Below are positions 1-64,000 of a DNA stretch of 64,000 nucleotides, one piece after another. The position numbers and the translations under genes were made by a program. The stretch comes from Styela clava. Its lineage: Eukaryota. Below the pieces are notes generated by a model. The model worked only from the letters and a program-made list of their open reading frames with translations, was not told the origin of the DNA and did not search any database. Each line of letters opens with the position of its first letter. Position 1 is the first letter of the stretch. The DNA lies in NCBI RefSeq assembly GCF_964204865.1, contig NC_135260.1, positions 13,640,001 to 13,704,000 on the forward strand, written 5' to 3'.

Positions 1-1603
1 ATTAAGACGTTTTTCACGGGGAGTCGCAACTTGATCATATTTATGGAGGGCGTCACAATACGAAGAAGTTCGAGAACCACTGGTGTAACTGAAGTATTCC
101 CAATGACGCCAGATGAGCACGTTCTGGTGTTTAGCAAAATGTATCTCACTTGTAGAGCAGACTATAATCAAAATCTTGTATTGAACGCTCTAGCGACTAT
201 TTTTTAACAAAGTATCTTAATCGGCTTAGTAGTTTAACAGATAAGCATATTAGTCTGCAATGCGTTAAATAAATCCCAATGACAGGAAAACTTTTGCTAA
301 TATGCATATTTGTCGTATTAGGAATGATCGGTACATGTTATTTATCGTCACATTGGGAAGTAGACTACGGTAACTGTACTGCAAAATAGTTGATAATACA
401 GTTGTGACTCCGATCATCACAGTATTTTAATTCCTATGTAAAAATTAATACAGCGAAATTTTAGATGAAATATCAGATCTCATAGAATTTATAGAAATTT
501 TAGGAATAAATAGCAAAAAATACAATCTTAGCCCACTGAAAAGCAATTGGTGCAGTAATCAATGAGAGAGGCGATTTCCTCATAACGATACAAAGAAGAA
601 AAATACCAACAACAACAGGATTACCAAAAATATTTAAACGATCCATAGGTCCACTACCAGTACGTGTCCCAGGTTAGCGTTCGGGTTGTGCGCCATCTTG
701 ATGCACACACGTTGGGAGCTCCAAATTACTTATAGCGGTTTCGTTACCCCCATGTCAGTGGATCTCGTTCTTAGCAAAAGTCGGAACTTGTTTGGTGGGA
801 TACGGTAGACTACGGTACCGGTAATTTAAAATATCAGATAATAAAGTTGTGACTCGGATCCTTTGTTTTCCACAGTTTCATCTTCGTTCAGGATATGACC
901 TTGGGAGAATTGTGGGTAGAAAAAACTCGTTTTGGTCTTGGGTGACCATATATTTAAGCATTGCTCTCTTCCATTTTACCTTATGCTTCAGAGCTACAAG
1001 TGGGTGAATGAAAATTGTTGAGGTGTGATCTAATTGAGAGGGATGAGTGAAGAGTAAATGAAAAGTTTGTAAATAGTTTGATGTCTCCAGGTTTAACTCA
1101 GTGATTTGTGCTTGATTTATTTAGTTGTCACATTTGGGTTCTCCCATTAGAATAAATATTATACTATTCAAGTTTCTGGCGTTGTTTGGTGAGTATTCGA
1201 AGTGTCGCTCGCTGCTCAATAATCAGTATTAGTTTTTCGCATCTCTCTTCACCCTGGAATGTTTCATTCTATTTTACACTGTACACTTACACTTACACTT
1301 TTTCAATTTTCATTCAACTGTGAATTACTGAATTGAAATGAACTGAATAAATCAAGTTGTTAATTGAGAAATTCTGACAGAATTGAGCCAAGTCTAGTAT
1401 TATCTCTGCCAACTTGCACTGTCTTCTTTCTGCAACACTAAACCGATTTAGGTAAAAAATATGTTAACTAGAAGGGATGCTGATCCCGTTTTGCATTTAT
1501 CCATGACAGAAACAACATCATGAACTTTTGCAGCAAAGTAACGTATTCAATTTTATTACAAAAACGAATTATTATTGTTAAAATTATTATTAACTGCAAT
1601 TAC

Positions 1604-4600
1604 CTGCAGTTTGGCTATTCTTTCTTGGACGTACATCTGTAAGTTATGCATATTTTTACGGGCGATCGTTTCAGATTCTTCAATTACATTTTTAAGTTCA
1701 TTCTTTGATTTTCTTGATAAAATAAAATTTTTTATAAAAATTGTTCTCAAATTTCGATTTTTAATCTACCTTAGAATACGAGTCATTTTCATTTTATCAA
1801 CACGGCCAAGCACTTATCCACTCAATTCTAGATAAATATTTTTATTCAATCTCAACAGGGCAAGCTGAAGTTTATAAAAGATAAACTAATTTAAATCAGG
1901 AGTCTTGTTTTCTGTTTCCCTGGTGTTGATTTAACAAACTAAAATTTTGTTCACTTCTTGAATGCCATTTAGGTGCTATGACTTGAGCAATTACACAATA
2001 ATAAATAACTCACATATATCCATTGTTCACAAATTCTTGGATGTCGCTTGGAAGACCTAATCTTTTAATTACCGATGATATATGCAACCAGTAATATTTC
2101 AAATCAGAAAGAAGGTTTGAAATCATGTAGAATTCCGTGGACTGAAAATAAAATGAGTTGAGTGAAACAATGTTTTCTAAGTCACAAGGATAATAACTGG
2201 GCGAAAGACTGAAAGTATTGTGTTAATTAAATCATAGACAAATTATGCAAAGACTCTAAGTCGGAGTTTGTAATTTTTTATTGCAGAGCTGGGAGTCGTG
2301 TTTGAAGCTCTGTGTATTTGAATTAGGTTCTCAAACCGACAGCCAGTGAGTCAAACAGCAAATATTTTGCAATTATGCAACTGTCATTATAAGGGGTTTT
2401 GAATATGTGATATTCCCTTACCGCGTTTTATTGAAAATAGGACCCGTCTTTTATTTTCATTTATCAAAAACAAATTTAAGAAGAAAAGAATTACGAGATT
2501 TTCAAATATAGGACAAAACATGAAAACCGATATCCATTTACTTATAAATAAAACGTTTTCCATTTTTGTTGTGAACATATTATTAACAGCTATGATAAAC
2601 TTATACCTTATAGTCAGGGTTACCATCCACCTTGAGCCAAAAATAAGCACTGGTATAAAGAGGTTATTTTAGGGGTACTTAACAACGGCGGGAACGCAGA
2701 ATGAAAATGAGAAAGGAATCATACACCTTCTCATACCCTTCTAGTCTCTTTCGCACTAATTTTTATCCACTCAAGTTTTTGTTATTGGAAGTCGCTCCGA
2801 ACAAGGTTGCATGCAGCCACGTAATCGCAGAAGGCACGAAATCATAGGGGCCGAGGCCTCACAGGGCATGGACCACGGGTCGAGAATACGCACCCAAACT
2901 CTAGAGCTAAAGAATCTGATAACCAAAGGAAAACGTTTCACTTTGTTTTGGTTGGGGGCATCAACGGATATTGAAAAGGACTGATCTCCGAGTTCTGACA
3001 GCATTTTTTTTCTGAGCATATGTAGCAAGAACTCCTGTGACAATGGCTGTAGACTTTGTTCTGGCACTTGTTAATTTACTACCTAACAATGTCAGAATCA
3101 TGAAAAATCGTTTTGATGTGTTGCGTGGTGAAATCGTTGATGATTTCTGGTGTTTTGCAGTATATATGCATCCCCAGAAGCAGGTAAGTCGTAGTCTATA
3201 TTAGTTGGAATATTCCGCTTGTAAAAAAAAGTCTTCATACTTTGGTTTCCCTCAATGCTTCTTGCAAAATCCTTGTGTTGTGTGGTAGTATTGTGGGCAC
3301 TAAATGCCGTTTTCCCCATGGCCTCTAGTTTGAAATTGCTGTCACAATAGCACCAGTGAGCATAGCTCTTACCCTTTCCACTTTGTTCGTAAAAAGCAAA
3401 TTTCTTTTTATATTCAAAACGGAACCCGTGCTTACGCTTACTCATTGTTTAAATTATGGATTGTCCCTAAAAAGCCACTAGCAGAAACTATTGTAACCGT
3501 GTCACAGTTTGTCTGGATATACCGCAAACCCTACCGTTAACAGAAACAGTCCGCGATGGAAGTGAGTGAGACTGCGCCATTAGGTCATGGTAGAACGTGG
3601 ATGAGTGATACTTCATAATAATAACACAGCAAAGCGTGGATGCGCATTGAGTATATATAATAAAAAACATGGTCCCTCGTTTCCACGGAAGCTTTGTACA
3701 CAAACAATCCATTTTTCTAAGACGAAATAAGCACGCAACTCAAAAATAAGCACTTTTCTTAGAAATAAGCACATCGTTACTTTATAAGACGCGGGCTAGA
3801 AAATAAGCACAAATCTTAAAAATAAGCACGATATGGCAACCCTGCTTATAGTGCAGTTTTTATTGAATGAATAATAGTGAGGCACATTCAGTAAAATATA
3901 ATCGAAGCAAACGTATTTTTTTAAACGTATTTATTTGTTGTGAACATATTATTAACAGCTATGATCAACTTATACCTTATAGTGCAGTTTTCATTGAATA
4001 AATAAAAGTGAGGCACATTCAGTAAAATATAATCGAAGCAAACGTATTTTTTATCCTGTGCAAATTTTCAAACCGATATTATATTTCGTTAATAATGTCG
4101 ATCAATGAAAGAAAAGAATAAGGAAACCTGATTGACAGTTTCATAAACAATAACCAATCTGCAGTAAGATTATTAAATTAGGAAACGAGGTGGGTATCAT
4201 ATGGAAATGCGGAGGAGTTGATATTATAATAAAGGAAAAGAGGCGGCGGAATCGAAACAACAAGGTCGAAAAAAATTCGCGCTATTGACTCTAGCAAGAG
4301 TGGCCAACTGATGCGGTTCTTGGACCGGTTTCGTGCGGCTCCTTTCGCCTTGATTATTTTTAAGGCAAAAACAAATTGCAAATTACGATTCATAATTTTA
4401 AATTAAACATACTGTATTATGATTCATCGAGCATTCTTCTTTCACGTCGAAGATCCACAAACGCCTTCGTTCACTTTACCATACAGTCGTCCATTATTAC
4501 GTGGCAATTAAATTTGTTGTGAAACGCGTTTATTGCACTACAACGGCTGTCGTAACCATAGTTCGGCCTTCAACGAGAAACGTGCAATTTACCATTTGGG

Positions 4601-7600
4601 CGGATTAAATAAAGAACAGATAAAACGTCACAGATTATGTCGTCGACCACTCATTTAATTTTGAGACGGATAGTTTGAAATTCCCTCCAGTCTCAGACGA
4701 AGCTGCAACTGGGTCGAGAATGATCATTCTTTGTGGGGAGGACCAACTGAAATGCACTTTAAATTAAAGGAAGGGACCATTGAGTTATGGAAAAGCATGC
4801 CAATGGAAATATACGCCATTGTCAAACGAGCTGTCCGTAGGGTATTGTCAATGTTTGGATCAACATACGTCTGCGAATCTGTGTTTTCAACCCTAAAAGA
4901 CGTGTTATCGAAGCATTGATCTGTTATGACTGACACCCATGAGATAGAACTGCTTCGATTGGCTACAACGACATACCATACCTGAACTCCCACTAAGTAG
5001 CATGCATAATGATAAATGGCTTGTAAATTTGTGCCATAATCATGTTGGTGAGTGATATTTACAATGAATCAGCATTCTGGAACAGCTGAATAAAGGTATA
5101 TATATCTGATGTTCATGTGTGTTTCTGTTTATAATGTGTCTCTGACTGGTTGGCAACCCCTGAACTATAGCATAGGTCTTAATTTCAGGGTAGGTCTTAT
5201 TTTTGGGGAAACACGGTATGTGCTGAATATTACGCGCATGGCATTAAAGGCTATCCATTGTAGCATACTTGTGACCGCGGAGAACTTACGCTCTAGTTCA
5301 GTGGTTCCCAAACTTTTTAGAGTTGGGACCCACTATTTATTACCACAGCTTATGGCGACCCACTTGACTTTAATTCAATTTTTTTTTGTTTTTTATGACA
5401 TAACACACAGCACAGCAATGGCTAATCATCGCAAAGCTACCGTGTTTCCTAAATAAGACCTGGCCTGAAAATAAGATAATAATTTGAATTTTCAAAATTA
5501 TTTTAATTAAACCCTACCCTTAAAATAAATTTAAAATGTGTGGGAGAGGAAAGCTTCATTGGCCTGAGGTGAGGTGAGGATCACGCTACTATTCAAGTTT
5601 GTGTGATATCACCATTATGATATTTGTCACTTGATTTTTGTATAAGAAATACAAACAAAAACAATGGATGTCGGTTTTTATATCATGTTTAGTAAAAAAA
5701 CTTGAGATTTTCTACAATGTAATTTTATTTTTGATAAATGAACACAAAACACCTCTTCCAAAAAAAAACCGTAGTGGTATTCTTCAAAAGAAATAAATCT
5801 AAATCCTGACTAAATTTCGGGGAAACATGGTAAGAAGTGCTGTACAGTGTACAAAACTGCTATGCGTAAAAAAGCCACATGGTCATTCTTTGTGTAGCAA
5901 ATTTTTGTTCCTTTAAGAAGATCGTAAAAAGGAAACTTTCACAGATTAGAATTTAAATTCAATTTAAATTTTTATTTTTTTTTTTTCAAAGATTTACGTA
6001 TTCGAGTCGCCACCGATCCTAATAACCAGTATAATTATCCAAAGCTTTCTACATCTTTTCACGACCCACTAAGATTCCTTCTGCGACCCACCAGTGGGTC
6101 GCGACCCATAGTTTGGGAACCGCTGCTCTAGTTGGTTGGCTGGGCAGTTATTGACGCTAATCGTTGTAAATTTCACTTATTCTGAGAAAATTTCACCGAA
6201 ACTTGCTATTTCGTTGAAACTTTTGACTTTTCCATCTATCACATTCATCTACTTCACGATTTTTACAACAATTGCAGCTGGAAATCTATTCGCAAAATGC
6301 GTCCGTGAGATTGTGTGTAAACTTAGGATTGAATAGTCGAGTACAAGTTCCAAGTAGTTGACATGTTTATAGGCGGGTTGTTTATAAGTGTTAGCAAGTT
6401 GTATTGCTAATAGAACCGCTACTGTGTTTTTAGAATTCAACATCAAGTCGATAGAAAAGTGTAAAATTACTAATTTTTCAACAATCATTCGTATTTTCAG
6501 TACAATTGGAAAAAAAAATGTAACAAAGTTAAATTCTGGCTCGTTCTTCTCCACAAACAAACATGTAGGCTATACATACTGTATATCGACGTAAAATAAA
6601 AATACTCACATTTCCATTAAAGTAGTCGTCGCTCTTTGCTTCTATTTTATCGTCAAAAAAGTTTCCAATTTCTTCATATCGAATGTCCAAAACGCTAATA
6701 AAAATGTAGACTAATAAAAGTTTCATTTGAAATTTACTTTGTAGTTGAAAAGCGTGTATGTTTTGGGATTTTTCTGAACTCGCATGATCTGAATAAACAA
6801 CATCAATTTCAAGTGCTTCATTAAATGTTGTTCAGCAAGTGTTTGAATGCCGTTGAATTGGATCAAGTGGCTGATTGTATTATCGTATTATATTATCATA
6901 TAAAGAAAAGACAAATACCGTTTGATGAAAAATCTTACTTGAAACCGTCCTGAAGTGCCGATGCTTCTTTTTTCCCTCCTTCTGTTGCGTTTTTTAATAT
7001 CATAGAAGAAATTGAATTCCAGTACTCTTTGAAATTTGTTCGCATGATTTGTACAGTGTTCTTTTTTAAAATTTTGACTCTTGATTTGAATTTTCAAGAT
7101 TAAAAAATGGATTTTCTTAATATGCAACGCGTGATTGAACGGCCCGAAATGAAACTAGTCATTATGATCATAGCATTGAAAAGGTTTTGAAATTACCTCC
7201 TAATAAATAAATAGCTGTTTCTAAGGTTAAATTAAAGGCTTTTTAAAACTATGTACCGATATTAAGCCAGTTCAAACACATTGAAAATTATAATATATAT
7301 ATATAAAAGCTTCACAGATAATGTACGATGATCGACAATTGGCCTATTTATCACCAGTCCCCACCAATAATTTCTATCCTCAATATTCTGTTCAAAGTAC
7401 AATTATTCATGATACATCTTAATACATCTCACATAATGATGTTATTTGATTTAAAATCTTTTTCTTAATGTGATGTGATGAATATGGTGAAAATGAAATC
7501 GTACAGGACATATATAAATGAAAAACGTACCTTTCGTCATTTGACCGCTCAGTCTCCAGCGTTAGAGATTTCAAGGAAGGAACAATATCCAGCAGCTTGT

Positions 7601-8368
7601 CCATGTAGTTGACTCTTAGAAGGAAATATTTCGGAAATATTTATATCTGTGGAAGTTGCAAAACTTGTACTTTTCACAGTGTCATTATGTTTTATTTTCT
7701 CGCGGCAAAGATTAAGCATTTGACATTTCACTTCATCAAGCTAATGATCCAGACAAATAGTCCTCACATACAAGGTCGTAGAAAGGATGGACTATAAAGT
7801 ATTGCGAATGTCATCAGGTATTGGTCTAGGCCAGGGGAGCACAGCCTGCAGCGTACAAGATTAAATCTGCGCTCATGCTGAAAAAATAACGCAGACAAAT
7901 CAGAGGTTATAACATAATTAACAGAGTAAAAATGTCTGACAAGTGATTTACGACTTTTTTGCGTCGTAATAGATTTCAACGCGGAGGACTATCGAACCCA
8001 AGCCTCCTGGGCTCGCCCCCGGCTGTAGATTAAAATTATTCGCCTCTCAACTTTATATTTGGTATTCATGCGGTCGGCTATAGGAAAAAGGTTGTACTCA
8101 TCTGGTCTACCCTTATTGGTGGGCATGAGAAATATATTAATGAGCTTATTACTAAAATGCTTTCCCGGAATTTAGAGAGTCCCAATCCAATATATGAATA
8201 TTATGGGTTTAGCTAGAACGACTTCCTGTCGCTGTGAGTAAAATCAGTGAAATTTGTCTCACGAATTTACCTGTTTCCCGAGAATGTTGTAACATATACT
8301 GTTATCAATATCGTAGAAAAAAGAACAAGGAAAATGGCTTTTCTCTTGGAGGTGAATGTGGAGACCAT
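1604..8368 (-). CDS. FUT8: FUT8-like copy I, exons 1-6 (catalytic exons would lie beyond the window start)
   Basis: Exons 8368-8271 (MVSTFTSKRKAIFLVLFSTILITVYV), 7614-7531, 7079-6939, 6694-6610, 2141-2014, 1712-1604 (..YVQERIAKLQ|gtaatt). All are open and in phase, and homologous to copy III exons and introns. Confidence 0.85.
2615..3844 (-). mobile_element. hAT DNA transposon derivative with transposase remnant
   Basis: TIRs CAGGGTTACCAT..ATGGCAACCCTG; perfect 8-bp TSD CTTATAGT (2607-2614 and 3845-3852); subterminal AAAATAAGCAC repeats. ORFs 3098-3445 (BED-like C/H pattern) and 2771-3067 (FSISVD..K.FPLVIRFF). Confidence 0.9.
4700..4990 (+). mobile_element. hAT (Charlie/SPIN-like) transposase C-terminal dimerisation fragment
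   Basis: LWKSMP..RVLSMFGSTYVCESVFSTLK..SKH* motif. Confidence 0.75.
5299..6125. mobile_element. hAT MITE (Charlie-like) containing a nested Tc1/mariner-type MITE at 5440-5830
   Basis: TIR CAGTGGTTCCCAAACT..AGTTTGGGAACCGCTG; TSD CTCTAGTT (5291-5298 and 6126-6133); empty site in copy III at about 54197. Inner element TA|CCGTGTTTCC..GGAAACATGG|TA. Confidence 0.88.
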
Positions 8369-9204
8369 TTCACTCAATTGATAATAAGTAGATCATATAA
8401 TTGTCTTAAAATACTGTCAAAGATATCAGAACGAATTTGACGTTATTCAATCCGTCAATAATAAAACTGTAGTGCGCAATATAGATCCATGAATTTAAAG
8501 TTCTGCAATGTAAAAATATTATTTGATTATAGTACAATAGTTTTAATTCTTGTCAATTTGCTATTCTCGTGTTTTGACAAATTTTAGTTTTATTCAGCTC
8601 TCTATTTCATATTTTATTTAACAATGTCAACAATTACACGCTTTACGCGTAACCTTGTGCTTCCTAAACCACCCAGATTTTAAAGTCTTGCATAGGTATA
8701 TGAGTTAATATGAAAATGGATAATGTATCAAATTGTATCGATTCTGTTCGTTACTGTAATTCTTGCATACACCTAACCTCAACATTTCCTTTGAAGTTTT
8801 CCCTTTGAAGAAACAAATTAGGATCATTTTTTGGCACACGATTTTCAACAAAAAATTAGGTAATGCCTACAAAGTGAATTAGTAAAACAATATTCGCAGA
8901 TATGGTATATCTATCAAATACTCTGAACACTTCATTTAAACCATAAAATAAAAAACAACATAGCCTAAGCTACTATGTTTTCGATATCCAAGGTCATTTG
9001 GTAATTTTGAACAAAATATGTCTGCTTTGAAAATTCAATCAACGATCAAATTAAACGAACATTTCTCATATTTTAAACACTCAATATTCATTTAAGTCAA
9101 GTGTCACCAAACGATCAGGCAACGTTTTCTGCGAAGAATGTATTCGTACACTCGTGGCGCGTGCTTTCGGCGAAACTTTTGTGATTGTTCACGGTTCTCG
9201 GTCA

Positions 9205-10745
9205 TAGGGATGGCGGAATCGACTCCGGATTCGATTCCAGAATCGATTCTCCGTGGAATCGAGTAGAATCGATTCCGATGCATTGAAATCGATTCTTCGG
9301 GTTAAAACTTGGATTGCAAACAAGGTATAAAGTTTTGTGACAAGTTCTTCACATATATGAATAAACTGGTATGTGGAATTGCTACAACGCTGAAAACTTA
9401 ACTATATTTTTCTACAATTTCTTCCTCGTTCGTTTGCGCGGGTGAGGGCACATGCCACATTTTGACCATTTCAAGTACATTTTCTCTTACTTATTGCGTT
9501 CATTACTCCTATTTACTTGAAGCAAGGGACATCACGAAAAATAAAAAAAACTTGTTGCAGTTTGAAGTGGTAAATTTTACACCTCAGAGATGGAAAAGTC
9601 CGCAGTCCAACAGACCAGAATAGCAAAAAACCTCTTTCATAGAAATAAGGAAGTATATATGTAATGAAAATCTGATCATGGGTATCATGATGGTATGGGT
9701 AGCTCTGAAGTGACGAGCGGTGATATTGATGAATTAACCAGGTAGTTGAAGGCTTTTCTGAGATATCAAAATACTTGAATGACAGAACTCTTGTTAAATC
9801 TGCGACCCACGAAGAATGTTGCGATGGTGGCATCAAAACAAAAAAGACGTTTCCAAACATCGCAGTTGTGGTCCAAATTTACCTCGATGTCCCAGCAGCA
9901 TCCGCTGCATAAGAAAGATAATTTAGCTCAAAAGAGCTTCCCGTATTCAATTCCCATTGAGCTTACAGGAAGACATGTGAATGAATTGAACTTTTTTGCC
10001 ATGATAGTAATTTTTTGAACACGAAATGAACATTTAGGTCGTTGTGGTATTATATTTTTGTTAGAATTCATTTTATTGTTCTTGTTATGAAAATATATCT
10101 TTTATCATTACCTACTGGTGTAACTGCTAGGAAATTTTGTGGTTGAAAATTGTAATTTTCCGCTAGAAGGCTATTATGTTTATTTATTTCAAGATTTTTT
10201 GTGGGCTCTAAGGCATTCGTTTTTTTTGTGCGAGTTTGTCTACTGTGACAGATTGAAAACCCATACCACTTAGTTTAGGCTTTCGTTTCCATATATTTGA
10301 ACCTTGCTCACTTGTTACTTATCGATTTTAATCGGTAAGTATGTTGATAGGTATTTGTCTGTCTGTCTGTTAGATGCACGCGATATCTCACGAAAGCAAG
10401 ATTGAATCTGCTTCAGATTTTGCATGTGCATTCATCATATGTCGTACCAGAAGCCCATCAATTTTGGATGAATTATGTCGTATATTTAGCGAGTTATTAA
10501 TTAATTAGTGATGGGACACAAGGTGTCACTATGGAGTAAGAGTGCTGTTTTGGGATCCCTAACTTCCGATCGATAAGTCTTCGGTCTCTGACCGATATTC
10601 TTGTTTGATTTGTTAGTATTGTTTAAATGGGTAGGTTTTCTAAGCTATGTCGAGGAATCGAGATTCGAAATCGAGAATCGGAATCGAAAATTTAGGAATC
10701 GGATAAGAATCGAATACTTTTAAGTACTCATACTTGGCATCCTTA
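9205..10745 (+). mobile_element. hAT (Ac-like) non-autonomous element with GAATCG subterminal repeats
   Basis: TAGGGATG..CATCCTTA termini; arrays of GAATCG at both ends; decayed VPAASAA*ER*FS hAT motif at about 9888-9927. A HINE-like insert with a GTCT microsatellite lies at about 10310-10603. Confidence 0.75.
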
Positions 10746-11415
10746 TTCTCGGATACGTTTCAGGATAGTTTTCTAGCGATCTTGTATATTTGTTTTGCTG
10801 TGATGTTCTTGATCTATATTTGAGATAAAAAATTTAATATTCAAGATTTCAAAAATGTCGAATTTCTACTGTTAAATAAATTGAATGGATTTCCCAACCT
10901 TCGTGAATTTATTGTATTGCATTGACACAAATATTTGTCCGGTCCGTTTTCAACACAGTTTGAGTCATACCTGGCCCTCGGTCAAAAAAGTTTGGTGACC
11001 CCTGATTTACGTTATTACTATCAAGCGTGATTGAGGAATATGAACAAGAAATGAAGACCGGACACGTTACCCTGCCAGGACGTTTCAAAATATTTAAATT
11101 CTGGACGTTGTCTTATAAGTATCTAAGTATCACAAAACGGGGTTGAGATCAAATGCATATTTTCGGAACAATCTCATTCAACGTAGCATTATTTTATTTG
11201 GTTTCATCTTGGTAACACTAGCCAATGCATAAACATACGATAATCTATCATTTCAACATTGAATACTAACATCAGCTCTAGTATGAGTATAAATACTATA
11301 ATCATGAAAAATAAATTGAATAAGATGAATCTATAAAAGTTATCGTATATATAAAAAGTTTTTTCCTAAATTCAGAACACAAGACGCAAAAAACAATTAA
11401 AAATTAAACGGACGG

Positions 11416-11563
11416 CAAGTATAGCTAGAAATGGCAATAACATTGATGTATGGATTTGCCTAACAAACACAATGTGCTATACTGAGAAAATACACAGTAC
11501 TGAGCACAATGTGCTCATTGAGGCAAGTTCATATATCAAAGTTATTGCTATTTCTAGCTATAC
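11416..11563. repeat. Palindromic MITE-like inverted repeat upstream of FUT8 copies (also about 57985-58140; half copy about 25220-25285)
   Basis: AGTATAGCTAGAAATGGCAATAAC..GTTATTGCTATTTCTAGCTATACT arms. Confidence 0.65.
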
Positions 11564-14500
11564 TGGGAAAGGACACAGTAGTTCTATTTCAACAGCTCTC
11601 CGTTTTTGCTGAGATGGCGTCGAGTAGTATGGAGCGATCCCCCCAGTAAAAAAAAGAGATCAAAAAAACATTTCAACTAACATGTACTTCTGGCCTGTAC
11701 TTTCGAGTGTATTTTCTGACATATAAGATATCTGTACCTTTCTAATGAATATATTCTATTCAACGACAAACTGACATATGAGGTTGCGTGTTTAAACAAC
11801 ATAATCATGTGAAAACAAAATTTATACTCAACACTCCTTAAACAAACTGAAGCTAACAATTCAGAGCCGTACCTCAAATTATTAATCATATTTCAATAAT
11901 AAACGGTCTTGTTATTCACTCAGATTATACGTGCCGATATTCATTTAACTTTACACAATGAAGATTAAATTCAATACAGAGATCAGCAAATCCATACTGC
12001 GCTGCGATTAAAAATAACAAACTTATTGGACACGGAGTAGACAGATCGTTTTGTTATTATGTTGTTATTGTTATAGGATTTTCTTTTTGTGCTGCTATGA
12101 ACAAAGAGCAATGACATGGGCCTAGAAAAAAATAAGAAAAACATTTGGGATGTTTAGAAAATATGTAAATCCATAATTTGTAGGGAAATTTCATATATTC
12201 ATATATAAATTACTATATATATCTCACATACCATGTTTTGTTATTTCATGTTTGATATATTTGCCACGCTTCATTGCAACATAAACATATCCAAGATGTA
12301 TCATTTGTAAGAATCGTCTTGTATTGAGAGTATGGATTGTTGCATCTTATTGTATGAAATGCCACTTTTTAATGCGATATATGAGTATACAAATTTTGTA
12401 TTTGGACACGAATTGAAAAGAGATGAACTGGCAATACTCCTCGCAACCGCCGCGAGCCACTTTTAGTCAGAGTGTGATGTTGGAAAGATAAAACTATAAT
12501 AACTTGGCACTGCATTGAGACCGCTGGATATGCGGGCGCTTTTGCGGGGACTAGACGACAAGTTTTTCAGTTCCTCACGTTTATAATTTATTTTTTTGCA
12601 ATATTTTTAATGAAGGCCATTTCCAGATCATGTCCGAAAATACTGCACGTGTTGCAACCCCGTGTTAGTTAGCATCATTACAAAATTAGAATGGCCACTG
12701 TGTGGCTTGTTTAAATGGTACATTCATTCTTAAATCAGTCAGAGATATAACCTGCAACTCAAATGATTAATTAAAATAACAAATCACGTTCTTTCTAATC
12801 TTATATATACGAATATATTATTTATGACTTAATAATCAAATATCGTCCCTAGTTTTCGGCATCCATATTCTCCTCGGCAAGTAAAACTTCTGGTGCGATC
12901 GGAAAAGCTCACGTTCTGTTTTATATACAAGATAGACTGTTTTTCACATCAGCATGCCAAGAAAAATTACGTTTATATGGTCTTATTAAAACATTCAACA
13001 TAAACAGTTATGACCTCAGAAAGGAAAGATCTACTTACACTCATACCATACCACTATTATATTGTAGGTTTAATGTATTTTATCATTCAACTATGCATTG
13101 GTTTTCCCAATTATGTCCACTTCCTTGTTTTAACTATCAGTCAAAAGTGCATGTACAAATTACTATTCAAACTATATGGCTTAAGGTTAAACCATCGGGA
13201 AACAATGACGTGGTCCGGTTGTCAGGCTGTCATTGAGAGGTAAAATGAACAAACAAAGTTGTCGAGGAAATTGACAAGATATACTAAACATTACGGATAT
13301 TTGCTTTGATCATTTCTGATCACTACGCTTGAATATAACATACTGCTTACGCTTTACAGTGATATTATTGGATAATCAAGTGCGTCACAAAATGAACTTT
13401 TCCAAGAGCCAATATACTAACATTATTATTCGCCATATCAAGTGATTGGAAAAGTTATCCAATTGAAGATTCATTGTCACATTTTGTATAGGAGAAAACT
13501 TGGAATAAGCGATATTTTATGAACAAATCTAATCGGGTATAGATCAGTAGTTTTCAAATTTTTATGGCTCGTAAGTCGTAGCCCCCCTTCGGAGGCTTTT
13601 AGAACTCGTGGTTCCACTGTTCACCATTTTAAAATTACGAGAAAGGCGTACATTGCGAACATTCTAGGCTTACTTTGGTAAAGATAAATCCAACGTTGTT
13701 GTCGTCTGATTTCTGTTTTTTTTTTTGGAATATTAGAAATTTAAATATAATTTTTTGCGTTGTCAATACGTTTACGATAGTCATCTCGCAGCCTGTCTAC
13801 TGTTACCGGCAGATATGATGGTCTGCCAACCAACTACAAAAGCTGGAATTCGCGGAGCACAGAGATATTTATAGTGTTATTTTTATTGGTAGATTGCACA
13901 TCCCTTTATGATCAGCCAATTCATGCAAACGAATCTGAACACACTCTGTAGAAAAACCATACCGGGTGGTGAAATTATGAAAAACGAGAAATTTTTTCTA
14001 ACCAAAAGTATGCAAACAAAATGCATTAGAATCAATTCAGCGCCTTGTATTGTGGCTCCACTCAAACTGGTATGTGGTCCCCTATGAGAGCACGGACCGT
14101 CGGTAGATAACCGCTGGATTCAACGTATGTAATATCAATTTTTTATTAAACCGCATCACACCAAAAGTAATATAGGCTACACTCTTATCATCGTCACGGC
14201 CATATTGCTGTGTTATTCACGTACCCGCTTTTTGGCTTCTCCCATCCTCCAAAGCTATGAACCTAGTGGCTAATCCAGTAAATAAACTATCCCCAAACAC
14301 AAAGCAGACTGGAATTCAGAAGTCAGAAGTTTTATTTCGTCGTGCATGAAATATTGTACGCAATTAAACAATTATAATGATATTACAAAAATCAATTGAA
14401 GACTGAAGTTTACATGCATACAATATATCGCAATTGACGCGGAGCCGCGAAAGACTGCGAAAGTCATCGTGTCAACGACACCGTGTTGATTTATTGATGA

Positions 14501-15213
14501 ACAGATGACGTTAAATAAATGTAAAAAAAAAAAGATATGAATTGGATGATATCATCATGACTTGCTGAGCGAATTTAATTCAGGAAATAAAAAGTAAATA
14601 TGATGCAAGTCAATCGGGAAAGAGTGACTGGATAAGTCAGTTTTGCTTTATAATGTCATGCTCGGGTGAGCGTAAAATCAACAAAGAAATTTCATGACTA
14701 ACATGACGCCGTATAGCGTAGTTACTAGTTAGCAACCAGAAAAAGGGAGAATTCGTTATATGAGTTAAAGAGACATTAATAATATTTAAATTTGACAAGT
14801 GAAATGAATATATCGACAAAGGAGGTAAGCAACACTAAATAATGTGAGATGAAAAGGCATGTATGATAAGATAATAATATTAAAAATATTCAATAATATG
14901 CCTTTAGATTAACGTACTTACAGCTGTACAGACTTATGCATTCATGTAATGGCAGAGCCACATGCCCAAGTCTGTAAGTGTAAAGTGTTATCATTAATAT
15001 TGATTTAGTGCTTTCAGAGGTTCATAAAATTTAAGATTATACATCAATAGATATGAGAATTGATACTGCAGGATTGGCAATGCTAGTAGCATTGCAGCTT
15101 TGTTGAATTATTACATAGAGCACATGAAGACAACATACTGACATATATATTTTATGACTTCGAAGAAAGGGGTAAACCTGACAACAAGCCTAAATGGTAT
15201 AACAACTGGGAAA

Positions 15214-18211
15214 TTACTGACATATATAAGCATCAAGGTGAAGATTTTTCAACATTTGTTTAAATAAGTTATAATTTTTGGAACGAATTGAATTAGGCAG
15301 TGTGTTCCATAGTTTCACACCGATGCATTTGATACTGTTTTGTGTATGACTTGAAGAGTAACGAGAAACATAATATGAGCTATTGGCAGAAGATCGAGTT
15401 GCATACGAGTGGATACTGCTTTGCTTAACAAAATATTTAGTGAATGCAACAGGCAATTTATTATTGTGATGCTGGTGCATGATTTTCGGTATCTCAATTT
15501 TATATATATCTGCCATTTTGAATATTTTCATGTTATAATAGTGGGGTTCTAGTTTCGACCTATATCCAGCGTTAGTAATAGCACGGATAGCCCTATTTTG
15601 CATAATTTCTACTCGATGCAATGAGGTTCTGTTAGCTGATCCCCATGCTACAATACCGTATTGCAAATGTGACTGAACCAATGAATGGTAGACCATGCGT
15701 AATGTTGACGCTGATGTATATCGTCTAAGTCTATACATCATTCCTACTGATTTGGATAATTTAATTGCAATGTTAGATATTTGAATATCCCATTGCATTT
15801 TATTGTCAATGAAGATGCCTAGATATTTATAGGAATTGACAGTTTCAAGAACAGAGCCCCCTATCTCAATTTTTAAATCATGTGGGGGTTTGTTTTTAAT
15901 TGGTGATATCAGCATGGTTTTATTTATCTACATTTAGAGTTAGTTTGTTGAGTTTTATTCAATTTGCAACTTTTTCAATTTCAGCGTTCGCTCTTGATTG
16001 GAGTACTTCAGGGGATTTATCACTATCAAGCAGATTTGTATCGTCCGCGAACAATTTCGAAAATAATGTGGTGCTTCGAGCAAGATCGTTGATGAATATT
16101 AAAAATAAAGTCGGTCCCAAGCACGATCCCTGTGGGACTCCGTGGGTCACAGGTAAGGTGGGTGAACAATAAAAACCCATTTGTACATATTGTGATCTGT
16201 TGGTCAAGTAATCGGCAAAAAGTTTGTTAGCCACACCTCTAATACCATAGTGCCACAGTTTATGTATTAAAATTTGGTGATTAACAGTATCGAAGGCTTT
16301 TTTAAGATCTAAGAAGGTTGCACTGACATATTCTTTGTTTTCTAGTTTATCATAGATGTGAGATATTGTGTCAAGAATCGCATGTGAAGTAGAATGTTCG
16401 CTTTGAAAACCAAATTGTGATTTATTCAGTATCTCGTGCTTTCTGAGAAAGTTCATTAGTCGTTTATGTATCAAGCGTTCGAATACCTTGTCTAAGGCAG
16501 AAAGAATCGAAATAGGCCTATAATTTGACACTTGTTTTGTATTGCCAGACTTGAAGATTGGAACTACTCTCGCGATTTTCAATGAAGATGGAAATATTCC
16601 CAACTGAAGTGAACTATTGAAAAACTTTGTCAGACATGGAGCTATGATATCAGCAACATACTTGAGAAAGCGGCTCTGGATGTTGTCAGCCCCAACTGCC
16701 TTACCATCCTTAAGACTTATGATTTCAGCTGTTAATTCATTCACTGTTGTGGGATTCAGAAATATGGAATTGCTTATCCGCTTGTCAAGATACTTTCTAA
16801 ACCCCTCCATGTCATTGGGGAATTGTTTAGAAAGATTAGAACCGACAGTGGAAAAGTACTGATTGAATTCTTGTGCAATCGAATGACTATCATTAATAAT
16901 ACTGCCATTTTCCAGATGGATTTCGTCAATATTATGCCTTAACTTGTTTTTAGAGGATGCAATTTGATTCACAATTCGCCATGTAGACTTGGGGTTTCCC
17001 TTGTTTTCAGCAATCATATTCTGGTAATACATTTGTTTCGCCATATCAATGGTATGTGTGAGTAAATTGCGATACTTTTTGAAATATGAGCACTGGGAAC
17101 TATTGCCCTTTAGGAAGTGGGATTTATACATTTTATGTCTTGAAAGAATACTATTGAGTACTCCTTTCGATACCCATGGTTTAAGTTTAATCTTTTTTTC
17201 GCGGCGTGACAATTGTTTAAACGGAGCATGGCGGTCAATTAGATGAACAATAGAATTTGTAAATTCTTCAAAATGACTATTAAAATTATGGGCATTCAAG
17301 TTAAATGCAGCAAAGTGATTATTTATTATATCTTGCATGTCTGACCGAAACGCGCCAATCGAAAATGTAGACATATCCCTTCTAAAAATAACATCATTTC
17401 TGATTGATGGTTTGATGCCATTAAGACTACACATTATTGGGAAATGATCAGTAATATCTGATAATATAACATGAGAATCCAGTTTTATATGTAGAGTCAA
17501 GTGTGTATATAAATGATCAATTAGTGTAGCCGAATTTTGTGTGACCCTGGTAGGTCTTGTAATAATAGAAAAGGTGTTATGAGCAACAAACATATTGGTA
17601 TAATTGGCAATTTGGGTACTATATTTTGCTGCAAGTAGATTGATGTTAAAATCTCCCACGATCATAAAAGAATTTTTTGTTAATTTTGTAAGGCAGTTCT
17701 CAAATATGCTGGTAAAAGTAGAAATATCGTTTTTTGGATGTTTATATATAATACCAATGCTCAAATTAATGTTAATGCTTTGAAGGTTTATTTCAAGCCA
17801 TAATTCTTCACAATTGGAGTAATTTAGATGATATTCAGTTGTCTCAGTAAATTTCATTTCTAATAAAAGCACCGACACCACCTGCTTTCGAAGCAGAAGG
17901 TGCGTGTATAAATCTATAGCCATCAATGCTTATATAGTCAGAATTATTGTTTAATTTTGTCTCACTTATAGCTATAATATGGGGTGAAGGGTTGAAATTA
18001 GACAAAAGTGCAGATAGCTGCCCAATATTCTTCTGAATTGAGCGAATATTTAAATGTATGATAGATCGAATAAATCCGAATCAGTTCTAATATTTTTTAT
18101 ATCTGCCACTTCTAGGTTGCTGCAGTGGCAACCACTAATTTGATTTGGGGGTATAAGACTGTTGGCACCATTATCACAATGGTCTGAGAAATTATCATAA
18201 TTATTCGACAT
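15214..18211 (-). pseudogene. LINE ORF2: apurinic endonuclease plus reverse transcriptase (frameshifted)
   Basis: HLNIRSI, ISETK, GGVG, GDFNINL, TLIDH, DHFPI (APE); NYRPISIL, QFGF, FLDLKKAFDTV, GVPQGSCLGP, FADDT, YKYLG, KLWNTLP (RT and C-terminus). Frameshifts near 18070, 17850 and 15915; stop at 15959. Confidence 0.9.
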
Positions 18212-18316
18212 TTACTTATATGGGAAATAAGTATTGGAATTGCAAGGAATAATTATGAATAGAATTATATAGAAGAAAAATGTATGTACATATAAATATA
18301 TATAAAATACAGAAAC

Positions 18317-19304
18317 CTACTTTATGAAAAGTAGATCCTCCTCCGTAATGATTGGGATGGTAGGAGTGTCTGAATTCTTTTTAATGAGCACTTTGCCATT
18401 GTTAGTCGACAGAAACTTATAGCCACATGCTTGCTTCAGATCTCTAGCTTTGAAAAATAAATCTTTGTTCGTGTCGGTTAGATTTTCTACGACAAAGATT
18501 TTGGTGGATCTAGAAAAGCTCGGGAAAACTGTAGCAATGTCTAAGGACTTCAGTCTACGTCGATTCTTCAATATTTGGTTTCTTGTTTTTCTGTTTATAA
18601 AATTTGCAATTATTGGTGATGGCTTTTTCTTATTGTTTTTTGACATTCTATGGCAATTGGAGATGTCAAAGGATTTCAGAGGAACATTAATTTTCTCACA
18701 TATCTTGGAGATTAGATTTTCACAGTTTTCCCCGTTCGAATAAGGAATATTGTGAAATTCCAGATTGGCCAGCCTGGAACGACGTTCTTGGTCCTGTTGT
18801 CTCTCAGTTAGTATATCTACTTCTTCCTCTAGCTCTTCCACAAGCTTTTCAAGTTACATAACTCTTTTTTTTGTTTTGGTTGCAGTTGAGTTCGATTTGG
18901 CTTGATCTCAACTCGTCGAATTTCTTCGACACGAAATCCTGGCTTATTTTGATTTCATGGATTTCGTTTTTGATTTCAGTAAAGGATGTTACTTCAGATC
19001 TTATCTCGTTTATTGACTCTTTCATTGATGTTATTGAATTCTCCAAATTTGGATTATTGGTGAAGGCCTGGTTTGCATCGAAAGACCTTTCAAGATGTTG
19101 CTGGATGATGGTAGGGATCTCGAGACGCAGTGTCTTTAAAACTGTACTTTCTAGTACAGACACCAGATTGGTAATGTCGTCAACTTTAATTGTGGAGGTC
19201 ATTGACGCAGTCGAACGCATGTGTCGATCGGTTGGACTTTTGCGCTTAGGTGGTGCTGGAGGAGAACTGGATTTGTCTGGAGTGTCCATCTTTTCCCACT
19301 GCAC
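18317..19304 (-). pseudogene. LINE ORF1 (coiled coil plus RRM/Transposase_22/FP25K-like), frameshift at about 18870
   Basis: QERRSRLANLEFHNIP..ENCENLI..DISNCHRM..PSPIIANF..IFVVENLT..GYKFL..NGKVLIKK, directly upstream of ORF2. The break falls in an A-run. Confidence 0.8.
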
Positions 19305-19396
19305 AATTCAAGATATTCTTCAAAAAATTAGATGTGGATTACATCCATACAAAAGTTACAAAGATATTAAGTTTTATAGTTATTCATATATCATCC

Positions 19397-19477
19397 TAAT
19401 ACAACCAAATACTCCAATGATACAACCAAATACTCCAATGATACAACCAAATACTCCAAATACTCCAAATACTCCAT
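19397..19477. repeat. Minisatellite in LINE 5' UTR (21-mer ATACAACCAAATACTCCAATG, then 9-mer CCAAATACT)
   Basis: Direct tandem repeats visible in the sequence. Confidence 0.9.
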
Positions 19478-20136
19478 TCAGACGATAGTTAGTGCATATC
19501 TATCTGAATCATGGCATATCTGAATGCAAAATCATCGTCTGATGTCGTGTCAGACGTGTCAAAGCTGTCGGCAAACCCAATCATTCAATATTTCTTAAAG
19601 TTAGAGTCCTAGGGCGTCGCGACACTTTTTTCTTCTTCTGCGGAATTGTTTTGTGTTGTAAATATGAAACCACTGCAGAAATGTACAAGCTTAAAAATAA
19701 TACTGAACAAGAAAAGTCTAAAAACGCAAGTATGACGAAAGCTAGATTGACTTTGGATAGTTCAAGTTTCAAGCAAAAATCATTTTTGTTGCAACTAGGG
19801 ATGCGATGTTTGGGCTTCTTAGAAAACATGCTTTCACTTGCCAAAATCTTTCCTAAGCAATACACTGCTGCTTTTATTAGCCATTCTGTAAACGGTATCG
19901 ATATAAAAATAAATTCTAATTCTGAAAATGTAATGAGTTTTTGGATTTTCTTGGATAAAGGTTATCAGTCCTTGCGTTGGGCACTTTCATTCCTTTGGCG
20001 ACTTCGTATTCATGTGAAGCATGTTTTTAGACCATGGACATAACACGTTCAAAATATCTATCTCGAGTAAATGTTGAAAGGGGAAAAGCATGCGGCTCCC
20101 ACAATTCACTACAACATGACAATCGCAAGTACACTC

Positions 20137-20932
20137 TAGATATGTACCGATCCCACTTTAGTCGCCGATAGCGATATCGATCCGATATCAGCTAATATGC
20201 CGATACCGATACGCCGATATTCGAAAACGACCGATATTGCCGATATACCGATATCATTATTCCGATACTGAGTAAATATTACCTCAAGTGTGCAGGGCAG
20301 ACGGTTTAAAACAATAGTCTTCGAGCAATATTATTAGTGCACGTTATTTCGGATCAAAAAAGAGAAATATCACATATATATATATATTAAAAGGTAGATG
20401 TTTGGGATCCAAATGCGTTAATTGAATCAGATGAATTGACCACTGGCGCTGGTAATCTTGGTGTTCAATTAGAAAACTAATAGGATTTGGCTACTGTTGG
20501 TGGTAAAATAAATAAATGTTTAGCCTACTTACCGTATGAAACTGATACATTGAGTTACGTGCGCAGGATTTTGTGCCAATATAACGTCGTATTTTATATT
20601 TTACACATCGGAACATCCACTGATATTCGATTGCTATATTTCTTCATAATTACCGTGTAATATCAAACATTATAATATAAAAATATGGCAGCGAAAATAC
20701 TCAAATAGATTGTGCAAGTTTGGCTGATGAATGGCTAGAAACGGGTCAAAATCCGATTCCCGTTTCTACTAGCGGAGATCAGTATTTTAACCTACTTTTC
20801 AAAACATTCTGGATCATATTGAAAAAGGTAAATATATCGGAGATATCGGTCTAAATTTCGCCGATACCGATACACTACCGATACCGAAAAATTGGCCGAT
20901 ATTGCCGATACCGATACATCGGTATATCTCTA
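20137..20932. mobile_element. hAT MITE with CCGATA subterminal repeats
   Basis: TAGATATGTACCGAT..ATCGGTATATCTCTA TIRs; imperfect TSD (GTACACTC / GACTACACTC). Confidence 0.8.
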
Positions 20933-21848
20933 GACTACACTCATCATATTAAATACGATTTCACTGACTTACGTTGAGTTGTGTTTTTTCGTTTAAATAG
21001 GACTCATCGCCAAAAGGTATATTATTAAAAGCTATTAGGACGTTTTTCACGGGGAGTCGCAACTTGATCATATTTTTGGAGGGCGTCACAATACGAAGAA
21101 GTTTGAGAACCACTGGTGTAACTGAAGTATTCCCAATGACGCCAGATGGGCACGTTCTGGTGTTTAGCAAGATGTATCTCACTTGTAGAGCAGACTATAA
21201 TCAAAATCTTGTATTGAACGCTCTAGCGACTATTTTTTAACAAAGTATCTTAATCGGCTTAGTAGTTTAGAGCTCGAAATAAGCAACAGATAAGCATATT
21301 AGTCTGCAATGCGTTAAATAAATTCCAATGACAGGAAAACTTTTGCTACCATGCATATATATTTGTCATATTAGGAATGATCGGTACATGGTATTTATCG
21401 TCACATTGGGAGGTAGACTACGGTAACTGTACTGCAAAATATTTTATAATACAGTTGTGACTCCGATCATTAAGTATTTTAATTCCCATGTAAAAATGAA
21501 CACAGAAATCTCATAGGATTCATAGAATGTTTAGGGATAAATAGCGAAAAATACAATCTTAACCCATTGAAAAGCAATTGGTCCAGTAATCAATATGAAT
21601 AGCGATTTCTTCATAACGATACAAAAAGGGAGAAATACTAACTACAACAGGATTACCAAAAATATCTAAACGATCCATAGGTCCACTACCGGTACGTGTC
21701 CCAGGTTAGCGTTCAGGTTGTGCGCCATCTTGGTGCACATACTTCGGAAGCTCCAAATTACTTATTGCGGTTTGTTACCCCTACGTCAGTAAATCCCGTT
21801 CTTAGCAAAAGTCGGAACTGTTTTGGTGGGATACGGTAGACTACGGCC

Positions 21849-23510
21849 CAGGGGATCCCAAACTTTTGGCCTTGCGGAGCCCGTGAAGAGGTTGACTAAC
21901 ATTCACGGAGCCCCAAAGTAAATTTTAAAATTTTTACGTTCCGATTGATATTCCTGAGTAAGTTAAAGGTATTTACGAATTTAAAAGCTAAACCTTTTTT
22001 AATGGGGTTAATACAAGCCATAAATAAATCTAAATTTCACAGATAAATTATATATATAAAGGCTGTAAATTTGCTCTTTTGCTCTGTGGGGAATTATGAG
22101 TTCAATGTGAAAGCATCGTTACCATATTATAGTCAATGCTTGATCGGCGACGAGAGGCTAAAATATTTAATAAAGAGGTAAATCCGCAACTCAAATTCTT
22201 TGATTGAAAAGCGGCATTATGAATGATTAAAACTAAAACTTAAAACGGAGGATAACACTAAGTTTTGTATCAACAGACTCACGGCTGATTAAAGCTTTTT
22301 TAGACATTGCAAATCCCAAAATTTGGTGTTATGTTAGATTTTCTTTGGTTATTCATCGTAGTAACTGAAATCGAAACACAGTCAATTATGCGCGTGATGT
22401 AACTTTTATCCATTCTGAGACTACCGACGGAGCCACATGCAATAACATAAATTTCAATCGTTCGTATTTTGCCCAGACCTTGTGATTTTTTAAACGGCGA
22501 TATCTTGCAAAGAATCTGAGTGGCAGACCTGCGCGGTCGGAGTTAGTGTTGCAAGAACGGCTCAAATTTGTCAAATTCGCTCAATCAACCACACTGCCAC
22601 GCAATCAGCTATGATTACGATCATGAATTAATCGGGAAGGGCACAAATATCTTATCAAACTACTGGCACCGCTAGTAGGTATGTATGTTCTTTTGTGGGC
22701 AATATGATTTTGTTGCTAATATCTTATGATAACAGCCTTGTTCAGGATACACGGTAGTCCACAAGAACTTCGTTCACTTAACTTTGTTTCTCATTTCATT
22801 TCCGCGGATTGCCGTGGTAATTTGAGAAGTAATGGTTTATTACATTGAACACAATTAACCCAATGAACAAGTCATTTTAAATTTGCCCCCATCGGTCATA
22901 GATTGTAAATTTTACTTTTTGAGTTTTAACGTCAACCTAAGGCTTTTTGTAACGCCGATATCTTGCCTAAAAATAATCTCGAGTGCAAAAGAACAAATCA
23001 AGTTTGACAAATTCCAAGATCGCAAAAATACGATTCCAATTTATTTATTGTTGGCAGTTTATCACGTATTTTATATTATTTTAGAATAGAAATCTTTTAT
23101 TTTAATAATCCCAATAGTAATCTCGAATTAAACGTGAGTAACGATGAGCACAATTAAATTATTATGACACGTCATTTTAAATGTTGCTCGCAATGGTCAT
23201 GGATTGAATATTTTACGCAACAGAAATCTCGTTATCCACTGAAAATTTTTTTTTCAATCGCGAAGAATGTTGCGCGAAAATTTGCGATTCCAATTTTGAG
23301 CCCCATTCCCTCTAAGAATCCTGGCTGCGCTTTTTCTTATAAATAATGTCATTTCTGTTGTCAAATTTCATTAAAGCTGGTATTGCTTCTTTGAACAATT
23401 TCAAAATTAGCAAAGTCAGTATTTTGAAAAGTAATAGAATAGCACGCGGAGCCCCTAGGTTTATCCCGCGGAGCCCTGGGGCTCCGTACGGAGCACTTTT
23501 AGAACCTATG
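21849..23510. mobile_element. hAT non-autonomous element in FUT8 intron 6 (second copy about 50035-52045)
   Basis: CAGGGGATCCCAAAC start; GCGGAGCCC subterminal motifs; approximate TSD GACTACGG/GACTACGA. Empty site in copy I at about 808-815. Confidence 0.75.
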
Positions 23511-24639
23511 GACTACGATACCGATAAATTAAAATATTAGATAATAAAGTTGTGACTTGGATTATTTGTTATATCAATTTACGTTGAGACTGAATAAATG
23601 AATGATAATCGTCGCAGGACTTGGGAAAGCAGGGTCAATCCGGATACCGGTACCCTGATACAGTTACTTGTAAGTTACCTTTTCCACAGTTTCATATTCG
23701 TTGCGGATATGATCTTGGGGGTATTGTGGGATGACAAAAACTCGTTTTGGTCTTGGGTGACCATATATTTAAGCATTGGTCACTTCCAGTTTACCTTATG
23801 CTTCAGAGCTACAAGAGGATGAATGAAAATTATTGAGGTGTGATCCAATTAAGAGGGACGAGTGAAGAGTAAATGAAAAGTTTGTAAATAGTTTGATGTC
23901 TTTGATGTCTTCAGGTTTAACTCGGTGATTTGTGCTTGATTTATTTAGATGTCACATTTGAGTTCTCCCATTAGAGTGAATCTTATACTATTCAAGTTTC
24001 TGGCGTTGTTTGGCGAGTATTCGAAGTGTCGCTCGCTGCTCAATAACCAGTATTGGTTTTTGTTTTATTCTATTTTACCCTGTATATGCAATTTACGACG
24101 TATTTTCATTAATGATGGAAAAGTGAATGAATGACTTCCAATAAATCATATATCTGTTAAACTTTCAAGTTGAGTTTTTCAATTTTCATCCAACTATGAA
24201 ATTACTGAATTAAAATGAACTGAATGAATTAAGTTGTTAATTGAGGAATTCTGACAGAATTGAGCCAAGTCTAGTATAATCTCTGCCAACTTACACTGTC
24301 TTTTTGTTTGCGACACTAAACCGATTTAGGTAAGAAATATGTTAACTAGAAGGAATGCTGATCCAGATTTGCATTTATCCATGACAGGAACAACATCACG
24401 TATTTTTGCAACAAAGTTAACGTATGAATCGTTTTGTTAAATTCTCGTTTAGAAAAATATGTTTTCAAACTATATATATCTTTTTCGTGGAGACTGTTGG
24501 GTCAATTTGTACTCACTTTGTGATCTGTTAGAATATCGGCACTTATATGCGATGATGGCAGAAATTTAGTTTATCTTGTCTGAAGTATTTATGAAAATAA
24601 CTATCGATATTTCAATTTTATTGTTAATTATTTAATTAC

Positions 24640-25184
24640 CTGCAGTTTGGCTATTCTTTCTTGGCCGTACATCTGTAAGTTATCCATAGTTTTACGGGCA
24701 ATCGTTTCAGATTCTTCAATTACATTTTTAAGTTCTTTCTTTGATTTTCTTGAAAAATTATTGTTTTTTATAAAAATCGTTTTCAAATTTTTAATCTACC
24801 TTTAATAATAGTCATTTAGTAATAGTAGTCATTTTCATTTTATCAACACGGCCAAGCACTTATTCACTCAATTATGGATAAATATTTTTATTCAATCTCA
24901 GCAGGGCAAGCTGAATGATAACAGATAAACTAATTTAAATCAGGAGTCTAGTTTTCTGTTTCCTTCGTGTTGATTTAACAAATTAAATTTTGTTCACTTC
25001 TTGAATGCCATTTAGGTGCTATGACTTGAGCAATTACACAATAATAAATAACTCACATATATCCATTGTTCACAAATTCTTGGATGTCGCTTGGAAGACC
25101 TAATCTTTTAATTACCGATGATATATGCAACCAGTAATATTTCAGATCAGAAAGAAGGTTTGAAAGAATGTAGAATTCCGTGGA
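24640..25184 (-). pseudogene. Orphan FUT8-like exons 5-6 (truncated paralog lacking exons 1-4; no catalytic exons recognised downstream)
   Basis: Exons 25184-25057 and 24748-24640 are near-identical to those of copies I and III. At about 25213, intron-4 sequence is fused directly to upstream-region sequence equivalent to about 58085. Confidence 0.8.
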
Positions 25185-26253
25185 CTGAAAATAGAATAAG
25201 TTTTAATGAAATCATGTGCTCAAAAATGTGCTCATTGAGGCAAGTTCATATCTCAAAGTTATTGCTATTTCTATCTATACTGAGTAAAGTCACAGTAGTT
25301 CTACTCCAGCGGCTCTCAGTTTTGGCTGAGATGACGTCACGTGTCATTTAGCGATCCCTTCGACTACACTACAGCTGCCACAGGAAAAAAAGCATAGGCC
25401 CTAGCCTAGGATAATCATATACTAACCATGTGTAAAATTAACAAACATTTTTAAATAACAGTTACTTCTGTACTTTTGAAATATTTCTGACGTAGAAATT
25501 ATATATATATACATTAACTTATAAATATATTCTATTTCAACGACAAACTGACAACTGAGGTTACTTGTAAAATATTCAAATGTACGATACCAGTACACGC
25601 CTCTTAGAAATTCAAATAAAGATGAGGAAAATATATTAGCAATACTTGTTTTTTTTTGTTTTGCAATATTACCTTCATCAAAGTCGTGTTGAAGCACTTG
25701 ATTTTGTGAAATTTGAGAAGATATATATGCCTAAACACTAAATCCAGGTACATAAACAACCCACGTGATATCCATGTTTATAGAGCCTAAGTAAAACACT
25801 CCAAATACATTAAACCTATATATTATAATACATTAAGATAGCAATCAGTTGAGTTGAAACCGATAAGACACTGATATCAGAGAGAGGCAATTTTGAAATT
25901 AAATTTTATTGTCATTTTACAGGCCTTTAACAAACAGCACTTCTCAATTGAAAGCCGGGCCTCGAATTATTAATCCTATTTCAATGACAAAAGCCCTTGT
26001 TATGTACCCAGTTTATGCGTGTCGATAGTCATTTGCACAATGAAGAATAAGTTCTATTCAGAGAACAGCAAATCTATGCTGCGCTGGGACTCACTATGGT
26101 TAAAAATAACGAAGTTATTGGACACGAAATGAACATACAGATCGTTTGGTTATTATGTTGTTGTTGGAATTCTTTTTCTTGTTGTTATGAACAAATCGCT
26201 TTTCTCATTACTTACTGGACCTATTATTTTTACGAATTTGAAAATATTTCGTT

Positions 26254-26520
26254 TTTTAGGTTCTATATACTTTGCCACGCTTCATTGCAAAATAAACATA
26301 TCCTAGATCATTCTATTCAATGTTATATGTATCATTTGTAAGAATCGTCCTGTATTGAGAGTATGGATCGTTGCATTCTATTGTATGAAATACCCTATTT
26401 TAGGTTCTATATACTTTGCCACGCTTCATTGCAAAATAACATATTCAAGCTCATACTATTCACTGTTATATGTATCATTTGTAAGAATCGTCCTGTATTG
26501 AGAGTATGGATCGTTGCATC
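26254..26520. repeat. Tandem duplication, 2 x about 143 bp
   Basis: TTTTAGGTTCTATATACTTTGCCACGCTTCATTGC..GTATGGATCGTTGCAT occurs twice; single copy in the paralogous region about 59108-59230. Confidence 0.88.
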
Positions 26521-26812
26521 TTATTATATGAAACACCACTTTTAAGTAAGATACTATAAACATTTATATGTATAATATTTTTTTTGTCAATATCAAATGT
26601 AATACTGCCAATAAATTAAGGTATTCTACCCATCCAATTGAAACATAAATGTATTTGATTCAAGACCGGAATATCTAAATTCTAAAGCAAAGATATAATA
26701 ATAAATGTGTGATAATTGGGAGAAACAACAGTCGTCTTTTCACCATCGATCACATTTTCCAATATTGTGAATTTCGGTTTCAACTTTGCGTTGGGAATGT
26801 TGCGAAGGAGAT

Positions 26813-27020
26813 TTACGAAGGGCTATGGAAAATTGGAAGACTATCTACAGATGGCTTCGATCGTAGTTTATACAATTGAACTCTCTTTTCTTTCAATTGT
26901 TGGTATTGTCGCTATATCCGAACATCAATCTCACTCCTTAATTTCCTCTCTGAATGGTCAGATACTGCAACGTATGGAAATACTACATCCTTACAATAAT
27001 ACGTAAACGAAACGGCATAT
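26813..27020 (-). pseudogene. Decayed FUT8-like terminal (SH3) exon relic
   Basis: After the tttag acceptor: ICRFVY..VFPYVAVSDHS..EIDVR..LYKLRSKPSVDSLPIFHSPS*, with two internal deletions and stops. Homologous to 45346-45023. Confidence 0.8.
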
Positions 27021-30000
27021 CTAAATAATGAACAGAACTAGATTAATTTTATTGCTAATCATATCGCAATATAAGAGAAAGAAAAAGGTCCAACAAGCCT
27101 GCAAGTTCTGTTATCACAATAAATATAAATTTTTTTTTCTGTTTTAGCGAGAATTTACGAAAAGCAAAGTCGTACGTAGTGAATACTGATATCCGAGCAA
27201 TACTGACGATCACTGATTTTCCAATATATGCTTATATGCTAATTATATGCCGCCTGATATAGCCATAAATTTCAACTATCAAACAATTTTATATCCACAA
27301 TTGTTCCCATAAATGCTCTATTCATGTTTGACATGTTTCGTGTTTTCATAATTGTATGTTAATTGTTGTAGTTCAATGATTTACCCTCCTGATTGTTACT
27401 GAATTTTAAAATACGCGAATTTTCGTTTTATGCAGTTCATTATCGGCAAGCTGAACCATTACTGTATATAGAATCTTGAGTCGTGTACAGTCTAACGAGC
27501 CAAATCAAACTGAAAACTATCATCAACGAATAATTCTAAAACTAGTTGTGTTGTATTGTTTTACTCTTTATCGATTTCATACTTGCATGGGCACCAAGAT
27601 TGAACAATTCTGGACCCTGGCTAAATAACCCACATCGATTTAATTTAATGCATGGTCTGTTTTTTCAGATATATATAACAATGAATGAATTGGCGCTAAA
27701 ACCGTTTTGACGAATCAGTTCTGTTAAAACATCAACGAACGAGCCAAGGTAGCTATAGCTGTGACTGTGCCAATAAATTTCTGTGCAGCAATACGAGTTT
27801 GTTCAGAAGAATGATACGTTTTAAAATATGACCAGGCACCGAATGTCGTTTTCGCTGGTAAAGTAGATAAATTTGAGAAATAAACTTGATAATGCCGGTC
27901 TGCGGTTTTCGAAGCACTGGATCCAGTGGGCAGCATAAATAAATACAGTATGTTCATAGTATAACACACATGTATTTCTTGAATGACTCTCAGCATAATG
28001 CAACTTGTGACGAAAAAGAGACTTCTGACAAATATTCTGGTGCTATTATTTGCTGTTTTCCTTGTTCCGGAGATGTGTTTGATGTATCCTTGTATTCTAA
28101 GTAGAAGATCTTGTACAAAAAATTAATAGAAACCCATTTCAAATAACTTTTTAGCGATTAAAAGGTATCAAAATAAAGATTTGTTTTCTAAATTTCCAAC
28201 TACAGTCCATGTCGATTTGTTACAATGTTATTAATATCTCCATCACAAACGGAATTTTTATTTACCAGGATTATAAGATATTGAAAAAAATTTAAATTTT
28301 ATTAAAACTTGATATAAATTTACAAACTTCCTTCTAATTCAGTTAAAAGACTTAATTTGTAGTCATAAGCTGCATGAAATTTAAGATTAAATAGATTTTG
28401 CTCCAGATCCAGCCCATTTGTAGCAACTCTAGCAAATTTCTTATATACCCGTTTTCGTAATTGAAAGTATTTTGATATTTAATGTTATTTTATAGTTATG
28501 TACCGGTTAAGCTCTTACGTAAAAAAGGAATGTCCAAACTAAAAACAATTAAGTGCTTCTAGTCTCATTTGTGAAAATTCTACTTGTATGAGAGTCTATG
28601 GATCGTTGCAACCTATTGCAAGAAAACATTTTCAATAAAGGTTTATCCAAACATTTTTATGCATAAGAGGGTATTTTTGTGCCAATATAAAATTGAAACG
28701 CTTAAAATAAATAATTTGCTTTTCAGATGCAAAGAAAAAGGTACGTGATTCATGATTGGAATATATACCTCAGAGATGTATTATTGATATTCACTGAATA
28801 TTCATTCCGTTAACTTGAATTTCAGTCTTGGAAGCTGTGCTAACTTTGCGTTGACAATTTTGCGGAAGTATTGCATGAAGGTCAATGCAGGATCGGGAAA
28901 CTATCAACTGATGGCTTCGATCGCATTTTATACAATGGAACTTTTCCTTTCTCTTGATTGTTGGTATTCTCGCAGTTTATGAACCCATCTATCGGCCAAC
29001 CACTAATTTTGGCCACTTTCAATATTTCACCTTCCCGAACATCAATCTCTCGAGTTTCTTTTCTCGCTGAATGGTCAGATATCGTAACGTAAGGAAATAC
29101 TGCTCCATGAAAGTAATGCATATCGTCCACTGATTGCCATCTGGTAGATGCGTCGTGATGATTAAATGTTAATAGTTCGTAAACGAGACAGCAAATCTGC
29201 AAAATTAACAGAAATGAGATTTATTTCATTGAAATATACCATGATGTCCAATCGGGTATTAGGTGTTAGTCTCTGGATTTTTAATGATGGTAGATAAGGA
29301 AATGTTTATAATAGAATAAGCAGGCAGTAGATGGCACGTAATGCGAATTTAAATCATTGTGTCCACAGATGCATTTGTTTTCATAAAAAAATCTGTATAT
29401 TTCTTCTTTGCTTAGAGAAAATATTTTTCAGCTACTTACATTGGAAGACCCCGTACATGCCACAAAATCACATAAAGAAAGTAGATATACATCGGTGACT
29501 ATTCCCTGAAGAGCATTGAGTCCTCTTTGCATAGTTTCGGTTGGAGTTGTGAGGAAATTGTACGAGGGATATCTTGATAACAGAACGTAAACTAATGATA
29601 TGTCATGATTTGGTTCGAACGGAGACGATTTTAAGATTGGGCGACTGGAAAACGTCCGGTAGAATAGATTGAAATTATGAGTTTATTTTTTGTTATCATT
29701 TGCACAAACAGAGTCGATGTTTGACATACATCAATTTGTCAAAAACTTAACTACCCTACCCTACACAGTGAATTCGTCCTCTGCTAGAATTTTTTCATAT
29801 TAATTTTATGAAAGTGATATACATACGATAATTCTACACGGAAGACATTTCTTACTTCGTTGTTAATTCCTGATAAACTTTGTCGTCATCGGTTGTCACA
29901 TATATAGTTCTTTGTTTTATATTTTGTTCGTCGAACCAATTTTCAATAAAAAACATATATTCTTCAATTTCGTGCTCTTTTGCTTCTCTAATCAGTTTGT

Positions 30001-30973
30001 ACCCACGACGAATATGCATTCTGGAAAGAATTTAATTGAAATAAACAAACAGTATGCCATATTAATTTTGTTATCAATATCGGTAAAATTAAAAAAATAA
30101 TAGTTGTATATTCTATTTTAGTGTTTAAGATTGGAAAATTAGGGCTTTTCATGTAGTTAGTTATTGATCCCCCTACCCGGCTATAGGATTAGTGAATTTT
30201 ATTTTCTGGGCGGTTCCGTTAAGTTGATTCACAAATTCAGGCCTCATTCTCATCGCATATCCAATGAATTGTGCAATCCACCAGGCAAATGGATCCGCAT
30301 GATTCTGAATAATATCTTCAGCTATTTCTTCTGGAATTGATATAAAGTCGTATCCAGTTGGGTAAACGGCATCACCATTCACTGTTTGTGAGTTACTCTG
30401 ACCTGGATACAAATTAAAACTTTAAAAAGAAAAATTCAAGGTATAAAGTTCACAGACAAGAGAGCAATGCTCAAATATATGGACACTAAGGCCAGAACGA
30501 AATATTCTCCCCACATTACCCCAAAACCATGTCCTGAACGAAGCTGGATCAATTTCAATTAACGTCTATTGTAGGGTCAAGTGTAATTTCAATACCACGT
30601 GTACTTCTAGTCGGCGTGGGGTAACAGTTAACAGTTAACAGCGATAGCAAACTCACTAAAGCAAGCAATTTTGCTTGTTTTGACGTTATTGTGACGTCGC
30701 AGTTAGGTAATTTTACGCCGATCAAAATTAACGCTTTTGCTGCCGAGGACCACTATAGTGGCCCGAAAACTGACTCCCTTCCGTGCACAATATCTCGAAG
30801 TTCGATGAATCAATTTTAACAATATTAACATCGACAAGATCTGCAAGCAATTTCCTTGATAACTGACAAAATTGTTATTTGAAAATTTTCTAAAAATGAG
30901 CAAAATATACCTGAATTGTGGATAACAAGCCCACTCTCTTTGTATCATGCCTTGTAGGCCACAGGCTAAAATT

Positions 30974-33513
30974 CAGGCTTGTCCATGGGACACATTTTCC
31001 TGTCCCATCCCATGGGATTCTCATTGAAATAAAATTCAATAAAAATTGTTAATTTTAGGAAGAGACATGCGACACTTGCGAAGAGACATGCAAAACAACA
31101 AAATTTACGGACTTCGTTAACTTTATATTCATAACTATTATATATAGTTGTGTCCATCAGTCTCTTCACGAAGTATATTGTTAATGCAGAATGCTCAAAT
31201 ATATGGACACGAAATCCATAACAAATTGTTTTGTCATCATTTCCTCGAAAATCGTACGGTTTTCCTGTCCCACGTGTCCCATGGGAAAAACAAATGTGTG
31301 CTGTTCCATCGAATCCCATATTCCCATCTGTAGAGATATTCATAACCTTCGACCTGTTACGACTTCCGAGGTGACGCCTGCGATTCCTTGCTCTGAACGT
31401 TGACGCGTCCAGGCCTGACTTGCAATGTTTCTTGAGGATACAACGCAATATAATGGTGTTTCGTTGCTGGATTCATCGAAATACTGTTTTCAGATGCGTT
31501 GTGGTATTTTAGTTTAGATGTACCGTAGGCCTCCATATATGAATACCGGTACCTGAACTGGATGCCATATTGGTCTTCATATCAATAACTTGGATAATAT
31601 TGATACAGGTACCGTAGCCTGACTCATGAAGCTGTAAAGTATGCTACAAGAAAAGAATTCTTTTTTCAAGTTATAAGGTAAGATTCGATGAGTTTTTATT
31701 ATTGTTTACAAGCAGTGGTGGGATTCAGTCGGTTCTATAGGAACGTCTCACGAAATTTTATGAAATCAGCGAACCGGTTAGCATTACTGAAAAAAAACAT
31801 GACTTTTGTAACAGAACCGGTTGAAAAATATGTGATAGAACCAGCTGACAAAAAAGTTGAATCCCACCACTGTTTACAAGTAACAAGAGAGCTATGCTCA
31901 AATATATGCCGACGTAGAGTCACATAATTTTGATGACGTCATAGCGAAAAAAAAAAGGTAATAGCCTTCTGGAGAAAATTTTTATCATTAACCACTGAAA
32001 ATTTCAAAGCAATTGGTCCAGTATTCGAAGAGAAAAGCGACTTTTTAAAAACGTGTCAAAGAACAAGAACAACAACAACAACATAATATTGAAACGATCG
32101 TTATGTCCACTACGTGTCCAATAACACTACCAGACTACCGATATGCCTTCGTCGGGTGCGGACGTGTCTGCTTGAAAATACTAGTGAATGCTACGCGTTG
32201 TATGTTTCGGTATCTATAATCTGTATCGCGTAATATCAGCATCAGCAAAGCCCATCCACTGCAATTAAAGAAGTTTATGGATAAAAGATTGGATTCAAAG
32301 TTAAATGGTGGATGATCTGTTACGGGTATATTGCGAGGTTTCGATCCTTTTATGAATCTAGTCGTGGACTTCGTTTTAGGTCTCAGCTCGAGGCATGGAA
32401 GGGTAAACAGGTGAAATACTAGAATTGAAAACTAAACAAAAAGTAATAGCGCCGAAGATAACAACTTGGTTAGTGGAAACAAATGGAATACAAAAATTAG
32501 AAACAATCAACATTCTAAATGATGGACAACGAAAACAGAGGATTCGGATAATAAAGACTACTTTGGCATTGCTGTATGGGCTACCCAAGATTCCAATTTT
32601 ACATACTTGCTTCGCAAAGAACTAAGGAAAAAGTGACACTGACACTGCTTTTATCTAACTCACTAGTTCGCACTTGTTTACGCCAATTTAATAAACACAG
32701 CCCGATCATGACCGTTTCGACGTAAACAGTTTTAAATTAGAACATACCGCACCTGCATTTTGTTTTGTAACACAAGTCAGACGCCCGAACGCTGGAACGA
32801 TAATACGTTCGTGTTTTTATCTTTTTTTTGTAATATGTTTGTGAGTGTAATATCATGGGTGAACAGGCACATGTATTTATACGTGTTTTAAACCCTACTC
32901 TTGGTTTTGCCTGTTTTCCCGATTTCCCATTATTCTGTGTGTTTGTTTTATGTGTTCATTATTTGTTATGTGTATGTTTTTTGGGGGAAATCAAAATAAA
33001 GATCATTATTTATTATTATTATACCTAGATAAAAAACTGTGCTCACAAACATTCAAGTACCGCCAAAGTTGCTGTACATTGATTGAAATACCAAGCCAAC
33101 TACTAAAGAATATCTTAAAAAACACTACGAGGACACTAAAGGGGTTTAAACAGACTACTGTGTGGTATACCAAGTTCACAATTACTGACTTCTGAACTAG
33201 CATTTCCTTGCCGTGTTTCTACTGGAATTGTTTGGGCAAGGAGTTTGTGATGTCAAAGAAGCTCTTACAAATATTAAAAATACACAAGTTGAATAAATTC
33301 CATTGCGATCTTAGCTGGGGATGGCACTTACAACAAGAATGATTACTTATTAATATTACAAGAATGATTACCTTAGGAAAACATTGCAAGTCAGACAGGG
33401 TCGCATCAGCGTTCAAAGCAAGAAATCGCAGTCATCACCTCTTTTTGCATCGAGTCGCAACAGGACAAAGGTTATGAATGTCCCTAATGGGACGTTTCCC
33501 ATGGACAAGCCTG
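30974..33513. mobile_element. Nested TE stack in copy II intron 7
   Basis: Outer TIR CAGGCTTGTCCATGGGA (30974 and 33513). Inner TIR TAG(A/G)GA(T/C)ATTCATAACCT (31331 and 33486). Innermost: hAT MITE 31713-31872 and HINE-like repeat 31883-32124. Confidence 0.8.
31713..31872. mobile_element. 160-bp hAT MITE
   Basis: TIR CAGTGGTGGGATTCA; perfect 8-bp TSD TTTACAAG; GAACCGG internal repeats. Confidence 0.92.
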
Positions 33514-34905
33514 CCAAATTTCATATTCATACATTTTATAAGCAATAATTGCATAAGCGATATGATAAGTACGGGCGCCACATCCAATGACGTTGACCGC
33601 GACGCACAGCTGGAGGCCACGGTATCGGCGACACGTTGTAGTTACGCAGTTACAACGTACAATTATCATCGTGACGTAATATAGGTGAGTCAGATACAGG
33701 CAAAAAAAGGAGCAAATTTTGCCAACTTTACCGCTTCGTTGCTCAAAAAATTCTAATGCAAACATCATGCGATTTTTTTTGCATTAGATTAGATATCTTG
33801 GTTACCCAACTGTCATAACTAATTTATTGTTTTTCATAAAACGGCACTATCAATCGCTTTATTGTTCGTACCAGTTTTTTAGGGAAAATAAAACACATTT
33901 ATCTTTTAATCAAACCTCATAGAAAACAAATAATCCGATCATTACATAGCTCTGAAAAAACTAAACAACTTTCATATTTCGTTTTTTTTTGTGGCTGTAA
34001 CTGTTTTAAAAACATTGCCGTTTAAAAACATGACACGCAGCGAATGCGTTTTAAGTGTATGCGCTACACTAGCCGAACCATATATTTCTATAATGTTTCG
34101 TCAGACTTCCTCGGTCATACGTAATATTACAGGTATTGATATAATGCTAAATACTTGTATACGTGTGTAATACTTGTATATTGTGTTTCGTCACAATCAC
34201 TGAGAGGGGGCTAAGAGATGACTCCATCCTTCAGGATCATATTTCCACCCTTTCATATGATGAATCATTGTTCTTTGTTGTTTAAAAGCAGGTAAAAAAC
34301 ATTTGAGTATGGTGTGCAACTCACTGCCAAAATCAGCTTGTTTTACCATACATAAACTGATGCACTGTTGCAATCGTTAGGATTCTAAAGAAAAAAAAAA
34401 CACTTATATATGCATTTTTAATCGAAAATAATCTTACGCTGTAAACATTAACATGAGTATTTGAAAAAGGGGAAAATTACACAGAATATACCAGCGTCCA
34501 CAGCATGATAGATTAGGGATAATTATAATTTAATATTGATCTCTGTGGGGAGGGAAGCCTAAAAATTAGCCCAATTTTGAGGCTCAACTTGATGGTTGGT
34601 ACACGTAGCGTTCAGACTTTGGAACCGCAACAATTTTGGGATGAATATTACATTACCAACGGAATAAAACGAGCCATCCTTGTGTATTATTGTAGTGTCG
34701 CCAATTACGTTAGCTGGTCATGTTCTGGTATTGGTTAAGAGATACTTCTGAGGTATAAAGAGCTGAGTGATAATCACAGTTGTTCTCACTACTAAGTATA
34801 TATATATAGGTACCAATAGTTGCTTGTAACTCTCCGATTGATAATCTAGTTGGTTCAATTATTGAGACAAAGTCATCTTATAGTGAGAAAACTATAATGA
34901 AATTT

Positions 34906-35143
34906 TGGGACTCTCGAAGTATGCGAACCAAGATGGCGGACATCGGAATGTAATATGTGTACTAGGTTAGGGTTAGGCCATAATTTTAGGTATAAATACT
35001 ACGGGAGACTCTTGGCTAGTCTTCGAACTGATAATAGGACTAAAATAGGGAAAATTGTAAAAAAATTATCGCCTAACCCTAACCTGTTACTCATGTTACG
35101 TTCCGATGTCCGCCATCTTGGTTCGCATACTTCGGGAGCACCG
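34906..35143. mobile_element. Palindromic MITE with GTTAGG/CCTAAC repeats (related: 39445-39554; partial about 670-722 and 21700-21755)
   Basis: Long TIR CGAAGTATGCGAACCAAGATGGCGGACATCGGAA and its reverse complement. Confidence 0.85.
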
Positions 35144-38100
35144 AAATTTTAGACTGTACATATTCGTGACCCTGTCCTAACGAAAGTATCTTGAGCGCTA
35201 ATCTATTTTAGAAGTAATCCATTGTTCTGGCAGAAAGTAATCCATTGTTCTGACAGAAAAATCTGCAAGGCTTAAAGAGGTCACAATGACGAGAAAACTT
35301 CTGTTATAATGCGAACTAATTATTTAATTACCTGCAGTTCGTTTATTCTTTTTTGGACGTACATTCGTAACTTATCCATTTTTTCATGGGCAATCATTTC
35401 AGAATCTTCAATCAAGTTTTTAAGCTCTTTCTTCAATTTCCTTGGTAAAATAAGTTATATCATGAAAATTGTTTTCAATTATTCTATTTAATCGACACTA
35501 TTAAACTGTTAGCAATCAAAGTTTCTATTATCCTCCTGTTGAGATAATAAAATGAGATCTTATTCATCACTTGAATCCTAATTGTGTGGAAAAACCTAAG
35601 CAAATTTCCTATATGTTGATAATAAACTCACATGTATCCCTCGTTCACAAATTCTTGCATGTCGCTAGAAAGACCTAATCTTTTAATAGCCGATGTTATA
35701 TTCAACCAGTAATACTTCAGATCAAAAAGGAGATTTGAAAAAATGTAGAACTCAGTTGACTGTGAATAAAATTAGGATTTATTAGGTACAACGAAACGAT
35801 GTTCTCTAACTTACAAAGATAATGACGATTTTGAATTGACGATATTCAAAATTATATATAGACAAATCACGAAGCTGGTAACTGTACAATTTGTTCGTGG
35901 ACAGAGTTATTAATTCAAAGTTTGCATATTCGCTTATACCAGTGCCGGATTCATTTTTGGAATTTTGTGTAGGAATTTTGACAGGAACCACATATTTCTA
36001 AAATAAGAAGCTGGTGAGTCGAAACAGCAAAGGTGCAACTGTGTCTAAAATTCATTCCTGAATTCTATCGAGAAGACTTTTATTAACGTGCGGAATCATT
36101 CGCAGGTGTCGTCGAGTAGTTATGTCGTGCCATTATTTGTCACGCTCAATGCGAAGGCAACCAATACACTCTTGTCAGTTCCATCAATGACGTTGTTTAT
36201 TGTCATTGGTTCCATAAACCGTAAACGTAGGTAAGTACAAGGAGTATCCCACATGTTCATAGTTGTGTGCATATGTGCGTTTCATTGCTGGACTGCGCAT
36301 ACTATGGTAAAACATAGCTTGATAGCACTGGGGTAGTCAGTGGTTGATTGCCATTATTCTTTTTCTTACTAGCAATCATGTTTTGGCAATCCATTTCAAT
36401 TCTGGGTCATTTGGATCAATACACAAAAATATAATATTGCATATAAACTACAATCATGACACTCACAATTCTACTGGAATAGTTGAAATTTGTTGTAACT
36501 TTATTGTCAAAAAAGTTTCCAATTTCTTCATATCGAATGTCCAAAACACTGTTAAAATGTAGAATATTGATAGCTTTATTTCAAATTTAGTTTTTAGTTT
36601 AAATGTTTGTATGGTTGTGAATTTTCTTTCTGGTATTTCGCATTTTAAATAGTATTGACAAGCATCAACTTAGTGATGTGATACAACGGATATATCGAGG
36701 TTGCATAATTTCAAACTAATGTACATTTATGGCGTATGTTGACAAAGCCGCAATGTGTGAAATTTTGTTGTGAGGTTTATGTAAAAACAAGCCAAATCAT
36801 TCACCTGAATATAAACAACCCGTTCACAGGTGTTTGAACCAATTTGAATATTTGAGTATAGTTGAATCGAACAAAAGATCATCAGTGAAACAATTTCGAA
36901 AAAATAAAGGATTATCACACAATTAAAGGCGACGCGCGATTAATGTTGTTTAATGTGAAATCGTACTTGAAACCATCCTGAAGTGCCGATGCATCTTTTA
37001 TTCCATCTTCTGTCGCATTTTTGAATATGATAGAAGAAATTGATTTCCAATATTCGTTAAAATGTGTTCGCATGATTTGCACGGCATTCTTTTTTATATT
37101 TCGAATGCTATTGCTTATTTTTTATTGTAATAAAAAATAAATGAATTTTTAAAACAATGGATATTGAAAAGGAGGCAAAATAGAACTCATTATTATGATC
37201 ATCGCATTGAAAAAATATGAAATTATTAAACTATTTATGGAAAGTATATGGATGTATTAAACAATAAACACCAAATGTAATAAAACACATTTCTAAAACG
37301 TTTTTTGAAAATTATGTTCAGTTCAAAAACCTGTAAAATTACAATCTATATATAAGTTTTACAGTTAGAAATGCTGTACAATTGGTCCCATTGCCACCTG
37401 TTTTCCCCCAACATTTTTTATATCAATATGCAGTACAAAGTACAGTGCCATATCCATCATTTGGTGGTATTGAGTGCACTTTCTGGTAAGTTTTAGAGAC
37501 AAACAATATAATTGGAAATATATATGCAATACTATTCATTTGAATCATGATTGTTACTCGATCATGCCATTTTATATTTAAATTTTTTTGTTCTTATTGT
37601 GATATGATGAACATACTGAAAATTGGATTTTATAGGACGAGCACAAATGGAAAACTTACCTCTGGGTGTTTAACTTCTCATTTTTCAGTGTTCGAAATTC
37701 CAGAAAACCGACAAAATTCTGTAACTTGTCCACATAGTTGACGCTTAAAATTAAAAATAGCATGTTGCATATTTTAAAAATTTATGTGTTTGGAAGTTCT
37801 AAAACAATGAATATATCTAACAGTTTAGTCATTTTATGTCGATTGAAATAGAAATTTGTATTTATCTTATAAATTTACCTGTTTCTCGAGAATTTTGTAA
37901 CATATACTGTAAATAATAAGATAGAAACAAGCAAAAGAAAAACTGCTCTTCCTTTAAAGTTGAATCCAGATACCATATTAAAATAATCTTGTGTCAAATC
38001 TATCAAATCATTTAATTAACATTAAATTCTGTAAAAGGCACAAAAAAGAATGAGCGCTAGTTAGCCGGTCAAATGTTTTCAAATCTGATTCTATTTAGTA

Positions 38101-40188
38101 TAACATTACATTATAGTTAACTTTCTTTAAATTTTGAAGAACTATAGAATAAAGTGTGATAAAATACCAATAATGAATTCGAAGAATGAATCAAGTTAAT
38201 AGATTCACTCAGTTATATTTACTTATTACATAAATTTATGTTTGCAAATTATACCGGATGTATAGTGATCGTTTCTTTTAAAATTTGACCAAATGATCAA
38301 CACCAGTGAAACATGCGTTAGTACCGTTTGCGCCGTGATTTTAAAGAAAGCAAATAATAACGAGGGAAGAATCTCAGACCTATGTATTAAATGAGGAATA
38401 ATGTAAATATTATAATGATATTACATAGGTAATTGAAAGAAACGATTATGCAAGGTCATATTTGAAAAACTTCCCAACGTTTTCAATTGTATAAAAAAAA
38501 ATTGAAAGAAATTATTGATTCCTCCAAAGCTGTGACCCATATGAAATACCCGGTGTGTTACGACTTGGGAACGCTGTAAACGTGAGGGAAATAAATGCTT
38601 TTGATCAATGATGAGACTCGTCGCTGCATCGTGAAATTGCCACGTGTTATCCAAGTTGTCATTTTTGTAAATAGAATCAAGCCGTTTTTTTTTAAATTGC
38701 TTCGAATTGATGTTGATTCGAATCGATTCGATATTCTGAAACTTACATTTTTAGGCCCAGCAGTATCATAAAAATGCAATAATTCCCTCATATAGCGTCA
38801 TAAGCAGGGATTCCATCGATCTGGAACCCAAAATAAAGACGACAGGAGAAATTATTGCATTGTGAGCAGAAATAGCTTGCTTTCCTATGCCTGCAGGTTA
38901 ATGTCACAATTACAGACGTCACAGTGTGCAGTGCACTCAACCTCAAAGCTTCGTTTAACTTTAAATTATTTTCCATACTCATCACGAAAAACACTCTTTA
39001 GTTTTCTCATTTTTAAATTTAGGCCAAAATAATCACTAACATGATAAAACTTAATGATCGTTACACTAACAGCGCTTTATGCCTATCTGTGCCTTGCTAC
39101 TTTGTGTTCCAAATAAGATTGTGGTGCTTTTATGATGCCACAATACAGTTTTGGTGATAAGACAAACAACACAAGGCTTCCTTTATGAAGTCCAAATAAG
39201 ACAAAATAAGGACACGCAAGCCAAAAATAAGGATGCAAGCCATAATCAAGCCAAAAATAAGAACAACCCTTAGAAATAAGGACGGTATGTGGAATACCTG
39301 GTCTTAAGTCTTTTGTCGCAACAGTCTATTTTCTGGTGCACCAGGCTATACGCGTCTACATCTTTACTTTTTTGTAATAGAGCTATGACTAGAAAATGGC
39401 TTTAATCCGTAATTATTACAAATTTCTACAAATTTTAGTTTTTAGGTACTCCTGAAGTATGCGCACCAAGATGTCGCACAACCTGAACCCTAACCTGGTT
39501 CACAACCTGAGTTCATGTTGTGCGCCATCTTGGTGCGCATACTTCAGGAGGTCCAATTTGGTTAATAATAATTAATTGGTCCAATTAATAAGTTTGCTAA
39601 AAGCAGAGTCTCATTTCCCCGTACAGGATTTGTAGATTATCAAACAGAATGAACATAAAGGTTTTGAAGTAATCAAGGCTAACAGTTTGAAAGAATACAG
39701 TCTGTCCTAATTTATATATGTATATATATAAAAGGAGCTAAATAGTGTAAAATTAAGGGACTGGTGTAATTTCTATAAGACGGCCAGATAGTTTGATCAA
39801 GCAAGTTCTGTACAGTCACGTTAGCACCCAGCCTAAATATTTGGCAGTCACACTTTGTTCAAGATTGTATCATAACTTCAGATATCATTTATAAGTTCAA
39901 GCTATAATATACTAATTTATTTTGCTCTAAATTTCAATAAATATTATATAGTTGAGTTACTTGAGAGTTAATTTTGAACGATTTGAAAGTATTAACCTGT
40001 TCAGATAAATATGTTTCAAAGTTATTCATGCATTTTAAATAAAAGCATGATTTATAATACACAAATGAATGAAACATAAACCACAATTTCATTGTATATA
40101 TTTGAGTTCAGATTTGTCACTTCACAATAGCGACTGATGAACAACACAGGGTAATCGGTCAGCAAATGTTATACGCGGCTTGGTCGTG

Positions 40189-41270
40189 TCATAGACTAAT
40201 TGGCCACGAACACAGCGTCTTCTGTAACATCCATGACTTCAGTACCAAAAATAAAAATTTAGAGGATGCGCGAGACGGTCAAATCGGAAAATCGGGCATT
40301 GTTCAAGAGATCTCGGCGTGACAACGAGACCGCTGTTAATGTTACCCGTTTAAATAAGAAAACCAGGTCACGCCTTGCACATCCCGTGAAACGCTCACAA
40401 AAAGTTGTAAGCACAGCGACAAAATCTCTTTGAGTTATTGAGTTGAATAGCTTGTAACTGGCATGAGTTTTGCAATGTATATGCGGTATAATAAAATCTT
40501 CTAAATCTTGTAAAGCACTTATTAGAATTTAGCTCGGTGTTTATTCTAATATTATTTTCCAATAATTTAAGACTTCTTGATTCTCATATCTTTTTAATTT
40601 AACACATCCACTGATATTGAGAAGGCGAGAATAATCATAGCATCGTTTTATTTTGTGAAACAACTACTGAACCCATTTTTTCATATTCTTGTTTCTGTTT
40701 ATCGAGTCTAAAAATCCAAATGCGAATCCCATTTTATTTTCGAGATTCCTTTATATTGCTTCCTGATTTTTAAATTACAGGTATTTGGTTAATTCGCACT
40801 AATGATGATCGACGTGTTGGCCACCCCTGTTATGGACTAATTGGCCACAAGGTTCAGCGTCTTCTGTAACATTCACGACTTCAATACCAAAAAGAAAAAA
40901 ATTCAGAGGATGGGCGAGGCCGCCAAATCGGAAAGTCATTGTTAGTTAAATTTGAATAGCTTGTAAACGGCATGAATTCCGCGATGTATATATACACTGT
41001 ATATTGAAATCCTGTAAAAAACTTATTAAAATTTTGCCCGGTGCTTGTCTAAAATTATTTAACGATAATTTGAGACTTCTTGAGACCTCTATCTTTTAAA
41101 TTTACTAACCCCGACGATATTGAAAATACGAGAATTACCATAGCATTGTTTTTTCATGAGACAACTGCTGAACCCATTTCTTCCTATTCCTATTTCTGTT
41201 TCATAAGTCTAAAAATGCGAGTCCAAATTCTATTTCCTTAAATATGCTTCCTGGTTTTTAAATTATAGGT
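40189..41270. repeat. Diverged tandem duplication (about 40189-40785 and about 40829-41270)
   Basis: GACTAATTGGCCAC..CAGCGTCTTCTGTAACAT..GCTTCCTG.TTTTTAAATTA shared; the second unit has an internal deletion. Confidence 0.8.
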
Positions 41271-43167
41271 AATACTTTTCTCGTTTTTGTTCATAAGTAC
41301 TCTTACTACTAATCAAACAATTATCTGAATAATACTAAGACTTTGATTTACTTGCTCCAATAATGCAAACACACGTTTCAGTAGAATAGACTTCTGCGGT
41401 GACAATTATGGATGTCATTATAATCCTTTCCTCAAATTGAAAATATTCAATCCCAGTGACACCCCACATAAAGTTCTTCGCTTTAGAAAATCTTCAAACC
41501 ATGCGAAATGTAATATTGACTATGTTCGAGATTATAATAAAATTTCATGCTTGAATTGTCCACTTAAAACTGGTCTCTCGCGAATTGAAAAGTTATTTTT
41601 AGTTGACGCAGATTTGGAAAAAATATTTTTGTATCACAGATATATTTTGGATTATGAAGAAAGATGCACTCAAAAAATCGGATGATTAAATAAAAGCAAT
41701 ACTTAAACTAAATCCTAGAAAAAATGGAATGTAGACGCCTGACAACACCAATATTATAGTGTTCAGAAATTTGAGAAGAATGATGCAAAATGGTGGATTA
41801 TTGAAAAAATGTCAAATACAACAGTATAGATCCATAACTTTGAGTTATGTCACTGATTGTCCGGGATCTGTAGAAGTGCTCGTAAAAGAGCTTTGAAGGA
41901 AAGCGGAATTGCTAATCGATTCTGCAAAATATTTACTATTATATATTGTAGACCCAATGTCACAACGCTTCTCCAATATTACTGACTGTCTATTGTCTGT
42001 GTATGTTTTTGGTGCCAATTTCAATAATTACGAAGATTGTTCGCTGAAGAAACCACAAATTCCTGCTGATAGAAAACTATGCAGCTATTGAAAATATTGT
42101 GACTTAGTATAAGCTGTGTATGGGAATTTTATTATATAAAAATATGCAAGCAGAATATGAATCTCTGTTACTTTAATAATTTTTCATTCACTCTTCAAAC
42201 GTCTCTGGGGATATGTTTTCTTTTGCATCGTAGGCCGTAGATTATCTATATTCTAACCATTTGAAAATTACAAACATTTCAAAAAACAAACATTTCAAAT
42301 ATTAGGTACTTTCTACTGTATTTTTCAGCATATATATTAACTTTTTCGAATTAATATACTTTATTACAACGGCCACATGACCACTAAGTTTACCTGCTTC
42401 CATGCTAATAAAAAAGCTCGTTGTTAACTTCCATTATTGGGCCCACGATCATGGTAAAGATTTATGCTCTCAATGTTTTGTTTTTCGTTGGGTCACAGCA
42501 AAACCAAACATTAGTAATGTTGCTTGCTTTGTAACTTGAAAGTTATTTGCCATGGAGTAGACAACCTGTTTCGTTTTTTCATTTTGTATTCTTAGTCTTG
42601 TGTTGTTGTTATAAAAAAAATCGATTTTCTCATTAACTGCTGGACCAATTGCTTTTCAATGGTTGAAGATTGTATTTTGCGCTCGAAAGGCTATTACTTT
42701 TTTAATTTGAAAATTGCTTTTGGCTCCAATGGATTCTTTTTTTTCGTGTCCGATGACGTCATGAAAATAAAAAAGAGCGCACCTCGTGACCGTTCCGCGT
42801 TCGTGATTTGGTGGTAGAACGAAGCCTTGAAGGCTGCGGTGCCAGTAGTCTGCTGTGACAGATTGTATACCCGTACTACTTCATTTTGGCTTTCGTGTTT
42901 CTATATATATCTAAGTATCGCTTTGTTATTTTTCTTGGCAAAACTCTGCGTTCATTTGGCGTTTCAAATGAGTTGTGAGATCAAAATAAAGATGTGTTTC
43001 CCGATTTCACAAATGGGCCCCTACATGTTGTCAACATCGATCACTCATTGTACTATCATGAGTAACGGACGTTTACAACCGATTATGCCACGATAGTGTG
43101 TTAAAAGGGCAAATTTTAAATGTAACATTCGCATGAAGGTTTTGTAAAATCATTTTGTAGACCCTCC

Positions 43168-43579
43168 AGATCTCCAATTAAACTAAAAATATTTGCTATT
43201 TCAACAATTTAGCTTAAAGATGTAGCCGAAATGGGGAATATTTGTGTTTGTGTAGTATTTGTGTAGAGCTCTCATTAAAACACGCCAGTCATTCAAGACA
43301 CCTAAAACCTCAAACAGCATTCGAAAGAGGATATGACAGAAGCAAAGATTATTCTTTCTGGAAAATAAAGTCCAAGATCTCCAATTAAACTAAAAATATT
43401 TGCTATTACAACAATTTAGCTTAAAGATGTAGCCGAAATTGGGAATATTTGTGTTGTGTAGTATTTGTGTAGAGCTCTTATTGAAACACGCCAGTCATTC
43501 AAGACACCTAAAACCCCAAACAGCATTCGAAAGAGGATATGACAGAAGCAAAGATTATTCTTTCTGGAAAATAAAGTCC
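43168..43579. repeat. Tandem duplication, 2 x about 206 bp
   Basis: AGATCTCCAATTAAACTAAAAATATTTGC..GGAAAATAAAGTCC occurs twice with few differences. Confidence 0.92.
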
Positions 43580-45022
43580 CTCTCAATGACATTTTCGATG
43601 CTTGGGGACCCTGGCAAATCTGATGAATTCCACTGTGACCAAGGACCCATGCACAAAGGAATAAAAAAAATTCAATTTTTCGGCGGCACAGGTGGGGCCA
43701 TTACAAGTTGCCGGTCGAATATTTATGTCAATGTTGCATGTAAAATTTGCTTTTTTGACACACCATAGCGACATTATTGGATTGTGAACGTTCTCACTTA
43801 TGACAATACAATGAGTGAGCGATGGGTGAACAGAAATGGAGGCATGGCTACTCGTGCTTCGACTTGTACTATAGTTGGAAATTTAGAAAAAAATTCTATT
43901 TTGATTCAATTCAAGTCTTTTATTCAATAAAGATTTATTTAAAATGAATTTGTATTAATTTATTTTGGATTTCTTACGAAAAATACAAGGAACTCATCTC
44001 AGGAATATCAAAAACACTTGAATAGCACCAGACTATGTTATACTGAAAGTTTTACGCAGTTTTATATCACAAAAACCTAATGTTGTGGAAATTCCCTCCC
44101 ATCTTCACAAAATCAAAATTTGAAAAGGAATAAGCTAATTTTCTCATTGTACATGACAAAAGCTAACACAAAATCTAGATAAAAAGCTGTGAACAAAAAG
44201 TGCTACAGTGTTATTAATATTTCAATCAAAAACAGCGTTTTTATTTAACTGAATTATGAGATATTTACAAAATTTATTTTTCCAAATCAGTAAAAATACT
44301 AGGTTTGTTGTCATGTGTTGCACGAAATTGAATAGATTTGATGAATTAGAAAGAATAAATAGATTTATCTAGATGAAGATCATTCGTAGCAACGCTGGCA
44401 AAGTCTCAATATACCTTGTTTTCGAAATTGAAATTATTTCAATATTAAATGTTGTTTTATATTTATATACCGGTTAAGTTTTTACATGAAAGAACATGTC
44501 CAAGCTAAAAGCAAAATTCTTCCTAATCGAGATTCTATGGATCGTTGCACACTATTGCAAGAACTTTTTTTAAGGAAGGTTTATGCATGAAAATGTATTT
44601 TTGTTCCAATCATAATAAAAAGCTTTAAATGACTTACTTCTCAGATACAAAGAAAAATATATTTGAATTATGATTAGAATAGATTATTAAGATATGTATT
44701 ATTGGACACGTTTAGTGGCCATAACGATCGCTTCAAAATTTTTTTGTTATTAGTATTGTTATTTGTCTCCGTCTCCATTTTTAAAAAATCGCTTTTCTCT
44801 TCGAATACTGGACCAATTGCTTTGATATTTTCAGTGGTTAAAGATAAAAAAATTTTCCAGAAGGCTATTACTTTTTTTTCTCGCTATGACGTCATCAAAA
44901 TGATTGCCACTGGGTGCTACGTGTTCATATATTTGAGCATAGCTCTCTTGTTAAATATGTTAATTTTGATTTAACTTTTGCCAGCTGGGCTAACTTTACG
45001 TTGACAATTTTGCGACAGTATT

Positions 45023-48000
45023 TTATGAAGGTCTATGCAGGATCGGAAAACTATCAACTGATGGCTTCGATCGCATTTTATACAATGGAACTTTTCCTTT
45101 CTCTTGATTGTTGGTATTCTCGATATTTATGAACCCATCTATCGGCCAACCATCAATTTTGTTCACTTTCAATATTTCACCTTCCCGAACACCAATCTCT
45201 TTCCTTTGTGTTCTCGCTGAATGGTCAGATATCGCAACGTAAGGAAATACTGCTTCATGAAAGTAATACATATCGTCTACTGATTGCCATCTGGTAGATG
45301 CGTCGTGATGATTGAATGTTAATAGTTCGTAGACGAGACGGCAAATCTGCAAAATTGGCAGAAATAAGATTTATTTCATTAGAATATACCGTGATGTCCG
45401 ATCGGGTATTTTTTTTATTTTTTATTAAAAAGCACTTCGCAAAATAGCATTTCGTACTGAACAATACAAAATATGTCACTCAAATGTGGTAAAAAAACAA
45501 AAACACTTCACACTATTCTATGCCATCTATGGACTTTCCCCGACCTTTGACCCCCGAAAACTTCTTTCAAAATTTTCGGGGCTTTTTCAAAAGTGCTTTT
45601 GCGAGTTGGCGCCTGTAAAATGGGGTATGTGTTTTAAATCGCCATTAGGCTTCATCTTATACAACAATCTGTTTTTCGAAAGTATTATACCGGTAAAGAA
45701 TTTTGGCTTAGTCTATCACAGTTATTTCTACACAAATTTTTATTACTGCAATTAAATTAAAACTTCTAGGAACACAAAGTGATCATTGAATTATCTGATT
45801 TTTATTTGAGTTTCCGAAACACAACTGAAAACTAACAAATAGAGTTCTAAAACGCGAAAACGAGGTGATGTTTACGACCACGCTTGAAAATCTGTCAGAT
45901 TGGATGCGAAAAGGGGGCATTGTTACGTCACTTTTTGCATCTTGCTGATCGACCAATGTCACGAAGTATACAAGGAAGTCGATGCTCGGGGAAAAGTCCA
46001 TTGCAGTAAAATTACACACACTCAACTTCGTTATTTTACTAATTCGCTACAGCTATTTTTTGTCGTCATGGCCTGAACCGGCTTGTCAACAGCTGAGTTG
46101 TGCTGTCAGTTTTGTTTTGATTGTTTTCAGGATTGTCAGACTGGTAAGTATAGTAATTTGGTGAGGTGGTCAAAGTTTTCTTCCAGTTTGAATAGCGAAC
46201 CAATTTATGGCATTGCTAAACAATGTTTTCACATGTAAATGATACATTTTGTCTCCTGCAAAGATTTCGAATACTGGTTCATTATTGTTTGTATTTTAGA
46301 CAGTGTATAAAAAAATGTTCAGTGTCTTCTAATTCCCTGTTTCCTTGGTTGCATGTCTTATTTACATATTGATTGAATTTTGAAAGGTGTTTATTTAGCA
46401 TACCATGTCTTGTTTGAAGTCTAAAAATATTTCTTGTTTGTATTCTTGATTCTTTTATTTCTTTCAAGTAATTTGGTAATATTTCCGGAAATATTCTTTT
46501 ATGGTATAGTCCTGGTATGTTTTGTTTATATTGTATATTCCATCTTTCTCATATATAGTTTCATTTGACCTTTATTTTCAGTTTTTAAAAAGTCCTTTTC
46601 GTCAAGGTTTGAATGATACAAATCGATCTCCCACATATTCATGATGCCGGGTTCATAATCGGGTATTAGGTGTTAAGTCTCTGGATTCTTGATGATGGTA
46701 AGTAAGGAAGTTTTTATAATAGAATAAACAGGCAGTACATGACACGTAATGCGCATTTTAAATCATTGTCCCCACAAATGCATTTGTTTTCATAAAAAAA
46801 TCTGTATATTTCTTCTTTGCTTAGAAAAAATATTTTTCAGCTACTTACATTGGAAGACCCCGTACATGCCACAAAATCACATAGAGAAAGTAGATATACA
46901 TCGGTGACTATTCCATGAAGAGCATTGAGTCCTCTTTGCATAGTATCGGTTGGAGTTGTGAGGAAATTGTACGAGGGATATCTTGATAACAGAACAAAAA
47001 TTAATGATATGTCATGATTTGGTTCCAACGGAGACGATTTTAAGATTGGGCGACTGGAGAACGCCCGGTAGAATAGATTGAAATTATGAGTTTATTTTTT
47101 GTTATCCTTTGCACAAACAGAGTCGTTGTTTGACATACATCAATTTGTTTTAAAAACTTAACTACCCTACACAGTGAATACATCCTCTGCTAGAACGATA
47201 ATTTTACACGAAAGACATTTCTTACTTCGTTGTTAATTCCTGATAAACTTTGTCATCATCGGTTGTCACATATACAGTTCTTTGTTCTATATTTTGTTCG
47301 TCGAACCAATTTTCAATAAAAAACATATATTCTTCAACTTCGTGTTTTTTTGCTTCTCTAATCAGTTTGTCCCCACGACGAATATGCATTCTTGACAGGA
47401 AAAATGATTGAAATAAGCAAGCAGTTTGGTGGTTTTCTTTTTTTTATCAATATCGATGAAAGAATGACATTTATTAAGTTTTATACTATATTTTAGTGTT
47501 TTAGGCTGGATAATTAGTGTTTTTATGCTGTTAGTTAACTTTATTATAAATGTGAGAGCTACAAGAGAGCAATGCTCAAATATATACACACAAATTTCAA
47601 ATGATTAATGTAGTGTCAGCAAAATTCATATGACATATGCTTATGCGGGTAAGGTAAATGATTGATATTGGTGAAGAATTCATGATCCTCCATACCCGGC
47701 TATGGGATTAGTGAATTTTATTTTCTGGGCGGTTCTGTTAAGTTGATTCACAAATTCAGGCCTCATTCTCATCGCATATCCAATGAATTGAGCAATCCAC
47801 CAGGCAAATGGATCCGCATTATTTTGAATAATATCTTGAGATATTTCCGATGGAATTGATATAAAGTCGTATCCAGTTGGATAAACGGCATTACCATTCA
47901 CTATTTGTGAGTTACTCTGTCCTGGGAACAAATCGAAAATTAAAATAAATCAAGGTATAAAGTTCACGAAAAGATAGCTGTCTGTATAGAAAAATTCTAA

Positions 48001-51000
48001 CTATTTTTATGATGATTCAATTATTCAATTGTCTTGTTGCACAGCACTAACCGTAACATATATATTTCTTTGGTATCACGTCAAAATTCTTTAGACATAC
48101 ATAACTTAACTGTAACAGGAATAGATTTACCATGATTTCTCGAACTGGATTTTTCGTGAATATCTTAAATTTGCTTTACGTATTACACGTTGTATTTACA
48201 AAACTTAATAATATAACTTCACAATATTTATATAGGCTGTTTGTTATACCTGTATATTGTGTTTCGTCACAATCACTGAGCGGGGCAAAGAGATGACTCC
48301 ATCCTTCAGGATCATATTTCCACCCTTTCATATGATGAATCATAGTTCTTTGTTGTTTAAAAGCAGGTAAAAAACATTTGAGTATGGTGTGCAACTCACT
48401 GCCAAAACCAGCTTGATTTACCATATTACATACATGAACTGATGCACTGTTGCAATTATTAGGATTCTAAACAAAGAAAACAAACATATATTTTCAGTAT
48501 TAATCGACAATAGTCCTACGCAGTGAACAATTATAAAATAGGGCTTCTGCTAACATGAAAATCTTTGTTGGTCACGAAGTGTACATATGGATCGTTTTGT
48601 TATGTTGTTCATCTTGTTTGTATTTTTTCCTACTTTATCTTGTGACAAAACCTCTTTTCTTATTAACTACTAGACTAGAGCAATGAACCTTCGCCCGAGC
48701 ACCGACTTCTTTGTTTACTTCGTGACAATGGCCAATCAGCAAGATGCAAAAAGTGACGTAACAATGCTCTCTTTTCGCATCCGCTCAGACACTTTTCTCA
48801 CTCAGACAGATTTTCAAGCGTGGTCGTAAACATTACCTCGTTTTGGGGTTTTTGAACTAGTTTTCAGTTGTGTTTCGGAAACTTAAACATTAATCAGATA
48901 ATTGAATGATCACTCTGTCTTACTGGGAGATTCAATTTAGGTGCAGTAATATAATATTAGTGTAGAAATAACTGTGATAGACTAGGCTAAATTCTTTATT
49001 GGTACTTTTAAAAAACAGATTTTTTTATGCGATAAATCATAATGATGGTTTAAACACATGCCCCATTTCACAGGCGCCAACTCACAAAAGCACTCTTAGA
49101 ATAGTCCCGAAAGTTTTGTAATGGTTAGGTATAGGAAGAATTCTTAGGAGGTCAAAGGTCGGGGAAAGGTTCATAGCTTTATTATTCCTAGTAGTTGCAG
49201 ATTGCGTAACGAGCTATTATTTTTATTTATTTCACAAATTGGGCTCTTCTCTCTATACTTCACAATTGCAAAATTTTTACGTTTATTTTGAGAGTGCCAT
49301 GGGTATTTGATGCATACAAAATGGCCCACATGTTCAAAACTATCCTTTTTATTAAAAGCATTTATCCACGTGCGACTAACTGCGCAGGTACTGATGGCTA
49401 ATTTTAAGCTAGTCCATCTCAAGGTTTGCGGAATCAATCTTTGATTATTGCAACTGAACTAAAAGTACCCGGAAGAAATAATGACAACCAAGTTATTTGA
49501 ACGCCGAGAACGAGGCAATGTTCACAACCATGCTTGGATATCTGTGTAAGCGAAAAAGGTGTCTGAGCGTCTGCACAAATTCCAAATGTTCCGTCATCGT
49601 TACTTTATTGCTGATTGGTCATTGTTGCAGACATAAAGAAGGAAATCGATGCTCGGGGAAACATCCATGAGATTGTTTTTTTTTTGTGTGCGATAACGTA
49701 ATCGAAATTAAAACGTGGACCTATTGGCGGTTCCACGTTTGCTGCTGCCTGGTGGTCAGGCGAAGTCGTTAAGACTGCGGTACCGTTAGCAAACTATATC
49801 ACAGATTGCATACCCGTAATACTTTGTTTTGGTCTTTGTGTCCATATACTTGAGAATCGCTGTCTTCTTCTATAATTTGGATTTACAATATCGACAACGG
49901 TAAAGTGAGTATTCAACTTGAGCGTTAAACTGGCATGAGTATTTGAAAAGGAGAGTGATATAAGCATAAATATAGGCCCTAGTGCGTCGCTTCAATTATG
50001 CTAGGGCGTCGCGACACTTTTTTTTCTTCTGCGTATTTACGAATTTAAAAGCTAAACTTTTCTTTAATGGGGTTAATACAAGCCATAAATAAATCTAAAT
50101 TTCACAGATAAATTATATATATAAAGGCTGTAAATTTGACACTTGAAAAACGTATTAATAAATTAAGGGTTGAATCTTGTCTCTTTTGATAATTTTAAAA
50201 GACTTGACGTGCGCGATTGCATTTTGTTACAATCGCCGATTGTTTTCGTCAGCGTGGCGGTTTTTTTTTTAAACCTTAACATCTTTACGTCGAATTTTAT
50301 TCTCTTTTATTTTATTTATTGATTGAAAAGCGGCATTATGAATGACTAAAACTAAAACTCAAAACGGAGGATAATACTAAGTTTTGTTTCAACAGACTCA
50401 CGACAGATTGAAGCTTTTTTAGACAATGCAAATCCCAAAATTTGGTGTTAGGTTAGATTTTCTTTGGTTATTCATCGTAGTAACTGAAATCGAAACACAG
50501 TCAATTATGCGCGTGATGTAACTTTTATCCATTCTGAGACTACCGACGGAGCCGCATGCAATAACATAAATTTCAATCGTTCGTATTTTGCCCAGACCTT
50601 GTGATTTTTTAAACGGTGATATCTTGCGAAGAATTTGAGTGGCAGACCTGCGCGGTCGGAGTTAGTGTTGCAAGAACGGCTCAAATTTGTCAAATTGGCT
50701 AAATCTACCACACTGCCACGCAATCAGCTATGATTACGATTGTGAATTAATCGGGAAGGGCACAAATATCTTATCAAACTACTGGCACCGCTAGTAGGTA
50801 TGTTCTTTTGTGGGCATTATGATTTTGTTTCTAATACCTTATGATAACAGCGTTGTTCAGGATACACGGTAGTCCACAAGAACTTCGTTCACTTAACTTT
50901 GTTTCTCGTTTCATGTCCGCGGATTGCCGTGGTAATTTGAGAAGTAATGATTTATTACATTGAACACAATTAACCCAATGAACGGGTCATTTTGAATATG

Positions 51001-54000
51001 CCCGCATCGGTCATAGATTGTAAATTGTACTTTTTGAGTTTTAACGTCAACCTAGGTTTTTTTGTAACGCCGATATCTTGCCTAAAAATAATCTCGAGTG
51101 CGAAAGAACAAATCAAGTTTGACAAATCCCAAGATCGCAAAATTACGATTCCAATTTATTTATTGTTGGCAGTTTATCACGTATTTTATATTATTTTAGA
51201 ATAGTAATCTTTTATTTTAGTAATCATAATAGTAATCTCGAATCAAACGTGAGTAACGATGAGCCAAATTAAAATATTATGAAAAGACAATTTAAATGTT
51301 GCTCGCAATGGTCATGGATTGAATATTTTACGCAACAGAAATTTCGTTATCCACTGAAATTTTTTTTTTCAATCGCGCAGAATGTTGAGCAAAAATTTCC
51401 GATTCCAATTTTGAGCCCCTCTCCCTCTTAAGAATCCTGGCTGCGCTCATTCTTATAAACAAGAGAGCTACGCCCAAATATATGGACACGTCTGTTCGCA
51501 GTACAGTACGGTTTACCGTACCGTCAGATCACAGTCTACAAATATATTCACATCAAGCGAAGCAGTACAGTAGGACACAAAATGGCGTCCGATGTCCGCA
51601 GATTGTTTAATGACGTCATAGCAAACAAAAACGAATCTCACAAAGCTAACAAAAATATTTGAAATAAATAAAAGTGATACCCTTCTGGAGAAAGATTTCA
51701 TCTTTAACCAGTAAAAATTTCGAAGCAATCGGTCCAGTAATGAAAGAGAAAAGCGGTTTTTTAGATTTTCCACTAGATATCCAAAAAGTGTCAAAGAACA
51801 ACAACAACAACAACAACAACAACAAGACCAACATAATATTGAAACGATCGTTATGTCCACTTCGTGTCCAATAATGTCATTTCTGAATTCCGCTTCTTTG
51901 CCATATTTCGAGGCTATACTGTTGTCAAATTTTATTAAAGCTGTTATTGCTTCTTTGAACAATTTCAAAATTAGCAAAGTCAGTATTTTGAAAAGTAATA
52001 GAATAGCACGCGGAGCACCTAGGTTTCTCCCGCGGAGCCCGGGGGCGAGGGACGAGTGAAGAGTGAATGAAAAGTTTGTGAAAAGTTTGATGTCTCCAGG
52101 TTTACCTCAGTGATTTGTTCTTGATTTATTTAGATGTAACATTTGAGTTCTCCCATTAGAGTAAATACTATAGTATTCAAGTTTCTGGCGTTGTTTGGTG
52201 AGTATTCGAAGTGCCGCTCGCTGCTCAATAACTAGTATTGGTTTTTCGCGTCTTTCCTCACCCTGGAATGTTTTATTCTATTTTACCCTGTATATGCAAT
52301 TTACGACGTATTTTCATTAATGATGGAAAAATGAATGAATGACTTCCAATAAATTATATATCTATTAAACTTTCAAATTGACTTTTTCAATTTTCATCCA
52401 ACTATGAAATTACTGAATTAAAATAAACTGAATGAATTAAGTTTTTAATTGAGGAATTCTGACAGAACTGAGCCAAGTCTAGTCTAATCTCTGCCAACTT
52501 ACACTGTCTTCTTTTTGCGACACTAAACTGATTTAGGTAAGAAATATGTTAACTAGAAGGGATGCTAATCCAGTTTTGCATTTATCCATGACACGAACAA
52601 CATCACGAATTTTTGCAACGAATCAAACGTATGAATCGTTTTGTTAAATTCTTGTTTAGAAAAATATGTTTTTAAACTATATATATCTTTTTCGTGGAGA
52701 CTATTTGGTCAATTTGTACTCACTTTGTGATCTGTTAGAATATCGGCACTTATATGCGATGATGGCAGAAATTTAGGTTATCTTGTCTGAAGTATTTATG
52801 AAAATAACTATCGATAATTCAATTATTTTACGAAAAGGAATTCTTATTGTTAACTATTCAATTACCTGCAGTTTGGCTATTTTTTCTTGGACGTACATCT
52901 GTAAGTTATCCATATTTTTACGGGCGATCGTTTCAGATTCTTCAATTACATTTTTAAGTTCTTTCTTTGATTTTCTTGATAAAAAAATATTTTTTATAAA
53001 AATCGTTTTCAAATTTTGATTTTTAATCTACCTTATAATACGAGTCATTTTCATTTTATCAACACGACCAAGCACTTATTCACTCAATTCTAGATGAATA
53101 TTTTATCTAATCTCAACAGGGCAAGCTGAAATTTATAACAGATTAACTAATTTAAATCAATAGTCTCGTTTTCTGTTTCCCTCGTGTTGATTTAATAAAA
53201 TAAAATTTTGTTCAATGCTTGAATGCCATTTAGGTGCTATGACTTTAGCAATTACACAATAATAAGTAACTCACATATATCCATTGTTCACAAATTTGTG
53301 GATGTCGCTTGGAAGACCTAATATTTTAATTACCGATGATATATGCAACCAGTAATATTTCAGATCAGAAAGGATGTTTGAAAGAATGTAGAATTCCGTG
53401 AACTGAAAAAAAAAAAGATTTAATGGAATCAGTGAAACAATATTCTCTAAGTCGCAAGGAAAATAGCCGGACAAGATACTGTAAAAGTAATATATATGCT
53501 AATTAAATCATAGACAAATTACACGAAGACGCTAAGTCGGAGTTTGTAATTTTGTTTATTGCAGAGCTGGGAGTCGTGGTTGAAGTTCTATGTATTTAAA
53601 TTAGAAAGTTCTCAAACCGAGAGCCAGTGAGTCAAAACAGCAAATATTTTGCAATTATGTTCCAAATTTGTTCTTTTTGATTCTGAGTCGTTGTCAAATT
53701 GTTATTTAACCTAGTCTCGGGAGCTAGAATCCATTTTGAAATTTCTGTCAAACCGGTCATATTTTTAGTCAGCTGCTGTCATTAATTTCAGCTGTAATTG
53801 GTAATATTTGGTGGGTCTTATTTTCAGGTGATGTATTTTATTTTCATTTATCAAAAACAAAAATTTAAAGAAGAGAATTACGAGGTTTTCGAATATACAA
53901 AATATGAAAACCGATATTCATTTACTTATGAATAACACGTTTCCTCTCTCACACGTTTTAGATTAAGCATTTAAAACGTGTAAGAGAGATTTCTTGCTAT

Positions 54001-56954
54001 CGACTAGGTCAAACAATATTTCGCGCTTTTGATTAGGTCTTATTTTAATTAAGGGGAAGGCTTATAATAAAATCATTTTTAAAATTCAGGCTAGGTCCTA
54101 TTTTGGAAAAAACAAGGTATGTACTGAATATTGTTCAAATGTCAATAAATAGTTAAGGTGATCTATTGTAGCCTACTTGTCACCGCGGAGACCTCACGCT
54201 CGAGTTAGTTGGCTGGACCAGTTATAGACTCTAATCGTTGTGAATTTTACCTATTCTGAGAAAATTTCACCAAAACTTGCTATTTCGTTCAAACAATTGA
54301 GTTTTCTATCTATCACATTTACCCATTTACGATTTTTTAAATTATTGATGCTTAAAATCTATTTGCAGAAGGCGGCGGTGGGATTGTGTGTAAACTTGGG
54401 ATCGAATAGTCAAGTACAAGTTACAAATAGTTAACATATTTATAGGTGTGTTGTATAAGTGCGTTTTATTGCTCAACACGCGTATTATATAGTGAAACAT
54501 CGTTAATCTCAGTGTATTCTTGTAAAATCAATGCTACCAACATGTTGAACCAATGAAACCACGCCTTGGCAAGACTGAGACAAGATAAAGAATTTGGAAT
54601 ATTGAACAAATTTCTTCAAGATCTTACAACGTGATGTCTGGACAAACAATAGCAATTTCAAGTGAATAAATTTAATGTGTAATGGAAATTAATCAATTAA
54701 AATCATCGTGCCAGTGATTGATTGCCACTCATTCTTTTCAATTTGATTAATTAATAGTACCGCGATTATGTTTTCAGTAATTCAATATCAAGTCGATAGA
54801 AAAGTGTAGAATTACTAATTTTCAAGAATCCTTTGTATTTTTAGTATAATTTGAAAAAAAAATTTGTAACAAAATTCAATTCTTGATCACTCTGCTCAAC
54901 AAACAACTATGTAGAGTTTAGCTATATACATACTGCATATCTAAGTAAAATTAAGAGACTCACAGTTCCATCGAAGTAGTCGTCGCTCTTCATTTCAATT
55001 TTATCGTCAAAAAAGTTTCCAATTTCTTCATATCGATTGTCCAAAACACTGTTAAAAATATGGACTAACAAAATGAAAAAAGAGTTTTATTTGTTCTTTA
55101 ACTTAGTTTATTTGCACACTTAACTTTAGTGTGTGCATGATTGCCATCAGGTAAACTCATGTTGATAACAAATGAAGCACAACCGGTGTTAGCAAAACGA
55201 TGAGGCAAATTACATCGTTTTGCTAACACCGGTTGTGCTTCATTTATTATCATCAACTTTAGTGTGGTTAAAAAGCGTGTTTCGGGATTTTCTGAACTCA
55301 TCGCATTTTAGATTAGTAGTTTTGACCAGCATCAAATTAGTGATGTGATCCTGTTGATAAAGAGAGGTGAAATAATTTCAAACGCAGGAACAATTGCAGC
55401 GTGCGTTAGCAGACCCAAAATGTGTGAAACTTACGTATGAAATATGCGAAAAAACATGTCAGATCATCGCATGATCTGAATAAACAAGTGCTTTATTGAA
55501 TGTTGTTCAGCATGTGAATTGAATCAAGTTGAATCGGGTGACTGTATTATCGTAATAGATTATCATATGAAGTGAGGACGAACATAGTTTGATGAAAAAT
55601 CTTACTTGAAACCGTCCTGAAGTGCCGATGCATATTTTTTTCTTTCTTCTGTCGCGTTTTTTAATATGATAGAAGAAATTGATTTCCAGAACTCTTTGAA
55701 ATTTTTTCGCATGATTTGTACAGTATTCATCTTCCAATTTAGAATTTTGATTCTTGATTTGCGTTTTCGGGAAAAAAAAAGATTTTCTAAACATGCATCG
55801 CGTAATGGAAGGGCCGAAATTAAACTAGTCATTCTGATCAAGGCATTAGAAAAATCATGGAATTATCAAACTATTAATAGTAAAAGTATAAATAGTTGTT
55901 TCTAAATTTGAAACGTTTTTTTGAAACTATGTGCCGATATTTTAAGCCAGTTTGAACACTTTCAAAATTATGATCTATATAAAATCAGACAAAATGCTCG
56001 ACAACAATGTACAATGCTTGACAATTTGTAACAAATCATTACCAACAAATGATGATAATACATGATGATGGCATTTGATTCCAAAACTTTTGCTTAATGA
56101 GACGTGATGAACATGGGGAGAATGAAATCGTACACGACGGATATTTATTGAAAACGTACCTTTCGCTATTAGACCGCTCATTCGTCAGCGTTAGAGATTT
56201 TAAAGAAGGTACAATATCCCGCAGCTTGTCCGTGTAGTTCACTCTTAAAATGAAATGTTTCATATTTCAGAAATATTAATATCTTTGGAAGTTGCAAAAC
56301 TTGTACAGTGTCATTGTGTTTTATTTCTCGCTTTATAAATTAAGCATTTGATATTTCACTCAATTAATAATGATGGTACAGACAAATAGTGCTAACAAAT
56401 GAGGAAGTAGAAAAGATGGACTATAAGATATTGCGAATGTCATCAGGTAGTGGTCTAGGCCAGGGGACACAGCCTGCGGCGTACAAGAATAAATCTGCGG
56501 ACAAAATTACGAAGACAAATCAGATCTTATAACATAATTAACAGAGCAAAAGTACATGGCATGTAATTTACAACCCCCTTGACTTGCCCCCAGCTGTAGA
56601 TTAAAACAATCCGCCATTCAAATTTATAATTGGTATTCATGCGGCCGGCTATAGGAAAATGGTTGTATACACCTGGATTAGGCCTTATTGGTAGGCCTGA
56701 AAAATGTATTGATGCGATTATTACTAAATTGTTTTCCCCGGAATTAGACAATCGCAATACAATATTTGAATAGTATGGGTTTAGCTATAACGACTTTCTG
56801 TCGCTGTTAGTAAAATTATCAATAAAAAATCAGTAAAATATTTGTCACGAATTTACCTGTTTCCCGAGAATTTTGTAACATATACTGTTATCAATAGCGT
56901 AGAAAAAACAACAAAGAAAACTGCTTTTCCCCTGGAGATGAAGGTGGAGACCAT
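45023..56954 (-). CDS. FUT8: Alpha-(1,6)-fucosyltransferase-like gene, copy III, apparently intact, 11 exons, about 571 aa (type II TM - stem/coiled coil - GT23 catalytic - SH3)
   Basis: Exons with GT-AG ends and consistent phases: 56954-56857, 56243-56160, 55752-55606, 55048-54964, 53402-53275, 52974-52866, 48466-48250, 47921-47696, 47390-47226, 46981-46849, 45346-45023 (1716 nt, no internal stop). N-terminal signal anchor MVSTFISRGKAVFFVVFSTLLITVYV. FUT8 motifs: LQ|NPNNC..VCN..GFGSELH; DPFAWWIAQFIGY; GMHIRRGDK..REA (cf. human HVRRTDK..TEA); VYVTTDD; DVYLLSLCDFVACTGSSNICR; SVDDMYYF; C-terminal SH3-like tail. Orthology to FUT8 proper is not established. Confidence 0.9.
45527..46003. mobile_element. 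MITE (TIR C(A/T)ATGGACTTT(T)CCCCGA); opposite-orientation copy at 48681-49176
   Basis: The two copies align as reverse complements along their length (e.g. TTGGCGCCTGT.AAATGGGG; GCAAGATGCAAAAAGTGACGTAACAATGC). Confidence 0.8.
46160..46650 (-). mobile_element. 3' fragment of an I/Jockey-group LINE (decayed C-terminal zinc knuckle)
   Basis: IFRLQTRHGMLNKHL..TCNQGNRELEDTEHFFIHCLKY. Absent from the paralogous copy II intron 10. Confidence 0.65.
51459..51874. mobile_element. Helentron/HINE-like interspersed repeat (ACAAGAGAG..GTGTCCAATAA); other copies at 31883-32124 and 44699-44951 (inverted), plus many fragments
   Basis: Conserved ends, internal (AAC)n, GGACAC/GTGTCC subterminal inverted repeat. 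The paralogous empty site at about 23335-23355 shows insertion at AA/TT without a TSD. Confidence 0.65.
55163..55252. repeat. Near-perfect hairpin (40-bp arms, 10-nt loop) in copy III intron 3
   Basis: TGATAACAAATGAAGCACAACCGGTGTTAGCAAAACGATG / CATCGTTTTGCTAACACCGGTTGTGCTTCATTTATTATCA. Confidence 0.92.
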
Positions 56955-59583
56955 TTCAATCAATTAACTCTATTTAGATCTTATAATTGTTCTAAATTCA
57001 TGTTAAAGATATCAGAACCAATTTAACGTTAGTCAATCCTTCAATAATAAAACTGTAGTGCGCAAATGAGACCCACAAATTCAAAGTTTATAAATGGAAA
57101 AATATGAATTGATTTTAGTATAATAGTTTTAATTCTTGTCAATTTGGTAATCCCCTCTTTTTAGTTTTAGTCAGCTCTCTATTTCATATTTTATTCAACA
57201 ATGTCAACAATTACATTCTTTACGAGTGACCTTGTGCTTCCTATAACACCCAGATTTCTCACATAGGTATAAGCTTTCAGTCGGAATACCCAAATGGATA
57301 ATGCATCAAATTGTATCTATACTGCTCGTGACTGTAATTCTTACATACACCTCAAACTCAACATTTCCTTCCAATTTTTCCCCTCTAAAAAACAAATTAA
57401 GATGATTTTTTGGTACATGACTTTCAACAAAAAAATAGGTTATGCTTACAAAGTGAATTAGTAAAACAATATTTGCAGATATGGTATATCTACCGAATAC
57501 TCAAAAACAAGAAATATCGGAGGAATGAACACTTCAAACCATAAAGTAAAAAACAACATAAGCTACCACGTTTTCGATATCTAATATCAATCGGTAATTT
57601 TGAACCAAATATGTCTTCTTTGGAAATTCAACCATCGATCAAATTAAACGAACATTCCTCATAATTTAAACTTGCATTATTTATTTACAATATTACTCTT
57701 TATCTGAGAGATGAAGACCCAGCTTGGAGACTTTTCAAAAAAATTGATCTTGGACGTCACTTTATAAACACAAAAACCGTGTTGAGATTAAATGCATATT
57801 TTTGGAACAATCTCATTTAACGAAACATTAATTTATTTGGTTTCAACTTGTTAACATTATCCAGTACATAAACATACGATAATCTATCATTTTAACATTG
57901 AAAACTAACATCAGCTCTAGGATGAGTATGAATACTATAATATTGAAAAAATAAATTAAATAAGATGAATCTAAAAGCGAGTGTATATATAGGAAATAGA
58001 AATAACATTGATATATAGACTTGCCTCGATGTGTACAATGTGCTATACTGAGAAAATACACAGTGCTGGCCAGCATGGGCACAATGTGCTCATTGAGGCA
58101 AGTCCATATCTCAAAGTTATTGCTATTTCTATCTATACTGAGAAAAGTCACAGTAGTTCTACTCCAGCGGCTCTCAGTTTTGGCTGAGATGACGTCGCGT
58201 GTCATGAAGCGATCCCTTCGACTACACTACAGCCGCCACAGAAAAAAACATGGGCGTAGGATAATCATATACTAACCATGTGTAAAATTAACAAACTTTC
58301 AAATAACAGTTACTCCTGGCCTGTACTTTTGAAATATTTCTGACATAGAAATTATATGTACCTTTCTAATAAATATATTCTATTTCAACGACAAACTGAC
58401 AACTGAGGTTACTTGTAAAATTTTCAAATGTACGATACCAGTACACGCCACTTAGAAATTTGAATAAAGATGAGGAAAATATATTAGCAATACTTGATTT
58501 TTTAGTTTTGCAATATTACCTTCATTAAAAGTAGTATTGAAGCACTTGATTTTGTGAAATTTGAGAAGGTATATATTCTAAAACACTCTAACTAAACTAA
58601 CTGAAACACTCTACATACATTAAACATATATATTAAAATACAGTAAGATAGCGATCAGTTAGGTTGAAACCGGTAAGACACTGATATCAGAGAGAGCAAT
58701 TTTGAAATTAAAATTTTTTTTACTTTATTTTTTTTACTTTTTTACTTTACTTAAAAAATTTTTTACTTACTAAGCCTTAAACAAACAGCAGTTTTCAATT
58801 GAAAGCCGGACCTCGAATTATTAATCCTATTTTAAAGACAAAAGCCCTTGTTATTTACCCAGGTTATGCGTGTCGATAGTCATTTGCACAATGAAGAATA
58901 AATTCTATTCAGAGAACAGCAAATCTATACTGCGCTGGGACTCTCTATGGTTAAAAATAAAGAAGTTATTGGACACGAAGTGGACATACATATCGTTTGG
59001 TTATTATGTTGTTGTTGGAATTCTTTTTCTTGTTGTTATGAACAAATCGATATTCTCATTACCTACTGGACCTATTATTTTTACGAATTTGAAAATATTT
59101 CGTTATTTCAGGTTCTATATACTTTGCCACGCTTCATTGCAAAATAAACATATCCAAGCTCATACGAATCACTGTTATATGTATCATTTGTAAGAATCGT
59201 CCTGTATTGAGAGTATGGATCGTTGCATCTTATTGTATGAAATATCACTTGTTAAGTAAGATACTATGAACATTCATATGTATAATATTTTTTTTTGTCA
59301 ATATCAAATGTAATACGGCCAATAATTTAGGTATTCTACTCATCCAATTGAAACATAAATTTATTTGATTCAAGACCGGAATATCTAAATTCTAAAGCAT
59401 AGATATATTAATAATTGTGTGATAATTGAGAAAAACAACGGTCGTCTTCCCACCATCGATCACATTTTCCAATATTGAGAATTTCGGTTTCAACTTTGCG
59501 TTGGGAATGTTGCGAAGGAGATCTACGGAGGACTATAGAAAATCGAAAGACTATCTACAGATGGCTTCGATCGTAGTTTATAC

Positions 59584-59986
59584 TGTAGCGAATGTGCATT
59601 GTGTAACTATGGATTATAATGTATTTAACCCTTTCATATTAATAGCATGTAATATTTCACAAAATAGGCCGCATTATGTTTCGCAACAGCGATAATGCAT
59701 TCGCTCCATGTATTGCCTTTCTCGTTTCGACCAATTTGATGACGTATCGTTTCCGGTTTGCCGAGACTGCTCTATAATATTGCCCTTTTTGTTTCACTTG
59801 TGATCTGACCGTAATCTTACTGCATTAAGAATTAAGTGTGTACAATTTTATCTGTACTTGGAATTTGGATCGTGCATCTTTTCAATAATATACAACAATT
59901 CGACAATCAACATCGTGTGCTTATTATCGTCTGAGGGAATCCAGATTGGAGTCACATTCCACAACACGTAAAATTAAATTCCTATA
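59584..59986 (+). repeat. 5' LTR (about 70-bp deletion in U5)
   Basis: Starts TGTAGCGAATG. About 10 mismatches by eye over about 390 bp versus the 3' LTR. Followed by the PBS. Confidence 0.9.
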
Positions 59987-59989
59987 TTT

Positions 59990-60007
59990 TGGTGATACCG
60001 ACGTGAT
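59990..60007 (+). promoter_or_regulatory. Primer-binding site complementary to tRNA-Trp
   Basis: TGGTGATACCGACGTGAT matches the canonical tRNA-Trp PBS TGGTGACCCCGACGTGAT at 16/18 positions and lies just after the 5' LTR. Confidence 0.85.
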
Positions 60008-60274
60008 GCGGTCTTAGGGATAAAGTCTCTTCACCCTAATATTCAAAGTTCGATTCCCACGTTATTAATTTCACGTGTTGTGGAATGTGACTCCAATCTG
60101 GATTCCCTCAGATGATAATAAGCACACGATGTTGATTGTCGAATTGTTGTATATTATTGAAAAGATGCACGATCCAAATTCCAAGTACAATAAGTTTGTG
60201 AAATATTACATGCTATTTAATATGAAAGGGTTAAATACATTATAATCCATAGTTACACAATGCACATTCGCTAC
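60000..60274 (-). repeat. Third, inverted and internally deleted LTR copy
   Basis: Reverse complement reads GTAGCGAATGTGCATTG...cacaaa[deletion]tgtacttgg...TAAGACCGCATCACGTC, matching the 3' LTR. Confidence 0.9.
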
Positions 60275-60367
60275 TCAGTGAAATGAATGAAGCAGCAATT
60301 GTCGGCATAATAGTTCTAGTGTCGTTAATGTAGTTTTGAGAGTAGGGATTTTTCAATGTAGATAAAC

Positions 60368-60742
60368 TCACATCGAGTATATTAAACTGTATTTGGCCAG
60401 GAAATCAATGCCAATGATAGGAGTTCGTACTTCCGTGATTTGGAATTCAAAATTGTAAGTAAGGCCATCTCCAAAATCAAAGGTTAACAAACGAGTTCCA
60501 TACCATGGTATCTTCGTACCATTGACGGCATAAAGAGAATGACTAAGGGATTTCTTTATAAAAGTAGGTAAAAAATCAACTGGAATAATTGAAAAGAATG
60601 AACCAGAATCGACAAGAAATCGACGTTGACTCGATTTATCAAATATGTACATAAAAGAAGTCGTTTGTTGCCATGCAGAGTTTGATGTTGCACAAATTTT
60701 ATCGGGACTTCGACAACGTTGACCAGACGTTAATGAAAATTT
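60368..60742 (-). pseudogene. pol: Retropepsin-like aspartic protease (start of pol), in -1 frame to gag
   Basis: FLVDSGSFFSII...LYAVNGTKI..YG...PIIGIDFLAKY. Entered through slippery heptamer A AAT TTT (plus strand 60736-60742). Truncated before RT. Confidence 0.88.
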
Positions 60743-61291
60743 TGAAAAGCCATTGTACATCTTTCACCTTTGCATTTGTAAGCTTTGTCGCCAAAAGTCG
60801 CGTGATAATAGCAAGGATTGGGGTCTGCATTTTGTTGAGAATTGTCCATTGGCGGCCCATTATTATGTCGAAAAGGCGAACCGTTGTATTCCGGGGGCGG
60901 ACCACGATATTGGCGATCGCTTCTAGGAGGTCACCTCGAGCTGTTGTATCTCTGAGGTGGTCTGTCTTGGTAATCGTTGCGTCTCTGATAATCATTTCGT
61001 CTGTGCTGACGGTTGTAATTTGGGCGGTATGTTTGCTGTTTTTCCTGTGTAACCTTGTCTAACTGAGTTTTTAGCTGTTTCATTTCTGCTAATAATTCTG
61101 AATAAGCTCCTGTCTAAGATTGTGGTGTTGTATTTGAAGTAGTAGCAATTTCTGATGCGGAATTTGTATCCAAGAATGTTTCTGCCATGTCTACAATTTG
61201 ATCAATGGAGCGTTTCGTTCCAGTTTTTGAAAACTGTCGTCTAACAAAGACTGCCATTGGTTCTGGTACAAGGGCCTTTTGAATCATGATT
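60730..61291 (-). pseudogene. gag: Gag C-terminal part (inverted), with CHCC motif
   Basis: Manual translation: ..IDQIVDMAETFLD..(2 in-frame stops)..R/P/Q/N-rich linker..PCYYHATFGDKAYKCKGERC..QNFH* (C-x2-H-x9-C-x4-C). Confidence 0.8.
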
Positions 61292-62553
61292 GTCTAGTGT
61301 ACGGCAAATCCAGTTGTATATTTGTGTAGGTGTCATATTGCTCTCAACGAACGAAATCTTTCTTTGAATCAAACAAAGTCTATTGTACATACAATGGCTT
61401 GGATTTAAACGTACATGACAACTGCGCAGACAGTGTCAGATTACGTTATAAAGGCGTTGCCTCTTCATGGCATGACGTCACCAGTACCTGGTTTTCAAAA
61501 GTCGTTTCGATTGTACAACAGTCGTCCGATCACGACTCTGAATTATTCGCCGAATTCTACGACAGAATACACGAATTGGAATGTCGTGTTGAATCAATGA
61601 TCTCCCATTTACTGAAACCCCTAGCACAGTTGTACCCCTCTCAAATATAATCTGCAATTTTAAGACGTGAAGTTCATGCAATTGCTCATGGAGATGTTCT
61701 TGTCGAACTTCATTCTGTTTCCGCTAATTTTACAGTTCTACCAACACTTTTCTTTAACAACCCGTATGCAACACGTCCGATTGTTGCATATACCTTGCCT
61801 AACAGATCTACAGAACTTGGACAAATCCACGCCAGTAACGTCGTTTTCAATCAAATATTACTGACTGAATCACCCCGATTTGGACAAACGAAAATTTTCA
61901 AAATCAATGGCAGCTACTACAAGTATTTCAACTATTCACTAGTATCCAGAAACGAAAATGTGAAAGAAGTATACCCCTCACTGTATACAACCTTTGACGA
62001 CCCATCTACAAAAGATTACAGCTAATTTCTTGAAGAAATTTTAGCAGATGAAGAGGAAGTTTCCGCTACAAGCATGGACGACCTTTTAGTTACAATTTCG
62101 GGACTCAACAAACTGAATGACGATTACAAAGGAGGACGAACCTCTGCAGAAACTATTGATATCACTACACTGGAAGACGGAATTCAAAAAGCCGTCAACG
62201 GCAATATATTTGCCTGGCTCTTGCGAGTTAAGAGCTCAGCTTGGAATTACGTCATAGGATTTTGCCTTATTTACGCATTATTTGTTATACCCATTCTTTC
62301 TTTCCTGTACATAGGATATTTCATTTTTCAAAGTTTGCCAAACTGCCGAATTACCATTCGCAATGCATTAACAAATGGATTGTTCAAGCCAATACAACGA
62401 CTTCTCAACATTCAACGACAACCCGTTGTACAATTCGACGAACAAGAAGAAATACACCAGATATCCGATGTCGAAATTGACGAGGAAGATATAGAAAGTG
62501 CTAGCAACTTCTCAGATGCGAGCACCCAAGCTCAAATGGAATCAAAAGTTTGA
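61292..62553 (+). pseudogene. env: Envelope-like ORF resembling herpesvirus gB / class III fusion glycoprotein (5'-truncated, three in-frame stops)
   Basis: ORFs 61330-61650, 61795-62025 and 62074-62553 share one frame, with stops at 61327, 61648 and 62023. Read-through gives [57 protein letters not shown], then TM segment WNYVIGFCLIYALFVIPILSFLYIGYFIF and an acidic tail. Located upstream of the 3' UTR, PPT and 3' LTR, where env normally sits. Confidence 0.8.
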
Positions 62554-63435
62554 CCGTAACAAACCTTTCGATTTATCTACACACTATTAGGGAAACTCGA
62601 TTTCGACGCACGTTGCGAATTGTATATGGTGTGTAACTCGCAATGTATCGCTTCTTTATTACTTATTATCATTTTTATCAACTTAATCGTCTTGTATTTT
62701 AATATTATCTTTTTCTCTTATTATTATCCATCATAAACATAAGAAAACATCTTACTATAAAAATTTTAAATATTACAACACCCTCAAAATAAAAATATTT
62801 TGTATTCTCATTTTCTTTTGTGTGTATTTACTTAGTACTAATCAATTGTTGTTTTTAGATATCATGAGTTCTTTTACTTCATACAGAATTTGATTCAGGT
62901 TCAATCTCAAGGATTCAATGGTTCAATAATTCTTCAAATCAATCATTATTCAATTTTCAGGATTTTTCTTACTTATTATTTTGTTTCAAGTTACCTCTAA
63001 CATCAATTTTACGACCTTAAACATCAACCCAATTGCAATGCAATTTTTAGTACTAAACCCGCCATTTTATTCATTCTCAGTTTTTTTTCCTTAAACATCA
63101 GAGCCGTTTTACATTATAGGGTGTCCTTTCCGGTACATCATCGCCATTTTGTTTCAATGTATCGTTACAATTTTATTTTCAAATGTTAAACATTTCAAAG
63201 CACCACGGAGACCCTTTGAAATTTTGTTTTTGTATTTTTACTTCTCTCTCGTATTTTCTTGCTCTCGTAAACGACGTATATTCTCTCGTATACCTTAGCC
63301 ATTATTCATCATACCGTACCCTTATCTTTTATTGATTCGTGTTCTTTTTGTTTTTAGACTTCATCTCTCGGCGACCGGACTACAAAATTTAAAAAATTAC
63401 CAAGTTAATTTTTTTTTGCTGTCGAGGGGGAATTG

Positions 63436-63902
63436 TGCAGCGAATGTGCATTGTGTAACTATGGATTATAATGTATTTAACCCTTTCATATTAATAGCAT
63501 GTAATATTTCACAAAATAGGCCGCATTATGTTTCGCAACAGCAATATTGCATTCGCTCCATGTATTGCCTTTCTCGTTTCGACCAATTTGATGACGTTTC
63601 GTTTCTGGTTTGCCGAGACTGCTCTATAATATTGTGCTTTTTGTTTCACTTGTGATCTGACCGTAATCTTACTGCATTAAGAATTAAGTGTGTACAATTT
63701 TATATGTATTTGGAATTTGGATCGTGCATCTTTTCAATAATATACAACAATTCGACAATCAACATCGTGTGCTTATTATCGTCTGAGGGAATCCAGATTG
63801 GAGTCACATTCCACAACACGTGAAATTAATAACGTGGGAATCGAACTTTGAATATTGGGGGGAACAGTCTTTATCCCTAAGACCGCATCTCGTCTCCCTA
63901 TA
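63436..63902 (+). repeat. 3' LTR
   Basis: TGCAGCGAATG...CGTCTCCCTATA (decayed TG..CA termini). Preceded by the polypurine tract and followed by TSD ATAC. Confidence 0.9.
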
Positions 63903-64000
63903 ATACCATAGAACTTTTTCTTTCTCCTAATTGTTGGTATTGTCGCTATACATAAACCCATCCATCGACCAACTAAATAATGAACAGAAATAGATTTATT

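Follow-up and report, generated by a model that had tools for sequence, protein, structure and literature searches.

Do the FUT8-like genes that lie close together in the Styela clava genome represent additional copies of an ordinary core α-1,6-fucosyltransferase, or a family that has diverged in its own right? GT23 is described in the available text of PMC4204859 as single-copy and undiversified in animals. The window analyzed here (the whole stretch of 64,000 nucleotides) carries FUT8-like (GT23) genes arrayed in tandem on the minus strand, with all repeats same-strand (Table 1), and we consider it probable that this is a genuine ascidian array of divergent GT23 fucosyltransferases, subject to turnover and exchange, with a conserved donor site and a reshaped acceptor site. 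In transcriptional order, an LTR-split last-exon relic is followed by gene A, pseudogene B, a second relic copy, remnant D, a decayed LINE, and gene C. The repeated unit comprises a relic last exon, a spacer, and a gene; self-BLAST located homologs of the spacer at 25225-26873 (unit D) and 11134-12372 (unit C). All seven candidate exon frames in the window matched Pfam FUT8_N_cat, and the window gave 0 Rfam and 0 tRNA matches. The preliminary description reported co-oriented, alignable copies that included at least three genes, an orphan exon 5-6 fragment, and two last-exon relics. The same-strand self-BLAST blocks, genes A (11 exons), B (11 exons, disrupted), and C (exons 1-6), and remnant D bear this out; both relics are also present, but they are not independent, because one was duplicated with the unit (the lower piece of relic 2 and its flank are 92% identical to relic 1 over 183 nt).

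Table 1. Features of the window and the repeat blocks that relate them
Feature	Position	Strand	Basis or identity
Gene A, intact FUT8-like, 11 coding exons, 571 aa	45023..56954	-	splicing and translation
Gene A exons 1-6	56954-56857, 56243-56160, 55752-55606, 55048-54964, 53402-53275, 52974-52866	-	
Gene A exons 7-11	48466-48250, 47921-47696, 47390-47226, 46981-46849, 45346-45023	-	
Gene B, pseudogene and chimera, 11 exons	28873..37976	-	exon alignments, translations, paralog mismatch table
Gene C, exons 1-6; remainder beyond left window end	1604..8368	-	P0002 identity
Remnant D, exons 5-6 only	24640..25184	-	junction 25225~58083 / 25214~53431
Last-exon relic 1 (two internal deletions, frameshift, stop)	26816..27050	-	tblastn; DNA alignment to A and B exon 11
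Last-exon relic 2, insertion-split pieces 63973-63903 and 59583-59529	59529..63973	-	DNA alignment
Spacer, relic to exon 1, part of duplicated unit	57773..59583	-	self-BLAST
Rearranged LTR-type element, inside relic 2	59584..63902		self-BLAST, alignments
Decayed LINE between remnant D and gene C	15214..19307	-	Pfam, ORF list
Self-BLAST block	1-815 ~ 21034-21846	same-strand	88%
Self-BLAST block	866-1546 ~ 23680-24425	same-strand	82%
Self-BLAST block	1598-2173 ~ 24634-25217	same-strand	91%
Self-BLAST block	23853-25214 ~ 52047-53431	same-strand	89%
Self-BLAST block	25225-26392 ~ 58083-59244	same-strand	85%
Self-BLAST block	26396-26873 ~ 59104-59583	same-strand	93%

The spliced translation of gene A matched the annotated S. 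clava protein P0006 (XP_077974066.1) with 0 mismatches, its introns are all GT-AG, and P0006 scored 286.6 bits against Pfam FUT8_N_cat (curated cut-off, 27.6). For gene C, exons 1-6 encode 215 residues that reproduce the start of P0002 (XP_077974253.1; 291.8 bits against the cut-off of 27.6), again with 0 mismatches. Intron 4 of gene C contains a hAT-type remnant (Pfam Dimer_Tnp_hAT at 4674-4916). A table of mismatches to the paralogs assigned gene B exons 1-8 to the P0015 type and exon 11 to the P0009/P0002 type. Exon 7 of this chimera carries a 7-nt deletion and a 1-nt insertion (two frameshifts) with in-frame stops, the Asp368 equivalent in exon 9 is replaced by Tyr, and the annotation lists the 3' part as a protein of its own, P0008. 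In remnant D, exon 5 is fused to unit-A-type sequence from upstream of exon 1, with the loss of ~4.65 kb containing exons 1-4; intron-6 sequence continues downstream to ~21034 (94.8% identical to A and 91.8% to C), and tblastn found no exons 7-11 between remnant D and gene C. The 4.3-kb insertion in relic 2 has ATAC flanks on both sides, LTR copies at 59584-59977 and 63436-63829 that are 97.5% alike, an inverted copy of the LTR (60000-60274) that carries a deletion, and a frame with a weak glycoprotein-B-like match (Pfam Glycoprotein_B, E=3e-4, below cut-off). The LINE retains ORF1-like, endonuclease, and RT sequences in separate frames (Pfam RVT_1, E=3e-28; Baculo_FP_2nd; Exo_endo_phos), and no target-site duplication >8 nt was found.

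The proposal of a lineage-specific expansion with births and deaths is upheld by the intact, pseudogenized, chimeric, and remnant copies and by at least 15 annotated S. clava GT23 loci on six contigs of 22-31 Mb (a count drawn from annotated proteins), which belong to one clade. Intact genes and pseudogenes are interspersed, as in birth-and-death evolution, but the independent divergence without homogenization that this model also implies was not found, given exons 7-10 and the chimeric gene B. Between A and B, dS was 0.475 in exons 1-6 vs. 0.084 in exons 7-10 (Fisher p=4e-8), and across five full-length copies exons 9-10 are 98-99% identical and exons 1-4 58-81%. These values indicate turnover mixed with patchy homogenization, so that evolution is partly concerted, with exons 7-10 homogenized. 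Copies arise via unequal crossing-over, as the 5'/3' chimera B shows, and are lost through frameshift, deletion, and transposon insertion; exchange between copies keeps exons 7-10 alike as the stem and SH3 exons drift apart.

The preliminary description also likened the rapid turnover to that of surface-glycan, immunity, or gamete-recognition genes and proposed dN/dS among copies as a check. The ratio was ~0.45 overall and 0.35-0.57 in three comparisons of exons 1-6, from four in-window sequences of which one is a pseudogene; it lay below 1 wherever there were enough sites and was nowhere significantly above 1, which indicates purifying selection and leaves rapid adaptive turnover of that kind unsupported so far. 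Near-identical catalytic exons, dN/dS below 1, numerous dead copies, and abundant transposons would be expected from dosage or near-neutral turnover, in which unequal crossing-over within repeat-rich DNA multiplied ordinary core α-1,6-fucosyltransferases, or redundant copies of one divergent enzyme, without acceptor diversification. The distribution of changes fits this explanation less well: replacement changes are concentrated in the SH3 loops within one exon. Among five copies, 26 of 55 SH3 sites vary, whereas exons 9-10 have 4 of 100 variable sites and the initial part of the SH3-bearing exon has 2 of 30 (p=9e-5). The SH3 segment has 14 replacement and 2 silent changes (pN/pS ~1.9), an excess that is not significant (p=0.53).

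Phylogenetic analysis grouped 10 of 10 Styela sequences in one clade (support 100/100), within which six short-loop sequences formed a subclade (100/100); neither the FastTree nor the IQ-TREE tree resolved the attachment point of the clade. Branch lengths of 0.5-0.8 mark the clade as old, and its maintenance on six contigs further disfavors simple dosage. Identity to canonical P0064 was 34-42% for all 10 Styela sequences vs. 41-59% for 13 others; the array proteins are 35% identical to P0064 and scored 228 bits against human FUT8, compared with 695 for the canonical protein. The older S. clava paralogs P0016, P0056, P0057, P0058, and P0207 fall in the same clade as the array proteins (100/100) and share with them a Thr367-to-Gly change and altered acceptor residues. 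Unlike the arrays, P0056, P0057, and P0058 keep a 29-residue lid with Arg-Tyr and CGFGC, whereas P0016 has the lid deletion common to the arrays and is their sister. Two separate recent arrays lie inside an older divergent Styela clade, and these comparisons identify the array genes as members of a long-diverged GT23 clade with a predicted remodeled acceptor site, not fresh copies of canonical FUT8. Further annotated GT23 loci on other contigs also contradict the alternative that this is the only such locus. Protein searches for a canonical Styela ortholog gave divergent Styela sequences only, and brief listings (5, 12, and 7 proteins) held no vertebrate-named FUT8; the listings are short and a library of 50% clusters hides members, so a canonical FUT8 may have escaped these searches. 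Exon sizes and phases (1-36-0/0-72-1/2-74-2/1-54-2/1-44-0) follow the chordate fut8 pattern given in the available text of PMC4204859 (1-38-0/0-78-1, 1-58-2, 1-50-0). The genes arose when a chordate fut8 gene was duplicated at the genomic level, introns included; a retrocopy or horizontal origin was rejected because the intron pattern is chordate.

Like animal FUT8 (core α-1,6-fucosyltransferase, GT23; human PDB 6TKV/6X5H), the array proteins have a type II membrane anchor, a helical stem, a GT-B fold, and an SH3 domain, as well as the donor-binding and catalytic residues. The hydropathy of 4 of 4 proteins peaks at 2.0-2.4 from residue 11-12, consistent with a single N-terminal membrane anchor, and the AlphaFold model (pTM 0.79) shows a coiled-coil, GT-B, and SH3 architecture. 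All top Foldseek matches were FUT8 (best, human FUT8; TM 0.62/0.75, E=5e-30), an ESM Atlas search returned FUT8 clusters only, and the Pfam SH3_9 match was weak (E=3e-4 on B exon 11). The stem is longer than in animal FUT8 and variable, and there are many gene copies where most animals have a single one. A tentative internal repeat, suggestive of exon duplication, relates exons 3-4 to exons 5-6 (hhalign E=0.001, probability 21%; shuffles significant at 5% in 2 of 5 proteins). Donor and catalytic residues Y250, H363, R365, R366, D368, K369, E373, D409, D453, and S469 are kept in 9 of 9 array proteins with an intact site, A and C among them, whereas K216, D295, Q470, Q502, H535, K541, and the CGYGC cysteines of animal FUT8 are replaced. 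The canonical acceptor contacts (K216, D295, Q470, D494, D495, Y498, Q502, and H535) are reduced to three of eight in copies from the 22-Mb contig (D494, D495, and Y498) and to two of eight in copies from the 31-Mb contig. The D494, D495, and Y498 equivalents that remain would fit an N-glycan acceptor, as multiplication without acceptor diversification would predict, but the contacts K216, D295, and H535 are gone, and on balance we regard that explanation as unlikely. Loss of acceptor contacts is not special to the arrays, because changes at these positions are frequent elsewhere among divergent invertebrate GT23 proteins (K216 in 32/111, D295 in 37/111, and H535 in 35/111). With the donor machinery kept and the target-binding site reshaped, the array enzymes may add fucose to different targets.

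All 10 array proteins have a lid segment of 23 residues, compared with 27-31 residues for 98 of the 109 non-Styela sequences; the deletion corresponds to six codons missing from exon 10. The loop equivalent to residues 429-446 is six residues shorter in all 10, and the Arg365-Asp368-Arg441 lid lock is absent, with no conserved Arg441 equivalent; the Arg of a 'QRG' motif is a possible stand-in, although related sequences have Lys or Glu at that position. Since the available text of PMC12930516 describes Arg441 as required for holding the closed active state, loss of the loop residues could reduce activity or eliminate it. The lost latch and the longer, variable stem would suit proteins that are catalytically weak or dead binders of GDP-fucose or glycan, or partners that modulate canonical FUT8 via a coiled-coil/SH3 oligomer interface. 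This seems quite improbable, as intact copies show no change at any donor-binding or catalytic-base residue, such changes being confined to pseudogene B, and other fucosyltransferases are described as binding GDP without encapsulating movement (bioRxiv 2020.02.14.949818, available text). Spliced contigs with joints at gene A introns 7-9 occurred in all three RNA-like runs, each from a different study (X6, X7, and X11; RNA nature guessed, contigs assignable to the family but not to a single copy), which suggests that the family is transcribed.

The idea that the copies are uncollapsed haplotypes is barely credible: annotated pairs in the allelic range do exist outside the window (P0006/P0001, 10/503 aa; P0004/P0013, 4/575; P0004/P0012, 5/398), but copies in the window differ by 9-22% in coding DNA (CDS identity 91% for A-C and 78% for A-B exons 1-6), their introns are 72-95% identical with differing insertions, B and D carry private lesions, and the distinct paralogs P0005 and P0009 also appear in an older annotation version. 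Because this divergence is far above the S. clava heterozygosity of 1.72% (PMC7540406), the in-window copies are judged to be real duplicates. The genome-wide count may be inflated by the allelic-range pairs, and P0009 (596 aa) appears split as P0003 and P0007 in the newer annotation. In Hi-C run X15 (1,890 million letters), non-repeat bins over A and B had ~0-2.6x depth vs. ~5x expected for single-copy sequence (computed from a genome size of 340-407 Mb), in a different sample, without a single-copy baseline, and with 79% of placed reads diverging further along.

FUT8 expansion per se is already known in trematodes: Schistosoma mansoni has an α6-FucT array (FucTI-M) plus a separate FucTH (PMC3655985), and Calicophoron daubneyi has 11 GT23 genes (PMC11727788). 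Both resemble Styela in lineage-specific GT23 multiplication, and the S. mansoni locus further shares a tandem arrangement in which the multi-exon copies are closely alike and their 5'/3' identity is mosaic. Styela differs as a free-living chordate with at least 15 loci, spread over those six contigs, and with its two recent arrays nested in an older divergent clade. The Styela and trematode expansions are inferred to be of independent origin; no trematode sequences are named in the trees. As a genome feature, a tandem array is ordinary, and the existing annotation already names these genes; in the literature searched, subscription papers being outside reach, no paper on a tunicate GT23 expansion or on S. 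clava fucosyltransferases or FUT8 was found, and the text supplement of the S. clava genome paper covers the α-1,3 family only, its GT-domain figure lying outside view.

A more far-reaching possibility, which we hold to be doubtful, is a GT23 family that has left standard core fucosylation for other acceptors, in which a conversion-homogenized catalytic core and swappable, diversifying SH3 exosite exons would generate polymorphic fucose epitopes on the egg coat, tunic, or haemocytes, perhaps with no canonical FUT8. As a divergent array, the Styela copies offer a natural mutant series on FUT8 acceptor specificity and the need for the Arg441 lock, comprising at least 15 divergent chordate copies, a natural lid-loop deletion, and SH3 exosites exchanged exon by exon. 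They are a possible source of new α-1,6-fucosyltransferase specificities, and by analogy with other ascidians, in which egg-coat fucose is described as mediating sperm binding (PMC9265791, available text), a role in gametes is conceivable.

Self-BLAST, Pfam matches, splice-site searches and protein identity bore out the tandem array of FUT8-like genes claimed in a preliminary description, and self-BLAST recovered all of the duplicated blocks named there on a single common strand. The array is a real feature, in AT-rich eukaryotic DNA with a GC content of 31-39% across the window. All seven candidate exon frames matched Pfam FUT8_N_cat, and a single exon used as query matched only Styela clava "alpha-(1,6)-fucosyltransferase-like" proteins (81-96% identity). 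The translation of gene A was identical to its annotated protein P0006 (XP_077974066.1; 0 mismatches), as was that of gene C, which runs off the left end of the window, to P0002 (0 mismatches, 215 aa compared).

Features of the array and its interspersed repeats, from high to low coordinates
Feature	Coordinates	Strand	Description
Relic last exon, first in transcription order	63973-63903 + 59583-59529		Two pieces, LTR-type insertion between
LTR-type element	59584-63902		Rearranged; LTR in three copies, of which one is inverted and has an internal deletion
Gene A	56954-45023	minus	11 GT-AG exons (splice-site search); intact
Local tandem duplication	43168-43579		206 bp, 97% alike
Short repeats	39440-39560, 34900-35150, 31900-32130		Very high copy; Hi-C depth up to ~400x; also abundant among RNA-like contigs
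Palindrome	39449-39550		MITE-like
Gene B	37976-28873	minus	After gene A in transcription order; every splice site intact
Relic last exon, second	~27050-26816		92% identical to first relic and flank over 183 nt
Local tandem duplication	26254-26537		143 bp, 92% alike
Decayed LINE	15214-19307		Between remnant D and gene C in transcription order
Gene C	8368-1604	minus	Exons 1-6 (splice-site search)
hAT remnant	4674-4919		Transposase dimerisation domain, inside gene C intron 4

The repeat unit comprises a relic last exon, a spacer and a gene, because these parts recur at A, at remnant D and, without the relic, at C, where the upstream spacer is homologous to that of A as far as 12372. The identity between the two relics and their flanks shows them to be one relic duplicated along with the unit. 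A 4.3-kb LTR-type insertion, flanked by ATAC at both ends, separates the two pieces of the first relic. This element lacks the terminal CA at its right end; one of its plus-strand frames weakly resembles herpesvirus glycoprotein B (Pfam E=3e-4), its minus strand has gag/protease-like frames, judged by motifs and without a Pfam match, and no RT frame was seen within it. In D, the spacer upstream of exon 1 in unit A is fused directly to the end of intron 4, followed by exons 5-6 and partial intron 6; this copy lacks exons 1-4 and 7-11. The decayed LINE has an ORF1-like frame matching Baculo_FP domains (E=3e-11) and RT and endonuclease in separate frames; a search for its target-site duplication found none.

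Gene B is a pseudogene: its exon 7 has lost 7 nt at one site and gained 1 nt at another, with stops in between, and Tyr stands at the equivalent of Asp368 (human FUT8 numbering). It is a chimera, because exons 1-6 and 8 are nearest to the annotated S. clava protein P0015 (9/286 residues differ, vs 87/286 from A) and exon 11 is nearer to P0009 (9/104) than to P0015 (24/104). An origin of the window copies as haplotypes was ruled out: CDS identity over exons 1-6 is 91% for A-C and 78% for A-B, against a k-mer heterozygosity of ~1.72% (accessible text of PMC7540406), and the introns are 72-95% alike with length differences of up to 3.5 kb. Some annotated pairs beyond the window differ at merely 1-2% of residues and could be allelic.

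Relaxed purifying selection on the copies is indicated by dN/dS values of 0.57 (A-C), 0.45 (A-B) and 0.35 (C-B) in exons 1-6 and 0.45 in A-B exons 7-10. Divergence is patchy. A-B dS falls from 0.475 in exons 1-6 to 0.084 across exons 7-10 (p=4e-8), intron identity reaches 95% for intron 9 and 92% for intron 10 vs 72-80% for introns 1-6, and the five full-length copies of this array are 98-99% identical in exons 9-10, 58-81% in exons 1-4 and 75-99% in exon 11. Birth and death are thus accompanied by exchange between copies, which keeps the catalytic exons homogeneous. Variable residues occupy 26/55 positions of the SH3 segment vs 2/30 in the initial part of its exon (p=9e-5) and 4/100 in exons 9-10. 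Positive selection on the SH3 segment is hinted at, the A-B comparison (14 replacement and 2 silent changes; pN/pS ~1.9) being not significant (p=0.53). In contigs of three runs that are guessed to be RNA and come from three studies, introns 7, 8 and 9 of A are missing, with joints at the GT-AG sites that had been predicted, and a B-type intron 5 is missing from one contig of a run guessed to be RNA. Contigs from RNA-like runs show differences typical of other paralogs, such as six P0002/P0009-type SH3 replacements, so several family copies appear to be transcribed and the contigs are not assignable to A alone.

Named annotation records give S. clava at least 15 GT23 loci on six contigs: at least six on the 22.07-Mb contig (seven models, P0003 and P0007 being counted as one locus since together they correspond to the older P0009 of 596 aa, one matching each half), four on the 31.34-Mb contig and at least one on each of four others (P0016; P0056 and P0207; P0057; P0058). 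In the newer annotation P0009 is divided into N-terminal and C-terminal models of 423 aa and 135 aa, which could reflect either a segregating null allele or a model or assembly error. Stem length differs by whole-exon duplication, of exon 2 in P0009/P0003 and exon 3 in P0004/P0011; a more ancient internal repeat, of exons 3-4 relative to 5-6, is possible but weakly supported. Ten Styela rows form one long-branched clade (100/100) containing a subclade of P0016 and both arrays (100/100), and both groups were recovered in an 83-row FastTree. All ten are 34-42% identical to P0064, a canonical FUT8; against human FUT8, P0064 reaches 695 bits and gene A 228 bits. Among the S. clava proteins returned by the sequence searches none was a canonical FUT8 ortholog, although one may exist beyond the reach of these searches. 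The clade originated by genomic duplication, because its exon sizes match the chordate fut8 pattern in the available text of PMC4204859. The older paralogs P0058 and P0207 have no catalytic-base Glu at the corresponding site of the alignment (DKLKDSGG / DKLKASGG), so that they might lack catalytic activity or rely on a different base.

According to the same portion of PMC4204859, fut8 is mostly single-copy among the genomes of 96 surveyed sequences. Recurrent GT23 expansion is already known, because of the six alpha6-FucTs of S. mansoni five lie in a single array (PMC3655985) and C. daubneyi has eleven GT23 genes (PMC11727788), both per the accessible text, several Penaeus paralogs were among the matches found, and a 1615-aa firefly (Aquatica leii) model, P0055, holds three or more consecutive FUT8 modules and probably results from merging the genes of a further tandem GT23 array into one model. 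Text searches of the open-access literature and part of its supplements yielded no publication dealing with the Styela family.

The predicted structure (pTM 0.79) contains a membrane helix, a long helical stem, a GT-B domain and an SH3 domain, and in structural comparison it most closely resembles human and mouse FUT8. Human numbering was transferred via P0064 (offset 17), and the donor-binding and catalytic residues, taken from the available parts of PMC7033129, PMC12930516 and bioRxiv 2020.02.14.949818, are conserved in every intact array protein. Loop 429-446, described in FUT8 as covering GDP by way of Arg365-Asp368-Arg441, is six residues shorter in 10/10 array proteins and P0016; the segment has 27-31 residues in 98/109 non-Styela rows, and exon 10 is precisely six codons below the chordate norm. 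The array proteins have lost K216, D295, Q470, Q502, H535 and K541, the window's array keeps D494, D495 and Y498, and both cysteines of CGYGC, which presumably pair as a disulfide, are replaced. The loss of acceptor residues should not be over-read, because most divergent invertebrate GT23 rows show changes at them as well. The array proteins are GT23 members, yet differ from canonical FUT8 in three tests. We lean toward the prediction that they are active, inverting Golgi GDP-fucose transferases in which the lid is loosened and the acceptor site is altered and differs among paralogs. That they are ordinary, redundant core fucosyltransferases is a distinctly less likely reading, and that they are dead or modulatory is very improbable.

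GT23 enzymes are not known to make O-fucose on EGF repeats. Such O-fucose constitutes the best-defined egg-coat fucose sites in Ciona and Halocynthia in the accessible text of PMC9265791. A gamete role for the Styela GT23 family is nonetheless plausible, because sperm fucosidase binds egg-coat fucose in both of these ascidians (same text of PMC9265791).
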